A DNA stretch of 64,000 nucleotides from Bilabrum cf. latius (lineage: Eukaryota), in the NCBI GenBank assembly GCA_965178125.1, contig OZ237746.1, positions 806,001 through 870,000 on the forward strand, in the 5' to 3' direction. The notes beneath the pieces are model-generated. The model did not search any database. It was not told where the DNA came from and was given only the letters and a program-made list of their open reading frames with translations. This document shows, piece after piece, positions 1-64,000 of the stretch; within the stretch, counting starts at the first letter, position 1; each line of letters starts with the position of its first letter. A program made the translations under genes and the position numbers.

Positions 1-2110
1 AGCCCCAGCTCCCCGCAGCACCGCCCACAGCACCCTCGCGACAGCCCCCGGCTGCACCCACACCACCCCCTGGTCACGGAGCAGGGAACAAATCGGCTCC
101 GAGTCCGTGTCCCACCCACAGGCCCGAAAGGCCTCCTCGGCCGCTGTAGCGGAGCACAGGCTCGCACCGAACATCCTGCAGCAGGACTCGAGTGCGGGAA
201 GGGCCGTGCGGATGAGCCGGAGGCCAGCGGCATTGGCGGTGGAGACGTTCTTGGCCTTGCATGCCTGGACCAAAGCAGCCCAGGCGTCCCTCAGCCGGTC
301 TCCCAGGCTGAGTGCAGCCAGCGAGGAGTTGTCCACCACCTGGTCCATGTGACGAATGCGGCGCAAGGAGATGCCGAAGGCGGCCAGAGCGCCGTGAAGC
401 TGGCCGGGGCTGGGGCCTGTACCGGCGCCCGCTCCAGCAAGCCCCAAGGAGACATGGGCCGCCCCAGGCGCCCTGCCCCCCCTCGCGGCGACGACGGTGG
501 GGGGGAGAGGGCCCGAGGTTGCAACCACCGATCCACCGGTTGCAACCTCGGCGCGCCCGTCCACTCCCGTCCGCACCACCCGCGGGCCCAGGCCGTCGAG
601 GCCGGGCACGTCGCCCAGGATCGCCTAGTAGGCCCTGTCCGGGGATACCGGTGTGACGAGTGCGATGGGTGGGGACTGGGATGACTCGGAGCCGCTCCCG
701 TGGTGGCGATCCAGCAAGGCTTGTAGCCGCTGTCGCACGGCCGCAGCTCTCTCCACAGAGCCGTTGAGTTCCATGAGATGCGGCTCTTTGGAATCTTGCT
801 CTGAGGGGGGCTCCATGGGTCCACCGGTGGATTGGCTACTGCTGTTCCCTCCGACTGCCTGGCCCCCCGCAGCCGAAGCTCTCCCAGCAAGGAACCTGGA
901 AATACCCCCCGGCTCTAGGATCCCCTGCAGCGACTCGAGCACACACCCGTCCGACCTGTCCAGCACCTGCCCCTGCAGCGCAGCGCCGGCCTCTGGCCTT
1001 CCCAGCATGGCCAGCTGGCTCTCGAGCTGCTCCGCGCGGGGACTGATCCGACCCAGGGGACGGTCCAGCCAGGGAACATGTGTTCCCTGGGGCGGGCCGA
1101 CCGCACTCGTCACACCGGCTGCCTCCATCTGCACGTGCGTGATGTCGAGCAGCCGGATGCGTCGCATGCCACCGCGCATGCGTGGTACGGTGCAGCGGCC
1201 CACCCGCTTGGCAATGGTTCGGACCAGGCTAGATGCCGCTCCGACGGAGATGACCGCGCGCGCCTGTGCGGTTCTGAAGCTGCCACCGTCCGCGCTTGGA
1301 TGCAGTACCATCCAGCACGCTCTCTCCAGGGAGTGCACCAGCGAACGTTCGCCCACGAGCACGTGCCCCGCCAGCTCCAGGTCCCCTGGGAGCACCTGGA
1401 AGGCTGCCTCCCACAGCCGGGGTGCGTGGGAGTCCAGGCCACTGGCACTGGCACTAGGACCCGGAGCCGATCCACCGGTGGATTCCGCCCCGGGGGTCCC
1501 CGCGGATCCGGATCCGGAATTGGATCCGGAGCCGGTGCCGATGCCGGTGCTGTGCTTTCCTGAGGGCCTCACAAGCAGCAGCAGCACCCGCGCCACAGAG
1601 TCCACCAGGATCTCCCGGACGCTTGCCCCCCCACGGGGTTCCGGTCTAGCGGCGGACAGAGTTGCAGCCAGACGATCCAGGTTGCCATGTGCGTGCGCAT
1701 TAGGCCCTCCCCCCGCATTAGGCCCTCCCCCCGCCTGCGCCTCACTGCTGTGCATCTCCATGGCCCGCATGAATAGATCCACCAGCTGCGACATCCTCGC
1801 GATCACGTCGGCCGCCCACCGTTTCCTAAACTCCCGCCTCTCGTGTTCCCTGAGGGCGTCCCGGTGCACGCGCCAACGAGCCTAGCCACCGGTTGCAACC
1901 GCCCATTCCGTCACCGCGATGCAGTAGCTGTCCAGGGAACACAGGCTGCACTTGGGCTAGGAATGGGTCCTAGATGATGACGATGACGATGATGACGATG
2001 ATGACGAAGAACCGGTACCAGTGGACCACTGCTTCCCCTGCCCCTGCCCATGCCCCTGTCCATGCCCCTGCCCCTGCCCATGCCCATGCCCATGCCCATC
2101 CCCCTGCCCC

Positions 2111-2151
<41 letters not shown>

Positions 2152-3717
2152 CTGTCCATGCCCCGATTGGCTGATGCATTGCACGTGACACATGGCCCCG
2201 CAAGACGAGCACGCGACGAATGGCTGTTCCCTGGTGCTGCCCACCTCCTGGCAGGTCCTCAAATCTGGGGTGGTGCCGGGTGGGGTGTGACGAGTGAGAG
2301 TGCACAGGTTGGTAGGGGGGTGCTGGAACGGGTACCCGGCTTTGGCGCATTCTGCGAGCAGACCCGCCGGCAGCCTTGGCAGCAGACCCCCCCGCAAATC
2401 CGGCGTATGCGCGGGGAGGGCGGTCGCCACAGATACCGGGGCTTGGGTCTGGGCTGCCGCGACGGCTTTGGCTGCGGCCGCGGCTGCTTGCGCTGCTCCC
2501 GGCGCTGTGACGAGTGCTACGGCGCCCTGAGCGCTGGATGCGCGGTGTGACGAGTGACTTTGGCCGTGTGACGAGTGTAAGCGGTCCGACAGCATGGGTA
2601 CCTGTCCCCCAGGCATGGTGAGGTCACTCGTCACACTTGCCGGCCCAGTGCCCGCACTCAACACGCTGCTGGCACGCAAACCAGATGACTGTCTCGCGGG
2701 CCCGGTGCTGGGGTATGCCACATGGAGCAACCCAGGTACTGAGGCCCCGCTCAGGGGAACCCTAACCGGAACAGGCATGGCCAAAGGTGACGCGGGCTGG
2801 TGCTGCTGCAGCTGCTACGGCTGCTGCTGCAGCTGCGGTGTGCCATCTGGCCTGCTTGCGGTTGCCCCAGTGAAAGTGCCGCTGGCTGGTGCTTGTTGGT
2901 AATTCCCGCGCATGTCACTGGAATCATACCGAGCTGCGGCGCGCTGCCGATCGCCTATGGTAGAGCGACCGCTGGGGCTGCTGTTGGTGGTGGATCCGCC
3001 CCACTGGCTGTTGCCGCAGCTGCCGCTGCCGCTGCCGCTGCCGCTGCCGCTCGCCAAACTCAAAGCTGGGTCCATGGACATTGCTGCTCCCATTCCGGGC
3101 AATCTCGAGTTTCGGCCTCTCTGCAGCTAGATCCTAGCGCTTGGCAGCTGTATGACTTGTTCTTTCTGGACCGGCGGCCTGCCAGTGGCGTGGATGGAGT
3201 GCTCGTCCCCGTGCAAGTGCTCGTGCTCGCCCATGCCGCGAAGAGCGCCCGAGCCGGGGAGCTGGATCCCACGCCCGAACGACGACATCATGCCAGAAGG
3301 CAACTGCAAATCACCCGCCGTGCCTCCGCTCATAACGCTGTGGCTGCTGTGTACTGTGCGTTCGGACGGCATGGTGAGCACATTGCCACCGGCGGTTGAG
3401 AGCTGTCGTCGTCCGGGTGGAATCTGACGCAGACTCGGGTCGTACTAAAGCCCAGCCTAAGATTCGGAGCTAACGGATCCGTATGCTGAAGTTTGGCTTC
3501 GCGGTATCGTGCCGTCGCGATGCCTTGGGGGCGGCAAGAATTCCCCTCCGGTGAGCGAGCTCCCACCAGCGAGCGACTCACCGCTCGCCAGGCTTGCTGA
3601 CTCAAACCCATCGTGCAAACGACCATTCTACTCCAGGCCCAATTGATTTAGTGTAAGATCCGCCGAGCCACCGGCAGATAGGTCGAACGTATCTTGTGCA
3701 TGGCCCTATCGATCCAT
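1..3717 (-). CDS. Large hypothetical protein (3' end outside window), low-complexity N-terminus and PHD/C1-like Cys/His cluster; needs TAG=Gln
   Basis: ORFs 3127..3381, 2815..3102, 1957..2784 and 625..1869 share one frame and are separated only by TAG. The frame stays open from ATG 3717 (MDRQGHAQ...) to base 1. It contains FVACSSCGAMCHVQC...KCSLC, split by GH/GQ and Ser tracts. No family recognised. Confidence 0.75.
1973..2165. repeat. Coding microsatellites: (GAT/GAC)n and (CCCATG/CCCCTG)n encoding poly-Ser and GH/GQ tracts
   Basis: Directly visible tri- and hexanucleotide arrays. Confidence 0.85.
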
Positions 3718-3944
3718 GCTTGGACAGGCTCGCGAGTCAGAAGTGGAGTGCCTTACGGTCGACGTATACACATATAAGACCCGATAGGACGATACATCGG
3801 CATGCAACGGCGTGGAATGTCGCTGCGTGCTGTTTGGCAAATGTCGATCGATTCCGGACGCTGCGCTGATGGCCACTCAGTTTTGGGCCCACCAGTTAAG
3901 CTTGGCGCGTAAGGGGTTGACTCCACGACAGGCTGACGACCAAG

Positions 3945-6900
3945 ATGCATACCGGGAATGCGTGCACGCGCTTGGGGCGCTAGACTCGCTCTTTGAGGCG
4001 ACTGCGACCGCGCAACCGAGCATTGGCGTCCTCTGTGCGCCGGTCGGCCCTCCAGCGAACGCCACTGAAAGTCGGCATGGCGCTGCACACGTCGGCTTCG
4101 CAACAATCCTAGGATATGACGAAGGATGCCCCGCTTGCGGCTTTCGAAGTGCCGTCCACCTCTGCCGTTGGGCTGGCAACGCAAGGCACATCGTGGAGCG
4201 AGGGCGTGGAAGACGCCTGGAAGCGCGACCTCGCAGAGTTCCAGGCGCGATACGAGAGCGAAGCCACCGAGGATATCCTTCGTTCGAACGTCCACGTTGC
4301 TTTTCTCTGCGACCTGCAGATGAAGCGGTGCTCGCACCTCCTACCCGCATTCCTGGAGCACGTGTTTCGCATCCAGGCCAGGGCCAAATCGGACGGCCGC
4401 GCGCCGAGCCAGTCATTCGCCTCTACCAGGCTCGTCAATCTGCTGCAGGCCGTGTTCGACACAATCCCGCCGGACGCTGTCCGCGGCACCGTCGCCGTCC
4501 TACATGGGCTGCTGGACAGCCGCCTCGACGCAGCGCAGGCGCAGGGGGGAGATGACGCGGCCTCCGCGTCCAGCGGACCCGTGGTGGAGGCGTTCCTTCA
4601 CGTGGGCTTTCTAACCACCGTGATGACCGCCCTGAGGATGTGCCCCTCGACGCAGGTGCAGCCCATTGCGCCGCTCCGCTGGCTGGGCCTCGCCTCCAGG
4701 GGCGAGCTGGCGGATTCGGAGGAGGCCAGGGCGCTTGCGCGGCGCCTTGCGGAACTTCAGCCGCCCACGCCGTACGAGAGGGAGCCCATCGGCACCGGCA
4801 CGGCTTCCTCTTCCTCTGCCACTGCGGGCGCCGCGCACGGGCCCCGGTTCCGCACTGACATGATGGCAGTGCCACAGGCACTCGTTCGACCGGCTGGGCA
4901 GCCCCACATGCCGCCCGCCGACGCGGCCGCGGATTCTGGCGCTGTTCCCCAGGGAACAAGGGCGAGGGATGGGGGCCCCGCCCCGGGGGAGGAGGTGACG
5001 CTCCCGCAGAACCTTCGCGAACTCGACCGGTTCCACAAGTGGACGAGGGACTTTGCCAGCACCCCCTTCCACGCCCCCTTCGGCAAGGACTCCTTCGGCA
5101 AGCTGCTGCCCCCCCCGATCGCATTCGAGGCGCACGAGTGGAGGAGAGAGTCACTGTCGTGGCCCGTCGCCGGAGTGCACTGCACCTTTGACGAGGCGGC
5201 CGCCCTGCTGCTGACATGCGAGGCGCCCACGTTCTTCACCGCTGATTCCGAGTCGTTCACCCAGGCCCAGATGCTCAGGTACCTGTGGATGTACGCGGAC
5301 GATCCGTCGGCGGGCGGCATTTTAGACGACTCTTGGGGCGCCTACCCCCGATTGGAGGAGCCGTCCCAGGGGGGTGTAGGAGGGGGGGGTGTAGGAGGGG
5401 GGGGAACTGAGTCAACCGACGGCCCAGGTGGTCAAGGCGTGACGAGCGGTGACGGAAGCAGCAGTGACAGCGCTGGCACGGGCACGAGCACGGGCACGAG
5501 AAAGAGCAAAGGAAGAGGCAGAGGGGCAGAGGGCAGGTCCACCCGGCCCAAGCACAAAGCCAACTACAGAGGGCAAGCTGTGCCCGCCCCCGGTGCCCAA
5601 GAAGAGGCGACGGCGAAGGAGCTGCGGGCCCGGCTGGACGAGAGGCTGGCGGGGCTGAGCGAGGAGGAGAAGCAATCTATCATCGAGAGGCAGGACCCCG
5701 CCCTTGCCATGCAGAACCCGCAGCTGGCACTGGCACAGGCAGAGTACGAGGCGATGATGAGGGAACAGCAGGAAGAGGGAGAAGAGGGCGGAGCAGGGGC
5801 AGGAACACGAGGCAGCGCGCAGGCACGCATGCGGCTGGCCAAGCGGCTGCAGGGGCTGCGTGCCACGATCGCTGACACGGCCGCTCGCCTCTGGGGGCCC
5901 ACGGATACCCCCTCCCAGCGGAGAGTGAAGGTCATTGAGGCCGTGCATGGGATGCTGCAGGGGTACAACTACGCCCTGCTGGCCTCGTGGATGGACATCT
6001 ACTTCCTCTCAGGGAACAAAGAGGCCCTGGAGGCGGTGCAGGAGGTGGCTGCCGTGTGGACCAGGTTCGGAGCTCTGCCGTTCGCCAAGCGACTGGGAGG
6101 ACAGCGCCCAGGGAACAACAGCGGGAGCAGGAGCAAGGGACCTTCGGACCAGCCGGAGCCCGTGCCGGTAGACCCGCGGGACAGCTTCGCGGCCGGTCTG
6201 GTCTTGGACCGGGATGCCGTGCCTGCACCGCTGGCGGGACCCGGGGCGATGCACACGTACCCTGACGGCTTGCTCGCCCTCGAGGCATCACGCAGCGCGA
6301 TGTTCCTTGCCCTTGTTTTGCTGGAGCTGGAGCCGGCGCTGCTGGAGCGGTTCGGGAACCGGCTGTGGGGCGGTGTGACGAGCAGGTACCTGGCGATGAG
6401 GAAGGTTCAGTCCCAGCGAACCCAGGCCTCCATGCGTGACCTTGGGACGGTGCACGGGAGCGTGGCGTTCGCCCCGGTGTGCGAGCAGTCGCTGTGGGTG
6501 GAGGACGGGGGGACGCAGCCCGGCGACGTGCTGTCCAAGACACGGGCCAGGGACGCTCTGCTGCGGGCCGCGGGGGAGGCCCAGCTGCGGAGGCGTGCGC
6601 TGTATGAGGGTCCACTGGTGGGTCTGAGGGCCATGGGGGGGGAGGAGGAGGGGGCCTCGGAGGGGAGGTGGGGGGGTCTTCTGGACGTGGAGGGGCTTGG
6701 GTGGAGGGGCTGGGGGCATGGGGGGGAACCCCATGGTGGGGGCCCGGGGGTGCTCAGGGGTGCCCCCGAGACAGTGACGTCACTCTACTCGGACAACAAG
6801 GAGAGGAAATCGGCTTGGCCCGCGCTCAAGGCGCCTATCCTGCGGGCGGTCACCCGGCGGGGGATGTTCCACGGTGCCGCCGACGCCAGCATCCAGCGGA

Positions 6901-7322
6901 GGAAAGAGAGGGGCATGCTGGAGGACTACGGGGAGGAGGACGAGAGGCTGGCGCTGCAGGGGCAGGTGCCTACTTCCGCGAGGGAGAAGCAGGAGATCGA
7001 CGGGGAACCCACGGAGGACCCCGAGAGGGTGTGGACCCCGGGGAACCCCCAGTTCGCCTGCAACTTTGGGGTCACGAGGGACTCGGAATCGGGAAGGGTG
7101 GACCCAGGCTCGACGGCGTACCGGGAGAGGGCGTGGGCAGTGGCGCGACCCGCGTACGAGGGTGAGATTTCTCTGTACACGCACCACGTGTTCCGTGAAT
7201 TTGTGGTCAGCAAGGTGGAGCAGACGGGGCTGCTGGGGCACGAGTCCACGCTGGCGGGGTCCGGTGTGTTCGGGCAGAAGTTCCAGGGGGGCGAGGGAGG
7301 GAGGAGTGGTGGCAGGCAGTGA
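3945..7322 (+). CDS. Hypothetical protein (~1125 aa), probable mitochondrial presequence
   Basis: The 1068-aa ORF 4116..7322 ends in TGA. Reading through TAG 3981 and 4110 extends it to ATG 3945, giving an Arg-rich, acid-free leader (MHTGNACTRLGRQTRSLRRLRPRNRALASSVRRS). Alternative starts are 4077 and 4116. Confidence 0.7.
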
Positions 7323-7580
7323 GCGTTGTTAAAGTTTTGTGAATAGATTCGGATGTACAGGGTTTTTTTCAACGTCCAGATGCTCGGGTTGCGTGGAGCA
7401 CTGGCCGTCGGTTTTTATCTTTTTCTTGAAAATTCAACGAATGGTGGTTGCAACCGCTCCCGGCGGCGAAACTGGCGAGGCGAGCAAAGGATTGCTCACA
7501 CTTGATGCACGCTTCGAATCGAGCGCGACTCTGCCACCAAGAAGCCATACATAAAACACACTAAAACTGTATTTGGCTGC

Positions 7581-9332
7581 ATGCAAGGTGAAGCGATTGC
7601 GATATCCTAGCGCGCGATGGTGGCTCCGCATTCATCGAGTGACCTCGCTGGTGTTCTGGAAGAGGCCTGGGGATGGAGCAGGCTGGCAAGCGCAATTTTC
7701 GCAATAGCTGCCATACTTGGTGTGATAGTTGCATTTGTAGACACGCAAAAGGTGGTTGGAATCATATTGCGCGCAGCGATTGGTGCACTTGCACTTGCTG
7801 CAGTTGCTTCCATCTGCAAGAGCTGCTAGGTCCAGCGAATTGCCGCAAACATGGAGAAAGAGCTCATTGAAGAGTAGTTACAAGCCACAATTGTTGAATC
7901 GCGGGCTGACCAAGTCGCAGACGAAAGCTACAGCCGCACATCGTCGGCAGAGTCCTGCCCCGCGGCTCCGCTCCAACTAGCACCGATCACCGCGGATGCT
8001 TCGGACACGGAGGCAGAGAGCATCATCTCCCCGGTTAGCACCACCGGCCTGTTAATGCACTCACCCACCCATTTTCACTCCATGTTTGGCGAACCGCCGC
8101 ATGAATAGACCGCAGCAGGGAAAGAGCGGGTCGTGAGTCGCCACAACCACCTCACCGTGGCAAGGCACGGACAGGGGTAGGGGCAGGGAGACGGGGGGCG
8201 GCAAAATCGCAGGCAGGGGTAGCAATAGCAGGTACCACCCTTGTCTCCCTGGCGGGCCCCGCGACTGGATTTCCTTCCGTCGGCGGACAGCGTTTCGGGC
8301 GATGGCACATCACCTGCGGAATCAGATTCCAATCACCTGGGATCGCAACCATTCGACCACGTTGGGACAGCACCAGCGAACGATCACGGGCAGCATATCC
8401 ACAGCCCGGGGCGGTCCAGCCCCCTGGCACCGCGGGGCCGGCAGCAGCAGCAGCAGCAGCAGAGCCGGCGCCAGCGCGGCCGTCGTCGTCGGGAGAGCAT
8501 CAGCAGCAGTGGTGGTGGCCGATGGCAGCAGTCTCCCGGTCGACGATCGCCACACCGTGCTCCCGCTGGGGTCAAAAGGGGTCGTTCGTCACACTAGCGC
8601 GCAGCACGCGTGTCTCCCACCGACATGGTGTGGATGGGCGCGCTGGGTCTCGGCCCTGAGCCGCAGAGTGCGGCTGCTTCGGGTTCTGCTGGTAGTCGGC
8701 TGGGGGGGCGCTCATCGAGGCATCCGGATGGGCGCGTTCCAGGGAACAGCAATCCTGCATAGGCCGGTAATGATCGGTCCTATCAATGGGAGGCGGCCTT
8801 GGATCGCACTCGCCCATCGGTGGGGGGAAGAGGGGCTGCTTGCTAGCATGCCACTGCCAGTGGTGAGGCATGGGCAGAGATGGGGCGGGGGCGTGGAGGA
8901 GGAGAGGATGTTGCAAGCGTGGGACTTTCCATTGGACAGGGGCAGCCAGCACCAGCTGAAGAGGCAACAGCGGTTCAGGCACAGGCACAGATGCTGGCAC
9001 ATGCACATGTGCAGGCACAGGCACATGTCCAGGCACATGCACCAGTCACCACCCCGTGCTCCATCTGCCTGGAGCCCATGGTCACCATCACCCCAGGCAG
9101 CAACACCGATACAGACAGGCGAGTCACCCTCCCATGCGCGCATGGGTTCCACGCTGGCTGCATCGAAGGGTGGGAGAGGTCGTGCATCGAGGCATCAAGG
9201 GAAGTGAGGTGTCCGGAGTGCAGGCATCCGTTCGGGGGGCGAGGAGTGGGTGGCGGAGGCGCAGGCGGGGGCGGGGGCGGTGATGATGAGGATGGGTACA
9301 GTGGCGACGACAGCGACTCGGAGTCAGACTGA
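7581..9332 (+). CDS. Transmembrane RING-H2 E3 ubiquitin ligase-like protein (~580 aa)
   Basis: ORFs 7617..7829, 8241..8597 and 8880..9332 are in one frame joined by ~10 TAGs. Two N-terminal hydrophobic helices; C-terminal CSICLEPM...LPCAHGFHAGCIEGW...CPECR; TGA stop. Start is 7581 or 7617. Confidence 0.8.
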
Positions 9333-10976
9333 GGCGATTGTGGTTTAACGATCCGGATGAAGGCTCGATTGAGGAAAGATACGGAACATCAAAACGCGCG
9401 GCGCCCCACCATCCACTGGATCCGTCGGTTGTAACTTACCCCGACACATTCATCACACCAATTCTTGACCGCAACGATCCCCGACACAATACAACTCGTC
9501 GATTATCACGCGACATCAATAGCGTATCTTCCATGTAATGAGGTTTTTTCATTGTGTAATTAGTGAATTACCATACAACCACCGTAAGGCTAACGAGAGG
9601 AGCAGCACGCTGATCCAAATGCCACTGAAACCACAGTCCACGCTGCATCCCTATTGTGCAATCATTTCGACGAATAGAATGCGCTATTGGTCGACTTCAT
9701 TACAGATCAAATAGGTATTTAAAACAAATCACCGCTCCAGTATGTCACAGAGAGTCCATTAGAACCGAGGATGGTCTCATTTGACGTCAGATCTCGATTC
9801 ATTTTGGGCAGAATCCAATTCACCACTGTCCTGATACACTTATAGTTTATTTATACATACGATTTGTTTGTGTATGGTACTGTATTTGTACAGGTCCTAC
9901 AATTTCGCAAGTTGTGGCTGTTTCCAGTGGTTTGGTACCATTCAGAACACAATTGTGTCAAATCTATGAGGCCAGTACTAGTTTGAGACTAATCATGGTA
10001 TTAATATACCTAATAAAAGGCAGTGTACGGATTTTCAGTCCCAATGGTGTAGAATAGCATGGCGTACTTCAGGTCTTCTGGATCTGGCCACCCGCACAGC
10101 TGCTGGTGCTGCTCGTGTCCTAATGATGGCCATAGTAGCCTCCTGTTCGATTTTCTGAATACGATCAATACAAAAAATGTAGTGGTTGGTCTCAATTCGC
10201 GGTAAGCTGCAGATTGGTGAGGTAAATGTGCAATAGCTAACTCTGCGGCCTGGTTCAGTCATCCTCACGGGAAACACCCTACTCATGAACCGCACAGCAG
10301 AATATGAGCGCGTTATTTGAATAAAGTCATCAATTTGCTCAGAATTATGAGGAGTGTAATCAAATTCAGTATCTCAGAGGGCCAATCGAAGCAAGTTTGT
10401 TGCGGCTGCCAGAGGGATGACCGTGGACCCTGTCGTGTCCAAATGAATCTTATTCAGACATTCGTCTGCACAGCAGCGTATAATTTAGCATCATTATCAT
10501 ACAGGTATATTTTTAGGTCTATTTTGTAGACTAGAAAGGGGTATGCGGGCAGTGTCGGGGTGTCGTGCGACACTAATCACACAGTTTTGGCGCCGCGCAA
10601 AGCTGCAGCTCCCTGCTAGAGGCCAATTCTTTGAATGGCATGTTAACAGACTTAATCTCATCGTATGGAGTTGAAAGGCGCACCAGCAGACTCGCAAGAG
10701 CGCGCTGAATCGAATTGCATCATGATTTCTTCTCCGAATTATCTGGGCGCCGCGCAAATTGCTGATCCGGAACCGGCAAAAACCAGTAAATTGTGTATTG
10801 TTCCGTTACATTCGACGGATTCGTTGTTGGATTCTGTGCATTTCTCGAACAGAAAGATACAATACGTGTGTACCAAAAGACGATATTATTAGAGTAGCCA
10901 TGCGTAATTATTGACCGTATCCGAGTCGTGTTGCTCGATCAAACGCCTGCCCAAAGGTGTATCCGTTGCGACCGGC

Positions 10977-13900
10977 ATGTCGGTCGAATCCACGTCGGAT
11001 GACCAGGTCATGTTCAATGCACGAGATGGGATGGAGATCTCCGCAGAGGATGAAATGAATGCAAAGAAACTGCGCGAGAGAGCGCCAGATGCTGTCGATT
11101 TGGCAACAGCAGAGCTTCGCGACGATAGGATGAACGGCATGAAGACGAGCTTTCGCGAAGTGCCCGACAGCGTGCTCTGGGGTCCGTCTGCAGACCTTGA
11201 AATGTGGACAGTGATGGCATCAGGCCGCGAGCTCCACCGCATCGCGCGTTTCAACGCGCAGAAGGAAGCGGCGGCCCGGCGCAGACTTGCCGAGCGCGAC
11301 TACCACCGCTCGCGACAGGGATACCCCCAGCTGGAGGGGAGCGCGATAGATGCGCCACAATCGAATTAGCAAGGAGGATTCAATGAAAGTTTCCGCTACA
11401 ATTCCCCAGGGGACGGTGGAACGGGCCGGTCCGCGCCCCTGCCGCCCATCGCGTCCGCTCGCTCCGGGACAGGTGTGACGATTGACCTCGCGCGGTCCAC
11501 GGCCTGGGACGCCGAAACCGACATGAGGCAAGGAGACACTCATCACACCGGCCTGGACCGAGGCTCCTCGTCATCGTCCTCGGTGCAGTACCTGGGTTCC
11601 AGGACCGGGGCTGGACCGGGGGGAGTGCCAGGGGGGGGAGTGTCCTTCGGGGGCGCCGGGGGCACACCAGGTGGGGGCGCCTCAAACCGCAAATAGGCAT
11701 GGGGCACGCCAAGGGCCGGGGCTGGGGCTGGGGTGCAGGGAACAACCGGGGCCCTGCATGCGTTTTCCGCCTCCTTACCTGCGCCAGCCACTGGCCATCA
11801 CGGTCAGCACGACACCGGCGTTGCGCTGCGACGGGCAGGAAGCGCACGTTCATTGGCTCCCCTTGGCGGATCCACGGCAGGAGGAAGGTCGGGTTTGGGA
11901 GCGGCAGGCGCTTCGGCTGGAGCCGGCGGGGTCCCCGGTCCGAATCCCTTCGCGCCGGTGGAAAAAGGAGGCCTTGGGATCGGGGTGACATACGGCTCCG
12001 AATCCAAGTCCCAGGGAACAAGCCGGCGGGTGCGCCGGGGCTTCACCACGGCGGGCGCTGTGGTGGCACCGGTGCTGGACACTTTGGCCACGGCGGATGC
12101 GCCCCCTGCCCCCGCCGAGGACGATCAGTTCTGCGAAGAAGTCTGCGGTGCCATCAAGTGCGCGGGGCTGGAGGGGGCGAGCGACGCCGACTTCAAGGCG
12201 GCTTCTGACAGCGCATGCGGGATGCTCAGGGTACTGGAGGCGGGGCACTGCGGAGATCTCACGGACGTGGGACTCAGGGCCGTCGCTTTGGGTAGCCCGC
12301 GGCTGGAGGTGCTGGACGTGAGCGGGTGCAAGGGGGTGGCTGGGCCGGGGCTGGCTGCGGTGGCGGATCACTGTTCCCTGCTGCAGGTCCTGAAACTGAA
12401 CGAGCTGCCGAGGCTGGACACGTGGGTCTGCAACCGGCTCGGGCTCAGCTGCACTGCACTGCGGGTGCTGGAGGTCTCGCAGGTCATGGCTCTGACAGAC
12501 GAATCGCTGGACCGGATGGTGAGAGGGTGCAGCGCACTGCGGGAACTCCGGATCGCGCGGTGCGCGCAGGTGACGGACCAGGGTGTGATGAGTGTGGCGA
12601 ACGCGTGCCCTCGGCTTGAGGTGCTGGACGTGAGCAGGAGGCCGCACGACGCGGCCTACGCCATCACGGACACGAGCCTGATGCAGGTGGGGGCTCGGTG
12701 CCCTGGGCTGGTGAGGCTGGACATCAGCGGGTGCGAGAACGTGAGCGACGTGGGTCTGCAGTACATCGGGGAGGGCTGTTCCGGTTTGGTGAGTCTAAGG
12801 GCGAGGGGGTGCGGGATGCTGGCGGACGCGGGCCTGAGGGCCGTGGCGGATCATTGTTCCGGTTTGCAGGAGGCGGCGCTGGGGGGCTGCCGGCGGGTGA
12901 CGGACCTGGGCCTGCGGGCGCTGGCGCAAGGGTGCAGGGAACTGCGGCAGCTGGACCTGGGCGGGCTGTTCCTTCTGACGGATGGGAGGGAGGCCCGGGC
13001 GGATCGGATCATTCGGGAGAACAAGGGCAGGGGCAGGGGCAGGGGCAGGTACGCCGGGAAGAATGGGAGGGGGGTAGGGAGAAAGACCGGAAGCGGGTCT
13101 AGGCGGCAGCGAGGAGGACGAGGTACAGGTGGAGGTGGCAAAAGGGCCCAGGGAACAGGAGTCACAGTGCCGGGGGACCAGCGGGTCCGCAGGGGCAGGG
13201 GCCCAGACCCGCTTCCACCGCCCCCGCAAAGGCTGCTGGAGCAGGGGGCTGGGCTGCTGACGGCGGCGCAGGGAAAGCCGCTGGTGAGGCACCTGGCCGG
13301 GGGCAGGGGTCCAGGGAACAAGGGCGGCGGTGCGATGGGGCGGTCCGGAGGGCGGCTCGGGAGGGCGGGTGCAGTGCACGATGCTGAGAGCAAGGAGAGG
13401 CCGCTTCCCGACTTGGGCATGAGTGTGACGAGTGGAGCCTTGTCCCGGGACACCCTGCCTCATCAGTCCCAGGGACGTGGGGTGGCCCCGGGCTCGTCAC
13501 ACCCTGGCTCGGGCCGCGGTTGGACCGCCGCGGAACTCGAGCACACCCTCCGGACGAAATCCGGAGCCAATTTATCCGAGGCGCTCGCCGCCAGCAAGAC
13601 GGGGCATGGAGGTGGTGTGACGAGTGGACGGATCCGCGCCCCTCCGCTGCCCGTCCCCCCAGAGGTGACGGGCCTGCGTGCCCTAGCCTTCACGAGGGCC
13701 CCCCTCCGGGTATTGAACCTGGGAGGGTGCCAACAGGTGGGTGACGAGTCGCTGGTTCCGCTGTGCCGCGCGTGCGGACCCACACTGACGTCACTGTGCG
13801 TGTCATCGTGCGGAAACCTGACCCCATCCGGACTGGCGCTGGCACTTCCCTCGCTGCCCCGCCTCCGGAAGCTCGTCGCGCAGGACCTACCCGGAGCCGT

Positions 13901-16900
13901 AAATGCGGGGGTGATGGAGGCCGTGGGGGCCGCGGCCACACGAGGGGAGGCATGCTCCCGGCTGTCCCACGCCGATTTCACGCGGTGCACGGGGGTCGTG
14001 GACCTGGGTGTGGCGGCGCTGACCCGGGGGTGCCTGGGCCTAGAACGGCTCATCCTGGACGGCTGCACCCGGCTCACCGACCTCAGCATGTTTTCAGTCG
14101 CGGAGCGGGAGTTCAAGCCCGGCTTGCTGGAGCTCCGGATCGCTGGGATCCCAGCGGTGACGGACACTGGCGTGAGCTGGGTGGCGATGCGGTGCTCCAG
14201 GCTCCTGTGGCTGCAGCTGAAGGGATGCTCCGTGTCCTTGGCGGGTTTAAAGGCCATGTCGGCGGGGTTCCGGGACACGAGGATCCGCAGCGACGACCGC
14301 TGGTTCGGAGTGGTGCCCACGGAGACGGCCCTGAGGAAGAGGAGGATCGAGGAGTACGGGGTGGGCTGGATGGCGGCTCTGCGATTGCAGTCAATCGCGA
14401 GGGGGAGGAAGGCGCGGGCGGTGGTCAGGAGCATCCGCAGGAAGCATGCGGGGCGAAGGGCCGTGGTGCAGCTGCAGACCAAATGGAGGACCGTCATGGC
14501 CAGGAGGCGGGTGGACCAAATGAGGAGGGAGCGAGACACTCGTCACACCGCCAGCGTGCTGGTGCAGAGCTTCTGGAGGCGGTGCATGGCCCGCACTGAG
14601 CTGGCACGGCGCCGGGCCCGCAGGGCGGAAGAGCGGAGGCACCTCGCCGCCGCTCGGATCCAGGCCCTCTGGAGGGGCGTGCTGGCCCGCAGGCAGCTTG
14701 ACAGGGAACAAGAGGAGGCCAGGCGCGACCGCATTGCCCGGCACCGTGCGGCACGCATCGTGCAGAGGGTATGGAGGGGGGTGCTGGGCCGTAGGCAGTT
14801 TGCCCTGCACGCGGCGCGGGTCCGATCCTGGATGGCGCAGCAGGACCGCGCGGCGCGGGAGATGCAGCGCATTGCAAGGGGGCACGCACAGCGCCGCCGC
14901 GTCCGCCGCATGAAGAAGAAGAGCGTGGAGCAAGCCGCCGTCCTGGTGCGCGCCGCGACTCGGATCCAGACGGCGTACAGGGGGCGCCTGGCCAGGCGGA
15001 TCCGGGAGCGGCTGGGGCTTCAGGCCGAGCTTGAGCATGACGCCGCCACGTGCATTTAGGCCAGCTGGCGAGCCAAGCAGGGGCGGCTGGCCTCACACAT
15101 GATCAGGGTGGCTCGGCGGGGCCAGGCGGAGGAAGGGGCGGCTCTGCTCGTGCAGAAGGCGTGGAGGGGGAGGCAGGGGCGGTTCGCTGCTTTTTTGCTG
15201 TCTAGGGCCAGGGCAGAGAAGGAGAAGGAAACGGAGAAGGCGGCTCTGTTCGTGCAGCGGGTGTGGAGGGGGCACCGGGGCCGCAAGGCAGTTGCCGCGA
15301 GGCGGGTGGAGATGATGCGGGCGATGCTCAAGCAGAGGAACGTGTTCATGTGGGCGGCGTCCACGATCCAGAGGGTGTGGAGGGGGGTGCTGGCACGGCG
15401 GAGGGCAGGGGCGCTTCGGGAGGAGAGGGCGAAGAGGTGGGTGCGGCTGCCCATGGACGAGATTGACGATGAAGGTGAGGATGAGGACGAGATTGGTGGT
15501 CAAAGTGGGGAATAGGGTGGGCAAAGCGGCGAGCGCAGCCGGGAGGTGTGGTTCGACAGGAACAGCGGGGAGGTGCGCCGCCGGGCCCCGCAGGAAGTGC
15601 TGGACCTGCTGCCCAAGCCCCAGTGCGACAACTGCGAGAACAGGACGGCGTGGTTCGAGTGCCGGCAGTGCCGGGAGTACTATTGTGACGAGTGTTTCCC
15701 CGCAGTGCACTCCGGCGGCAAGCGCGCGAAGCACGCATTCCGTCCCCTGTTCGACTACTACGGCAGGCGGGTGGACTATGGCGACGGGGACTGGCCGGGT
15801 GCCTGGCCCTCGGAGATTGAGCAAGACGAGGAGAGGGGGTGGCACGCGCGGGTTGCAACTGCTCTGGAGGACGCGCCCCCAGGGTGGGGGGGCGGGGGCG
15901 GGGGCGGGGGTGTGGGGGGTGTTCCCCCGGGGCCCGAAGACCCCCTCTCGGCGTCCATGGGGTCATCTATGTTCGCGGAATCCACCGGTGGAGCAGCAGA
16001 GGTGCGCAGCACCCCCGTCGGGATGGAACACCAGGTGCAGGGGCAGGGGCAAGACACGTGGGGTGCTCCCGGCATGCAGCTGCAGGACACTTGGGGCCAC
16101 GGCAGCATCGCCTCCCAGGGCCACGGTCAAGGGGGGTATGACGAGGGCGATGGGCATGGGGGGTATGACGAGGGCCAGGGTCAAGTGGGGTATGACGAGG
16201 GCGATGGGCATGGGGGGGCGATGGCGATGGGCATGGGCATGGGCTTGGGCATGGGCTTGGCTGGCGGAGGGGCAGTGTCCCCCGGATCCACCGGTGGATG
16301 GGCGGACGTGACCGGGGGCAGCGCCGCAATGAGCCATGGACTCGGGAATGGCAAGGGCTAGGGGGACGCCTTTGGTGCGCAGGCCACGCAGGCCGCGGCT
16401 CTGGCGGGTCGGGACGACGGCCTCCACAGCGGGACAGCGCACGCCACTGTGGAGGAGAGGGAGGGCGGCAACGATGGGTACGAGAAGAGGCTGGATCCCA
16501 TGGGCGGAGACGTGGTGTACCTGGATACCAAGACCGGGGCGGCCACTCGGAAGAGGCCTGTGTTCTTCGCCACGCCCCGGCCTGACGAGGACGAGGACGA
16601 CGATCTTTTCCTCGGAGATGCGACCGGTGGCGCAGTCGGATCCACGCCCGCCGGTTTGGCCACCCCGAACCGACCCGCGGACGGCCTTTAGCCCCTGGAG
16701 CCAGGGGCGGGCGGCTGGCTCAAGTACCTCGATGACGCGTCCGGGGCCGTGTACTACTTTCACCCCCACACAGGTGCCACCCAGTGGGAGAGGCCAATCG
16801 AGTACTCCACGCCCCGCGATCACCGAGGCAGGGCGGGGGTCCCTGCGCCCAACCCGGCGTCGGCTGCGGCGACGGACGGGATGGGCTGGGGGGGAAATGG

Positions 16901-17270
16901 CCCGGGCGGTGCATCCGCTGCTGTGTCCGGGCACGGTCAGGGTCAGGGTCAGCAGCTGGCTGCGCCTGGCACGGGAGAGTGGAGCAAGTTCGTGGACGAC
17001 TCCTCGGGAGCTGCCTACTACTTCAACGGGAGCTCTGGGGAGACGACCTGGGACCGCCCGGTCGGTTTCGTGACGCCTAGGCTTAGGCATGCTGGTGCGG
17101 ACCACGGAGGTGGTGGTGACGGTGGGAGTGATCAAGGGCACTAGCAGCAACAGTCGCAGCCGGAATGGAGCAAGTTCGTAGACGAGAGCAGTGGCGCCGA
17201 GTACTACGTGCACCTGGTCACGGGCGAGAGCAGATGGGAGAGGCCGGTGGGCTTCGTGACACCGAGGTGA
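10977..17270 (+). CDS. Multidomain protein (~2097 aa): FBXL-type Cys-containing LRRs, many IQ motifs, B-box-like Zn finger, WW domains
   Basis: Seven ORF-track segments plus a short C-terminal piece lie in one frame, joined by 7 TAGs and ending at TGA 17268-17270. Motifs: LDVSGCxxVTDxGL repeats, IQxxWRGxxxR repeats, CDNC...CRQC...YCDECFPAVH...H, and WxKFVDxxSGxxYYxxxxTGExxWERP. Confidence 0.85.
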
Positions 17271-17678
17271 CGACATTTGTACCGTATGGTCTGGAACTAG
17301 ATACATCCGGATTCCTGATTTGGTAGATATGGGACTGCTTTTGTGTTTGTACAGGACCTTGTGATCTGTGCCGGATGACACCACCGGTGCACTGCACTGT
17401 ACGCGGCTGCCGGATGTGATCCATTTTTGTAGGCTATGATAATGAATACTCTGGTTCGTCTATCCAACAAGTCCACATACCCACAAGGGTATAATCTCCA
17501 GTGTCTTGCAATCTCGGCCGGATTGGCCTGGTTGTTCAGCGTCGATTTGCCGGCCGCAATTCTTCTTTTGTGGCGAGCACTTTTGGGGTGGGGTGAATTC
17601 TCTCCGATTTTCACCCCGGTACTGGAGTAACTGGACCAAATCAAACAAATTGCGCACCCTGACTATCTCATCAGTATC

Positions 17679-20600
17679 ATGGCATCAACTGGCCCTGGAG
17701 CTGATAGTATTGATATCAAAGAATCATCGTCTTGTGCAGACTCGGCAGGCCCCGCCCCCAGTCTGTCAGCACGCTTGCTCGAGATCTACCTCAAGACGAA
17801 GTCGGGCACAGCTGCATAGCGACATCAGTTGGCCCAAAGCATCCTGGACAGATGCACCAAGACTGTCAAGGGTCCATGCATACTTCGACACAGCGGACTC
17901 GGGACTGTCTTCCGGGTTGCTCTTCCAGCAAACAGCGAAGATGCTGCTGCTGCTGGCGAAGAAGCCCCGCCTGAGTCTGACCATTTCTTAGTCAAGGCAG
18001 CCTTCCACTGGGGACAGCCCACATGCAAATCAGAAACCATCACCATGCAGAAAGAGATCGATGTGCTCGGTGGATTGCCAGAGCACCGCAACCTGCCCCG
18101 CATGCTGTTCGAATACGTGTGCGAGCCTCCCGTGTGGATGGTGGAGCTGCTGCCTGATCCTAGATCGGCGTGCGATGATGGCGGCGATGCTAGCCCGCTA
18201 CCAAAGGACTCATCGACCGCTGGTGCCGCACCCATGCAGCCCCGCAAGATCCAGATGGTGGGCATGGAGCTGCTCGAGAGAACGCTGCGTGACCACCTGC
18301 AGATCGAGGAGGGGGATGAGCCGGGGTCCATGCCTGACGATGTGCTGGTGCATCTGTCCAGGGATATCGCGGAGGGCGTGCATCACCTGCTGCAGCATGG
18401 GGTGGTGCACCGTGACCTGAAGCTGGACAACGTGATGTGGGACTCGAAGGGGGGTCCGGAGGGGGTGGGGCGGGCGGTGCTGATCGACCTGGGGTGCTCG
18501 TTGCGTGTGCCGGTAGATGGAGCCGGGGCATCATCTGGGATTGCAGGACCCAGTGATACAGGTGCTGCGTCTTCTGCCAGCTCTGGTGCCGGCATTGATG
18601 ATGCTAGTGCTGGGGCTGGGGCTGGGGCTAGTGCTGGGGCTGGGGCTAGTGCTGGGGCTGGGGCTAGTGCTGGGGCTGGGGCTGTAGCAGCTGTGGAGGA
18701 GGCTCTGGATCGAGTCACGTACGGGCAGCTGAAGGATGGTGGAGACAGGCTGGGCGGCAATCAGTCCCACATGGCCCCTGAGGTGCTGGACGGCTGGCAC
18801 AGGGGTGACATGGGCGACATGGACGCTCGTGTACCCTTCGGCAAGCAGGCCTCATGGGGTCTGGGCGTGCTGCTGCACGAACTGGCCACGGGAGGGCAGC
18901 ACCCGTTCGGGGACTCGTATCCTGCTGAGCTGCAGGACGGGATCAAGCCTATCTCCGGGAAGCTGGGAGCTGCATTGCACGCATGCAAAGCTCCAATGGC
19001 GGGTCACGATGTACTGGTGGGGCGTCCTGGGTGGTATGCGGACATGGTGCGTGGCTTGCTGTGCATGGATCCCGGGGACGGGATGGGCGTGCATGAGGCG
19101 GTGCGGGTGCTGCGATCGGTCGGGGCATGCGGTGCACCGGTACCATCTGCAGCTGATATCAAGGCCTGGCTGCCTGCTTTGCTCGCTGGTGGGGCCGAGT
19201 GCGACTCAGCGGTGGCCAAGGTGAGGGAGGTCGTGGATGGGCTGGTGGCGAGGGGGGACTGGGATGGGGTGTATTGGGTGCTGTGGCAGCTGCGAGTGGA
19301 GTCGGGTGTAAAACATCCCAAGGAGTTCCAAGAATTGCCCCGGCTGCTGCTCGATGAAGTACGTGCTGCTGTCAGGGACCATGTGCTGACTGACGAAGGC
19401 GAGCTGAAGAGAATCGTGAGGGGGCTAGGATCGGATGGGGATATGAGTCCATCTATGGCCGCATTCCTGGTCTGGTAGATGTGCTTTAAAAATACAAAAG
19501 CACAGACTGGTTTTGTGGCTGCGGGTGCATTGGGCACGCTGGTACGTTTGCTTGGATCCGACAAGGGCAAGCAGGCGGAGCTTGCCGCTAGAGCGCTATT
19601 CAATGTCGCTTCTAGATTGGATGGCTTAAGGTAGGCCGTGGTGGATGCCGGCGCATTGGGAGGTCTGGTTGCGCTGCTCGAATCCAGCAAGGGCGATGAG
19701 GCGGAATGCGCAGCTGCGGCTCTGATGAATATTGCTGCTGGATCGAATGAGCGGGCGGTGGCCGTGGTAGATGCAGGTGCATTGGGGGGCTTTGTTGCTC
19801 TGCTCGGATCGGACAAGTGCCAGGCGGCGGCAATTGCAGCTGGAGCTATCAGGCATATCACCGCTAGATCAGATGACCTCAAGCGGGCCTTGGTGGATGC
19901 TGGTACGTTGGCAGGTCTGGTCGCTCTGCTTGCATCTGACAAGGGCAATGTGGCGGAATGTGCAGCCGCGGTGCTTTGCAACATTGCTGCTGGATCGAAT
20001 GAGCGTGCGGCAGCCGTGGCAGATGCAGGTGCCTTGGGTGGTTTAGTTGCGATGCTCGGATCCGAGAAGGGGGAGGAGGCGGAATAGGCAGCTTGGGCTC
20101 TTGGAAGCATTGCTGATGGATCCGTTGACCTGACGCAAGCCGTGGTGGACGCCGGCGCATTGGGAGGTCTGGTTGCGATGCTCAGATCGGAGAAGGGGGA
20201 GGAGGCGAAATAGGCAGCCAGATCTCTTGTAAGTATTCTTATATCTGGAACTGATGACCATCGACAGGCCGCGGTCGATGCCGGCGCATTAGGAGGTCTG
20301 GTTGCTCTGTTCGGATCGGACGAGGGCGAAGAGGCGGCATGGGCATCTTTGGCTCTATCGGATATCGCTGGTGGCTCGAATGACCTGAAGAGGGCTGTGG
20401 TGGACGCTGGCGCGCTGCTAGGCTTTGTTGCACTGCTTGGATCAGGCAATGATAGGAAAGTAGTGAATGCGGCCTGGGCCTTGGGTGGTATAGCAGCTGG
20501 ACCGGAGGACCTCAAGCGGGCTGTGGTGGATGCCGGCGCATTGGGAGGTCTGGTGCCCCTGCTTGGATCGGAAAATGGGAAGGAGGCGGAATGCGCAACT

Positions 20601-22265
20601 TTGGCTCTAAAGAATATCGCTGCTGGCTCGAATGACCTGAAGAGGGCTGTGGTGGACGCTGGCGCGCTGCTAGGTTTTGTTGCGCTGCTTGGATCAGGCA
20701 ATGATAGGAAAGCAATGTTTGCAGCTTGGGCCCTGGATGATATAGCAGCTGGACCGGAGGACCTCAAGCGGGCTGTGGTGGATGCCGGCGCATTGGGTGG
20801 ACTGGTGTTCCTGCTTGGATCTAGCATAGATGAGGCCACTTCTGCGACTGATGTGCTGTTTAAGATCACGCGGGGATCGGATGCTTTGAAGCAGGCTGCG
20901 GTGGATGCAGGTGCTTTGGATGGGCTGATAGCCATGCTTGGATCCGACGATAGCGACAATGTCGAAAGCAGCGCTCTGGTGATTCGCAACATTGCACTTG
21001 GATCTGTGATGCAAAAGGAGGCAGTCGTGCACGCAGGTGCGTTGGGGGGCCTGGTTGCACTGCTAGGATCCGACAATGGCAGAGAGGCTGGGTTGGCTGC
21101 TGAGGCACTAGGTTGTATCGCAGATGGATCGGATGCTTTGAAGCAAGCCGTGGTGGATGCCGGCGCGTTGGGAGGACTGGTGGCTCTGCTGGAGTCCAAC
21201 AAGGGTGAGGAGGCGGAACGGGCTGCTAACACCTTAAGAATTGTGTCACTTGGAGAAGGAGAGCAGAGTCAGGCCGTGGTGGATGCTGGTGCGTTGGGTG
21301 GACTGGTGGCTCTGCTTGGCTCGGACAAGGGCAGGAAGGCGGAGTTGGCCACTGTGGCACTTTGTAGTATCTCAGATGGATCGGATGCTTTGAAGCAGGC
21401 CGTGGTGGATGCTGGCGCTTTGGGAGGACTGGTGGCTCTGCTTGGATCCGACAAAGGCATTGGGGCTTCAATCACCCTGGGCAGTATTGCCAAAGGACCG
21501 GATGGATTGAAACAGGCCGTGATTGATGCTGGTGCACTGCATGGGCTGGTGGCTCTGCTTGAGTCCGACAAGGGTATTGGGGCGGAATTGGCTGCTAATA
21601 CTCTACTAATTGTGTCACTTGGGGAAGAAGAGCGGAGTCAGGCCGTGGTGGATGCTGGTGCGTTGGGTGGTCTGGTGGCTCTGCTTGGCTCGGACAAGGG
21701 CAAGGAGGCGGAGTTGGCCACTGTAGCACTCGGTGGTATCTCAGATGGATCGGATGCTTTGAAGCAGGCCGTGGTGGATGCTGGCGCTTTGGGAGGACTG
21801 GTGGCTCTGCTTGGGTCCGACAAGGGTGAGGAGGCGGAACGGGCTGCTGCGGCACTCGTTAGTATTGCTGCTGGACCGGATGCTTTGAAGCAGGCTGTGG
21901 TGCAAGCTGGCGCTTTGAAGGGGCTGGTGTCGCTACTTGGATCAAGCAGCAGCGAGGAGGCTGGATATGCTGCCAAGGCACTTGCAATAATCACATATGG
22001 TCCTGACGCTTTGAAGCGGGCCGTGGTGGATGCAGATGCGCTGGGCGGGCTGGTAGAATTGATCCGATGGGACAAAGGCTTTGAAGCCGTGCAAGCTGCC
22101 ATTGCCCTGTAGGGAATCTGGAGAGGGTCGAATGATTTGAAAGAGGCTGTGATCGCCGCTGGTGCAATACCGAGGCTCACTCAAATGAGAGACCAGGGTG
22201 ATGGAGAAGTGGCTCATACAGCACGAAGGGCTCTGGAGGAAATCGACCCGGATGGATGTGACTGA
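17679..22265 (+). CDS. Protein kinase (PINK1-like motifs) fused to ~20-22 armadillo repeats (~1528 aa)
   Basis: Kinase motifs FLVK, HRDLKLDN, LIDLG, GGNQSHMAPEV and WGLGVLLHELATGGQHPF, then ~41-42-aa repeats (LKQAVVDAGALGGLVALLGSDKG). One frame with 6 TAGs; TGA at 22263-22265. Confidence 0.85.
18603..18685 (+). repeat. 18-bp coding repeat (SAGAGA)n inserted in the kinase activation segment
   Basis: Repeated gctagtgctggggctggg between DLG and APE. Confidence 0.8.
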
Positions 22266-23156
22266 TTGAATGAATCCAGTGGATAATAAAGAATCTGGGA
22301 AGCGCTGCTCCTGAGCGCCCGAATAGCACGCGGCTCGATTGCCGCACTTGTTTCTCATCCGCATGTGGTCTGATGCCCCCCCCGCTCCCTGATCCGAGTC
22401 AAACTTGTGCGGCATGTGCTGAACAACACTCGTTGCAGCACATGCCACACAAGTTCTGACACAACACATCCGGATCCGATCTTTGTTATATGTACTCGGA
22501 CATCAGGATTGAAGCAACGGGGAGCAGAGGTGAGACGGAAGACGAGGCGGGAGGACAGGAGGTGGAGAAGAAGAGGGGGACACCGGCACAGGCGACGACA
22601 GTGCGGTGTCAACAGGGAGAACACAACGGGAGGAATGGGGGCTCCAGGTGCAAGGCACGAGGGAGACGCGGGTGGCAGCGGACTGCATGGCCAGCAGCAC
22701 GCAGAAGGCCAACAGGTGGGTGGACAGATGGGGCGCACGGCAGGTCGGCCAGGACCGGCGCGTGCAAGCTGAAAGGATAGGGCCAAGGTGGCGATGCTGG
22801 GAGCAAAGCACACGGTCCCTAGGGCGGGGAACAGGAACAGGAAGCCATGTGGCGACGAGGCCAGTCGGGTGCATGGGGAAAGTGGTGTGTACATTCGTAG
22901 TGTCAGATGAATACCGCATTCAGGTGGACCGGTGAAGAACCAGTCGTTCGGGGTGAAGCCCAGTGAGTCCGCGGGACCGGGGGCAGGAATTTTTGCCAAC
23001 CAGTGGGGTTTGCAGCAGCCGTGAAGATGAGCCAATGGGTGTGGTTGAAGGAACAAATCTGATCTGTAGTCTAGGTTCAATATTCGAATGTTTACCGCAC
23101 CTCATCTTACCAATCTGTTGGGTAATTGCCATCCCTGCTGCACACAGAGCTGCTAG

Positions 23157-26100
23157 TCACCCCTGAGGCCTCTGCGCTATCACGACCGCGTTTCCCAGCG
23201 GCATCCCGGCCTTGTGCACTCGCACGCTGCCCCCTCTCTTGCCTCTGAACCCGCCCCTTGTCGTCAGGAGGGCAACCACAGCGAGGAGACGAGACGGGCG
23301 AGCGACCAGAGGCAGGGCACCCATGCCTCCAGTGCTGCGAATACTCCTCCCTCCTCGAAGCCCCCGACTATCCAGAGAATCGTGCACCTCCACGACCACC
23401 TGAAGCACCCTCGGCCAAAGGGCCGCTGGCACAGACCGCAGCACGCCCAGCTCACCGCCCTCTACATCCACCTTGAGCGCCCATATCCAGGGCAGGCCGC
23501 GCCCTTCAGGGCAGTGCAACCTGCTGGAAGCGAGGCCCAGCAGCTCGCCCACGCCGATCCGAGGCACGTCCACGTCGACGAACAGCCGCTTGGCTTGTTC
23601 CCTGGCTCCACGCGATAGACCAGCGGCCCCGGGAGCCTCCACGCATGCGTTCATTTCATTACCGCTGTCACGCTTGGGACCTGCCGCTGTGGGCGAGCGC
23701 TTGCTCGATGCCGCTGAGGAGGTAGCACCAGCTGATGCATCGGACTGCAGCTCAAATGACAGGGCAGGGGCGAGCAGCGGACATCGCAGCCGCATCGTGG
23801 CGGGAGCAGATTGGCTGGAGCTATCGACAGCACCGATTGCTGCCTCTGCCACGACTGCGTCAACTGAGCTCAGCTGCCCACCTCCCTCGATCTGCACCAA
23901 GCCGCTCGCGATCGTTTCAGTGGGCAAATTGGTGCACCCACTGCCCCTGAAGGTATCCTTCTTCCCCTGTTTCCCTTGGTTCCCGTAGCTCTGACTACTT
24001 GCGTGTACTACGCGACTTTCACTCTCATCGATCCCGAGGTTGGCTCGCAGAGCTGCTGCCACGATCGGGTTTGGCTCTGCCGCCACCAGGCACACACGGC
24101 AACAATGACTGCCACCATGGCTCGCTTTGCCCGTGATCGGAGTGGCGGAGGGACACCGGCCCTAGTGCATGCGCTGCAATGCAATGCGGGAGAACAGACC
24201 GACGTGGGCGCCAATGTCCAGCACCAGCACACGACCACCCGCGGGTGGATGTGCCATCCGAGCGCCGGCAGGTGAGCCCTGTGCAGGATTCGGTGTCTCC
24301 TGGCGATCCGATGGTGCAAAAGCACTCGCTGTAGCAATGCCAGACGGCACGATGTGCTCGGATTCGGCCTGGGACGTTGATGCATCCGTGGCGGGTTCTC
24401 GCTCCGCTGGTGCGATCGACCGCACGTATCGCGCAAACACCGATTCTTCCAGATCAATAAGCAGCTCACCACCAATCGATCCCTCTCCACCTCCTCGCAA
24501 TACCTCACCAGCTGCTGCTACACGAGGATGCAAGTCGCTAAAGGAGCTGCTCCTGGCATTGCTCCCGGCATTGCTCCCGGCATTGCTCCCAGAGCTGCTG
24601 CTGGAGCTGGAGCTGCTCCCGGCATTGCTCCCGGAGCTGGAGCTGGAGCTGGAGCTGCTCCCGGCATTGCTCCCGGAGCTGGAGGTGGAGCTGGAGCTGC
24701 TCCCGGCATTGCTCCCGGAGCTGGAGGTGGAGGTTGTGCTAGGCATGAACCCAGGGCCGGTGCTTGTACCAGGACCGGACCGTGAGAAGCCCGGCCACTG
24801 CAGCAAGCTGGCGATTGGAGGCGGCGCGGCAATGACTCCAATAGGGACGCTGGCAGTGGCAGTCCCACCCAGACCATCGCTCGCTATTCCCTGGACCAGA
24901 CCGTGCTCTTGCAGCAGGAAGTCAGTCTCTGCGACGGAGCACGCTGGGAATCGCATGGAAACTCTAGCTGGCGGTTGTGCTAGAGGGGCTTGTGCTGGTG
25001 CCGCAAGACCTCCAGCGGACTGCTGCTTATAAGTGCCTAGGGGGCTGCCCGCCGCCCTGGTAGGCGGTGCAACCACGCCACCAGGCGATAACGCTGAGCC
25101 ACCGTCTTTGCCCCTCCCCTTTCGTGCAGTTGCACCGTCACCGCCAGCCCAGAGACCATCCAGCGGCACCTGGCGCACGTCCCAGTCAAGCACTCCGAGG
25201 GGGATGCCCAGGCTCACCATGCGCTGTGCCGTGGCACTGGACGCAAGCTAGGTATGATCCACCGGTGGATTAATCCGATCCTCATGATCCTAGTCCCCGG
25301 CATCGCCGTTAGTAGATGCAGCGACCAATCCGCCACTGGGGGCAGGGCCTGAGGTCCCCTTGCACGGCGCCCCCGTGCTGCTGCCAATCGCACGGGGCTG
25401 TCCACGGCCACCGGCAGCAGATTCGCACTCGTCACGCAGCATCGCCTCCAGCCGGTCCGCTGCGATCTTCGGTCCACTGGTGGATTCTGCCTTTAGCTGT
25501 TCCGCCAGGGCCCGCGCCGGCCCTTGGCACATTGCCGCCGCCTGGCCAATCTCGCTGCACAGAGCTGCGACAGTGCTGGCCAGCGATGGATCGGTAGGTC
25601 GTTGCCTGGGTTGGCTGCCCTTCGATGGTTCCAGTCGCGCGCCTGGGCGGGACAAGGGATTGCTCATTACCATGGTTATATCTTTGTAGTCTTTCTCGGC
25701 TCCTGTCTCTTCTCTGCTCCGCTTGGACCCTGCTGGTGTTGCGTGATTAAACAGATTACCAACTGCCCCGCCTGTGACGCTGCCCACCCGTGCTGGCTGT
25801 GCTCCCGCTGCTGCCGAGTCCTCAAGGTGGTCAAACAGGCCGCTGCCGGTTGCAACCCCAACCCCGAGTCGCTCGCAGGTCGCGGCCCACCCGTGCTGGT
25901 CGTACATGCGCGGCGCCAGCACCTGCGGAACACCTGCCCCCATGCACGCAGCTACCGTCCCGCTGCCCCCGTGACTCAGCACGCAGGCCCAGGGAGCAGG
26001 GGACCGGGGCAAGCGTGAGCAGTCGGGTGCATCGCACTGCAGCGAACGAAGTCCCCACGAGCGCCCGGAGTCTGCCGAGAGTCCACCCCGCAACAGGGAG

Positions 26101-27773
26101 GGGAGATCCCCGGGGGTGGTTGCAACCCACGCGGTGCCCCCAGTGCGGGGGTTCCGCGGGTCTGCAGCTGTGGCTGAGCCTGGGCCTGACTAACCAGCAT
26201 GGCCCAGCTCCGCCCCAGCAGGGGCATCGGTCCAGGCCAGGGTCTCTCCGGTAGCGGCCGAGGCGACTGTGGTGTTGCTGCTGCTGGTGCTGATGGTGCT
26301 GATGGTGCTGCTGCTGCCACGCTCCTGGTCTATGTTTCGGTCCATGTCTAGCCTCCTTCGCTTGCCGAGGGGTCCTGTGTACGTGCATGCGCCTGATGCT
26401 GGCGAGGAGCTGCCACCGTAGTGCGATGCACCCGTCGCGGCTGCCGCATCCGCCTTCACACGGCCACCGTCTCTAGCCCCCTCGTCCCCCCATTCCCAGT
26501 TCCATTTCCAGGGAACAAGCCCCACGACGTGCCTCCCGCTGGCAGCGGCAAGCTCTACAAGCAATGCACCCAGAGCAGCTTGCAACCGACGGTGAACACA
26601 CCTCCTTGGTTTGGAATCACCTCCACAATGCACGCCCCCCTCCTCCTTGGCATCCTTTCCTGGGCCAATCCTGGACGCTAGCAGGGCCAGGGGATGGCCC
26701 AGTGTGACGAGTACTGGCCCTGCTTGGTTCAATCTGGTCGAGGCATCCATGGAACGCGCCCCACTCGGTGCTGCCTGCTCCAACTCTGGGTCCGGTGCGG
26801 AACTCAGGCTGGTGGTGGTGACAGAATTGGTCGAACTTACCTTGGCATCGCCACCTGGGCGACCAATTGACGCCCGCAAAGAAATCGCAGGTTCTTCTCC
26901 GATGGCATTTTGCAACGACAGCACACCCTTCAACTGGGGCATCCAGAAGCCGGACAGTGAGGCTTCCCTTGGCCAGTACCCCGGCCTTGGCCACACGATC
27001 GAGGGGAGGCCGTAGAGCACCGGCGGGAGTCGATCCTGGGACTAGGACTCACGGGGTTCGCGAGCAGCTGCCTTGGCGAATCGCTGCACGGTCCAACTTG
27101 CGGCTGGTCCCGGCCCCTGCCAGTGCATGGCTCCTGGCTGCTCGCTCATCGCCAGGCTCGGGGCACTTGCTCCGTGCTCGCTCACCGCCAGTCCGAGCAA
27201 CCTGGCGAGGAGGTCGAATCGCCGGCTGCACAGGGCGAATCCCCAGTGATCGAACGAGGCGAGCACGTTATTTGTACTAGCAGTTTCACTTGCGGATTGG
27301 TCGGAGCACGCCTCGAGCATCTGCGCCAGGGCTGCCCTGCTGGTGCACCGACGAGGGGCTTCGCCGTGCGACGCCGGCATCACGTATGGACTTGCCCAGG
27401 CAAACGCAATCTGATTGTCGCTGGCCATGTACGTTTGCACGTATTGCTGTACCAAGAAAGTTTCAAGGGCAAAGAAATTCGCTACGACCAGCAATCTGGT
27501 ACGTCGCCGCAAGAGGCTGGATATCACGCCGAGGACACTGATGCCTATAGCAGCGGACCGGACGCCCCGTTGGGAATTAAGTATGATAGGATCGTCTACA
27601 GGAACATATTCGATTTTTGAATCTACGTACTGACGGATCCAGCCTGCATGGTCCGCAGGAGCCACAAATGTGCAATCACCGCTACGATTGACTAGCTCCT
27701 GCGCAAGACCCAGCAGCGGCTGCACATCGCCCCTGCTACCTAGCCCAACTATAATGACCGTATATGCTTCCAT
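23157..27773 (-). CDS. GT1 (sterol glucosyltransferase-like) glycosyltransferase fused to an FkbM-family methyltransferase (~1538 aa)
   Basis: GT-B motifs: GSRGDVQPLLGLAQEL, PVLYGLPSIVWPRPGYWP...GFW and HGGSGTVAA...GVPQVLAPRMYDQHGWA. FkbM motifs: VLDIGAHVGLFS, AEP and LKVDVEGGELGVL. One frame with 5 TAGs; TGA stop. Confidence 0.8.
24545..24730. repeat. Coding minisatellite encoding (S)nGSNAG linker
   Basis: Repeated gctcccggcattgctcccggagctggag units. Confidence 0.8.
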
Positions 27774-27904
27774 TCAATGGGAACATGCTCACTGTGAGAC
27801 AAAAGAAAGGGTTAATTTTCGCATCCATCTGCGCGAACGTTCCTTGCGCATGAATTGGATCATCTTCGCGACAACCATAATTTAGGCTCGAACGGGTGTA
27901 GAAT

Positions 27905-28468
27905 ATGGCATCGCTGCAAGGTATTGTAAGACGTAGCATGACGCGCGGGTGCCGCCGCGCGTTCGCGTCGGCAGCGGCAGCCAGGCCATTCAGAGTTCTG
28001 GGACTGCAGCAGATTGCGATCGGTGGGCTGAACAAGGGCAGCTTATCGAAGCTATGGGAAGGCGTCTTGGGCGTAGAGAAGGTTGGAAGCTACCAGAGCG
28101 AGAAGGAGAACGTGGACGAAGACATCTTGAAGCTGGGCTCTGGCCCGCACGCGGTCGAGGTTGATCTGATGCAGCCGCTCGACGCGGACAAGAGCCCAAA
28201 GGTGCACGTACCGGCGCTGAACCACGTCGGACTTTGGATCGATGATCTGCCTGCGGCAGTGTCTTGGATGGAATCGAACGGAGTTCGGTTCACCCCGGGC
28301 GGGATCCGCAAGGGCGCCTCCGGGCACGACGTGTGCTTCATCCACCCAAAGGGCAGCGAGGCCAAGGGGGTGCCCGTGGGGGGGGAAGGGGTGCTGATCG
28401 AGCTCGTGCAGGCGCCCAAAGAGGTGATTGAGGCACATGGGGACGGCGAAGGGGAGGGGAGACAGTGA
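27905..28468 (+). CDS. VOC-superfamily protein (glyoxalase / methylmalonyl-CoA epimerase-like) with mitochondrial presequence
   Basis: QQIAIG...EVDLMQP...[11 protein letters not shown]...FIHPK...GVLIELVQ; Arg-rich leader; no internal TAG; TGA stop. Confidence 0.85.
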
Positions 28469-28754
28469 ATGACGAGTGGGGGAAGCACGGGGCCTGCGTG
28501 ACAGTGCGACAGGGCGAGCGCATGTTGGCGACACTCCCGCGTTCACGTCGGATTCAGGTCGTACTGTTTTGCCAAAGAGAGAAAATAAGGAAATCGACGT
28601 CTGGTCCGAACCGAACGGGAACAACCAACCAACCAACCAACCATACCGCGCTCCTCTTCAGCGGTGGCCTCGATCCCAGGAATCGCAGCACTCGCCGCAT
28701 TGGCACGCCATTTTGGCAGCCCTCGCTCGTTCTTTCTTTTTTTGGTCATCCGTA

Positions 28755-29527
28755 TCATCCGCACACTCCGTTGCTGGATTTCTGTGACAGCATCAGAGCC
28801 ACGATGAACCCGTACAGCGCCAGGATCTCGCTGAAGATGTTCACGAGCAGCATGGGCACGAAGAGGTCCTCCTGCTGGCCGATGGCCCGGGTGCCAGCGT
28901 CGCCCACCACGCCGATAGCCAGCCCCGCGGCGAGCCCGCACAGGCCGCACACGAGGCCGCTGGCAAGGTGTGCGTATCCGTCGTAAGATGCGTACGTGTT
29001 GTGGGGGTCCTCGCCGCCGACTGGCGGTGTGACTGCGATGGCAACGCGGGTGCTTCATGATGTTGAGTTCAAGTGCTTTGTATTGTGGGTGTCCCAGGCC
29101 AATCCGACAAGTACGGACGCGACAATGCGCATTCGCTATCAGGACACTGTGGCTCACCTCTTCCGGCCAAAATGGCTGCAACAATGAGTCCATAAATACC
29201 AAGGATACCAGCGAGCACGACAGGAATGATGTTGCGCATAACAATGTCAGGTTTGCTAACCCCCATCGATGCAAGCCCCACGCCTGCCTTTGCAGTTCCG
29301 TATGCCCCTCCCAAGTCTGTTCATAATGAGAAGTAGGGTGATCAGATTAAATAATGTGAATACCAGGCGGGCGAATACAAATTTCCAGGAGAAATAATTA
29401 AGGTTCGTCGACAGTTCCAGGGAGCGTATTCATGTGGCTCACTGGAGAAAATCAGGGCAGACGCCACTCCCATGAAGCCAAAAAAGGATGCAGATGTTGG
29501 GCAGATGCTTTCAAGAGCTGCTGACAT
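28755..29527 (-). CDS. VMA3: V-type H+-ATPase 16-kDa proteolipid subunit c; 3 exons (29443-29527, 29158-29316, 28755-29032), 173 aa
   Basis: The spliced product reads [28 protein letters not shown]...[17 protein letters not shown]...[15 protein letters not shown]...[10 protein letters not shown], with the conserved Glu. The exons sum to 522 nt. Subunit c versus c' paralog is not resolved. Confidence 0.92.
29033..29157 (-). other. Spliceosomal intron 2 of the V-ATPase c gene (125 nt)
   Basis: GTGAGC...GCAG; removal restores the frame into YAHLASGL. Confidence 0.85.
29317..29442 (-). other. Spliceosomal intron 1 of the V-ATPase c gene (126 nt)
   Basis: GTGAGC...ACAG; removal restores the conserved FSNLG sequence. 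Confidence 0.9.
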
Positions 29528-30806
29528 GGTATCTACGTAGCCTGAGCTCGAATATCCTCTAGCTTGGACTTTAATCAGATTTTGCGCACATTTGAAACGT
29601 TCACATTGAATGTGCAATCCGGAGTCGATAGAATCCGAATTGCGGATAGGCCCTAGATTCAGCTTGAGCTCTGTATTATCATAGTACACATGGACTATTA
29701 GTTCATTATCGATGGATTAGGTACAATTTAGGTGCAGGCAGGTGCAACTCAATCTTGGTCAGTACTCAGGTGACCTCGCTGCGCTTGCAGTTGCAGTACG
29801 ATCCAGCTCTCTTTGCACGCTAGAGATAGTGCTATCTTATCTAGAGCCGATGCGGTACGCGTTTCTTACGGATGGTTTGGCTAGAGATAAGTCGGTCGTG
29901 TCTCTGTAGACCCAATAAAGCGAGTTTCAAGCGGATGGCGCTGAGGTATCTGCAAAGTGCAGCAGAGATAATAGCTCCATCTTGCCTCCACATCGATCTC
30001 TTGTCGTATACGGCTGTAGCGCCGCGACCGACTTGACTGCCTATCCTTCCGATGGCGGCATCTGGATGGGGGGATTGTAGCCGCTTACCCCCCCCCCCCA
30101 CCCCCCCCCCCCCAATCCTACCCGGAACCCCTCCGGGCCCCACCGCCCCCTTCCCACATTCCTTCCCTGTCCGTGCCTCCCGCTTCATCCACCTTGTTCG
30201 CCTTTCCTCCATTCCACTCACCCCGCTTTTCCTTCACCTCAATCACGCCACACGACTTGTCGACTCGCCCAAGCGCCGCGCCCAGCGCGCGACCTCACGC
30301 ACAATCCAGCGATGCACGAGTAGAATCGGCAATCATGAATCATGATGGGCGAGAAGGACGAGGGCGGTGGAGGTTGGGGTGATGGTACACCATGAGGGTG
30401 GAGGGTAAGCAAAGGAGGTGATTGAAGGGGTCATCTGGTTGAAACGGGGGATTGAAAGGGGGAGACACAGACTGGGCAGCTTGAGGTGGAAGTGTGTGGG
30501 TGGACAATGATCCGGATTTGGGGCGGACAGCTCTGGATGGGATCAGATCACCCTACCACAAACGGGGGGGGAGTTAGGAGGGGCGACAATCCCCCCACCC
30601 AGATGCCGTCATCGGAAGGATCGGCAGTCACAGAAGTCGGACGCGGTACTACAGCCTTAGGCGACAAGAGAGCGAGGCGGGGCACTCTGAATTTTACTGA
30701 TCTACTAGTGACAAGAAGTGCTGTGTACAGTGTGTGATCTCATTCACTTATTTTTCTAGATACCGGTAGCGTGGATCCTCATCCTTCTGTCCAGATTTTA
30801 GACGCA

Positions 30807-33652
30807 ATGGACTACGCTTCATTGATTCTCGACCAGATAAACAGCGGGTGCAGGCGCTTATGCATCAACTTTGATGCCTTGCCAGGAGATCTTGATGCGC
30901 TCTCGAAAGCGATCGGACGGTCTAGCAGTCTATTATGTCTTGAAGTTACAGGATCAAGCTTGGAGCTGAAACAGTATACTTGTCTTGGTAATGCATTTGT
31001 CAAAAATGCGTCTATCTAGTCTCTCGACATTAAACGGTGCAAGCTGCTAGAAAGGGGTCATTCAGTGCTCGCGGGCAGCCTCGCAAACACGAGAGCTCCT
31101 TTGCGTCATTTTGCGTTCACATGCTGCAAGGCGATGGGATTTTCTGGCCTGGGTGAAGCACTCGCTGTACACAACATAACAGCCGTCGTCCTATAGCGCC
31201 CAGGTTTGCAGTCTTTCGACGGAGAGTACGGTGACAAGGAGGCAAGACGAGACCTTGAAGCTGCCTATGGATCCTTGTCATTGCTGAAGGCAAGGCTCCT
31301 CCCGGGAACGCCACTCCTAGCAACTGGGAGCAGTTATTTGATCGGATCTCTTGCTAGCAGCACATCCGCGACGGAGCTGAGCATCGACTGCCATGATGCG
31401 CGAGCCTTGAAGGGAACCATGTATTGCGCGGACTCAGCTTGTGCAATTTGTCAGACCAAAGCACATTGATGCGAGTAGTTAGAGCATTACCGAAGAATGG
31501 TGCTTTGGAAGAGCTGAGCATCAGCGCGCCTACTATTGTTGGCGCTACAAGGGAGGCACTGGGGCACGCCCTTGCGATCAACTCCACGCTCCGCAAGCTG
31601 AAGCTGGACTTGATACATGGCAGCACGGCTAACATGGTGCCTCTTGCTCGCGGCATTCGGGAAGGAGCAACAAAGGGGGTGCTACGACTCGAGAGTCTGC
31701 ACATTGGCGCGAGCAAGCCCGACTAGACTGCACTGAGTTGGCCAGGCAGCGATGAAATGGATGACTTTCGTAGCTTGGTTAATGAGCCTTGGCCCGACTC
31801 AGACGACTCAGATGACTCGGATGACTCGGATGATTCCATTAGGGGTTAGGGTCTGGCCTCACTGATTTTGAGAGATTCAGAGAGGCCTAACTCGAATGAC
31901 GAATTTGCGACATTGCTCGGGGGAGCACTGGCTTCGCCAAAAGGATGCTCTCTCAAGAAGCTCGAGCTGCGTCACTGCCAAATGTCTCGTGTTGGCATTA
32001 ACAGCTTGCTGCAGTGCCACAGCTCTGTTAGCAGTGGTCTCCGGGAGCTGATCTTGGCAGACTGCAGCGTGAGCTCAAGAGGTGTCAGCTCGATTGCAGC
32101 TTAGCTGTCGCGGCCCTCGTGCCCGGTGCAAAATCTTGTTCTGAAGGGCTGCAAAATTAAGAATGATGGTGCTGAGGCTCTGGGTAGTGCGCTGGCAGTC
32201 AACAGCACTCTCAAAATGCTAGACCTATGCATGGCAGAATTTGGAAGCGAGGGCGGGCATGCAATCGCAGTTGGGCTGCAATTGAACAGCACGCTGCAGG
32301 AGCTGGATCTGAGCTACACAAGGCGGGGTCTGGGCGGATCTACACCGATTGCACTGGGTACGGCACTAGGCGAGAACCCTGGCATTGCTCTTCGTCGATT
32401 GGATATTGCAACAAGTGGCTTGCAGTCTGCGGGTGTTGCGCCACTGGCTGCCGGCCTTGCTGGTAACACCACTCTGCGCGACCTCACAATAAGCGCAGAG
32501 CTGACTTACAGTTTAGATGATGCAAGTCGTGTTCTATTTGAGGCTGCCACGCTCCATCCAGCTCTGCATTCGATGACAGTACGGGGCAAGCTCGTGTCCG
32601 ACGCCTCTGTCCCCTTTGTCGCAAGGCTGCTTACCGAGTCTGCGTCCTTGCGTCGGCTATTGCTATTCAATTCAGAATTCGAACGAACTGCTGCACGGGA
32701 TCTATTGCCTGCGCTTGCATCGAGCAGGCCGTTTGTATCAATTTTTGTTGGCACCGACAGGCCCGACTGGAGTGAAGTCGTGGTGGAGGACAAGCGCGCT
32801 CCAGTCATCCGGCCCGGGTAGCTGGGTTATATGATGATTGGTGTACGCCCAAGCAAGTATGCCAGGTTGCTAAAGCCAACGCCTGACCCACATCAACATA
32901 TTATCGTCAGGAAATGGATGGACCAGCAGTTTGACACGGGAAACGAGCATACAAGCGACTCTGGGCCAAGCACGGCCGCATCTATACCTCCGTCTGCTCC
33001 TAGCCCCCGAGTGCTCGCTGGCCGCGCCGTGGCCGCCATGCACCTAGCCGCTGAGGGCGGGGCCGTGGACCTGGCGCAAGTGGCTGCATTCGTGGCCAGC
33101 TGCATGGACACCATCCAGGGGTCCATGGTCAGGCCCGTGGGGGAAGGCGGCAGGGACCCGGGCACGATGGCGATGGTGTCTCTAGTGCTGGGCATGGGAG
33201 ACGCGTGTAAGGCCGAGTATGATGAGGTGGAGAGGGACCGGGATGGGGTGCCATTGGTGCGTCGATTGCCTGGGCTGCGTGCTGTGTTGCGAAATGGCTG
33301 GTGCTTTGATCGCGTGAAGCGCGTGCAGCGATGGGCTGATGAAATTGGTTACTCTGGTCTAGCTGGTCTGTGCAGGGAGATGCTGGCGGGTGAAGAGACT
33401 GATCGACGAATTCAGGTAATACAATGGCAACGGGCGGTGGAGGCCTAGAGGGACGCCGGCAGGGTGTTCCGAGCAGCGAGCGAGGGCAGGCCATTGGAGC
33501 TGGGGAAGCGGCTGAGGCTGGGTCGGTTGGCAGGTGGGCTGGAGATGCAGGGTGAGGTGGAGGGTGGGGCGATGATGGGTCCATTGGAGGCGGCTCGACT
33601 GGGTGATCATGATGAGTGCGTGAGGGTGCTGGAGGAGGCCATGGGCACGTGA
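30807..33652 (+). pseudogene. RNI-like LRR protein, copy 1, with a frameshift near 31400 (pseudogene or assembly error)
   Basis: Collinear with copy 2 when TAG is read as Gln. The frame changes at ~31397-31406, where ~10 residues present in copy 2 are missing. The first frame then hits TGA 31467, while the LRR pattern continues in the other frame to TGA 33650-33652. Confidence 0.65.
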
Positions 33653-33888
33653 TAGGCAGGAGGTACTTGCCTATTAGACCTGCAGTGCGAGCCATCCACC
33701 GTGGGCGTGCCTTACCAGTTACTACGCGTGCATTTGGTTTAATTCCTCCGCAGTTAGATATGGTAGCGCTTTGGGAGCCCAAGCCCAACCAGTCCGATTT
33801 GGGTGGATTGGCATGGATTCGGAGCCGCCAGCACATCGGTGGATTTTTGCATTTCAGCTGTTGAACTAGATCTAGCACTGTTGATACA

Positions 33889-36609
33889 ATGGAGTACTCG
33901 GCATTGATTATTGACCAGATACACTAGAAATGCAGACACCTTCGAATCAACTTCGATGCGTTCATGGGAGACCTCTCCGCGCTTGCAAGTGCCATCGGCA
34001 GTTCAACTTCCGTTTGCAAACTTTAGGTTTTTGAATCTACCCTGGGACCAGACTAGTACGCATGCATTGCTGACGCATTCGCTAAGAGTAAATCCATCAG
34101 GTCTTTTGAGTTTCGAAATTGCAAAGCACAAGCGGATGGCAGCGAAGGGCTCGCGAAGAGCATTTCGGAATCGAGTGCTCCCTTGCGCAAATTCGTGTTT
34201 CGCGCCAGCGATGACTCCGCAGAAGCCGCTGAATTGATATCAGCTGCAGCACTGTAGCTTCGTGGGCTGCAAGTGGTCGATCTTCGGCACAGTCATGCCA
34301 AAGCGAGTGTGCATCGAACAGATGAGGCCGCCAGCCGGTCGACCTCGTTGCGCAAGCTTACATTGCTACCGAGTGAGTTTAGCTTGAGGGGAACAGTACA
34401 CACCGATCAGCTCCTGGCATCACTAGCAAGCAATTCGTCGCTGACGGAGCTGGATACAAGCTGCTCCGGGGACCCACCGACCGCAGCCGAAGCAGCTGCT
34501 CTCGAGGCGAGCCTTGCTTCGAATAGCACGCTGCGGGTGCTCAGATTGGGCAGGGTCAGCGGCAATGGTGTATTTGATGCAATCGGACGCGGATTGCAAA
34601 CGAATACTGCGCTTGAGGAACTGAGTCTGTCTGACGCTACCATGCTGCAGAAGGACATGGGCGCGCTGGGCGATGCTTTAGCGACCAACGGGACCCTGCG
34701 CAATCTGGCAACGATAGGATACCCATGGACTCGATGCACAGTTCTGAATCTGGACCATGGCATTCGGAAGGGTGTGCGCAATGGATCGCTGCGGCTGGAG
34801 GAGTTGGACCTGTGGTGGAACTCCCCTGGCAAGGAGCTTGTCTCGGTACTTGGTGATGCACTTGCCTCGCCCAAAGGGTGCTCGCTCCGGAGGCTTGGGT
34901 TCAACTCCGAACTCACGACACATGCGGGTATAGAACAAATTTTGCGTCCTCGTTTGTTTAAGGGAAGCGGGCTGCACTAGCTATCTCTCTACGGTACAAA
35001 GGTGGGCGGGGATAGACTTGCAGCATCGATTGCGGAGCACCTGTTGGCGCCTTGCTGCGTCATGAAGAAGCTGGAGCTGAGTGAATGCAGTATCGAAGAT
35101 GAAGGTGCAGTATGTTTGGGCGAGGCACTTGCTTCCAACAGCACGCTCAAAGTACTGGATCTTGGGAATAATCCGATTGGTGGAGATGGCGGGCATGCAA
35201 TCGGGACCGGGCTCATGTCCAACAGCACGCTGGAGGAACTGAATCTGACAAGGACTCAGGGGGCCCTTGCTGGCAATGGGGGCACTGCCATTGGCAAGGC
35301 TCTCGGAGAGAACAAGTGCATTGCACTGCGGTATCTGAGAGCCACCTTTGCTGGGCTGGAAGCCGAAGGGTTGTCAGCAGTCGCGTCTGGCCTGGCAGGC
35401 AACACCTCCTTGCGTAAATTGGCCCTGACAGTACCCATTCTCGTTGATCCGGATGTGTCAGTGATGGACACATTCTTCAAAGCAGTTGCGGTCCATCCGA
35501 CTTTGCAGGGCTTGTCACTAAGGGGCCAACTCAACCATGCCGGCTCCGTAGGGGACCATGCTGGCTCCGTAGGGGCGGTAGGCAAGGTTCTAGCGGAGTC
35601 CGCTTCACTACGGTCTCTTGACATGGACGGCAGCTGCTTCTCAGAGCCACTGTTGAAAGCCTTGCAGCCCGCACTTGCATCGTGCATGACCTGCGAACGG
35701 CTGAAGTTGGGCAGCATCGTGGACGGTGATGCTGCCACGTCAAGGACACTGAATGATGCAGCCATGCAGTCTGGATCGCTGTCCGATCTGCACTGCATGC
35801 TAGGCATCCTGGATTGCGCCAAGCACGCCGCAAAGGATCAAGCGCTTGGTGCGCACAGGCATACTGTCGTACGAGAGTGGATGCATCGGCAGCTCGATCA
35901 ACCGGGCTCGCTTTGCGATAGTGGTGTAGATGCCTCTGCCACAGCACCTCCCGCAGCTCCCAGCCCCCGAGTGCTCGCTGGCCGTGCCGTGGCCGCCATG
36001 CACCTAGCCGCTGAGGGCGGGGCCGTGGACCTGGCGCAAGTGGCTGCATTCGTGGCCAGCTGCATGGACACCATACGGGGGTCCATGGTCAGGCCCGTGG
36101 GGGAAGGCGGCAGGGACCCGGGCACGATGGCGATGGTGTCTCTGGTGCTGGGCATGGGAGACGCGTGTAAGGCCGAGTATGATGAGGTGGAGAGGGACCG
36201 GGATGGGGTGCCTGTGATAAACGAGTTGCCTGGTCTGCGAGATGCGTTACGGCAAGGTGATTGCTTTAACCGTGTGAGGGGCGTTCAGCAGTGGGCCGTG
36301 GAGATAGACTATCCTGGGCTGGCGGCGCTGTGCGGGGAGGCGCTTGCGCTGGAGGAGACTGATCGAAAGAGTCATGTGCTTCGATGGCGCAGGGGAGTGG
36401 ATGCCATGAGGGACGCGGGCAGGGTGTTCCGAGCGGCTCGGGACGGTAGGCCGTTGGAGCTCGGGAAGCGGTTGAGGCTGGGTCGGTTGGCGGGTGGGCT
36501 GGAGATGAAGGGCGCGATGGAGGGTGGGACGATGGTGGGTCCATTGGAAGCGGCTCGTTTGGGCGGTCATGATGAGTGCGTGAAGGTGCTGGAGGAGGCC
36601 ATGGGGTGA
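33889..36609 (+). CDS. RNI-like (NLRC3/RanGAP-type) LRR protein, copy 2, with ankyrin-like C-terminus (~906 aa)
   Basis: ALASNSTLKVLDLGNNPIGGDGG-type repeats; 5 TAGs in one frame from ATG 33889; ends GPLEAARLGGHDECVKVLEEAMG then TGA. Confidence 0.85.
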
Positions 36610-36787
36610 TTTGATGCACAATGTTTTGTAGCTAAGCAAAATAACTCTCATCACATCAGAACCAGCTGCGTGCTCCATTAAGGATTGGTCGTGGAGTCAC
36701 GACTCACCAGTCACGACTCATGAGTCACGAGTCACGACACGAAGGCATCACCAAAAAGGTACACCCGTCACGGATGCCTCCCAGTGC

Positions 36788-39700
36788 TCAAGCTAGCGCT
36801 CTCCCTCGTCTTGTCCTGCCGCTTCCAGCCTGCATGCGCTCTCTAGACAACTCACCCGGCCCCATTCCGAGCACACTGTCCATCGCAAGCATCGTGTTAT
36901 GCCGCATCCTCCTCGTCCCCACCACGGTGCTTTTCGCCCCACCAGCCCCCGCACCGGTGCCACCTCGGTTGTTCTCCAACCTGTCCTTGTCCTTGTCCTT
37001 GTCCTCCCCCAAAATCGCAAGCAGGGACCGACTACATCTCCTCTGACCCACGAGACCACGCAGCTGCGCCCATCCGTTCGATCCAGGAGGGTCCTTACTC
37101 AAAACAGCTGACAGCTCTCTCGTCGATCTACGTCGCCTCCTGCCGCCACGCTTGGCTTCCAACTTGCCCGCAAGCATTGGGTTGGCTGCGGAGATGCAGG
37201 ACTGCTGCCCCGCTGCCTTTGCGGCAGGCTGTTTCCTGTCATCCTCGTCATCATTCGGGTCATCACCATCCAGCTTGTTCCACCTCTCGAGCTCAATCTT
37301 GCGGCGGATCGCTTCGGGATGGTCCGAATCTGCCTGCAGAATGGTCCACCAGAACATGACGAACAGCACGGACAGGCAAACGATGCTGCCCGCGCCCACC
37401 GTGTACGTGAGACCCAGGGCAAGGTCCTGCAGCTGATGCCCAGACCGTGCCTGGAGTGCCGCGTCCTGGCTCAGTGCCGCCACGGCGTTCAGCGCCACCG
37501 CCAGCGAGGACAGCAGCAGCGTGCCCAGTTTGCCCACCCTCTTCCATTCGAAGTCTGCCAGGAACGGAGACGTCAGCTGGAAGACCAGTGCGGCCGCCAT
37601 CAGGACCGTCACCTGCAGCGATGCGGTGAGGATGACCCGCATCGGCTCCATGGGCACGCGCACCGGCTCGAGGCTGGCGATCAGCACCAGCACCATCCAG
37701 TCCACCACACGCACCCAGGCCCTAGAAGCGCGATAGTCCCCGTCCGCGAAATACGCCAGTCGGTGCGTCTGACGCAGGATCAGCGACCGATCACGCACTG
37801 TCTCGAGCAGTTCCCGGGCCAGCGATGGTGACACGGTGACGCCCCGCGCCGGACGTGCGGCCCTCCGTCGCGGCCCCTGGCTGTCCGATCTGCTCAATCT
37901 GTCTGATCTGCTCGATCTGTCCGTTGACTAGGCCCGTGCTTGCCCCCGCGCGCCTGCATTTGAGGCCAAGAAGCTCCCCACACTGTCCTTGGACTCGTTT
38001 CCTTGGTGCATCTCGGAGATCTTGGCTCCCTGGCTGGAGGACCGGCGGGTCGTCACACGCGCCAGCGCGTTACTGCCGCCTTGGAAGCTGGGATTGATCG
38101 TTCCACGGCGCAGCGTTTCGCTAGCAGCCGCGAGGTTTGGACCCCCCCGCGACCGCCGCCTGTCTCCACCGCGCCCTTGCTGCATCGTAGCAGGTCCCAT
38201 GGTGCCGGAGTGCTTGGGCAGCTGACACCCCGTCCGAAGCGCCTCATTTGCCTGCGCCTCCAGAAACAGGAGCTGCTGCTCTAGCATGTACCTGCGCTTG
38301 AGCTGCTACAGAGACAGGAACTCCTACATGTCCCTTCGATCCGATTTGGACAGCCCAGCAGCTGCAACAGCCGCAGCCCCGGCACCCACGGCTCTAGGCC
38401 CCGAGGTGCTCTTGCGGGCGACTTGCCGAGGCCCAGAGCCCGATGTGCTTGTCGTGGGTGGCGCTGACTGCGACCCAACGCATGCAGGCAGGCAGCCGCA
38501 CGATCGCGATGCGTCCGACCGTCTGGCGAGATCCAGCAGGGATGCCTCAAGTAGCCTCTTGGTCGATCGGAGCCACTCCGAGGCGGGTGAGGCAGCCACC
38601 GTGGCGTCGATCTGCGGGATGATCACCAGCAGCAGGTACACAGGCAGCCCCACGATGACCACGAGAATAGTAGCCACCGCCAGAGTGACGGCGATCACGT
38701 GCGCGCCGTCACGGTAGCACACCACGGTAGGATCAGACAGCAGAAGCGTGGCCCCATCCTCTCGCAGATCGAGGGAGTGCCCATAGGTGGCGAGCACCTG
38801 CGCGATCAGCCGCTCCGATTCCAACCCTGCGTCTGTCGCGTTCTGCTGCCGCGAGGCCAACGGGCCATCCTGCGGCCCGGATCCAAGTCCAGTAGACCCA
38901 TTGCCAACCCCGCTGCCGCCCAGCCCGAGTGCCTCTTCAGGCAGCACCACGGCCTGCACTGCCTCGGGGTCGGCCACACTGGCCAGCGTCCCTGGCGCTC
39001 TGCAGTCCAGAACCTGTACCACGGTGGTGCAAGCCACGGCGTACACGAGCGATGCCGCAGTGAGCATTCCTCTAGAGGCGATGCCCAGGGAAGGAGACCC
39101 GTCACCACGCAGCGCATCCCCAGCCCCGATGGGCTCTGTATCCTTGTTGGTACCAACGACTGAACCATTCGTCCATGCGGTCGATTGTGCAGCAGAGGAG
39201 GACTACAGCGAGGCAAGCAGTACGCTGGCACTGGACCTCCGATGCCTTGCAGTGGTCTACTGCAGCGCATGCTGGCTCCCGCCCTGACTCGCTGTATCTG
39301 CCGTCCCAGATCGACCGCCGCTATTGGACGATTTTCCATCGCTGTCATGCAATGGAGCATTCTCTGCAGTCGCCTTTGCCTCAACCGGCAGCCCGGCAAA
39401 CCAGAACGTGACAAAGCCGCCCAGGACGAGAGCGATCGACAGGCTCAGCACCAGCATCTCCTGCGATAATTTCACCGCCCCGATGCAGTCGGGGTGCACC
39501 AGCGCGGAGCTCTCAAACCGGAACACGTCCAGCATCCGCACCACCGTGTAGTACCACTGGGGCAGGCCCGGCTGCACCGCCCTGCCAGCCTGCGCCACGG
39601 TCTGCAGCAAAGCACCGGTGTACAGCGTGAACTGAGCAGCTCTAGTTGCGGCAAGTTTCAATGGAATGCCCCGCCAATAAGCCACGACGCACACTGCAGT

Positions 39701-42700
39701 CAGCAGTACAAGCGCCGCCCCGGCCACCCCGCCCACGTAGAGAACAAGAGGCTGCAGCAGCAGCCATATGGACGGGGAGGACGGGCACAGCTGGCAACTC
39801 CCGTCTGTCTCTGGATACCTCCCGTCTTCGCACCTGGAACACGCGGTGGAATCCTGCCTGTATCCCACCCCGCACACGGACATCTCCGCGGCCTCATCCC
39901 AGCCCAGGCAGCGCTGCTCGGCAGGCGTGTCGCACCTCAGCACCAGCCCGCTGCCTTCCTCCTGCGACCAGTACCCGGGCAAAGGGTGCGCCTTGAATCC
40001 ACCGGGACACGCCGCACCGCTGGGACAGGCCCTGCACTCGTCACCCGCACCAAAAGCGCAGACTAGTCCCGCCCTCACTGCCTCTCGATCCGCGCACAGT
40101 GCCCCTGGCTCGGGATACCCCACGCATTGCTCCACGTACTCTATGCCCCCTTTCAGCACGAGAGCCGCGATGTCCCCATCGGTCACCTCGTGCCCTGCCC
40201 CTGCCACGTGCAGCACCTCGTGCTCGGAAGGAGCCTTTGCAGCGTCGTTTATCTATACCGAAGCAGGTGCTACCAGCACGCAGCCCTGTATCTCCCCCCC
40301 TGAGGCAGCCGCCCGCCCCCCTGCGGATCTCCACTGCCGGACGATCGCGTCTTTCCCGCACAGTGCACGGGCAATGCGAGCCGTGGTAGTGTCTACTTGG
40401 ACCAGCTGCGGATTGCCACCGGTTGCAGGTGGCGGAGACGTGTCGTTGAGTTGCTGCAGGGCGCGTCGACTGGAAGCCACAGTGTCACCGGCGCCTTCAG
40501 TCAGCTCGACGCCATCGAAGTCCAGGACGGGAGGCCAATCCACCGACGGGTGTGCGGAGCCCTCTGGTGTCCGAAGCGGAGGAGGGACGATCAGCACAGC
40601 CTGTACGCCGCACACTGTGCTAGCTTCATTTTGTTCTGCCCGTTCACTTGTGGAGCTGTTGCTGCGGCCCGGCGGACCACCGCACACGCTCTGCTGCTCG
40701 GGCAGCTGCACCCGCGCCACGTCAAACTCTCGAGACACGTCCAGGATGGTGGCTTGCACCCCGCCCACGAACACCAGCGCGGATGGTGGGAGGCATGGGA
40801 CCCTGGAGACCCCATCGTAGGCAAGGGGACATGCCACTGTCACTGACGCGGCCCCACTGACGATCAGCTTGGGACCCACCCATGGATTGAGCGAGCCGAG
40901 TGACCGAGCCGCCTGCCTGGCTCGCACCAACTCTTCCGATGATGCGTTCGACGGCAGCTGCTGCTGCTGTCCATCGGGCCCGGCCGATTCATTGGATAGT
41001 CGCCTAGCCAGACCAGGCGATAGCTAGCGTCCGCTAGATGGTCGGTGCAAGAGTCGCCTGCTGGTCCTGCTCTGGTCCCCGGTGGGTGCGCCCGACCCCG
41101 CTCCAGCATTGCCGTCTGCTCCCACGCCTGACCCCCACGCCGACACGAACCGCGATGTCCGCCCCAGCAGCTCAGCCGCAGACCCTGGTGCCGGTCTCCA
41201 GTCCAGCGCACCATCTGCCTCTGTGCCCCACACTGCGTCCGGCAGCCTCGTCAGGATGTCGCCGGGATTGGGCCAGCGGATTGGCTGCAGTCGCACCGGG
41301 ATGGCCATTGCAATGGGGCTCTGGTACGTTGCCATAGGGCCAGGGCCAGCGAGTCTGGAGATGGCTTCCACGGAGGGCTAGAATCCAGGACCTGCTGACG
41401 ATGCCTGGGAGGCCATCTGGGATGCATCGGCTGCAGTTGTACCTGCAAGCACGCACACCACCCACACTGTCTTTTGCCCATCGCCACTCGGCGCCTGGTC
41501 CATGGCAAGCCCGGATTCCGCTGCCCTCGACAGCTGAATCCTGATCTGGATCTCAGGGATTCTCCCGCCAGACCATGCAGACCCAGGCAACGAGACCTGC
41601 TGCACAGCCGGCACCGCCACCAGCCCGGGGTCAGAAGCATCGGTGGCATCAACCCGCTGTGCGGCTGCAGCGCCGTGCGTCTTGCACGCCACAATCACGC
41701 CCTCCCCGTCGATCGGAGCCGCCGGGATGCCAATGCCAAAGCGGGTCTCCTGGATCACAGAGGCGATCAGCGCGCTTTCACCCATTGGAAACTGTCTCTC
41801 GGGAACTGAGTCCAATAGCAAGGATGCCTTGATGGACGCCGGATGCAGCCCGCCCTCCTCGACCCGTCGCTCCAGATCCTCGGGATCTGCCACCGGCTCC
41901 AGCACCGCCACCTGCACGCCCTCATCGCCCTCACCCCCTGCCACCGCACCAAGGGAAGAGCACTCCGAGAGGGCAAGGTCCACCGGTGAGCCGAGCAGAT
42001 CCGGAGCGATGCTGGGCCCAGTGGACCCAAACACGCCCACGCGCCGAAGCGCGCCCGCCCCTGGCCCCTGGCCCTGGCTCTGACCTACAACGGTGAATCC
42101 CAGTTCCACCTCCACACACACTGCGCTGTTCCCCTCGGCACTCTGCGCATCAGCCGCCTACAGAGCAGCGTCACCGGTGGCAGCCAGGCGGCTGGGGCTA
42201 CCTGGCTGGTCCAATTGACGCAGCACGGCCGCGGCGTCCTCCAGCGCCGACTGGGCAGGACGGGGAGACACAAAGTGCTCCAGCAGCAACCCATGGGCGC
42301 CTGCACTCTCTATCGCTCGGCGGCCCACCGATGCACTGCTCTCACGCACCACTCTGGCGGTCGCGCTGATCCCTGAGACATGCTCCCCATCCAGAACAGT
42401 GGCTGTCACGCCCAGCTCGGCCCCTGGCTGCACTGCCTTCCAGAGCGCCTCGAATCTCCACGCAGAGCGTGAGCTGTCTGCTGGTGGTGGTGCCAGCTGC
42501 AGGTGTAGTGTGGAACGGGGTCTGACCGTGCTGAGACTGCCCGCATCAAATTGATCTGGCATTGCCCCGAACAGCATGGTCAGGTTGATGCTTCGCGGAA
42601 GCCACCCGATGGCATGGGTGGCACCAGCGCTGTCCCTGGAGCCAATGGTCCCGGCGACCATGGCAGCGGTCGGCGGGTGCATCGAATGCCCCTCGCCAAG

Positions 42701-45700
42701 TGGAGTTGGTCCATCGCCGGGTGACGAGGGGCCTAGCCGGAGCACACCACCTGCACAAACTGTGGTCATGACCTTCACTCTGGGACCGCATGCCTCCACC
42801 TCGCTCGATGTGCCGGGCAACGGCTGCACCGCCGGGCAGGTCAGGCTTCCACCGATGCTCGGCTGCGTCGTTGCCTGCGCCCCTCCATCCGGCCACCGGC
42901 ATTTGCGCAGCAGCTGCTCGTCTACGGCGCCATACAGCCCCAGCAACCCAGGCTCACCATCCATCGTCACGTTGAACATCCCGTCTTCGTGGCCCGGGCC
43001 ACCCCCAGCAGCATCGAGGTGCTGCAACCTCCCCAGCGACCTGGCCAGCTGGGTCCAGCGGCCCGTGGCTGTGTATCCCACCACATCTACGGATGCTGCT
43101 ACTCTCGTCTGCACCCCTCGGCCTCCCCATATTGTTTGCAGGGATGCAGGACTGGGTGCACCTTGCCCCGCCATGGATCGCAGCACACCCGCCATCGCAG
43201 TGACATTCGGGGCAGAGACCGACACAGCCGTGGAGTTCTCATGCACCCCAAACGCGCCCGCTGTAGCAAGGTCCGGCCACCCCGTGACTAGCCCATCGAC
43301 TCGGCCAATCCTACCACCGACCAGGTCGCTTGCCACTGCTGCAATGGGACGAGCCCCGAGTGGGACCACCACTCTCCACTCACCGCTGGCATCCACGTCC
43401 CCTTTCTCCCATCCGTCGGGTGGCAGCACCTACAGCCCATAGCCACCGACACTACCGCTGCCGCCTTCGATAGTCTACAGCATCACCATGGCGGTTGACA
43501 GCTCCGCGTCGCTTCGCATAGGCAGCAGTCGATCCAAGGCACCAACGGCAGGGTACGTCCATCTGCGGGACGTTTCGGTTCCGCCCTTTTCCACTGCATG
43601 CAGCTGTGCTTGCAGCAAGTCGGTAGCGGGGGCCGGCAGCCACACCCACAGCTAGCCCTCAATACCGTTGCCCTGATCCACGGTCCTCCAACTGGCACTG
43701 CTGGTGCTTGTAGTGCTGGCCGTGAGCATGGACCTGCTGCGACGTGTCGGGTTGTGCGTGGGCGTGGGCGTGGCACTGCTGGTGCTTGTAGTGCTGGCCG
43801 TGAGCATGGACCTGCTGCGACGTGTCGGGTTGTGCGTGGGCGTGGGCGTGGCACTGCTGGTGCTTGTAGTGCTGGCCGTGGCCGTGGGCATGACATCGCT
43901 TGCGTTCGACCATGCGACCAGTGAAGGACCCCCGTCCGTGGCCTGCACTTGCACCTGCACTGGCACCCTCACTGCCACCCGAAGATACTCTCTCTCTACT
44001 CCTTCCTGCAGCACCACATCGCCGCCAGCTGTCAGTGCCTGCACCCTCTCACTCCAAGGCACCAAGGCATGTTCCCTCGGAGAGCCACTCACCGGCATTT
44101 CATGTGTTGCCTATCCATTGATACTCAGTCCCCACATGGATCGAGAGGCCGGTCCCTTGGCCAGCTGTGCAGCCTCGAGCTGAAGATCTCTGACACTGGC
44201 CCGACACGCGATCGACATGCCGGTGGTTGGCGAGGCAGAACCGCTGGCTGTGCCGTTTCTCGTGGTATTCGAGGTAATAAGAGGGCTTTTGCATGCAGTA
44301 TTGGCACCAATGATCACGTTTACAGCTCCCGAAGTCCGGTTGGCGATGGCGAGTCCACCCCCATGTAGCTGCACCTCAACCTCGACGGTGTCACCTCTGT
44401 CGGCAGGCCAGCCCCGCACCCATGCCTCGCGCAAGCTCATGCACAGCTCGCAACTGTCATTGTCAATCTCGCGGAGTGCGGAATCCGAGACACTGGACAC
44501 GATGGTCCGGCCCAGGAACATGACACGTTCTGGATGAGCCTGCGAGTGAATAGGGCTACAATCATGCAGGAATCAAAGGAAATCGAATGGGAAGTGAGCT
44601 AAATGCAGCGAAGGTGCGGAACTAGTCGGGACTTACCGGCGCAGACGGCACTGTGGGCGTTGGGCTGCTTGTGGCAGTGGCACTCGGGCTGGCAGTGGCA
44701 CTCGGGCTCGCAGTGGCACTCGGGCTGGCGGAGGGTGTCTGTGAAGGCGATACTGATGGGCTATGAGAGGCCGAGGGCACAGCAGCACGCAACTCAAGGA
44801 TGTGCACTGCTCCTTTATACGAATCGTGCCCATCGGCCCCCACGGCTAGCGTCACTGCCCCAGGCCTACTCATGTTGGAAACAGCTGCCACTGCCACCCC
44901 GAACAGATCCCCAGGATCCAGCTAACTATCGATTCCTCCTGCCGTGGCGGAGATCTTCTAATGATGTTTCACCGTACCATTCGATCGCAGGAACAGCACC
45001 CAAACGGCTCCTCTATCAATGTCAACAGGAACACCGTCTTCATCCCCACTCGCTCCCACGGCCAGCTCCGGTGCTCCATCGCCATCCATGTCATTCAAAG
45101 AGGCCAACGATATTCCAAAAAAGTCCTAAGCACCCAGCTGCCCATCAAAGTTCCCTGATGTAGCCGATATCTTCTGGTGGCCCTTCACCGTGCCGTTCGA
45201 TCGCAGGAACAGCACCCACACGGCTCCTCTATTGGACCCTGCATCAAACCCGTCATCATCCCCAGATGCCCCTACGGCTAGCCATTCGGATCTATCGCGG
45301 TGTGTGTTGCTCAAATGAGCTACCGCAACACCAATAGCATCACCGTAGTCAAGCTGTCCTTTGAAGCCTCCCGCCGTAGCGGAGATTTTCTGATGGCCCT
45401 TCACCGTGCCATTCAATCGCAGGAACAGCACCCACACGGCTCCCCTGTCACTGCCAACAGGACCACCGTCGTCATCACCGTTCGCCCCAACGGCCAGCTC
45501 CGGCAAACCATCGCCATCCATGTCATTCAAAGAGGCCACAGAGCGCCCGAACTAGTCGCCAGCATCAAGCTGCCCATCGAAGCCTCCCTCCGTGGCGGAG
45601 ATCTTCTGATGACGCTTCACGGTGCCATTAGATCGCAGGAACAGAACCCACAAGGCTCCTCTGTTCAATGCAGCGGGAACGCCATCGTCGTCACCGTGAG

Positions 45701-48700
45701 CTCCAACGGCCAGCTCCGGCAAACCATCGCTGTCCATATCTCCCAAAGTGGCTACTGATATTCCAAATTGATCTTTGGCATTTAGCTACCCATCGAAGCC
45801 ACCCGTCGTGGCGGAGGTCTTCTGATGGGCCTTAACCGTGCCATTCGATCGCAGGAACAGCACCCACACAGCCCCTCTATCAGATCCTGCAGACCCACCG
45901 TCATCGTCCTATCGCGCACCGACAGCCAACTCCGGCACGCCGTCATCGTCCATGTCGCCTAAAGAGGTCACAGAGACTCCAAAATAGTCACCAGTATCAA
46001 GCTGCCCATCGAAGCCCCCCTCCGTGGCAGAAACCTCCTGCTACATCCCGTCCAGCACGCTGCCAATAGGGCCAGACGAGGGACTCGCACTAGGGGTAGG
46101 AGATGGAGACGGAGTCAAAGAAGGAGTCGTGGAGGGCGAAGGGGTGGTCGATGCGGAGGGTGACGACACTGACGGGCTATGAGAGGCCGAGGGCACAGCA
46201 GCACGCAACTCAAGGATGTGCACTGCCCCTTTATACGAATCGTGCCCATCGGCCCCCACGACTAGCGTCACTGCCCCAGGCCCACTCATGTTGGACACAG
46301 CTGCTACTGCCACCCCGAACAGATCCCCGGCATTCAACTACAAGCCCCCTGTCGTGTTCGAGATTTTCTAATGGCCCTTGACAGTGCCATTTGCTCGCAG
46401 GAACAATACCCAAACGGCTCCTATGTCGTTGTCCGAATTGATATTTGTCTATGCCCCTACGGCCAGCTCCGGTGCTCCATCGCCATCCATGTCCCCGAGA
46501 GATGCCAATGCCGAGCCAAACAAATCAAAAGCATCCAGCTACCCATCGAAGCCCCCCGCCGTGGCAGATATCTTCTGATGGCCCTTCACCGTGCCATTCG
46601 ATCGCAGGAACAGCACCCACACGGCTCCACTGTTGTCTCCTGCAGGGACACCGTCATCGTCATACCATGCCCCTACGGCCAGCTCCGGCACTCCATCGCC
46701 ATCCATGTCCCCGAGAGAGGCCAATGATGATCCCAAACTATCTGCATCATCAATCTGACCATCGAAGCCCCCTGCCGTATCAGAAATCTTCTGGTGGCTC
46801 TTCACCGTGCCGTTCGATCGCAGGAACAGTATCCATACAGCTCCTCTGGTGTGCCCAAAACCAATGGCGTCATCATCCCAATTTGCTCCCACGGCCAGAT
46901 CAGGCACGCAGTCACCATTCATGTCTCCAAGAAATGCCAATGAGAATCCAAAATTGTCTCCAGCATTCAAATGCCCATCGAAATCTCCAGCCGTGGCGGA
47001 GATCTTCTGATGGGCCTTAACCGTGCCATTCGATCGCAGGAACAGCACCCAAACGGCTCCTCTCTCAGAATAGTCAGCATCATGACCACCGTCGTCATCC
47101 CAAATTGCTCCCACGGCCAGCTCCGGTACTCCATCGCCATCCATGTCCCCAAGAGAGGCCAATGACGATCCAAACTAGTCCCTGTAATCCAGGTCCCCAC
47201 TGAAGCCACCCTCTGGGGTAGAAATTTGCTGAAATCCCTTCACAGTGCGATTCAATCGAAGGAACAGTATCCATACAGCTCCTGTTTGATTCTTCGAAAA
47301 ATCGTATTCGGGTGCTCCTACAGCCAGCTCCGATATACTATCGCCGTCCATGTCCCCAAGGGAGGCTACCGAAGCACCAAAACGGGCCCTTGGATCCAGA
47401 TGTATGTCAAAGCCCCCCTCTGTAGCGGATATCACCTGCTGCATCCCGTCCAGCACGCTGCCAATAGGGCCAGACGAGGGACTCGCATTAGGGGTAGGAG
47501 ATGGAGACGGAGTCAAAGAAGGAGTCGTGGAGGGCGAAGGGGTGGTCGATGCGGAGGGTGACGACACTGACGGGCTATGAGAGGCCGAGGGCACAGCTGC
47601 ACGCAACTCAAGGATGTGCACTGCTCCTTTATACGAACCGTGCCCATCAGCCCCCACGGCTAGCGTCACTGCTCCAGGCCTACTCATGTTGGACACAGCT
47701 GCTACTGCCATCCCGAACAGATCCCCGGCATTCAACTGGATCTACAGGCCCCCCTCCGTGTTCGAGATTTTCTAATGACCCTTGACAGTGCCGTTCGACC
47801 GAAGAAACAGCACCCACACAGCCCCTCTGTCACTGTCTGCAGCACCACCGTCATCATCCCCATTCGCCCCAACCGCCAGCTCTGGCATCGCATCGCCGTC
47901 CATGTCACCCAAACAAGCCACAGAGCGCCCGAAATAGTCATCAGCAAACAGGGGCCCATCAAAGCCGCCTCCTGCCGTGGCAGATATCTTATGATGGCCC
48001 TTCACCGTGCCATTCAATCGCAGGAACAGCACCCACACAGCCCCTCTTTCGCTATCTGCAGGACCACCGTCATCGTCACCATTCGCCCCCACCGCCAGCT
48101 CCGGAGCTGTATCGCCGTCCATGTCGCCCAGACATGCCAATGAAGAGCCAAAATAATCATTTGGGTCTAGATGCCCATCAAAGCCTCCCGACGTGGCGGA
48201 GATCTTCTAGTGCCCCTTTACCGTACCATTCGATCGCAGGAACAATACCCACACGGCCCCTCTGTTGTCTCCTGCAGAAACGCGATCATCGTCCCGATGT
48301 GCCCCCACCGCCAGCTCTGGAGCAGCATCGCCGTCCATATCGCCTAGAGTGGCCACTGAGATTCCAAACTCATCATTGGCGTCCAGCTACCCACCAAAGC
48401 CCCCCGCTGTAGTGGAGATCTTCTGATGACGCTTCACCGTGCCATTCGATCGCAGGAACATCACCCACACGGCTCCTCTCTCAGACCACACATTACCACC
48501 ATCATCATCCCAATGTGCGCCTACAGCCAGCTCCGGCACTCCATCTCCATCCATATCACCCAAAGTGGCTAACGAGGATCCAAACAGGTCCAAATTTCCC
48601 AGCTATCCATGAAATCCCCCATCTGTGGCGGAGATCTTCTGATGATGCTTCACCGTGCCATTTGATCGCAGGAACAGTACCCACACGGCTCCGGTGACAG

Positions 48701-51700
48701 ACCCTGCAGGAGCGCGGTCGCTGTCAGAGTTCTCTCCCACTGCCAGGTCCGGCACTCCATCGCCGTCCATGTCACCAAGTGAGACCACTGAGCAACCAAA
48801 GTACTCTAAGGCATCGGGTCCATCGGTAAACAACGGATTGAATCCCCCCTCTGTGGCGGAGATCTCCTGCTGCATCCCAACCAGCACGCTGCCGAATGGG
48901 ACAGGGGAGGGACTCGCACTAGGACTTGACGAGGATGATGGAGACGGAGTCAAAGAAGGGGTCGTGGAGGGCGAGGGGGTGGTCGACGCGGAGGGTGACA
49001 CCGACGGGCTGGGAGATGATGACGGGGTGGCTGCGCGCAGATCTAGGAGGTGCACAGCACCTGAACCCGAGTCGTGCCCATGGGCACCCACGGCAAGAGT
49101 CACTGCCCCAGGCCCTCTCACGTTGGACACAACGGTCACTGCCACGCCAAACCAATCCCCATCGTCCAGCTGCAGGCCTTCCGTCGTGTTTGATATCTTC
49201 TGATGACCCTTCACCGTGCCATTCGATTGCAAGAACAGCATCCACACGGCTCCTCTATTAGAATCTGCAGGGCCCCCATGATCGTCCCGCCACGCTCCCA
49301 CAGCCAGCCATAGTACTCCATCGCCGCTCAAGTCACCTAACAAAGCCACTGAAGCACCAAACAAATCAATGGGGTCCAGCTACCCATCGAAACCTCCTGA
49401 TATTGCTGATATCTTCTGATGACGCTTCACCGTGCCATTCGATTGCAAGAACAGCACCCACACGGCTCCTCTGCTACTGCCTGCAAGACCACCATCATCA
49501 TCACCAATGGCCCCCACCGCCAGCTCCGGCACTCCATCGCCGTCCATGTCACCGAGAGAGGCCAACGAGGATCCAAAATAGTCACCAGCATCCAGCTGCC
49601 CATCGAAGCTCCCAGCAGTTGCAGATATCTTCTGATGACGCTTCACCGTGCCATTCGATCGCAGGAACAGCACCCACACGGCTCCAATGCCATAACTGAT
49701 GCCGTTATCATCACTAGATGCCCCAACAGCCAGCTCTGGGACTCTATCGTCATCTAAATCGCCCAGAGTGGCCGTTGAGGCTCCGAACTAGTCGCCAGCA
49801 TCCAGCTGCCCATCGAAGCTCCCAGCAGTTGCAGATATCTTCTGATGACGCTTCACCGTACCATTCGATCGCAGGAACATCACCCACACGGCTCCTCGAC
49901 CAGACGAATAATAATAAAAATCATCATCATCACCACCGTCATCGTCCCAGTATGCTCCCACGGCCAGCTCTGGTACTCCATCTCCATCCATATCCCCGAG
50001 AGAGGCCAACGAGTTTCCAAACTAGTCCAACTAATCCAGCTGGCCATCGAAGCCGCCCACTGCGGCTGAGATCATCTAATGATCCCTCACCGTGCCATTT
50101 GATCGAAGGAATAGTACAAATACAGCTCCACCGTGATCCGACCAATCGTGGTCGGGTGCTCCTACAGCCAGCTCCGATATGCCATCACCGTCCATGTCCC
50201 CAAGGGAGGCTACCGAAGCACCAAAACGGGCCCTTGGATCCAGATGTACGTCAACGCCCCCCTCACTAGCTGAGATCTCCTGCTGCATCCCATCTAGAAC
50301 GGTGCCAAATGGGAGAGGAGAAGGTGATGCACTAGGTGTTGGTGACACCGATGGGCTGGGCGAGGCTGGCGGAACAGCAGCACGCAGCTCCAAAACATAC
50401 ACGGCACCTCTGGACAAATCGTGACCGCGTGAACCCACAGCTAGCGTCACCGCCGCAGGTCCGCGCAAGTTTGCTACAGTGGACACTGCCACGCCAAACA
50501 AATCACCAGCATTCAGCTGCCCATCAAAGCCTCCCGACGTTGCAGAGATCTTCTGGTGACCCTTCACGGTCCCGTTTGATCGCAGGAAGAGCACCCACAC
50601 GGCCCCTCGGTCATTGCCCACTGCAACGCCATCATCGTCTCCTTGTGAGCCTACACCCAGCTCCAGCACTCCATCGCCGTCCATGTCACCGAGAGAGGCC
50701 AACGAGGATCCAAACTAGTCACCAGCATCCAGCTGCCCATCGAAATCACCCTCAGTGGCTGAGATCTTCTGATGACGCTTCACCGTGCCGTTCGATCGCA
50801 GGAACAGCACCCACACGGCTCCCATATCAGACCCTGTCATACCACCGTCATCGTCACCATGTGCCCCAACAGCCAATATAGGGGGCTCGTCAACGCTGAA
50901 CATTCCTAGTGAGGCGACCGACCTACCAAAGTAGTCACTACCATCTAGGTTCCCAGTGAATCCCCCAGCTATGGTCGAGATCTTCTGGTGACCCTTCACA
51001 GTCCCGTTTGATCGCAGGAAGAGCACCCACACGGCCCCTCGGTCATTGCCCACTGCAACGCCATCATCGTCTCCAAAAGACCCAACGGCCAGCTCCGGCA
51101 CTCCATCGCCGTCCATGTCACCGAGAGAGGCCAACGAGGATCCAAACTAGTCACCAGCATCCAGCTGCCCATCGAAATCACCCTCAGTGGCTGAGATCTT
51201 CTGATGACGCTTCACCGTGCCGTTCGATCGCAGGAACAGCACCCACACGGCTCCCATATCAGACCCTGTCACACCACCGTCATCGTCACCATGCGCCCCA
51301 ACAGCCAATATAGGGGGCTCGTCAACGCTGAACATTCCTAGTGAGGCGACCGACCTACCAAAGTAGTCACTACCATCTAGGTTCCCAGTGAATCCCCCAG
51401 CTATGGTCGAGATCTTCTGGTGACCCTTCACAGTCCCGTTTGATCGCAGGAAGAGCACCCACACGGCCCCTCGGTCATTGCCCACTGCAACGCCATCATC
51501 GTCTCCAAAAGACCCAACGGCCAGCTCCGGCACTCCATCGCCGTCCATGTCGGCCAGAGTAGCCATTGAGATCCCAAAATAGTCATCAACATCAAGGGAT
51601 CCATCGAAACCACTTTGCGCGGGGGATATTTTATTCTAAAATCGTGGTAATGCGCTGCCAAGCGGAACAGGTGATGGACTTGGACTGCCAATCACGTTCG

Positions 51701-51764
51701 TACTGGCGAGCGAAATCACAGTCACAATCAAGTGTATACACCTGCGAGGTTGTAATCGATCCAT
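36788..51764 (-). CDS. Giant cell-surface protein (~4959 aa): signal peptide, 30 FG-GAP (integrin-alpha-type) repeats, long ectodomain, Cys-rich stalk, ~8-9 TM helices; exons 44637-51764 and 36788-44539
   Basis: All FG-GAP ORF fragments are in one frame, and all post-intron fragments are in one frame. About 38 interruptions, all TAG. N-terminus MDRLQPRRCIHLIVTVISLASTNVIG; repeats FGxSxAxLGDMDGDGVPELAVGA...GAVWVLFL; TGA at 36788-36790. Confidence 0.85.
43693..43880. repeat. 78-bp coding tandem repeat (~2.4 copies, Thr/Ser-rich mucin-like)
   Basis: Units start at 43693, 43771 and 43849; they encode TASTTSTSSATPTPTHNPTRRSRSML. Confidence 0.9.
44540..44636 (-). other. Spliceosomal intron (97 nt, phase 0) in the FG-GAP gene
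   Basis: GTAAGT...TCGCAG; removal exactly joins the two long frames. Confidence 0.85.
50545..51550. repeat. Near-perfect 432-bp tandem duplication (two FG-GAP repeats per unit)
   Basis: ORFs 50715..51134 and 51147..51566 are almost identical and offset by 432 bp. Confidence 0.9.
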
Positions 51765-53135
51765 CAAAGATGCACGATTTGTCTAGTATTGTTCGCATCC
51801 AGATGAAGCAATCAGATCGTCAACGCACGGCTCGAGAAATATAGCAACGCAAGTACCCGGATCATAGGAGTCACATTGATGTTAGACTACAAGAGATGCT
51901 CGACTAGGAGGTATCGTTCGCAGGAGTTCTTGCAGGAAAGCCCGACCCGCACCCCCACAATTAGCCTGCCCCTCAAGCGGGCCTTGTCAGCCTCATCAAC
52001 CAGTGCTTCATGCGTTCAAGCCATTATTCTATTAGTAAGTGTATGCATGGGTCATAAAAGTGTTGAACAACCAGTATAAAAACAGCAACAGTCGATTCAT
52101 TTGCATTTGGACACGCGTCCAATTCTGGACACTCGCACTCTAGCGAATACTTTTTCTTACTTCATGGTACCACAGAGATACGTGTACATCAGCCTTGCTT
52201 ATTAAACGTAGCACAGATGTAATCCTTGCTTGGCCTTCGCTGAGCGAACTCCTTCAAACGCAGCACCTCACTGGATACCAACCAGCACACAATTCACACG
52301 AACGAAACCGACCCTTCGGAACACTGCAGTGCAGGCACCGGGGCTGGGCGGTTCTATCTCCGTAGCTCGAGGCTTCCTCCTTATTTCGTGATGGTAGCTG
52401 TATAATTATGCTTTAATTGTTATTATGTAAACGAAACGCACACCGGTGCTTCGACAGTTGCTCGACAACACAAGTATTTCGCTCAGTATTTCGCTCAGGA
52501 ACAACACAAGTATTTCTTTTGGTTTCGTGGCACCATGCTAGAATACTGTGTGTATTAGGTTCGCGATCAATTAAGGATGGGGGCCAGTTGGAGTCCTTTG
52601 CTTGCCATTCATCCGGGTACGGTCACAGAAGTCACACCAGGCCACATGCGGATGGATGTGGGTCCGCAGCATGTCATACCTGCCACAAAATAGCATGTGA
52701 TAAGCGCATTCTCCGCTGCTAAGCATAGCTTGGAGCTCAAGTCGCCCAGTCCAATGCAGTACAATCCAATCCAGGATACAGCCTGGCTTTGCAATCGCCA
52801 GGGCTCTCGACCAGCCTGAGGCCTGCTATCGACTGCAAGCCATTGCACGGTCGTTTTCACAATATTATGGATATGGGTATGCGCAGCATCCGCAGTACAA
52901 GTATATTCCGTCGTAACTGCGTCTTGACAGCATACTCGCCAAGCCAGCCTCAATGCTAGACATCTAGCCAACAATGAATCAGGCCCAGACTTGCACGGCA
53001 TGCCGACCCCTTTGCCCAAACTCGATCAGTTTGGCTGGGTCACCAAGTTCACCATTTCCGAAATACAACAACGCTGGCTATAGGAAGGAGCATGCATGGA
53101 ACCTCGATTGACCAACCATCCGACCGATCAACCGA

Positions 53136-54941
53136 TCAGAGGGCCGGTTTCGCCCCTCCGCTGCTCACCTCGCCGTTGCCAGCGAGCGCCCTGCCCTCCT
53201 CGTCCAGCGCCGCCGCCAGCCTCTTCTCCAGGTCCGAGGGCTCGGATCCCGTACCGGCCCCTTGTTCCCCCGACTCCCCGCCTTCCCGCACCCTCTTGCC
53301 CTCTTCGTCCCGAGAGCTCTCTACCGCGGCAGTGGTGGCCAAAGCCACCGGGTCCAGCCGAAGCAGCCGAAGCATCCCGTTTCCCACGTCGCCCCCCGCA
53401 GCAAGCCCCTCGTGCGCCGCGTCTGCCGCTTCCTCGCCGTACCTGTGCCGCACCACGGTCTCGGTCGCTCTCGCGCTCTCTTTGCCCACCACCCTGAGTG
53501 CCTCCTCCATCCCGTCCCACACGTCCCCCAGAGCAAGCAGAGAGGCGTGTCCCACCTGCATCGCTGCCTGGGCCGTGCTGCTCTACCCCGCCGCCTCGAT
53601 CGTCTCCTTGCCCTTCTCCGTGGATGCCACGGTCTTGTACACCGCCCGGCCCAGCCCACGGGCCATCTCCACCGCAGTCACCACCACCCCCGAGGCCACC
53701 GTGCTGGCGGCGCCGGTGGCCATCCTGGCCCTGGCCAGGTTCCGCTTCGTGTTCTCCGAGACCTTCACCTCCTTGCCCTCCTCCACACCCTCCGAATGTC
53801 CCACCACGTACGTCCCCAACCTCCCGATCCCGTAGCCCACGTACTGCGCGCCCACCACCAGACCCCGCCCCGCCACCTTGCCGCTGTAGCTGATGGCTCC
53901 GCTGACCCTGTCCACCGTCAGATTGTCCTGCACCGTCTGCACCGCGCTCCCAGCCAGTTCCCTGCCCTTGCTGTACAGCGCCGTGGCGTTCTCCACCGTG
54001 CATTGTTCCCTGGCAGCGGCCAGCGAGGTGCCCACTGCCGCGAGCCACCCGCTGGCCACCGCTGCCACGGAGGAGGATGACCCGCCCTCTTCTTCGCCGT
54101 CCTCTTTCTCCGGGTCATCGCTTCCACCTGCACCTGCATGCCCTGCACCTGCACCTGCGCCTGAGCTCTCGCCCTCTCCCTTGCCGGCTGGCTCCTCCTC
54201 CATCCCCTGCTCCTTCCCCACGGGCGGGTCCTCCTCCTCGGCCTTGGACCCGGCTCCATGCCCCGCCCCGCTGCCGCCCGCAGAGGCACGTTCCGGCTCC
54301 GGATCCTCCCGGTCCTCCCCCTCCCCGTTGTGCATGGCCAGCCGGAGCGCCGCCGATGCCACCGCCTGCTGCTCGTCGAGCATCTGCTCAGCGCCCATGC
54401 CCCTGCTCGCAGCCTCAGAGTTGACGGCCACGGCGGCATCCGCGTCCCTCGGAGCGACGACCTGCCCCGTCTTGGAGTCCACCAGCTGCAGCCCGCGGGC
54501 CAGCTGCGCCTCCAGGACAGCCAGGTCGCCGTCCGCGCAGTCGTCCGAGACGCGGAGGCAGTGGAACTCGCGCGCCGCCGCACCGGGAAAGACGTACACG
54601 CCTGGCCCTGATCTTCGCGCTAGCTGCCCTGACAGAGGGTACACCCAGGTGCCAACTCGAAGCATCACGATGCGTCCTTCCGTATCTGTGACTTGCTCGG
54701 TGCTCGCCGCGTCGGACGCGGACCCAGGGGTTGGCGGAACGTCGCTTACGCTTGCTCGCACGATGACTAGGTCGCCCTGCTGCATCATGCCAACCTTTCC
54801 GTCCTTGACCACGCTGGCGTTGCACAGTGGCAACTGCAAGAGGATTTCTGCGCTGTCTTTGGGTTCCTCTCCGCTGGCTTCTCGCTGCATGATGGCAGCC
54901 GTTGGGTGATCGCTCGCGAATGAAGTGGAAACACCTGCCAT
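53136..54941 (-). CDS. Senescence/spartin-associated domain protein (~601 aa)
   Basis: C-terminal ALGDVWDGMEEALRVVGKESARATETVVRHRYGEEAADA resembles the spartin senescence domain. One TAG (53583) lies inside that domain; TGA stop. Confidence 0.8.
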
Positions 54942-55207
54942 ATTCTTGCTGTAAACGGTATGCGTGTTGCGAATCGGATCGAATCGCGCCGTTCCTGGAA
55001 CTTGCCTGGCGAACGTTCGGAACGTTCGACCGCAAAGTGTTCGCAACCGACGTCGCAAATACAGAGTTTGGCCAAACGGCTCACTGCAGCATTGATCGCA
55101 AGGATACGCGGCAATTCCACCTCGCACGCATTCAACCGTTTACTATTTTATTATTACGGTATTGAATAATCGCGTGATCTGTCAGACTTGACAGAGAACG
55201 GTTTGGA

Positions 55208-58200
55208 ATGGAGACGACAATCGGAATGCTGACTGCCGGCGGCAAGGCGAGGGCCTCCAGCACATCCAGAGCACAATCTAAGGTGGTGCGTCGATCTAGA
55301 GCACCAACGTCAGGCCGGTAGGCAAGTGGGAGCTTGGCACCGTCTGCGGCAGCCTTGCATGGCACCAAGCAGCCGTCCCGCAGGGAGCTGGAAGCAGTCG
55401 CTGCAGGCGTCGTGCCTGGCACCTCTTCGATCGTAGGGGCCACGGTGCGCGGACTAGCCTTAGGAAAAGGTGTTGCGTCCACACAGCCAGTCGCAGCCGG
55501 CGCGCGAAAGCCACCAAAAGGAGTCGGCGGCCGCTCCCGCATGGCGCCCTCGACGATGCTCCTCTCGCTGGCGGCGGGGGATGCGCAGCTGGCGAGGGCG
55601 GCCGAGGTAGCGGGATCGGGGGCAGGGAACGACGGGTCGGTCATTCCCGGGCGGCGGTCGGAGGCACCTGCCCGGTACAAGATCACAGAGGTGAGACACA
55701 CAGAGGCAGCGGCAACTGCATGGCATGGCAGTGGCAGTCGCGCGATGACAGTGGTAGTGGCAGGGGCATGGCAATGCCAGTAGCTCAGATGATATGAGCG
55801 AGCTGGCCCACCACTTGTCCATCCCCCTTGCCATGCGCACGCACTCGCGACTCGCACGCCGCCACTGCCCCCCCCTCTCTCGTCTCCAAGGATGCGTTCA
55901 GATCCCTCTGCTCTCTTGCCGCACCACTCGTCACACCCACTCCCTCCTTTCTCCCCACCAACCGCAGCTGCTGGACCTGAAGGACCACTCGAGCCAGCCG
56001 TGCGCCGTGCCCCTCTCGCAGCCCATCTTCGTGCCCCTGCCCGCTGCGGTGCACTTCTCCCAGTACGAGCCCTTCCGGCCCGAGGAACAGAGACTCATCC
56101 TGAGGAACACGGACAGGGTCCCGCGCAGGGTCAGGGTGGTCAAACCCGACACGCAGCATTTTTCCGTGCGGGGTCCCTTCGACGGCGCGGGGCGGCCGCT
56201 CTAGGACTCGAGGGTCGCGCCTGGCACCGAGGTGACGTACACCGTGCGCTTCGACCCCGCCGAGGCGGCCGATTACGCGCACGACCTGACGATAGTGACG
56301 GAGCGGGAGAAGTTCATCGTGCCCTTGAGGGCGGTGGGCCCCCGGGCGTTCCTTACGCTCCCCGATGCGGTCGAGTTCGACTCTACCCCGTGCCGCACGG
56401 CCACCACCCGGCGCTTCATGGTGAGGAACGAGGGGGCCAAGGACGCCGTGGTGCGGCTGTAGACGAGGCTGCCGGGTGGCATCAGGGGGGAGTGCCCCTT
56501 CGCGGTGGAACCGGCGCGGGCCCGCGTGGCTGCCGGTGCGGCTCTGCAGCTGACGGTCACGTTCACCCCCCCCACGTCCGACGAGCACGAGGGGGAGCTG
56601 GAGTGCGTGTACCTGGACGAAGAGGGGGAGGACGGCGGGGATGATGATGATAGCGGTGGTGGTGACGAGGATGCGTATGGCGCTGGCGGTGGGATCCGGG
56701 GGGGGCTCGGCGGATCCACCGGTGGATTGGCGGGGGTGGAGTCCAAGGGACCCGAGGACGAGGACGAGGACGAGGACGACGAGGATGATGATGTGGGGGC
56801 CCCCGCTGTCCCCAGAAACCCCGTGGCCGTGGTGCGGCTGCTGGGCACGGGTCACGACACGGACGTTGTTCTCTCTGGATCCATGCTCTCCTTCCCCGAC
56901 ACGTACCTTCAGCTGGCCTCCACCGCCACCGTGAGGCTCACCAACCGGAGCGAGAACCCCGTGCGGTTCTCCTGGCGAGCCATGGCGCACCGGGGGGTGG
57001 AGCAGGACGAGAAGGCCCGGATTCAGGCCGCTCTGGAGGACCAGCGGAGGAGCGAGGCCAGGGCGGTGATGGCGGACAGCGTGCGGGGCGGGGGCAGCGC
57101 GGCGGACGGGGACCTGAGCGAGGACGAGGAGGAGGGGGCGGCGGCTGCCGCGGGTGACGAGGGGCTCGCCGCAACGCAGGCCAGCCTTGGTGGCGCGGCG
57201 CGGCCCTCGCTGGAGGCCCGCGCACAGCTGCAGGCAGCGGAGAGGAGGCACCGCACGATGCGGCGGGAGGCTGCCGAGGCACCCTTGCTGTTCGAGGACG
57301 GTGCCTTTCGGATCGAGCCTCTGGAGGGGCAGGTGTGGGCGCACTCGGAGCAGGAATTCACCGTGACGTTTGTTCCCCAGCACGCGGGGGCCCACGAGAT
57401 CTCGGCCTTTCTGGAGGTGCAGGGGCGCGAGAAGAGGCTGCCGCTGGTGCTGCGGGCCACCGGTGTGGGGCCCAAGGCCATCCTGTCCTTCGACCAGCTG
57501 GACATGGGCGATGTCACTGTGACGAGTGTGAGGAGGTACGAGCTGCAGCTGTTCAACAAGGGCGAGATTCCGTGCGAGTGGTCCGCGGCGGGGTCCATGG
57601 GCCCGTTCGCCGACTGCTTTAGGTTCAGCCCCCCCAGCGGCGTGCTGCGGGTGGGGGAGAAAGTCGACCTGGAGATGGAGTTCTGCTCCAGGCAGCTGGG
57701 GGAGGTGGCGGAGACGGCCGTGTTCGAGCTGGTGGGGAGCGCCGACCCCGTGCCCCTGCAGCTGAGGGGGCAGGTGGTCCCTCCCGCCCTGCAGGCGGAC
57801 GTGGACGCTTTCACCTTCGGGCGCGTGGGCTTCGACTTCGAGTACCCCGCCCGCGCCAGGCTGCACAACCTAAGCGATGTGCCCGCACTCGTGCAGCTGA
57901 GGGTACCCGACGATTTCGAGGGGAGGAGGGCGGAGTTCCGGCTTAGGCCCGCCCCTTTGGCCATCGAGGACGGGAGCCGATCCGAGGAGGGGGGGGAGGA
58001 GAGAGGGGAGGACGGGGGGTAGGAAGAAAGCGAAGGACCCCAGGAGATCCCCCCTGGCGGGAGCATCCCCATGAGCGTGGTGTTCCACCCCAGGACGCTC
58101 AAGCAGTACGCCACCGCCGTCAGCGTGGACGTGGTGGGGGTGGGCAAAGGCGTTCTGGCCGTCCCCGTCAAGGCCTCCTGCGGTGTGGGCGAGCTGGTGC

Positions 58201-61200
58201 CGGGGCAGAGCCCCCTGCCCTATGACGAGTGCTTCCTGGGGAGGGAGTACGGCGTGCCGCTGCTGCTGCGGAACCCCTCGCCGAACCTTCCCTCGAGGTT
58301 CGTCGTGGAGCCGCAGGACCCGCAGGCGGCCGCCGTGGCCTCGTACAGCGTGACCCCCAGCACGGGGGTCATCCCCGCGGGCGGGGAGGTGGAGGTGCGC
58401 GTGGGTCTCACGGTGCGCAGGATGGGCCCCGTGGCGCTCCCCCTGCGTCTGTCCGCGCGCGGCTGGAGGGAGATGAAGCGACCGCCGCTGGAGGTGGAGC
58501 TGACGGCCACGGGGGTCGGGGCCCGGATCGAAGCGGAACCTCCCCTCCTGGACTTTGGCGCCGCGCGCTGCCTCCTCGATAAGCGGTCCTCGGTGACGCT
58601 CCGCAACACCGGCGACATCCCGGCGCAGGTGAAGGCCTTCATCGTCGGCGACCGGTCCAAGTTCAGGCTCGCCACCGCGGCGGACTGCGACTTCAGGCTG
58701 GGGGCCGGGGAGGCAAGGGAGGTCGCCCTGATTGTGGCTCCGGACGACGCCAGCCGGTGCGCGGACGATCTCGGGCTGCAGGTGACGAGCCTGCCGCTGG
58801 AGGCGGAGGGGGTTGCGAGCGGCAGCGGGGGCGATGAGGGCGATGGGGATGGCGCGGGGATGGTGGCGCCGGGGTCCCAGGGCAGCGGCGGCTTCGGTTC
58901 CACCCCGTCTGTCGCGGCGCCCGTGGCGGCCGTGACGGTTCCGCTGCGAGCCCGGGGCGTGGGCACTACGATCTGGAGTGACAGCGACCTGTCCGTCGTG
59001 GATTTCGGGCCCGTGCTGGGGGGTCGGCCCCACGAGCGGGAGTTCGTCCTGGAGAACAAGGGCAGGCGGGCGGTGACCCTGCAGTGGATGAACGCCACCC
59101 TCCGAGAGAGGACGCAGAGGCACAAGAAGGAAGAGAGAGACCGCCCGGGGGGTCCCGCGCTGGCCACGGGGCCGGCCCTGGAGCGGGCGGCGGCGGCCGG
59201 AAGGAAGGCCAGGGCGAGGAGGGCGGCGGCCGTGGAGCGGGCCCGCAGGAGGCGCAGGGAGCGGGAGAAACAATCGGGGGGTGGTCAAAGCGGCGAGGGT
59301 GCTTCCGCAGATGGTGGTGCCACTGGTGGGTCTGGGGCCGACGGGGGCAGCGGCCGGGGTATTGCGGGGGATGCGGAGGAGTCGGGCGGCGACGGAGGGC
59401 ACGCGCACTTCGGCGCCTCTCGACGGGCGGGAGCCCCTGCCAGCGGGGCCGGGGCCGGGGCCGGCAGAGGCAGGGGTCGTGGTCGTGGGAGTGCTCGCGG
59501 GGCGAGAGGGTCGACGGGCGCCGATCGTGGACGTGGCGATGGGAGCAGCGCAGGTCGCGGCAGTGGCAGGGGTAGGGGCAGGGGCAGGGGCGCGAGGAGA
59601 ACCGGGACAAGGGGACGGCCGTCCGCCGCAGCCTCCTCCCAGTCGGTCTCCTCCTCGGACCCCCCTGTTCCCCCGCAGCCAGCGGACGCCAAGTACCCGG
59701 GATTCGAGGAGGGCCTGCCCCCGCACCCGGACTCTCTGTGGGAGCCCGGGGATGGTGACCCGCCCCCCGAGCCCCTGTTCAAGGTGGAGCCGCCTCAGGC
59801 CCAGCTCAAGCCCAGGACGGCCGTGCGGTTCCGGTTCTTCGCCGAGAGCGCCAGCGGAACCGGCGCCGCGCGCGAGCTGCTGCAGTGCATGGCTCGCACG
59901 CAGAACGAGACGCGGGCCAAGAGCATCTTCAACTGCGACATGCGGGCAAGGTTTGTGGCTCCGGATCTCGTGTTCGACCCCCCCCGGCTGGAGTTCGGGT
60001 ACGCCTGGGCCCCCCCCCGCGCGGGGCTGGATCCTCCGGGGGCGCTGGGCCACGGGGAGCTGCCCCCGCCCCCCGAGCTGCCGGTGCCTCCGCCCCCCCT
60101 GCCGCACGGGGTCCGCGCCACGGACCCCCCGGTTGACATCCCCCCTGTCCCCACCGGTGGGGACAGCGAGGCCGAGGCCGAGCACGAGAGGCAGGTCAGG
60201 GAGGCTTCCCAACTGGAGGAGCTCAAGCAGAGGCACGTGGCATTCGCGGAGGAGGCCAAGAGGGTGCACGAGATCGAGCAGGGCAGGAGGCAGGTGGTCA
60301 CTCAGACCCAGACGGTGGTGGTGCGCAACGTGAGTCCCCTCCCGCTCGAGTTCAAGGCACGGGCCAGCGCGCCCTTCGTGCTGGATGCCACGGCTTTTTC
60401 CTTGGCACCCGGTGCGTCCGCCGAGCTGGGCGTGTCGCTGACCCCCCACTACAAGGGGGACAGGCGCACCCACCGGGCCCGCGGGGAGGTGGTGCTGATG
60501 GGCGGTGGTCACGCCAAGAAGGCCCGTCTCCCCCTGGTGGCGGAGATCGAGTATCCGAACGTGGAGGTCTCCACCCACAGGCTGGCATTCGGCCAGGTGC
60601 TGGCGGGGGCCAAGGCCAGCGCCACCATGGAGCTGACCAACCCGTGCTCCACGCTCCCCGTGGACGTGCAGTGGGCCTTCCTGGAGGACGAGGACGACAA
60701 GGCAGCGGCCTTGAGGCAGGGGCAGTACGTGTCGCCCGCGGACTGCTTCGACGTGCGGCCCATGCGGCTGAGGCTGGCACCGGGCGAGACTGCCCCCGTG
60801 GAGGTTGTCTTCCAGGGGGCCCCCGCCGGCTCCGGATCCTCCGGACTCGGAGCCAGATATGTGGCGGACGCGCTGCTGGCCGTGGAGGGCGGGCCCGAAG
60901 AGGAGGTGCAGTTCAGGGCGCAGCCCGGCGCCATCAGCTTCCGGCTGGATCGGCAGAAGATCGATTTCGGGGACGTGCCGTTCGAGGCAGAGGCGCGGCA
61001 GGACGTGCAGCTGTACAACGCGGGGTCCGTGCCGTTCACGTTCGAGTTCGACTCCGACGTGCAGTCGGGTGGGTCGTAGCAGGGCAGCGGGGTCGGGCAT
61101 TCCGGCTCCGAGTCTAGGCTTGGGACGAGGGCCGGTACGGCCGCGGCCGGGGAAACGGATCGGGCGCCCGCCCCAGGCGGTGGCAGCGGCGGCGGCCCGT

Positions 61201-64000
61201 TCACCGAGTCCATGCGCTGCGTGCCGTCGCGGGGCAGGGTGCTTCCCAAGCAGACGGTCACCCTGCAGCTGAGGCTGCTGCCCGGCCTACCCGGCAAGAT
61301 TGAGGAGACCGTGCTGCTGCGGGTGGGCCACCTGGAGCCGCAGGCAATCCAGGTGCGCGCCAACGCGGTGTTTCCGCTGGTGACGCTCCCGGGGCTCCGG
61401 CGGAGAGACGCCCTCGAGTGGTCTCAGGCGGTGGAGGATGCCGAGGCCGAGCTGGTGAGGCAGGAGGGGGCCAGGCAGCGGGAGGCGGCGGTGCAGGCCC
61501 AGAGGGTGGCCCTCATGGTGGACGACCCGGAGGCATAGCAGGAGCAGGTGCAGGGCACTGCGGGGCTCAGGGGGGATGCCTCGATGAGCACCGTGGACTC
61601 GGCCTCGTCCAGCCTGGTGCTGCTGCCGCCGCTCGGCGGCGGGGATGACTCGGGTGTTGGTGCGAGCGGCGGCAGCTCCCAAGCCGATGTGGGCGGGAGC
61701 GGGGGCACGCAAGGTGCACCACCACAACCACCGTTGCGAGGCGGCGGCGGGGACGATGACGACGGCTTCGAGCCCCTGGACGGCGGGCAGCAGCTACCAT
61801 CGGGCGTCTCGCTAGCGGACGCAGCCGCGGCTCAGGAGGAGAGGGAGGACCAGGCGGCTGGGCTCAGCACCGCGAGGGGGGGGCCTTCGTCCAGGCAGGG
61901 AACAGGGGGCCGCAGCACCCGGGGGTCCGATGGGGCTCTGGGCGAGTCCCACGATCTCCCCGTGGACGTTGTTCCCCAGGGCCCGGCCTACCCCGAGGGC
62001 TGGACCTCGGACGGGCGGCCCCCGCTGGAGCTGGTGGAGGCAGAGGCCACGAGGGCGCTCTTCGTGCGGTTCCTCAGGGAACAAGAGGTCGAGCTGGCCG
62101 AGACGGCGATGAGGAAATCCAGGGCAGCCAGCAGGCGGGCGGCATCCAGGGCGGGCGTGGGCGGGCCAGGGCCCGGATCCGTCTCAATGCCCAGGGCTCC
62201 ATCTGCCGCCGCCTCCATGGTCTCGTCGTCGACGGTGAGGGGCGCCACCGCCACCGCAGCCGTGCAGCTGCCCGGGGGCCTGGCGCCGCGCGAGAGGGAC
62301 GCACTCGTCAGGCGGCACGTGACCGGTCGGTTCGTGTGCGATCTGGGGGCGGCGCATCGGGGGTCGGGGCGGCGGCAGCGCACGATAGAGCTCAAGAACG
62401 TGGGCGGGCGGGCGGCCAGTGTCACCGCCGACACGGGCCGGATGGCAGAGCTGGGCATGCGCATGGACCCCGGTAAGGTGGCCAGGCTGGCACCCGGCGA
62501 CAGCGCCAGTGTGACGATTGCGTACCAGGTGCCCCGCCGCGCCAAGCTTGGCGTCCACGAGATCGAGGCCGTGCTGAGCTGCCCGGGGGGGCCCTCGGCC
62601 GTGCTCGTGGTGAGGCTGCACGTGACGGAGCCCGCGCTGCAGGTGTACCCCAGGGTGCTGGACTTCGGGTGCATTGCACTGGAGCACGAGCGGATCGAGC
62701 CGGTGCTGCTGATCAACCCGACCCCCCTGCCGGTGCAGTGGGAGAGGGGCCAGCTGACGACTCTGTCGCCGGACAAGAAGGAGGAGGGCGAGCTGTTCCA
62801 GGTAGACCCCCCCGAGGGCGGCATCGTGCCGGCCAACGGGGCCTCACTCGTCACACTGAGGTTCGCGCCCACGCCCCGGCTGGCGATGAAGCCCCCGCCA
62901 AAGGCGAAAAGCAGGGGGGCGCGCACCGCCAGCCGGGGAACACGTTCGGGGGGGGTAAGGGACGCGGCAAGCGGGCGCCACCGCCCTGCCGCTGTGGCGG
63001 GGATCTGCCTCCGGTTGCGACCGGTGGGCGCCCCCGCCGGGGCCGCCTCCCAGATGCCCAAGAAACTGACTCCCCCGAAGGAACTGACCACGGGCGGACA
63101 CGGGCCCACCGGCGGGCCGGGCCCCGGCGCCACCCAGGCTACCCCCCTCGTGACTGCTCCCCTCCTGTGGGCAAGGGGAGCCACCGAGCTGCTGTCCGTG
63201 CAGGTGGACCCCCCGCGCCTGGACCTCGGCCACGTGCTGCCTGCGGGCGGCAGGGTGGTCAAAGGCGAAGGTGGCGAGGGTGGTCCGTCCAGCGGTGCCG
63301 GCGGTCCGCCAGGAAGCGGGGAAGCGGCTTCCTCATCGTCCAGCGATGGATCCGCCCCTTCGCCTCCGGGGCCCTACGACGCACACGCGCTCGTCACACT
63401 GCGGAACCCCTCCGATTCCCGCTGGATGGAGGTGGCGGCGCCGCAGCTCGACGCTCAGCTCCAAGCGGAACAGGCTGTGCTGTACGCCGCGGGGCAGCTG
63501 CTGGCTCGCGGGGTGGACCTGTCCTCTGGTTTGGACGAGGACGACACGGCTGGGCTGGGCGTCGGTATGGGAGGGGGAGGTGGCGGCGGTGGGCTGTTTG
63601 GCGGGATGTTGGGCGGTGGCGTGCTGCGGCTGCCCCCCCACGTGCCCGGGGAGGGCCTTCCGCGGTGGCTGCTGCAGGCAGTGAGCCAGGCGGGGCAGGA
63701 ACAGGGGCAGGAGGCCGGGGGTGCTGGCGGGGGCATGGAGCCTCCTGCCTTCAGAGGAGCTGCTGAATAGGAGGATTAGCAGGTGCAGGAGCTATAGGCG
63801 GGTGACACAGGAAACCGGGGCTAGGGTCCTCCTCCCCGGTGGCCCGCCGGTCCACCGGTGGATCGGTCCCCCCGCGCCGCAAGCTCCGCACTCCGTATGC
63901 TGGGCAAGGCAGTGACCGTGGCCGTGTCGGCGCCCCCCTGCGGAGGGGAGGGGCAGGTGGCCGGGGCGCTTGCAGACAAGCTGTCCGGGCCTGTGCTCAC
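55208..64000 (+). CDS. HYDIN: HYDIN-like axonemal central-pair protein (5' part; exon 55208-55690, then 55968 to beyond the window)
   Basis: ITE|LLDL...IFVPLP...LILRNTDRVPRRVRV...DYAHDLTIVTEREKFIVPLRAVGPRAFL matches the HYDIN N-terminus as I recall it. Tandem ASH/Ig-like modules follow, with a degenerate P-loop-like segment at the window end. 10 in-frame TAGs and no TAA/TGA. Confidence 0.88.
55691..55967 (+). other. Spliceosomal intron (277 nt, phase 0) in HYDIN
   Basis: GAG|GTGAGA...pyrimidine tract...CCGCAG|CTG; the join gives KITELLDL. Confidence 0.8.

Follow-up and report, generated by a model that had tools for sequence, protein, structure and literature searches.

An iterated 12-mer and companion words within the open frames of a eukaryotic DNA stretch as candidate DNA-level signals

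The 64,000-nucleotide stretch of DNA analysed here (the window) contains 15 exact copies of the 10-mer GTGTGACGAG/CTCGTCACAC, eight on the plus strand and seven on the minus strand, and 11 of these extend to the 12-mer GTGTGACGAGTG (M1; fuller form C-R-GTGTGACGAGTG). A first-pass annotation of the same DNA had listed at least 15 copies, and all 15 were found where it had placed them. From the sequence patterns described below we suggest, tentatively and with slightly less than even confidence, that M1 may be a DNA-level recognition word, one of at least four, whose copies would have accumulated in situ and would not be relics of a repeated element; the host taken in this reading is a flagellate whose nuclear DNA is rich in GC and poor in introns.

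The highest count of GTGTGACGAG reached in 700 shuffles under three null models was 2. Dinucleotide-preserving shuffles (n = 100) gave a mean of 0.12 and a maximum of 2, synonymous-codon shuffles that preserved the amino acids (300-codon blocks, n = 300) a mean of 0.18 and a maximum of 2, and codon-order shuffles an expectation of 0.07, compared to the 15 copies observed. The codon- and amino-acid-preserving shuffle had been proposed in the first-pass annotation, and when run on the window it rejected the null; counts compatible with a Markov or codon-shuffled null, which that annotation had named as evidence against a signal, were not obtained (0.07-0.18 expected vs. 15). The over-representation of M1 in the protein-coding genes of this window was approximately 100-fold, at a density of about one copy per 4 kb for this single window. 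When mismatches were allowed, GTGTGACGAGTG was matched at 38 sites (11 exact, 11 with one mismatch and 16 with two) vs. 6.37 expected, and in seven of the 11 one-mismatch copies the mismatch lay in the outer four positions, as would be expected of a binding-site matrix.

TAG encodes glutamine in the window and, when so read, the DNA holds 12 long open frames without evident introns, with 0 in-frame TGA or TAA codons compared to 3-122 in every other frame. The window carries HYDIN, IQ, WW, Arm and kinase genes, the host being eukaryotic; its DNA is GC-rich, with much low-complexity coding sequence and many tandem repeats. All 15 exact M1 copies lie inside translated open frames. One of them had been assigned earlier to a HYDIN intron, but the HYDIN frame (55749-63998) is unbroken with TAG as a sense codon and no intron was found in it; the supposed intron appeared because TAG had been taken as a stop. 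Regarding annotation, the reading of TAG as glutamine makes standard gene callers break genes, and such breaks can be mistaken for introns, as for HYDIN. The M1 copies are as follows.

651..662, plus strand: exact 12-mer GTGTGACGAGTG, antisense to ORF A, phase 1 (LVT)
1104..1115, minus strand: exact 12-mer, sense in ORF A, phase 1 (GVTS)
2285..2296, plus strand: exact 12-mer, antisense to ORF A, phase 2 (TRHT)
2505..2516, plus strand: one mismatch, CTGTGACGAGTG, antisense to ORF A (LVT)
2545..2556, plus strand: exact 12-mer, antisense to ORF A, phase 0 (HSSH)
2566..2577, plus strand: exact 12-mer, antisense to ORF A, phase 0 (HSSH); left arm of pair 2566-2636
2625..2636, minus strand: exact 12-mer, sense in ORF A, phase 1 (SVTS); right arm of pair 2566-2636
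6373..6382, plus strand: exact 10-mer (12-mer GTGTGACGAGCA), sense in ORF B, phase 1 (GVTS)
11473..11484, plus strand: one mismatch, GTGTGACGATTG, sense in ORF D, phase 1; left arm of pair 11473-11548
11537..11548, minus strand: one mismatch, GTGTGATGAGTG, antisense to ORF D; right arm of pair 11473-11548
13423..13434, plus strand: exact 12-mer, sense in ORF D, phase 1 (SVTS), in a 684-nt in-frame insert; left arm of inverted pair 13423-13502
13493..13502, minus strand: exact 10-mer (12-mer GTGTGACGAGCC), antisense to ORF D, phase 0 (GSSH); right arm of pair 13423-13502
13615..13626, plus strand: exact 12-mer, sense in ORF D, phase 1 (GVTS), within the 684-nt insert
14537..14548, minus strand: exact 12-mer, antisense to ORF D, phase 2 (TRHT), between IQ motifs
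25426..25437, minus strand: one mismatch, GCGTGACGAGTG, sense in ORF F, phase 2; may be chance
26702..26711, plus strand: exact 10-mer (12-mer ends in TA), antisense to ORF F, phase 1 (LVT)
40035..40046, minus strand: one mismatch, GGGTGACGAGTG, in ORF H; may be chance; the sole near copy of M1 between 26.7 and 55.9 kb
55925..55936, minus strand: exact 12-mer, antisense, N-terminal part of the HYDIN frame, downstream of both candidate HYDIN ATGs (55794, 55833)
57517..57528, plus strand: one mismatch, CTGTGACGAGTG, sense in HYDIN, phase 1 (TVTS)
62509..62520, plus strand: one mismatch, GTGTGACGATTG, sense in HYDIN, phase 1 (SVTI)
62845..62856, minus strand: exact 12-mer, antisense in HYDIN, phase 1 (SLVTL)
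63390..63399, minus strand: exact 10-mer (12-mer GTGTGACGAGCG), antisense in HYDIN, phase 1 (ALVTL)

Relative to the host genes, five exact copies are sense and 10 antisense, and the ratio becomes 12:12 when the one-mismatch copies are included. All five sense exact copies lie in phase 1, and the 10 antisense copies are split 3, 4 and 3 across the phases. Four readings result by strand and frame, VTS, LVT, TRH(T) or HSSH. This distribution over strands and frames, which had also been proposed as a check, bears out for the window both that M1 occurs in either orientation relative to transcription and that it is not tied to one peptide, as the first-pass annotation had stated. An explanation of M1 as a peptide repeat was rejected, four different peptides being encoded. 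No M1 copy was found in the sense frame that spells TGA, and no exact copy in the Cys-Asp-Glu frame. This spread fits a DNA word filtered by protein tolerance. M1 was not significantly enriched where constraint on the coding sequence is weak (p = about 0.10 and 0.18), so that filtering by tolerance is read from the frame distribution only. The earlier proposal of a DNA-level signal is upheld by the use of the same spelling on both strands and for four peptides, despite available synonymous codons (15 vs. 0.18).

M1 is one of at least four over-represented words that are co-localised, a feature absent from the first-pass annotation. The words ATCCACCGGTGGAT, CAGGGAACA and GGTTGCAACC (M2, M3 and M4, respectively) were enriched 14- to 50-fold in this window when compared to the synonymous-codon shuffle.

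821..63861: M2, palindrome (AT)CCACCGGTGG(AT), 8 sites (starts 821, 1472, 15982, 16288, 25259, 56716, 60151, 63852)
82..62083: M3, CAGGGAACA, 21 sites (82+, 1070+, 1081-, 1844-, 1933+, 2225-, 4950+, 6010+, 6109+, 8740+, 11736+, 12012+, 12372-, 13149+, 13312+, 14702+, 23596-, 26509+, 54004-, 61896+, 62075+)
517..26127: M4, palindrome GGTTGCAACC, 6 sites (starts 517, 538, 1891, 7446, 25848, 26118)

The counts expected from the synonymous shuffle were 0.59 for the eight M2 sites, 0.94 for the 21 M3 sites and 0.10 for the five M4 sites within ORFs. M3 is found in sense orientation at 16 sites (all three phases) and in antisense at five (phases 0 and 2). The density of M2-M4 tracked that of M1 in 4-kb bins (Spearman 0.85, p = 3.5e-5), and the 27 kb between 26712 and 54003 contain no exact site of any of the four words (50 in total). 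This gap could stem from gene families or base composition, with no domain-level signal.

The sequence common to the M1 copies is limited to C-R-GTGTGACGAGTG (24 copies). More than 0.5 bit of information was found at the 12 M1 positions only, with weaker preferences for C at position -1 (14 of 24) and for a purine at position 0 (21 of 24). In a self-BLAST of the window, three HSPs overlapped any of the 24 copies, covering 17 nt at 100%, 63 nt at 71% and 26 nt at 85% identity. The copies could thus not be traced to one degraded repeat family, the outcome that the first-pass annotation had named as refuting, since no common flank exceeds 17 nt and the information is confined to 14 positions. A tandem array was rejected, as none covers any copy, and so was a recognisable mobile-element family, nothing being shared beyond C-R-GTGTGACGAGTG.

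Three convergent inverted pairs, at 2566-2636 (71 bp), 11473-11548 (76 bp) and 13423-13502 (80 bp), take in six of the 24 M1 copies, the rest being solo or in direct orientation. The fold z-scores of these pairs ranged from -1.3 to -3.4, and five copies are clustered within 352 bp (2285-2636). Both the pairs and the cluster look more like small hairpin elements than like independent binding sites. In addition, a 684-nt segment absent from homologs (12987-13670) holds three M1 and two M3 copies, which would suit inserted DNA. These features resemble MITEs and bacterial REP/Correia-type hairpins, with inverted repeats 70-80 bp apart that are foldable as hairpins and clustered. The 12-mer might then be the terminal inverted repeat of a MITE-like non-autonomous element, the 71-80-bp pairs its full copies and the solo copies decayed or half-deleted ones, only frame-keeping insertions surviving in an intron-poor genome. 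The similar span of the three pairs, pairing that reaches a few bases past the word in two of them, and the palindromes M2 and M4 and the M3 pair 1070/1081, readable as abutted terminal repeats, all speak for this origin. Nevertheless, we consider it unlikely. The interiors of the three pairs showed no mutual similarity, the 24 copies lack flank similarity and no target-site duplication was seen at the three pairs by eye. None of the lengths 71, 76 and 80 is a multiple of three, yet the frame is unchanged, and the only hits of a metagenome search for pairs of this kind were unrelated bacterial repeats of the GTGTGACGAGTTGAC form.

The comparison with homologous proteins also argues against insertion. 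The alignment with the relative P0014, of 59-60% identity to the HYDIN of the window, is locally conserved and free of gaps at sites 62845, 63390 and 62509, and the residues differ at the word: SLVTL here vs. SLVKI at 62845, ALVTL vs. AVVSL at 63390, and SVTI vs. PLAV at 62509, where four consecutive changes are bordered by near-identical flanks. As this comparison covers three sites at about 40% overall divergence with no outgroup, it would fit loss in the relative as well as gain here. Site 14537 is likewise aligned without gaps with the homolog P0001. At least four solo copies (14537, 62509, 62845 and 63390) are thus aligned with homologs without gaps, which would be impossible for inserted elements.

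Under the recognition-word reading, M1 copies would arise in place within translated DNA, replacing earlier sequence without insertion or deletion, and would be fixed more often than chance allows. The most likely cause would be a putative abundant sequence-specific DNA-binding protein, and we infer that selection on binding, or a binding-coupled bias in repair or conversion, may promote fixation. Protein-level selection would then filter the copies, the surviving frames giving small or tolerated residues (VTS, LVT, TRH, HSS).

Copies might also be written by a functionless mutational or templated process, in which repair would turn short patches into the word and the word would spread as a drive that is neutral or mildly deleterious. 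The source could be, for instance, the many existing copies, through very short ectopic conversion, or an abundant nucleic acid serving as template. Replacement without indels agrees with this, site 62509 resembling an en-bloc change of four residues, and so does the fact that several unrelated words act alike in the same regions. The proportion of 11 exact to 11 one-mismatch to approximately 10 two-mismatch copies above background fits a decay of about 8% per site, but the location of mismatches in the outer positions (7 of 11) is not predicted by neutral decay. No template was found, the window being without an RNA gene in Rfam, and we know of no mechanism for 12-nt conversion without flanking homology. 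Such writing seems rather improbable, and it would overlap with the recognition-word reading if the bias were coupled to the predicted binding protein.

Highly iterated words are textbook features of bacteria, where they reveal biased DNA uptake, methylation-linked repair or recombination control. The DUS of Neisseria (10-12-mers) and the USS of Pasteurellaceae (9-mer core) are non-palindromic and hundreds of times over-represented, occur on both strands in coding frames that proteins tolerate, are not conserved as sites within conserved coding sequence, sometimes form inverted pairs and are missing from some genome stretches. They accumulate because the competence machinery takes up DNA bearing them, at a density of about one per kb. 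M1 shares with them its 10-12-bp non-palindromic form, both strands, tolerated coding frames, inverted pairs and a word-free stretch, and differs in its eukaryotic host, its density of about one per 4 kb in one window and the coexistence of at least four words; no comparable uptake is known for this host. The cyanobacterial HIP1, a highly iterated palindrome (GCGATCGC) of 8 bp, occurs genome-wide in any gene, frame or strand and is thought to act at the DNA level. The analogy to HIP1 or to a mutational drive, as drawn in the first-pass annotation, is a reasonable one as regards a short DNA-level word and the palindromic companions ATCCACCGGTGGAT and GGTTGCAACC. M1 itself differs from HIP1 in that it is not its own reverse complement and thus no palindromic octamer, spans 12-14 bp and stands in a eukaryote for which, unlike HIP1, we know of no cognate methyltransferase. 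As for words of the USS, DUS or HIP1 type, over-representation above three nulls and independence of gene, strand, frame and flanks were found in the window.

By this analogy, a more doubtful proposal is that the window contains a eukaryotic counterpart of uptake- or HIP-type words, a vocabulary of 10-14 bp (GTGTGACGAGTG, ATCCACCGGTGGAT, CAGGGAACA, GGTTGCAACC) that would be written progressively into long-resident nuclear DNA, coding sequence included, either through a conversion bias coupled to recognition or because selection favours sites for an abundant DNA-binding system. Their presence would label DNA as 'old self', and genes of different composition or recent expansion, such as those of the 27-kb stretch, would lack them. 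To our knowledge, no nuclear genome of a eukaryote has been described with a non-repeat 12-mer over-represented about 100-fold in coding DNA on both strands alongside companion words, and the literature, as far as it was accessible, yielded no paper that treats any of the four words as a genomic signal and no description of such iterated words in a nuclear genome. If genome-wide, the pattern would point to a sequence-specific DNA system strong enough to prevail over the choice of synonymous codons and, in part, of amino acids.

A signal in transcripts, such as a splice site, introner end, ribozyme core or RNA-binding-protein site, appears very improbable. The word starts with GT, copy 13615 is followed at a distance of 37 nt by a pyrimidine tract with AG at 13662, the segment 12987-13670 has a poor coding score in addition to being missing in homologs, and UGACGAG is similar to the hammerhead CUGANGA box. 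Against this, neither the exact copies nor the 12:12 set favours the sense strand, the copies lie in conserved, translated sequence, open frames without TGA or TAA cross all of them, and the inverted pairs end in AC and not in AG. Over the whole window, no Rfam covariance model was matched at gathering score. No splice joint was seen in matching contigs either, which carries little weight as these contigs look like DNA. A spliceosomal intron signal or introner was rejected on the orientations, pair ends and continuous frames. The introners of Micromonas and Aureococcus (100-200 bp, similar over their full length and spliced) are likewise dispersed in many copies within genes of GC-rich protists, whereas the M1 copies share 12-14 bp only.

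Finally, chance, codon usage, low-complexity peptides or an assembly artefact, for which the GC-richness, low-complexity coding sequence and tandem repeats of the genome would speak, are refuted for this window by the counts above all nulls, the four peptides, the absence of a tandem array and the identity of the copies in independent contigs. These came from runs of two studies, with 0 differing letters over 1-1966 and 10792-16162 (X1 records) and over 1-1708 and 13090-15209 (X5 records), and M1 is therefore no artefact of a single assembly.

An exact search of both strands of the window revealed 15 copies of the 10-mer GTGTGACGAG (8 on the + strand and 7 on the − strand), and every copy listed in the first-pass annotation was found in its place. 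Under 100 dinucleotide-preserving shuffles the expectation was 0.12 copies, with a maximum of 2. When synonymous codons were permuted within 300-codon blocks and all amino acids were kept, 0.18 copies were expected and the maximum in 300 shuffles was also 2, and shuffling of the codon order gave 0.07. As 15 copies were present against 0.18, the word is spelled out despite synonymous freedom. Eleven copies have the extended form GTGTGACGAGTG, and matches to this 12-mer amounted to 11 exact, 11 with one mismatch and 16 with two mismatches, 38 in all against 6.4 expected.

When the 24 exact and one-mismatch copies were aligned, the 12 positions of the word alone exceeded 0.5 bit of information content, with weaker flank preferences for C at position −1 (14 of 24) and for a purine at position 0 (21 of 24), and neither a second block nor an extended or bipartite motif was detected within ±30 nt. 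The oriented flanks of the copies showed no mutual likeness; self-BLAST with 9-nt words produced three HSPs overlapping any of the 24, the sole 100%-identical one being 17 nt long, and none of the tandem arrays in the window contained a main-word copy. The copies were reproduced by contigs from two different studies, those of sequencing run X1 (at 1-1966 and 10792-16162) and of run X5 (at 1-1708 and 13090-15209), without a differing letter over the copy-bearing stretches, and therefore the word is not an artefact of a single assembly. Thus, the iteration originally noticed is upheld and is stronger than first stated, as it survives an amino-acid-preserving null and appears in independent data.

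The long frames of the window carry eukaryotic, cilium-related and signalling Pfam domains (HYDIN/ASH Ig-like; LRR plus IQ plus B-box plus WW; kinase plus Armadillo; FG-GAP; Senescence), and the stops inside these Pfam-bearing frames were all TAG, never TGA or TAA. With TAG as sense, 55,080 of the 64,000 bases (about 86%) belong to 12 open frames, each 608-2750 codons long, with 100 in-frame TAG (for example at 15057, 15513, 16359, 16689, 17142, 20085, 20211, 58020, 61077 and 61536) and no in-frame TGA or TAA; for every ORF, the five alternative frames have 3-122 TGA/TAA stops apiece. The TAG at 15057 lies opposite the invariant Q of the IQ motif in P0001, a homolog of the LRR-IQ-B-box-WW gene, and two Q-consensus alignment columns of the FG-GAP repeats together hold 12 TAG codons, one with 18 Q and 5 TAG and the other with 11 Q and 7 TAG. 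On the basis of these alignments and of the TAG-only in-frame stops, TAG is most likely decoded as glutamine in Bilabrum cf. latius. Genes end in TGA at 7320, 17268 and 22263, and in so GC-rich a window TAA may be either stop or sense. The best named relative of a conserved epimerase-like gene was a bicosoecid stramenopile protein (74% identity), a hint of lineage that falls short of identification; the TAG reassignments described in the portions of the literature at hand were known ones from other lineages, with no stramenopile among them. The window is gene-dense and apparently intron-free, with homolog alignments keeping one frame throughout. Consequently, the HYDIN intron to which one copy had been assigned is not borne out: it had appeared because TAG was taken as a stop, and the frame is continuous once TAG is sense.

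All 15 exact copies lie inside the open frames, 5 in sense and 10 in antisense relative to the host gene, and the ratio becomes 12:12 once one-mismatch copies are counted. The five exact sense copies are all in phase 1, xGT GTG ACG AGT G (Gly/Ser-Val-Thr-Ser), employing AGT, a rare T-ending codon; phase 0, in which TGA would be read, and phase 2 (Cys-Asp-Glu) contained none. All three phases are used by the exact antisense copies (3, 4 and 3, as HSSH, LVT and TRHT). No significant bias of the copies towards weakly coding or low-complexity sequence was detected within the host genes (p about 0.10 and 0.18). The use of both strands and of several frames, together with the synonymous null, supports the first-pass proposal that the word is a DNA-level feature.

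The top over-represented 8-10-mers, ranked after tandem repeats had been masked, formed four groups, the main word and the three companions below (expectations from the synonymous shuffle).

Companion words in the window
(AT)CCACCGGTGG(AT), palindrome: 8 sites, 0.59 expected
CAGGGAACA: 21 sites (16 sense, 5 antisense), 0.94 expected
GGTTGCAACC, palindrome: 6 sites, 0.10 expected

In sense orientation CAGGGAACA is present in every phase, and in antisense in two of the three. Palindromes in general were in mild excess (11 palindromic 14-mers against 4.6 expected), driven by the first of the companions. In 4-kb bins, the density of the main word followed that of the other three words (Spearman 0.85, p = 3.5e-5), and its correlation with GC content was weaker (0.64). 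The four words together have 50 exact sites, and the stretch 26712-54003 is free of them; it contains a 2594-codon frame and the following genes.

Genes in the word-free region
31397-33652 and 33865-36609, + strand: tandem LRR paralogs with near-identical C-terminal parts and identical 80-nt strings around 33189 and 36149, containing none of the four words
44562-51881, − strand: FG-GAP repeat protein of 2439 codons in 216-bp (72-residue) units, certain 432-bp blocks being 97% identical, with 27 in-frame TAG and none of the four words

Two GGTTGCAACC palindromes in 517-547 are 21 nt apart, a spacing equal to that of the main-word copies at 2545 and 2566. At several GGTTGCAACC sites CCACC comes just before the word, and CCACCGGT is thereby common to it and to the palindrome ATCCACCGGTGGAT.

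The alignment with P0014, a HYDIN fragment from a related organism with 59-60% identity, was ungapped over three copies.

Word sites in the HYDIN alignment
62845: SLVTL in the window, SLVKI in P0014
63390: ALVTL in the window, AVVSL in P0014
62509 (one mismatch): SVTI in the window, PLAV in P0014, four consecutive differences between near-identical flanks

The alignment with P0001 also had no gap at the copy at 14537. As these alignments are ungapped, the four copies are not insertions; in this two-way comparison, either existing coding sequence may have become the word or the relative may have lost it. At this identity the HYDIN word sites are not common to the window and P0014, and no HYDIN relative closer than P0014 was found within the length range searched.

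A tentative explanation, to which we give somewhat less than even weight, is that an abundant sequence-specific DNA-binding protein would recognise the word and that word-bearing variants would be fixed preferentially, either by selection or by a repair or conversion bias coupled to binding. Alternatively, a templated process might write the word without any function, which we regard as unlikely; in 7 of the 11 one-mismatch copies the differing base is in the outer positions, which speaks a little more for a binding matrix than for neutral decay.

A minimal hairpin element of mobile origin was considered improbable to a similar degree, and the features pointing to it are inverted pairs, clusters and an extra segment.

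Features bearing on a mobile origin
2566-2636: convergent inverted pair, 71 bp
11473-11548: convergent inverted pair, 76 bp
13423-13502: convergent inverted pair, 80 bp
2285-2636: cluster of five main-word copies
12987-13670: 684-nt in-frame segment of the LRR-IQ-B-box-WW gene, against 7-8 residues in homologs

For each of the three pairs a hairpin is predicted in which the word forms the stem, with z-scores between −1.3 and −3.4. The 684-nt segment carries three main-word copies (13423, 13493 and 13615) and two CAGGGAACA, and despite a poor coding score it has no stops in the gene frame against 1-6 in each other frame; it may be a recent insertion that is translated, or else an intron of an unusual kind. 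Against a mobile origin, the interiors of the pairs bear no relation to each other, no target duplications were seen at them by eye, the unit lengths are not multiples of three though the frames are intact, and the conserved sites are ungapped. The AT-richer stretch at 9420-10820, without coding signal, is a multi-copy element, as its X1 contig depth is 582 versus about 45 for its neighbours (about 13 times); it was rejected as a source of the word, which it matched at just two places, with two mismatches each, and convincing terminal repeats were lacking.

A metagenome scan for the inverted pair GTGTGACGAG-N40-70-CTCGTCACAC returned at least 120 loci. Among the matches listed, nearly all were unrelated low-GC bacterial GTGTGACGAGTTGAC repeats, with inverted pairs 60-90 bp apart in many contigs and one recurrent 82-bp locus in dozens of assemblies; this family is unrelated and has the 10-mer in common by coincidence. 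The 10 loci above 60% GC among the matches listed had no extra main-word copies, none of the other words except a single CACCGGTG 8-mer in one, and no consistent TAG-sense signal.

Splice-site, branch-point or introner readings were ruled out by sense TAG and continuous frames, an RNA-level or splice signal fails on strand symmetry and unbroken frames, and within the window the analysis excludes chance and codon usage, peptide and tandem repeats, a known RNA and an error of assembly as the source of the word. Rfam gave no match over the window, and the contigs of four runs, DNA-like and silent on expression, had no clean joints at the copies. With these alternatives rejected, the remaining cause would be a process that works on the word as DNA.

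For such a process, the closest analogues are HIP1 and the DNA uptake sequences of bacteria (DUS/USS). These are short words, over-represented hundreds of times and present on both strands within genes, in frames tolerated by proteins; their sites turn over and are sometimes arranged as inverted pairs. The main word is likewise short, enriched, on both strands and in genes, but its host is a eukaryote instead of a bacterium; by this analogy a eukaryote would bear a variant of a genome feature known from bacteria, as seen in one 64-kb window. In the parts of the literature available, the exact words turned up solely as primer or oligonucleotide sequences in work on other subjects, and nothing relevant was found on comparable eukaryotic words. 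Hexamer arrays, (CCCATG)n and relatives, occupy 2035-2163 and 16117-16260 and are translated as Gly-His/Gly-Gln runs within open frames.

What the first reader, a model, noticed from the sequence alone, without database searches (positions are those of the whole stretch)
1..64000. Nuclear stop-codon reassignment: UAG encodes glutamine
Seen: about 100 in-frame TAGs in 11 of 13 genes, including HYDIN, with frame and domain continuity on both sides. TAG occupies Gln columns: IQ motif TCI*ASWR (15057); ARM LR*AVVDAG (19632) vs LKQAVVDAG; FG-GAP KxH*KIS (44958, 46368, 47772, 48207) vs KGHQKIS; FDG*L (45786, 46539, 49380) vs FDGQLD; DGM*Q (46041) vs CAG in its near-identical duplicate (47439); LRR copy 2 *YAC (34054) vs copy 1 QYTC (30972); and inside poly-Q runs (8220-8228, 17142). 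Inference: this organism needs a tRNA-Gln(CUA) and an eRF1 that ignores UAG, and standard-code annotation would fragment its proteome.
Basis: partly seen in the sequence, partly recalled or inferred. Interest (0 to 1): 0.97.

Follow-up and report, generated by a model that had tools for sequence, protein, structure and literature searches.

The report
UAG read as glutamine, nuclear genes
This GC-rich stretch of a protist's nuclear genome uses the stop codon TAG as an ordinary glutamine codon, a rare change of the genetic code that has been seen before but apparently not in this kind of organism.

Summary
Counting from each first ATG, 14 ORF pieces (18,463 codons) contain 100 in-frame TAG, 0 TAA and 0 TGA. 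The other two frames of the same DNA contain 235 TAG, 81 TAA and 706 TGA. TAG occurs in 12 of 14 genes, and Pfam domains continue downstream of the TAGs.

TAG occupies glutamine positions:
- IQ motif: the 10 other IQ motifs all have CAG.
- FG-GAP 'HQKIS' and 'FDGQL' columns are mostly CAG.
- A HYDIN orthologue from a relative (L001, 77% amino-acid identity, dN/dS 0.10) has its own TAGs. All 4 TAG sites in well-aligned context pair with CAG in the other species.

TAA is not a sense codon: 0 seen against about 24 expected. All 12 gene ends are TGA.

The same DNA, TAGs included, occurs in runs from three studies. None is proven to be RNA. The tRNA-Gln(CUA) and eRF1 could not be examined because no genome is held.

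The best named protein matches are to Cafeteria, a bicosoecid stramenopile. UAG-only-to-Gln codes are known in Iotanema and some ciliates. Eight literature searches found none reported for stramenopiles. Verdict: a real reassignment, and a new member of a known kind.

The parts
1..3876 (-). g01: long ORF that runs off the window at its 3' end. First ATG at 3717. 9 in-frame TAG. Low-complexity protein with a weak TrAA12-like hit.
3921..7322 (+). g02: 1,125-codon gene with no Pfam family and no homologue found. 2 TAG near the 5' end. Ends in TGA.
7506..9332 (+). g03: RING-finger protein with 10 TAG, two of them in a Gln run at 8220 and 8226. The RING domain lies downstream of all ten. Ends in TGA.
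10908..17270 (+). g04: LRR / 11 IQ motifs / B-box / 3 WW protein with 7 TAG. Ends in TGA.
15057..15059 (+). TAG at the Q of an IQ motif. The other 10 IQ motifs of g04 all have CAG at this position.
17631..22265 (+). g05: protein kinase plus a long ARM-repeat array with 6 TAG. At 19632 the paralogous repeats have Gln 9, Arg 4, Val 1, Ala 1. Ends in TGA.
23157..27773 (-). g06: glycosyltransferase-like plus FkbM methyltransferase-like protein with 5 TAG. Ends in TGA.
27905..28468 (+). VOC/glyoxalase-family gene (P0041) with no TAG in the CDS. Ends in TGA. Best named match is Cafeteria roenbergensis at 74%.
28755..29527 (-). V-ATPase proteolipid subunit c gene: three exons, two introns beginning GTGAGC and ending CAG. 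No TAG. Ends in TGA.
30738..33652 (+). g07: RNI-type LRR gene with a frame break near 31397-31469 (a frameshift or short intron, not resolved). 7 TAG. Ends in TGA.
33865..36609 (+). g08: tandem paralogue of g07 with 5 TAG. TAG at 34054 pairs with CAG at 30972. Ends in TGA.
36788..44572 (-). g09: 2,577-codon membrane-protein-like gene with 13 TAG. Ends in TGA.
44562..51881 (-). g10: FG-GAP repeat protein with 26 TAG after the first ATG. These include 5 in the 'HQKIS' column, 6 in the 'FDGQL' column and 6 in the 'GD?FG' column. Ends in TGA.
53136..54941 (-). g12: Senescence-domain protein with 1 TAG, inside the domain. Ends in TGA. Best named match is Cafeteria roenbergensis at 38%.
55749..63998 (+). 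g11: HYDIN-like gene that runs off the window. 9 TAG after the first ATG. TAG at 56202 and 56460 are CAG in the relative L001. CAG at 57792 and 57894 are TAG in L001.

Best explanation
The window is nuclear DNA of a compact, GC-rich, intron-poor flagellated protist, probably a heterotrophic stramenopile near the bicosoecids. Its cytoplasmic ribosomes read UAG as glutamine. UAG behaves as a third, minor Gln codon: it makes up 13% of Gln codons, and its share is higher in genes with weak GC3 bias. UAA is not a sense codon, and UGA ends every gene seen.

Shown here: UAG is in frame in functional, selected genes; it corresponds to Gln; UAA is not used as sense; and a second species shares the trait.

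Inferred, not shown: decoding by a dedicated tRNA-Gln with anticodon CUA. That anticodon pairs with UAG but not UAA, which would explain why only UAG changed. It would most simply arise from a mutated copy of tRNA-Gln(CUG), together with an eRF1 that has lost or weakened UAG recognition. This is the argument of PMC5304391, section 9.
For: 1; 100 TAG, 0 TAA and 0 TGA in frame over 18,463 codons. The other two frames carry 235 TAG, 81 TAA and 706 TGA.
2. Pfam domains lie downstream of TAGs: RING after 10 TAG, WW after 6-7, ARM, FkbM, FG-GAP, HYDIN Ig domains, and a Senescence domain that spans a TAG.
3; at the IQ-motif Q position, 10 of 10 other copies are CAG.
4; 29 TAG sites have paralogous matches at 55% identity or more, and 14 of them lie in Gln-majority columns. 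The 5 'HQKIS' sites align with 17-19 CAG against 1 CAT. The 6 'FDGQL' sites align with 9-12 CAG. 'DGMQQ' aligns with CAG in 3 of 3 copies. The pooled tally is Q 171, TAG 76, Y 38, and L, G and H 23 each.
5; the orthologue in L001 aligns over 1,146 codons at 76.7% identity and has 4 in-frame TAG of its own, with no TAA or TGA. Seven sites carry TAG in either species. The 4 in well-aligned context pair TAG with CAG, 2 in each direction.
6; dN/dS is 0.097 with dS about 1.7, so both copies are under purifying selection and diverged long ago.
7; the TAG share of Gln codons falls with GC3 (Spearman rho -0.88, p 6e-5, 13 genes), as expected of a synonymous codon.
8; if TAA were Gln at the CAA/CAG ratio of 0.237, about 24 in-frame TAA would be expected. 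None is seen (Poisson P about 5e-11).
9; contigs of 4 runs from 3 studies lie on 1-17400 with no differing letter at any TAG.
10; a relative's database protein of 145 aa ends exactly before the window's Gln212 (CAG). This is what a standard-code gene call would do at a TAG. Its DNA was not seen.
Against: - No RNA or peptide evidence. No listed run is on record as RNA, so U-to-C editing of UAG is not formally excluded.
- No tRNA was found in the window or in L001. tRNA-Gln(CUA) and eRF1 were not seen.
- Not every column favours Gln. The 6 TAG in the FG-GAP 'GD?FG' column align with Tyr codons 5-7, Leu 3, Arg 1-2, one CAA and 5 other TAG. Nine further sites align with variable columns (Ala, Asp, Gly, Cys/Leu, Pro, Met and others).
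- In the 43-53%-identical g07/g08 paralogues, TAG pairs with Ser, Glu, Gln, Arg, TAG, Glu, His, Ser and Met.
- 3 of the 7 HYDIN orthologue sites pair with ATT, GAG and GGT, all in low-complexity, poorly aligned stretches.
- Columns of distant homologues are uninformative. In HYDIN, Gln is 1 of 24 at position 238 and 0 of 24 at position 152. In the Senescence domain, Gln is 10 of 137 at position 519.
- Most Gln evidence comes from paralogues and a close orthologue, where CAG and TAG differ by one mutation. It therefore shows that Gln and TAG are interchangeable under selection rather than giving a direct read-out.
Confidence: 0.9

Rival explanations
1. The code is ambiguous. UAG is usually read as Gln but also ends translation in some contexts, for example close to the 3' end of the mRNA, as in Condylostoma, karyorelicts or Blastocrithidia.
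For: g10 has a TAG only 19 codons before its TGA, so a real stop there cannot be told from a sense codon. The sample is small, at 12 gene ends. Such codes exist (PMC4967479 abstract in the listing).
Against: All 12 gene ends in the window are TGA. In at least 8 genes, sequence supported by Pfam or by a paralogue continues after the last TAG. There is no case where homology stops at a TAG.
Confidence: 0.05
2. UAG is a sense codon for an amino acid other than Gln, such as Tyr, Glu, Leu or Ser.
For: In the 'GD?FG' column, Tyr codons are the plurality (5-7) beside 6 TAG. UAG=Leu, Ser and Glu codes exist in other eukaryotes (PMC11687900 discussion passages).
Against: The invariant IQ-motif Q is CAG in 10 of 10 other copies. 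'HQKIS' has 17-19 CAG against 1 CAT, and 'FDGQL' is mostly CAG. The orthologue pairs TAG with CAG at 4 of 4 well-aligned sites. TAGs sit inside Gln runs. The 'GD?FG' column is variable and also holds Leu, Arg, Glu, Asn, Ser, Phe and Gln.
Confidence: 0.03
3. The genomic TAGs are corrected before translation: nuclear transcripts are edited U-to-C at the first position, UAG to CAG, and the code itself is standard.
For: Only DNA-level evidence is in hand. No run is proven to be RNA. Editing would give the same TAG/CAG correspondence.
Against: It would need site-specific editing of about 13% of all Gln codons, at positions that differ between two related species. I recall no nuclear precedent for this. 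Contigs of the two runs guessed to be RNA (X6, X7) keep TAG with 0 differing letters at 15513, and X6 also at 16359, 16689 and 17142 (records 23, 24, 31). Their RNA nature is only a guess.
Confidence: 0.015
4. The TAGs are artefacts or decay: sequencing or assembly errors, pseudogenes, or short in-frame introns.
For: None specific. g07 does carry one unexplained frame break.
Against: Identical letters occur in contigs from three studies. In-frame stops are 100 TAG against 0 TAA and 0 TGA. dN/dS is 0.097 against an orthologue that has its own TAGs. TAGs replace single residues inside conserved motifs with no extra length.
Confidence: 0.005

Closest known systems
Iotanema spirale (Fornicata) nuclear code: UAG = Gln, UAA and UGA stops (PMC5304391; abstract and section 9 read)
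   Same: Only UAG is reassigned, and to glutamine. UAA is not a sense codon. The same predicted mechanism applies: a tRNA-Gln(CUA) that cannot pair with UAA, plus an altered eRF1.
   Different: Iotanema is an anaerobic metamonad known from a transcriptome, and UAA is its primary stop codon (abstract). Here the genome is 62% GC, the best named matches are to a stramenopile, and UGA ends 12 of 12 genes with no TAA end seen.
UAG-only-to-Gln codes in ciliates: Protocruzia tuzeti and two phyllopharyngean lineages (PMC11687900; discussion passages read)
   Same: The codon table is the same: UAG = Gln and UAA is not Gln.
   Different: Nothing here is ciliate-like. Genes are long and GC-rich on a multi-gene contig. 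HYDIN groups with a sequence filed under Symbiodinium sp. KB8 and with stramenopiles. No ciliate sequence was in that tree.
UAR = Gln code (NCBI table 6; ciliates, hexamitin diplomonads, ulvophycean green algae, Amoeboaphelidium; PMC2984419 abstract, PMC5304391)
   Same: A stop codon is reassigned to glutamine, and a tRNA-Gln with a stop-matching anticodon is expected.
   Different: TAA is not used as sense here: 0 seen against about 24 expected. This is therefore not table 6.
Cafeteria roenbergensis (Bicosoecida), the nearest named organism by protein similarity
   Same: It is the best named match for the VOC protein (74%) and for the Senescence-domain protein (38%). Those two Cafeteria genes lie three locus tags apart on one 652-kb contig, and both genes also lie in this window, about 25 kb apart.
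   Different: The Cafeteria proteins on record are full length under ordinary annotation (539 and 183 aa). No nuclear code change for bicosoecids turned up in my searches. Identity is low enough that this is a different genus at least. There is no 18S or phylogenomic placement.

Membership tests
Nuclear code with UAG = Gln and UAA not reassigned (Iotanema type; I recall this as NCBI table 15) | In-frame UAG in genuine, selected protein-coding genes | tested here: met
   100 TAG over 18,463 codons in 12 of 14 genes. Pfam domains continue downstream. dN/dS is 0.097 against an orthologue.
Nuclear code with UAG = Gln and UAA not reassigned (Iotanema type; I recall this as NCBI table 15) | UAG corresponds to glutamine in conserved columns | tested here: met
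   IQ motif: 10 of 10 other copies are CAG. 14 of 29 paralogue-matched TAG sites lie in Gln-majority columns, 6 in a Tyr-plurality column and 9 in variable columns. The orthologue pairs TAG with CAG at 4 of 4 well-aligned sites, out of 7 TAG sites in all. Distant-homologue columns are uninformative.
Nuclear code with UAG = Gln and UAA not reassigned (Iotanema type; I recall this as NCBI table 15) | UAA is not a sense codon | tested here: met
   0 in-frame TAA against about 24 expected from the CAA/CAG ratio, P about 5e-11. 0 TAA in the 1,188-codon ORF of L001.
Nuclear code with UAG = Gln and UAA not reassigned (Iotanema type; I recall this as NCBI table 15) | UAA still works as a terminator | tested here: inconclusive
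   0 of 12 gene ends are TAA; all are TGA. Given the off-frame TAA:TGA ratio of 81:706, 0 of 12 has a probability of about 0.28, so this neither shows nor excludes use of UAA as a stop.
Nuclear code with UAG = Gln and UAA not reassigned (Iotanema type; I recall this as NCBI table 15) | A cognate tRNA-Gln with anticodon CUA | not testable with these tools
   No tRNA in the window or in L001 and no Rfam match. No genome is held for this window.
Nuclear code with UAG = Gln and UAA not reassigned (Iotanema type; I recall this as NCBI table 15) | eRF1 N-domain changed at stop-recognition motifs (GTS, NIKS, YxCxxxF) | not testable with these tools
   eRF1 is not in the window and no genome is held.
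Nuclear code with UAG = Gln and UAA not reassigned (Iotanema type; I recall this as NCBI table 15) | UAG persists in mature mRNA, or Gln is found in peptides | tested here: inconclusive
   Contigs of 4 runs keep every TAG they cover, but none is on record as RNA. No proteomics.
UAR = Gln code (NCBI table 6) | Both UAA and UAG are used as Gln codons | tested here: not met
   100 TAG and 0 TAA in frame.
Ambiguous stop/sense codes (Condylostoma, Blastocrithidia type) | The reassigned codon also ends genes | tested here: inconclusive
   12 of 12 gene ends are TGA and no gene visibly ends at TAG. A TAG lies 19 codons before the TGA in g10, and the sample is small.
Bicosoecida / heterotrophic stramenopiles (lineage of the organism) | Phylogenetic placement by 18S or many genes | tested here: inconclusive
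   No rRNA in the window. Best named matches for 2 proteins are Cafeteria roenbergensis. The atlas's nearest cluster for the VOC protein is eukaryotic, most commonly Oomycota. The single-gene HYDIN tree of 20 rows places the window sister to a sequence filed under Symbiodinium sp. KB8 (SH-aLRT 100) beside stramenopile rows, with no bicosoecid row present.

The most novel reading that the evidence does not exclude
This would be the first nuclear genetic-code change in stramenopiles: a clade of at least two deeply diverged species (dS about 1.7) of GC-rich, bicosoecid-like flagellates that read UAG as glutamine and, in practice, use UGA as the only terminator, with UAA neither sense nor detectably used as a stop. 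Most stop-to-Gln codes that I recall are from AT-rich genomes. A case at 62% GC, where UAG makes up 13% of Gln codons, would test ideas on how reassignment starts: codon capture under AT pressure against tRNA-driven ambiguous intermediates.
Probability: 0.45. Interest if true: 0.8.

Novelty: new member of a known kind. Interest (0 to 1): 0.72.

Why it matters
Changes of the nuclear genetic code are rare. Changes that separate UAG from UAA are rarer still, with a handful of lineages described (PMC5304391, PMC11687900). This case adds three things.
- It is an independent origin in a lineage with no reported code change, according to my searches.
- It comes with genomic DNA rather than only transcripts, so the tRNA-Gln(CUA) and eRF1 predictions could be tested directly on the full assembly.
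- It occurs in a GC-rich genome, and a second, deeply diverged species shares it, which gives a comparative handle on how and when the change spread.

There is also a practical consequence. Standard-code gene calling would cut most large proteins of this organism and its relatives into pieces, with 12 of 14 genes here affected. One database protein of a relative stops exactly where the window has Gln. Metagenomic protein catalogues therefore probably hold truncated versions of this clade's proteome.

Tried and rejected
- Whole genome of the window: none is held, so there was no search for tRNA-Gln(CUA) or eRF1 and no assembly-wide codon inference.
- tRNA scans of the window and of L001: 0 genes.
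- Rfam scan at gathering thresholds: 0 matches, so no rRNA for placement.
- Distant-homologue column test on HYDIN, using the 28 hits: all TAG columns are variable or gapped.
- Column test on the Senescence-domain TAG at residue 519, using 150 representatives: variable column (S 22, E 15, A 12, N 12, P 11, Q 10, K 10 of 137), uninformative.
- g02 homologue search: no hit at E of 0.001 or better.
- Relatives of HYDIN in genome contigs and viral contigs: none. In metagenome contigs: one locus only.
- RNA evidence: no RNA holder is listed. The runs guessed to be RNA may be DNA.
- Table 6 (TAA also Gln): rejected.
- Pseudogenes, sequencing error and in-frame introns: rejected.
- Green-algal origin, my first impression from the low-complexity, GC-rich proteins: dropped. 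Volvox and Apatococcus fall elsewhere in the HYDIN tree.
- Literature: eight searches and passages of PMC6733595, PMC11412368 and PMC12817076 gave no report of a nuclear code change in bicosoecids or other stramenopiles. Supplementary files were not consulted, and subscription journals are not in the library.

Full report
**What is in the window**

The 64-kb window is 62% G+C. Under the standard code it breaks into many medium-sized ORFs. When TAG is read through, it resolves into twelve very long frames of 600 to 2,750 codons on both strands, separated by short spacers.

Two short genes complete the set:
- a VOC/glyoxalase-family gene at 27905-28468;
- a V-ATPase proteolipid c gene at 28755-29527 on the minus strand. 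It has three exons and two introns that begin GTGAGC and end CAG.

The long genes encode recognisable eukaryotic proteins:
- a RING protein;
- an LRR/IQ/B-box/WW protein;
- a kinase with ARM repeats;
- a glycosyltransferase/methyltransferase-like protein;
- two RNI-type LRR paralogues;
- a 2,400-residue FG-GAP repeat protein;
- a Senescence-domain protein;
- a HYDIN-like protein.

Spliceosomal introns, HYDIN and the gene content make this nuclear DNA of a flagellated eukaryote. There is no tRNA and no Rfam family in the window.

**The observation**

Counting from the first ATG of each of 14 ORF pieces, there are 18,463 codons with 100 in-frame TAG, 0 TAA and 0 TGA. The other two frames of the same DNA hold 235 TAG, 81 TAA and 706 TGA. 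The zero for TAA and TGA follows partly from how the frames were delimited. The real evidence is the length of the frames, given roughly one TAA or TGA per 47 off-frame codons.

TAG is present in 12 of 14 genes. The two without it are the short VOC and V-ATPase c genes.

Domains found by Pfam lie downstream of TAGs, or span them, in most genes. Examples are the RING finger after ten TAGs, the last WW domain after seven, and the Senescence domain around its TAG.

The TAGs are not errors. Contigs of four public runs from three studies lie on 1-17400 without a single differing letter at a TAG.

**What TAG means**

Three kinds of comparison point to glutamine.

1. Within one protein. g04 has eleven IQ motifs. 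The defining Q is CAG in ten and TAG in the eleventh, at 15057.

2. Among internal repeats and paralogues. I scanned ungapped 25-residue windows at 55% identity or more. 29 TAG sites have paralogous matches.
   - 14 lie in columns where Gln codons are the majority. The five 'HQKIS' sites align with 17-19 CAG and 1 CAT. The six 'FDGQL' sites align with 9-12 CAG, 2-4 CAT and a few others. 'DGMQQ' aligns with CAG in 3 of 3 copies. One 'GGLQL' site aligns with CAG in 1 of 1. The ARM site aligns with 9 Gln, 4 Arg, 1 Val and 1 Ala.
   - Six lie in the variable 'GD?FG' column, where Tyr codons are the plurality (5-7).
   - Nine lie in other variable columns.
   - The pooled tally is Q 171, TAG 76, Y 38, and L, G and H 23 each.

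3. Between species. One metagenome contig, L001 (4,352 bp, 62% GC), encodes the HYDIN orthologue of a relative. It aligns over 1,146 codons at 76.7% identity. It has four in-frame TAGs of its own and no TAA or TGA. Seven sites carry TAG in either species. The four in well-aligned context pair TAG with CAG: two are window TAG against L001 CAG, and two are the reverse. The other three lie in low-complexity, poorly aligned stretches and pair with ATT, GAG and GGT.

Between the two orthologues dN/dS is 0.097, with synonymous sites near saturation (dS about 1.7; third-position identity 47%). Both genes are therefore functional, the species are not close, and TAG and CAG interchange like synonymous codons.

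Two further observations fit:
- The TAG share of Gln codons is 13% overall (100 TAG, 536 CAG, 127 CAA). It falls with GC3 across 13 genes (rho -0.88, p 6e-5), as a minor synonymous codon would.
- A 145-residue database protein of a relative ends exactly before the window's Gln212, which is CAG. A standard-code gene call would end there at a TAG. I did not see its DNA.

**Evidence that does not help, or cuts the other way**

- Columns of distant homologues are uninformative. HYDIN TAG positions are variable or gapped in 24-25 homologues. The Senescence-domain position is variable across 137 aligned representatives, with Q at 10.
- The g07/g08 paralogues (43-53% identity) pair TAG with Ser, Glu, Gln, Arg, TAG, Glu, His, Ser and Met.
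- The 'GD?FG' column would fit Tyr as well as Gln.
- No run is on record as RNA, so retention of UAG in mRNA is not shown.

**TAA and TGA**

If TAA were also Gln with the A/G preference seen for CAA/CAG (0.237), about 24 in-frame TAA would be expected. None is seen (P about 5e-11). This is therefore not the common UAR=Gln code.

All 12 gene ends in the window are TGA: eleven ORFs and V-ATPase c. The TGA that ends the first piece of g07 is a frame break, not a gene end. TAA is about nine times rarer than TGA in the non-coding frames, so 0 of 12 has a probability of about 0.28 by composition alone. The window therefore cannot say whether TAA still terminates.

**Mechanism (inferred)**

UAG is sense and UAA is not. 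The decoding tRNA should therefore carry anticodon CUA, which mismatches UAA at the wobble position. It would most simply come from a mutated copy of tRNA-Gln(CUG). eRF1 should have lost or weakened UAG recognition. This is the reasoning given for Iotanema in PMC5304391, section 9.

Neither component could be examined. No genome is held, and neither lies in the window or in L001.

**Lineage**

- HYDIN's best matches are a partial sequence filed under Symbiodinium sp. KB8 (39%), then MAST-3, Achlya, Aureococcus and Phaeothamnion at about 30%.
- In a 20-row tree the window is sister to the KB8 sequence (SH-aLRT 100) beside stramenopile rows. No bicosoecid or ciliate row was present.
- The VOC protein's best named match is Cafeteria roenbergensis (74%), although bacteria score nearly as high.
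- A search of the Senescence-domain protein against 1.84 billion representatives ranks Cafeteria roenbergensis as the best named hit (38%, E 6e-32).
- The two Cafeteria genes are three locus tags apart on one 652-kb contig.

A compact, GC-rich, intron-poor heterotrophic stramenopile near the bicosoecids is my best guess, at about 0.6. There is no 18S or multi-gene placement.

**Comparison with what is known**

UAG-only reassignment to Gln is described for:
- Iotanema spirale (PMC5304391, abstract and section 9);
- Protocruzia tuzeti and two phyllopharyngean ciliate lineages (PMC11687900, discussion passages).

UAG to Leu is described in a rhizarian, and UAG to Ser in Scotinosphaera (same passages).

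The codon table here is thus a known kind. What is new, as far as I could find, is the lineage. Eight full-text searches and passages of three papers gave no nuclear code change in bicosoecids or any stramenopile. Supplements and subscription journals were not searched. The runs date from 2025, so a description may be in press.

**Verdict**

- The reassignment is real. Confidence is 0.9 for UAG = Gln with UAA not sense.
- It is a new member of a known kind.
- Interest is 0.72. It would be a notable, publishable addition for people who study code evolution. Three things strengthen it: the GC-rich context, genomic DNA is in hand, and a second, deeply diverged species shares the trait.

Noticed in passing
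window 9420-10820: This AT-richer, ORF-free stretch of about 1.4 kb between g03 and g04 has about 14 times the depth of its flanks in run X2 (582 against about 42). It is bounded by an imperfect 25-nt inverted repeat (9382-9406 / 10745-10769, 80% complementary). It may be a multi-copy non-autonomous transposon.
   Followed up: partly
window 30738-33652: The LRR gene g07 is split between two frames that overlap at 31397-31469, whereas its tandem paralogue g08 is continuous. This could be a frameshift, a short intron or an assembly error; I did not resolve it.
   Followed up: partly
window 28755-29527 (-): The V-ATPase c gene has two short introns that begin GTGAGC and end CAG, and an AT-richer first exon. 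The twelve large genes, up to 8 kb, show no intron. Introns seem confined to short genes here; whether those genes are highly expressed was not tested.
   Followed up: partly
window 32900-33650 and 35860-36606: The C-terminal parts of the tandem LRR paralogues g07 and g08 are far more alike than their N-terminal parts, with long identical peptide runs. Overall identity is 53% for the second part against 43% for the first. This suggests gene conversion or a recent partial duplication.
   Followed up: no
window 44521-44564 and 3717-3945: Spacers are extremely short. About 40 bp separate the TGA of g10 from the first ATG of g09 on the same strand. About 230 bp separate the divergent first ATGs of g01 and g02.
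   Followed up: no
window 2321-2900 and 15661-16820: Depth peaks in all four runs (up to 3,310). They coincide with simple Gln/Ala-rich and Gly/Gln-rich low-complexity coding repeats. These reads probably come from many loci or organisms rather than reflecting copy number.
   Followed up: no
P0013, no window coordinates: The nearest HYDIN on record is filed under Symbiodinium sp. KB8 (45% identity over 813 columns, sister with SH-aLRT 100). It lies on a 10-kb contig and may belong to a contaminating flagellate rather than to the dinoflagellate. Not tested.
   Followed up: no
P0163, aligned to window 54507-54941 (-): This 145-aa database protein of a relative is 66% identical to the N-terminus of g12. 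It ends exactly before the window's Gln212 (CAG at 54504-54506). It looks like a standard-code gene call truncated at a TAG.
   Followed up: partly

What the first reader, a model, noticed from the sequence alone, without database searches (positions are those of the whole stretch)
7320..53138. UAG and UAA appear uncoupled: no sense TAA, and every visible gene end is TGA
Seen: 11 of 11 termini are TGA (7322, 9332, 17270, 22265, 23157, 28468, 28755, 33652, 36609, 36788, 53136). I found no in-frame TAA in the gene models, although CAA is used and TAA closes frames just upstream of genes (10905, 17628). Established: most nuclear variants (ciliate-type code 6) reassign UAA and UAG together. UAG-only cases are rare; from memory they include the fornicate Iotanema, an uncultured rhizarian and some phyllopharyngean ciliates. 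This GC-rich flagellate may be another independent origin. Whether UAA is an active stop cannot be shown from this window.
Basis: partly seen in the sequence, partly recalled or inferred. Interest (0 to 1): 0.9.

Follow-up and report, generated by a model that had tools for sequence, protein, structure and literature searches.

The report
UAG-only glutamine code, UGA stops
This GC-rich eukaryote reads the stop codon UAG as glutamine but never uses UAA inside genes, and every gene end seen is UGA, a rare kind of nuclear genetic code that the papers searched do not report for a GC-rich flagellate.

Summary
In 12 gene models (18,066 codons) TAG is in frame 98 times and TAA never, where about 29 TAA would be expected if TAA were a glutamine codon.

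TAG means glutamine:
- It sits at the defining Q of an IQ motif.
- It sits at a column that is Q in 47% of 1,989 repeat domains from 150 other proteins.
- It ranks first in a profile log-odds test.
- It swaps with CAG between haplotypes or strains.

Spliced RNA-like contigs keep the TAGs unchanged, so RNA editing does not explain them.

So UAG and UAA are uncoupled. This is a UAG-only reassignment to glutamine, as in Iotanema and a few ciliates, except that termination here is all UGA rather than mostly UAA.

Still open:
- Whether UAA is a rarely used stop or is unassigned. Zero of 12 gives a 95% upper bound of 22% for its share of gene ends.
- The tRNA and eRF1 behind the change. Neither lies in the window, and no genome is held.
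- The organism's lineage.

One in-frame TAA exists, but it lies in a truncated copy of a neighbouring gene that shows no expression above background.

The parts
3945..7322 (+). Gene of 1,125 aa with no Pfam match; 2 in-frame TAG; ends in TGA at 7320-7322
7581..9332 (+). RING-finger protein; 10 in-frame TAG, several inside GQ repeats and Q runs; ends in TGA
10977..17270 (+). LRR / IQ / B-box / WW protein; 7 in-frame TAG; ends in TGA. TAA at 10905-10907 closes the frame upstream
15057..15059 (+). TAG at the defining Q of one of 11 IQ motifs; the other 10 use CAG
17679..22265 (+). Kinase plus armadillo-repeat protein; 6 in-frame TAG; ends in TGA. TAA at 17628-17630 closes the frame upstream
23157..27773 (-). 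Gene of 1,538 aa; 5 in-frame TAG, all inside RNA-like contigs with 0 differences from the window; ends in TGA, and the contig stops about 63 nt further on
27905..28468 (+). VOC/glyoxalase-family gene of 187 aa; no TAG; ends in TGA
28755..29527 (-). V-ATPase proteolipid c gene. Three exons (29443-29527, 29158-29316, 28755-29032) and two GT..AG introns, which are spliced out in X6/X8 contigs. Ends in TGA
29610..30338 (+). Truncated copy of the LRR genes' N-terminal ~100 codons. It carries the only in-frame TAA found (29916-29918). Depth in the RNA-like run X6 equals the intergenic background
30807..33652 (+). LRR gene lying in two frames (30807-31469 and 31469-33652); 5 in-frame TAG in the second part; ends in TGA
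33889..36609 (+). Paralogous LRR gene; 5 in-frame TAG; ends in TGA
36788..44521 (-). Membrane protein of 2,577 aa; 13 in-frame TAG; ends in TGA. TAG/CAG differences between haplotypes or strains at 38308 and 40963
44562..51764 (-). FG-GAP repeat protein of 2,400 aa; 26 in-frame TAG, 5 of them at the family's conserved Q column; ends in TGA at 44562-44564.
53136..54941 (-). Senescence-domain protein; 1 in-frame TAG; ends in TGA
55794..63998 (+). Hydin (a flagellar protein by its name); 9 in-frame TAG; runs off the end of the window
1..3717 (-). Gene with a TrAA12-like match; 9 in-frame TAG; its 3' end lies outside the window

Best explanation
The window is nuclear DNA of a compact, GC-rich eukaryote with few introns and a hydin gene, so probably flagellated. 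Its genetic code has changed at one codon: UAG is translated as glutamine.

Shown:
- UAG is a frequent sense codon, 13% of the glutamine-family codons in the 12 models.
- UAG behaves as a synonym of CAG.
- UAA is not used as a sense codon.
- UGA ends all 12 complete genes.

Inferred from established mechanism (passages of PMC5304391 and PMC11687900):
- The decoder is a tRNA-Gln with anticodon CUA, one mutation away from tRNA-Gln(CUG). It pairs with UAG but not with UAA.
- eRF1 has lost or weakened its recognition of UAG while keeping UGA.

Most likely UAA is still a stop that is rarely used, because GC pressure favours TGA.
For: ORF lengths:
- Reading TAG as sense nearly triples the total length of ORFs of 500 aa or more: 9,311 aa in 12 ORFs becomes 26,068 aa in 22.
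- In-frame TAG is spread evenly along the genes. The counts per tenth of gene length are 11, 11, 6, 7, 7, 8, 6, 9, 7, 8.

TAG is glutamine:
- Of 11 IQ motifs, 10 have CAG and 1 has TAG at the defining Q.
- In the FG-GAP repeats, the motif position 'H-Q-K-I-S' is CAG 18, TAG 5, CAT 1.
- That column is Q in 47% of 1,989 repeat domains from 150 representative homologues. Of the six such hits looked up, the three with an organism name are bacterial.
- For the 23 TAG codons on profile columns, the log-odds are Q 28.5, R 19.7 and Y 10.1. Control codons recovered their true residue in 8 of 9 cases.
- TAG lies inside GQ repeats and Q runs.
- The TAG share of glutamine-family codons falls as a gene's GC3 rises (Spearman -0.91, 12 genes), as a synonymous codon should.
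- Of the 40 variants listed between runs in gene 36788-44521, 26 are synonymous and 2 are TAG/CAG swaps.

No RNA editing:
- X6 and X8 contigs splice out the two V-ATPase introns, and the DNA run X1 does not.
- The X6 contig pieces listed hold 10 TAG codons, and those pieces show 0 differences from the window.

TAA is not sense:
- None in 18,066 codons, against 29.2 expected.
- Inside homology matches of the window's own proteins to the window, the stop codons are TAG 101, TAA 1, TGA 1.

UGA is a stop:
- 12 of 12 gene ends are TGA.
- Gene 23157-27773 has no other in-frame stop within 150 nt downstream, and its RNA-like contig ends about 63 nt after the TGA.
Against: - No tRNA gene and no Rfam match lie in the window. 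No genome is held. The CUA tRNA and the eRF1 change are therefore inferred, not seen.
- No gene end is TAA, so UAA as a stop is unshown.
- The tool labels X6 'RNA? (probably DNA)'. My reading of it as RNA rests on the spliced joints and on very uneven depth (about 2 to 198).
- At two variable repeat columns TAG sits beside TAT/TAC/TTG or other codons.
- The 9 TAGs in hydin fall in unconserved columns and say nothing either way.
- One TAG is replaced by AAG in run X5.
- One in-frame TAA exists, in a truncated gene copy.
- All of this comes from one 64-kb window.
Confidence: 0.62

Rival explanations
1. UAG is glutamine and UGA is the only working stop. UAA is effectively unassigned: no tRNA decodes it and it ends no gene, having been driven out of gene ends by GC pressure. 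eRF1 may have lost recognition of both UAR codons. This would be a halfway state between the standard code and the ciliate-type code 6.
For: None of the 12 gene ends is TAA, although the 12 3' flanks hold 10 TAA against 27 TGA, and intergenic DNA holds 76 TAA against 144 TGA on the + strand. In the published UAG-only lineages for which I read stop counts, UAA is the main stop: 104 of 119 in Iotanema and 56 of 71 in the rhizarian (passages of PMC5304391). UAA is also the most-used stop in all ten phyllopharyngean genomes analysed (PMC11687900). The usage here is therefore clearly different.
Against: Twelve ends are too few. A TAA share of 5-10% gives P = 0.54-0.28 for 12 of 12 TGA. No eRF1 sequence is available. 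I recall no nuclear code with an unassigned UAA, and I ran no search aimed at that.
Confidence: 0.24
2. This is the ordinary UAR-to-glutamine code (NCBI table 6), and TAA is simply avoided because the genome is GC-rich.
For: UGA is the only terminator seen, as in code 6 (12 of 12). One in-frame TAA lies in a paralogue-derived ORF at 29916-29918.
Against: CAA is 19% of the CAR codons, and GAA and AAA hold similar shares of their pairs, so GC bias predicts about 29 TAA beside the 98 TAG. None was found. The single TAA aligns with N in the paralogue, not Q. It lies in a truncated copy whose depth in the RNA-like run equals the intergenic background.
Confidence: 0.05
3. UAG is ambiguous: sense inside genes but also a terminator near some 3' ends, as in the context-dependent codes of Condylostoma or Blastocrithidia.
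For: Because I read through every TAG, a terminal TAG cannot be excluded by construction. In gene 44562-51764 the last TAG lies only 20 codons before the TGA.
Against: TAG is spread evenly along the genes, with no pile-up near the ends. Every model reaches a TGA. No end defined by an orthologue was available to test this.
Confidence: 0.05
4. There is no code change. The TAGs are sequencing errors, pseudogene decay, or sites corrected by RNA editing.
For: None beyond the bare presence of in-frame TAG.
Against: Only one of the three stop codons interrupts the frames: 98 TAG against 0 TAA and 0 internal TGA. The same sequence is held by runs of four studies. RNA-like contigs keep the TAGs. The listed variants are mostly synonymous, 26 of 40.
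Confidence: 0.02

Closest known systems
Iotanema spirale (Fornicata) nuclear code: UAG = Gln, UAA and UGA are stops (PMC5304391, passages read)
   Same: Only UAG is reassigned, and to glutamine. UAA is never sense. A tRNA-Gln(CUA) is the predicted decoder.
   Different: Iotanema ends 104 of 119 genes with UAA and 15 with UGA. Here the split is 0 and 12. This genome is about 62% GC. Its hydin is closest to entries labelled Symbiodinium sp. KB8 (40%) and the oomycete Achlya (30%), so nothing links it to fornicates.
Ciliates with UAG = Gln only: Hartmannula sinica, Trochilia petrani, Protocruzia tuzeti (PMC11687900, passages read)
   Same: The codon change is the same, and UAA is kept out of coding sequence.
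   Different: UAA is the most-used and UGA the least-used stop in all ten phyllopharyngean genomes analysed (UGA ends 1.7-13.1% of genes). The paper notes that low GC content is common in ciliate genomes.
Ciliate / dasycladacean / Hexamita code (NCBI table 6): UAA and UAG = Gln, UGA the sole stop
   Same: UAG is Gln, and UGA is the only terminator seen.
   Different: TAA is absent from coding frames here: 0 found against about 29 expected.
Rhizarian exLh and a phyllopharyngean ciliate (UAG = Leu), Scotinosphaera (UAG = Ser), ciliate PL0344 (UAA = Lys, UAG = Glu) (PMC5304391, PMC11687900, passages)
   Same: UAG and UAA have different meanings.
   Different: The amino acid differs. Here the profile test ranks Q first, and neither L nor S is among the six best-ranked residues.

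Membership tests
UAG-only stop-to-glutamine nuclear code (Iotanema type; the pattern of NCBI table 15) | UAG is frequent in frame in genuine, expressed protein-coding genes | tested here: met
   98 TAG in 12 models, several with Pfam domains. 10 TAG lie inside RNA-like contigs that show no differences.
UAG-only stop-to-glutamine nuclear code (Iotanema type; the pattern of NCBI table 15) | UAG corresponds to glutamine | tested here: met
   IQ motif Q. Conserved Q column in 1,989 homologous repeat domains, and log-odds Q 28.5 against R 19.7. TAG/CAG swaps between runs.
UAG-only stop-to-glutamine nuclear code (Iotanema type; the pattern of NCBI table 15) | UAA is not a sense codon | tested here: met
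   0 in 18,066 codons against 29.2 expected. The one TAA found lies in a truncated, apparently silent gene copy.
UAG-only stop-to-glutamine nuclear code (Iotanema type; the pattern of NCBI table 15) | UAA works as a terminator | tested here: inconclusive
   0 of 12 gene ends are TAA, giving a 95% upper bound of 22% on its share. Of 80 TAA-closed ORFs of 60 codons or more, 79 score as non-coding; the one exception is a 69-codon ORF in a proline/glycine-rich low-complexity stretch.
UAG-only stop-to-glutamine nuclear code (Iotanema type; the pattern of NCBI table 15) | UAG is never a terminator | tested here: inconclusive
   TAG is spread evenly along the genes, but no gene end defined by an orthologue was available.
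UAG-only stop-to-glutamine nuclear code (Iotanema type; the pattern of NCBI table 15) | A tRNA-Gln with anticodon CUA is present and none with UUA | not testable with these tools
   No tRNA in the window. No genome is held. Nothing came from the metagenome or genome collections.
UAG-only stop-to-glutamine nuclear code (Iotanema type; the pattern of NCBI table 15) | eRF1 N-domain is altered at the stop-recognition motifs (GTS, NIKS, YxCxxxF) | not testable with these tools
   The eRF1 gene is not in the window, and I had no way to reach the rest of the genome.
UAR-to-glutamine code (NCBI table 6) | Both UAA and UAG are in frame at glutamine positions | tested here: not met
   TAG 98, TAA 0.
UAR-to-glutamine code (NCBI table 6) | UGA is the only terminator | tested here: met
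   12 of 12 complete gene ends. This covers one window only.
Context-dependent stop/sense codes (Condylostoma, Blastocrithidia) | The same codon is sense inside genes and a terminator at their ends | tested here: inconclusive
   There is no sign of it: TAG is spread evenly and every model reaches a TGA. Terminal TAG cannot be excluded without orthologues or 3'-end data.

The most novel reading that the evidence does not exclude
This lineage may be caught halfway along the road to the ciliate-type code. GC pressure removed UAA from gene ends, eRF1 now recognises only UGA, and a tRNA-Gln(CUA) captured UAG. UAA would then be left truly unassigned, neither stop nor sense. I know of no described nuclear code in that state. 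It would be a natural example of codon disappearance preceding reassignment in a eukaryotic nucleus.
Probability: 0.2. Interest if true: 0.9.

Novelty: new member of a known kind. Interest (0 to 1): 0.66.

Why it matters
UAA and UAG almost always change meaning together. The review passages I read list only a handful of nuclear lineages that break this coupling (PMC5304391, PMC11687900). Where those passages give stop usage, for Iotanema, the rhizarian and the phyllopharyngean ciliates, UAA is the main stop.

A GC-rich, non-ciliate lineage with UAG = Gln and UGA as the working stop would add a case under the opposite mutational pressure. That bears on two questions: does base composition decide which stop codon is captured, and how can eRF1 tell UAG from UAA and UGA?

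There is also a practical point. Standard-code gene callers break these genes at every TAG, so public annotations of this organism will be fragmented.

Tried and rejected
Getting more of the genome:
- A scan of JGI metagenome contigs with hydin matched 590 patterns, but none encoded a relative.
- A scan of GTDB genome contigs with gene 4116-7319 matched 48 patterns, again with no relative.
- So I could not make a genome-wide tally of stop codons, search for tRNA-Gln(CUA/UUA), or find eRF1.

Sequencing runs:
- No holder listed is on record as RNA. X6 and X8 are RNA only by the tool's guess and by the spliced joints I saw.

Amino-acid identity from hydin:
- The 9 TAG positions fall in variable or gapped columns of 15 homologues, so they are uninformative.

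Failed or uninformative searches:
- The Senescence-domain homologue search gave no hit among 8,000 scored candidates.
- My first all-against-all BLASTP tally of paralogues failed, because BLASTP does not report internal repeats. I replaced it with repeat-unit alignments.

Taxonomy:
- The VOC protein is 74% identical to a Cafeteria roenbergensis protein, but about 75% identical to bacterial ones too, so it places nothing.
- The best hydin hits are an entry labelled Symbiodinium sp. KB8 (40%) and an oomycete (30%).
- I leave the lineage unplaced.

Literature:
- Seven searches found no report of UAG = Gln in a stramenopile, a bicosoecid or any GC-rich flagellate.
- Panek et al. 2025 on non-canonical codes in Heterolobosea is not held, and I could not check it.
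- Supplements are closed, so stop-codon tables in the supplements of the papers cited were not seen.


Full report
**What the window is.** It is 62% GC. Under the standard code it has few long ORFs. With TAG read as sense it resolves into tightly packed long genes on both strands.
- ORFs of 500 aa or more rise from 12 (9,311 aa) to 22 (26,068 aa).
- Reading TAA as sense alone gives 13 ORFs (9,981 aa), one more than the standard code. Reading both TAA and TAG only lengthens a few 5' ends.

The products are eukaryotic: RING, LRR/IQ/WW, kinase plus armadillo repeats, FG-GAP repeats, a Senescence domain, hydin, V-ATPase proteolipid c and a VOC enzyme. The V-ATPase gene has two GT..AG introns. Spacers between gene models range from 40 bp to 3.7 kb, and six of the eleven are under 500 bp.

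**Checking the observation.** I fixed 12 gene models, ten complete and two running off the window. In their 18,066 codons:
- TAG is in frame 98 times and TAA never.
- TGA appears only as the last codon of the ten complete models.
- CAG is 526 and CAA 126.
- TAA occurs 30 and 46 times in the two other frames of the same genes.

Two small genes also end in TGA: the VOC gene at 28468 and V-ATPase c at 28755. That makes 12 of 12. The two upstream TAA codons at 10905 and 17628 are as described.

**Is TAG glutamine?** Several independent lines say yes.
- *IQ motifs.* Gene 10977-17270 has 11 IQ motifs. The defining Q is CAG in 10 and TAG in 1.
- *Repeat motifs.* In the FG-GAP repeat protein, one conserved motif position is CAG 18, TAG 5, CAT 1. 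A second is CAG 11, TAG 5, CAT 3, other 3.
- *Outside homologues.* A full HMMER scan of the representative library returned 150 best homologues. Six of them were looked up, and the three that carry an organism name are bacterial MAG proteins. In their 1,989 repeat domains the first of those columns is Q in 47%, and the next most common residue is T at 9%.
- *Profile test.* Using those outside sequences only, the 23 TAG codons on profile columns give Q 28.5, R 19.7 and Y 10.1. Nine control codons recover their true residue in 8 cases. CAA, with only 6 sites, does not.
- *Context.* TAG sits inside GQ dipeptide repeats and glutamine runs.
- *Base composition.* The TAG share of glutamine-family codons falls with a gene's GC3 (Spearman -0.91 over 12 genes), as expected of a synonymous codon under mutation bias.
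- *Variants between runs.* In gene 36788-44521, 26 of the 40 listed variants are synonymous. Two are TAG/CAG swaps, one at half depth in a DNA run, and one is TAG to AAG.

Weaker or neutral results:
- At two variable repeat columns TAG lies beside Tyr, Leu or other codons.
- The hydin TAGs fall in unconserved columns.

**Is it real at the RNA level?** Eight listed runs from four studies hold this DNA or part of it.
- Contigs of X6 and X8 join 29032 to 29158, and a contig of X8 also joins 29316 to 29443. These are the V-ATPase introns. The DNA run X1 shows no such joints.
- X6 depth ranges from about 2 in the spacers to 198 on the V-ATPase gene.
- I therefore read X6 and X8 as transcript-derived, although the tool marks X6 as 'probably DNA'.
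- The X6 pieces listed cover 10 TAG codons, including all five of gene 23157-27773, and those pieces show no differences from the window.
- That gene's contig ends about 63 nt after its TGA, and there is no other in-frame stop within 150 nt.

Editing of UAG to CAG is thus not supported, and TGA is a working stop.

**Is TAA sense?** No, at any appreciable frequency.
- If TAA:TAG followed CAA:CAG gene by gene, 29.2 TAA would be expected. None is seen, so P is about 2e-13.
- This does not depend on how I drew the models. Making TAA sense does not join or extend any gene at its 3' end.
- A tblastn of all 12 proteins against the window finds TAG 101 times, TAA once and TGA once inside homology matches.

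That single TAA (29916-29918) lies in a truncated copy of the first ~100 codons of the neighbouring LRR genes.
- It aligns with Asn of the paralogue.
- The copy lacks the rest of the gene.
- Its depth in X6 equals that of the spacers.

I read it as a decaying duplicate. It could also be a short gene that ends at TAA.

**Is TAA a stop?** This stays open.
- Zero of 12 gives a 95% upper bound of 22% on the TAA share of gene ends.
- The probability of 12 of 12 TGA is 0.28 at a 10% share, 0.07 at 20% and 0.008 at 33%.
- The local composition would allow TAA. The 3' flanks hold 10 TAA and 27 TGA. Intergenic DNA holds 76 and 144 on the + strand.
- Of 80 TAA-closed ORFs of 60 codons or more, 79 score as non-coding. 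The exception is a 69-codon ORF in a proline/glycine-rich low-complexity stretch.

**Mechanism.** No tRNA or other Rfam RNA lies in the window, and no more of the genome could be reached. The logic set out for the known cases applies: a tRNA with anticodon CUA reads UAG but not UAA, and eRF1 must stop recognising UAG (passages of PMC5304391 and PMC11687900). These two steps are inferred, not shown.

**Comparison with what is known.** UAG-only reassignments are reported for the following (passages of PMC5304391 and PMC11687900):
- Iotanema spirale (Gln)
- an uncultured rhizarian (Leu)
- Scotinosphaera (Ser)
- Protocruzia tuzeti, Hartmannula sinica and Trochilia petrani (Gln)
- a phyllopharyngean ciliate (Leu)
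- one ciliate with UAA = Lys and UAG = Glu

Where the passages give stop usage, UAA is the main stop: 104 of 119 ends in Iotanema, 56 of 71 in the rhizarian, and the most-used stop in all ten phyllopharyngean genomes analysed, where UGA ends 1.7-13.1% of genes. Here it is 0 of 12.

The lineage is unplaced. Hydin is 40% identical to an entry labelled Symbiodinium sp. KB8 and 30% to an oomycete. The VOC protein does not discriminate. Cafeteria, the best named eukaryotic match to the VOC protein, was annotated without any variant nuclear code being mentioned in the passages I read (PMC6972860).

Seven literature searches found no report of this code in a GC-rich flagellate. One possibly relevant paper on Heterolobosea is not held, and supplements were closed.

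**Verdict.** This is a UAG-only reassignment to glutamine with UGA as the working stop. It is most likely a new member of a known but rare kind of nuclear code. The status of UAA is the open and most interesting question.

Noticed in passing
window 29610-30338 (+): Truncated copy of the N-terminal ~100 codons of the LRR paralogues (38% identity to gene 33889-36609). It has an in-frame TAA at 29916-29918, and the frame then stays open to a TGA at 30336-30338. Its depth in the RNA-like run equals the intergenic background.
   Followed up: partly
window 30807-33652 (+): This LRR gene lies in two frames. The first ORF ends with a TGA that overlaps the ATG of the second at 31467-31471, whereas its paralogue 33889-36609 is one ORF. 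An X6 contig (31267-31995) is colinear with the genome across the break. It could be a frameshift mutation, a pseudogene or recoding.
   Followed up: no
window 23031-23082: A short element between two convergent genes has summed contig depth about 683 in DNA run X1, against about 43 nearby. Several contigs end there, so it is a high-copy repeat in this genome.
   Followed up: no
window 37600-41800: Many variants sit at about half depth in DNA run X1, which suggests two haplotypes. Other variants are seen only in X5 (a different organism label), which suggests a related strain.
   Followed up: partly
window 9333-10976 and 51765-53135: Two AT-richer islands (GC 0.45 and 0.49) of 1.4-1.6 kb lie between same-strand genes and hold no coding-like ORF.
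   Followed up: no
window 44562-51764 (-): The 2,400-aa FG-GAP repeat protein has 40-63% identity to the 150 best representatives. The hits that carry an organism name are bacterial MAG proteins (Planctomycetaceae, Myxococcota, Eisenbacteria). That may point to a bacterial origin of the family in this eukaryote.
   Followed up: no
window 29033-29157 and 29317-29442 (-): Both V-ATPase c introns are about 125 nt long and begin with the same eight bases.
   Followed up: no
P0001 (hit): The closest hydin in the protein collection (40% identity) is an NCBI entry labelled Symbiodinium sp. KB8, on a 10-kb contig.
   Followed up: no
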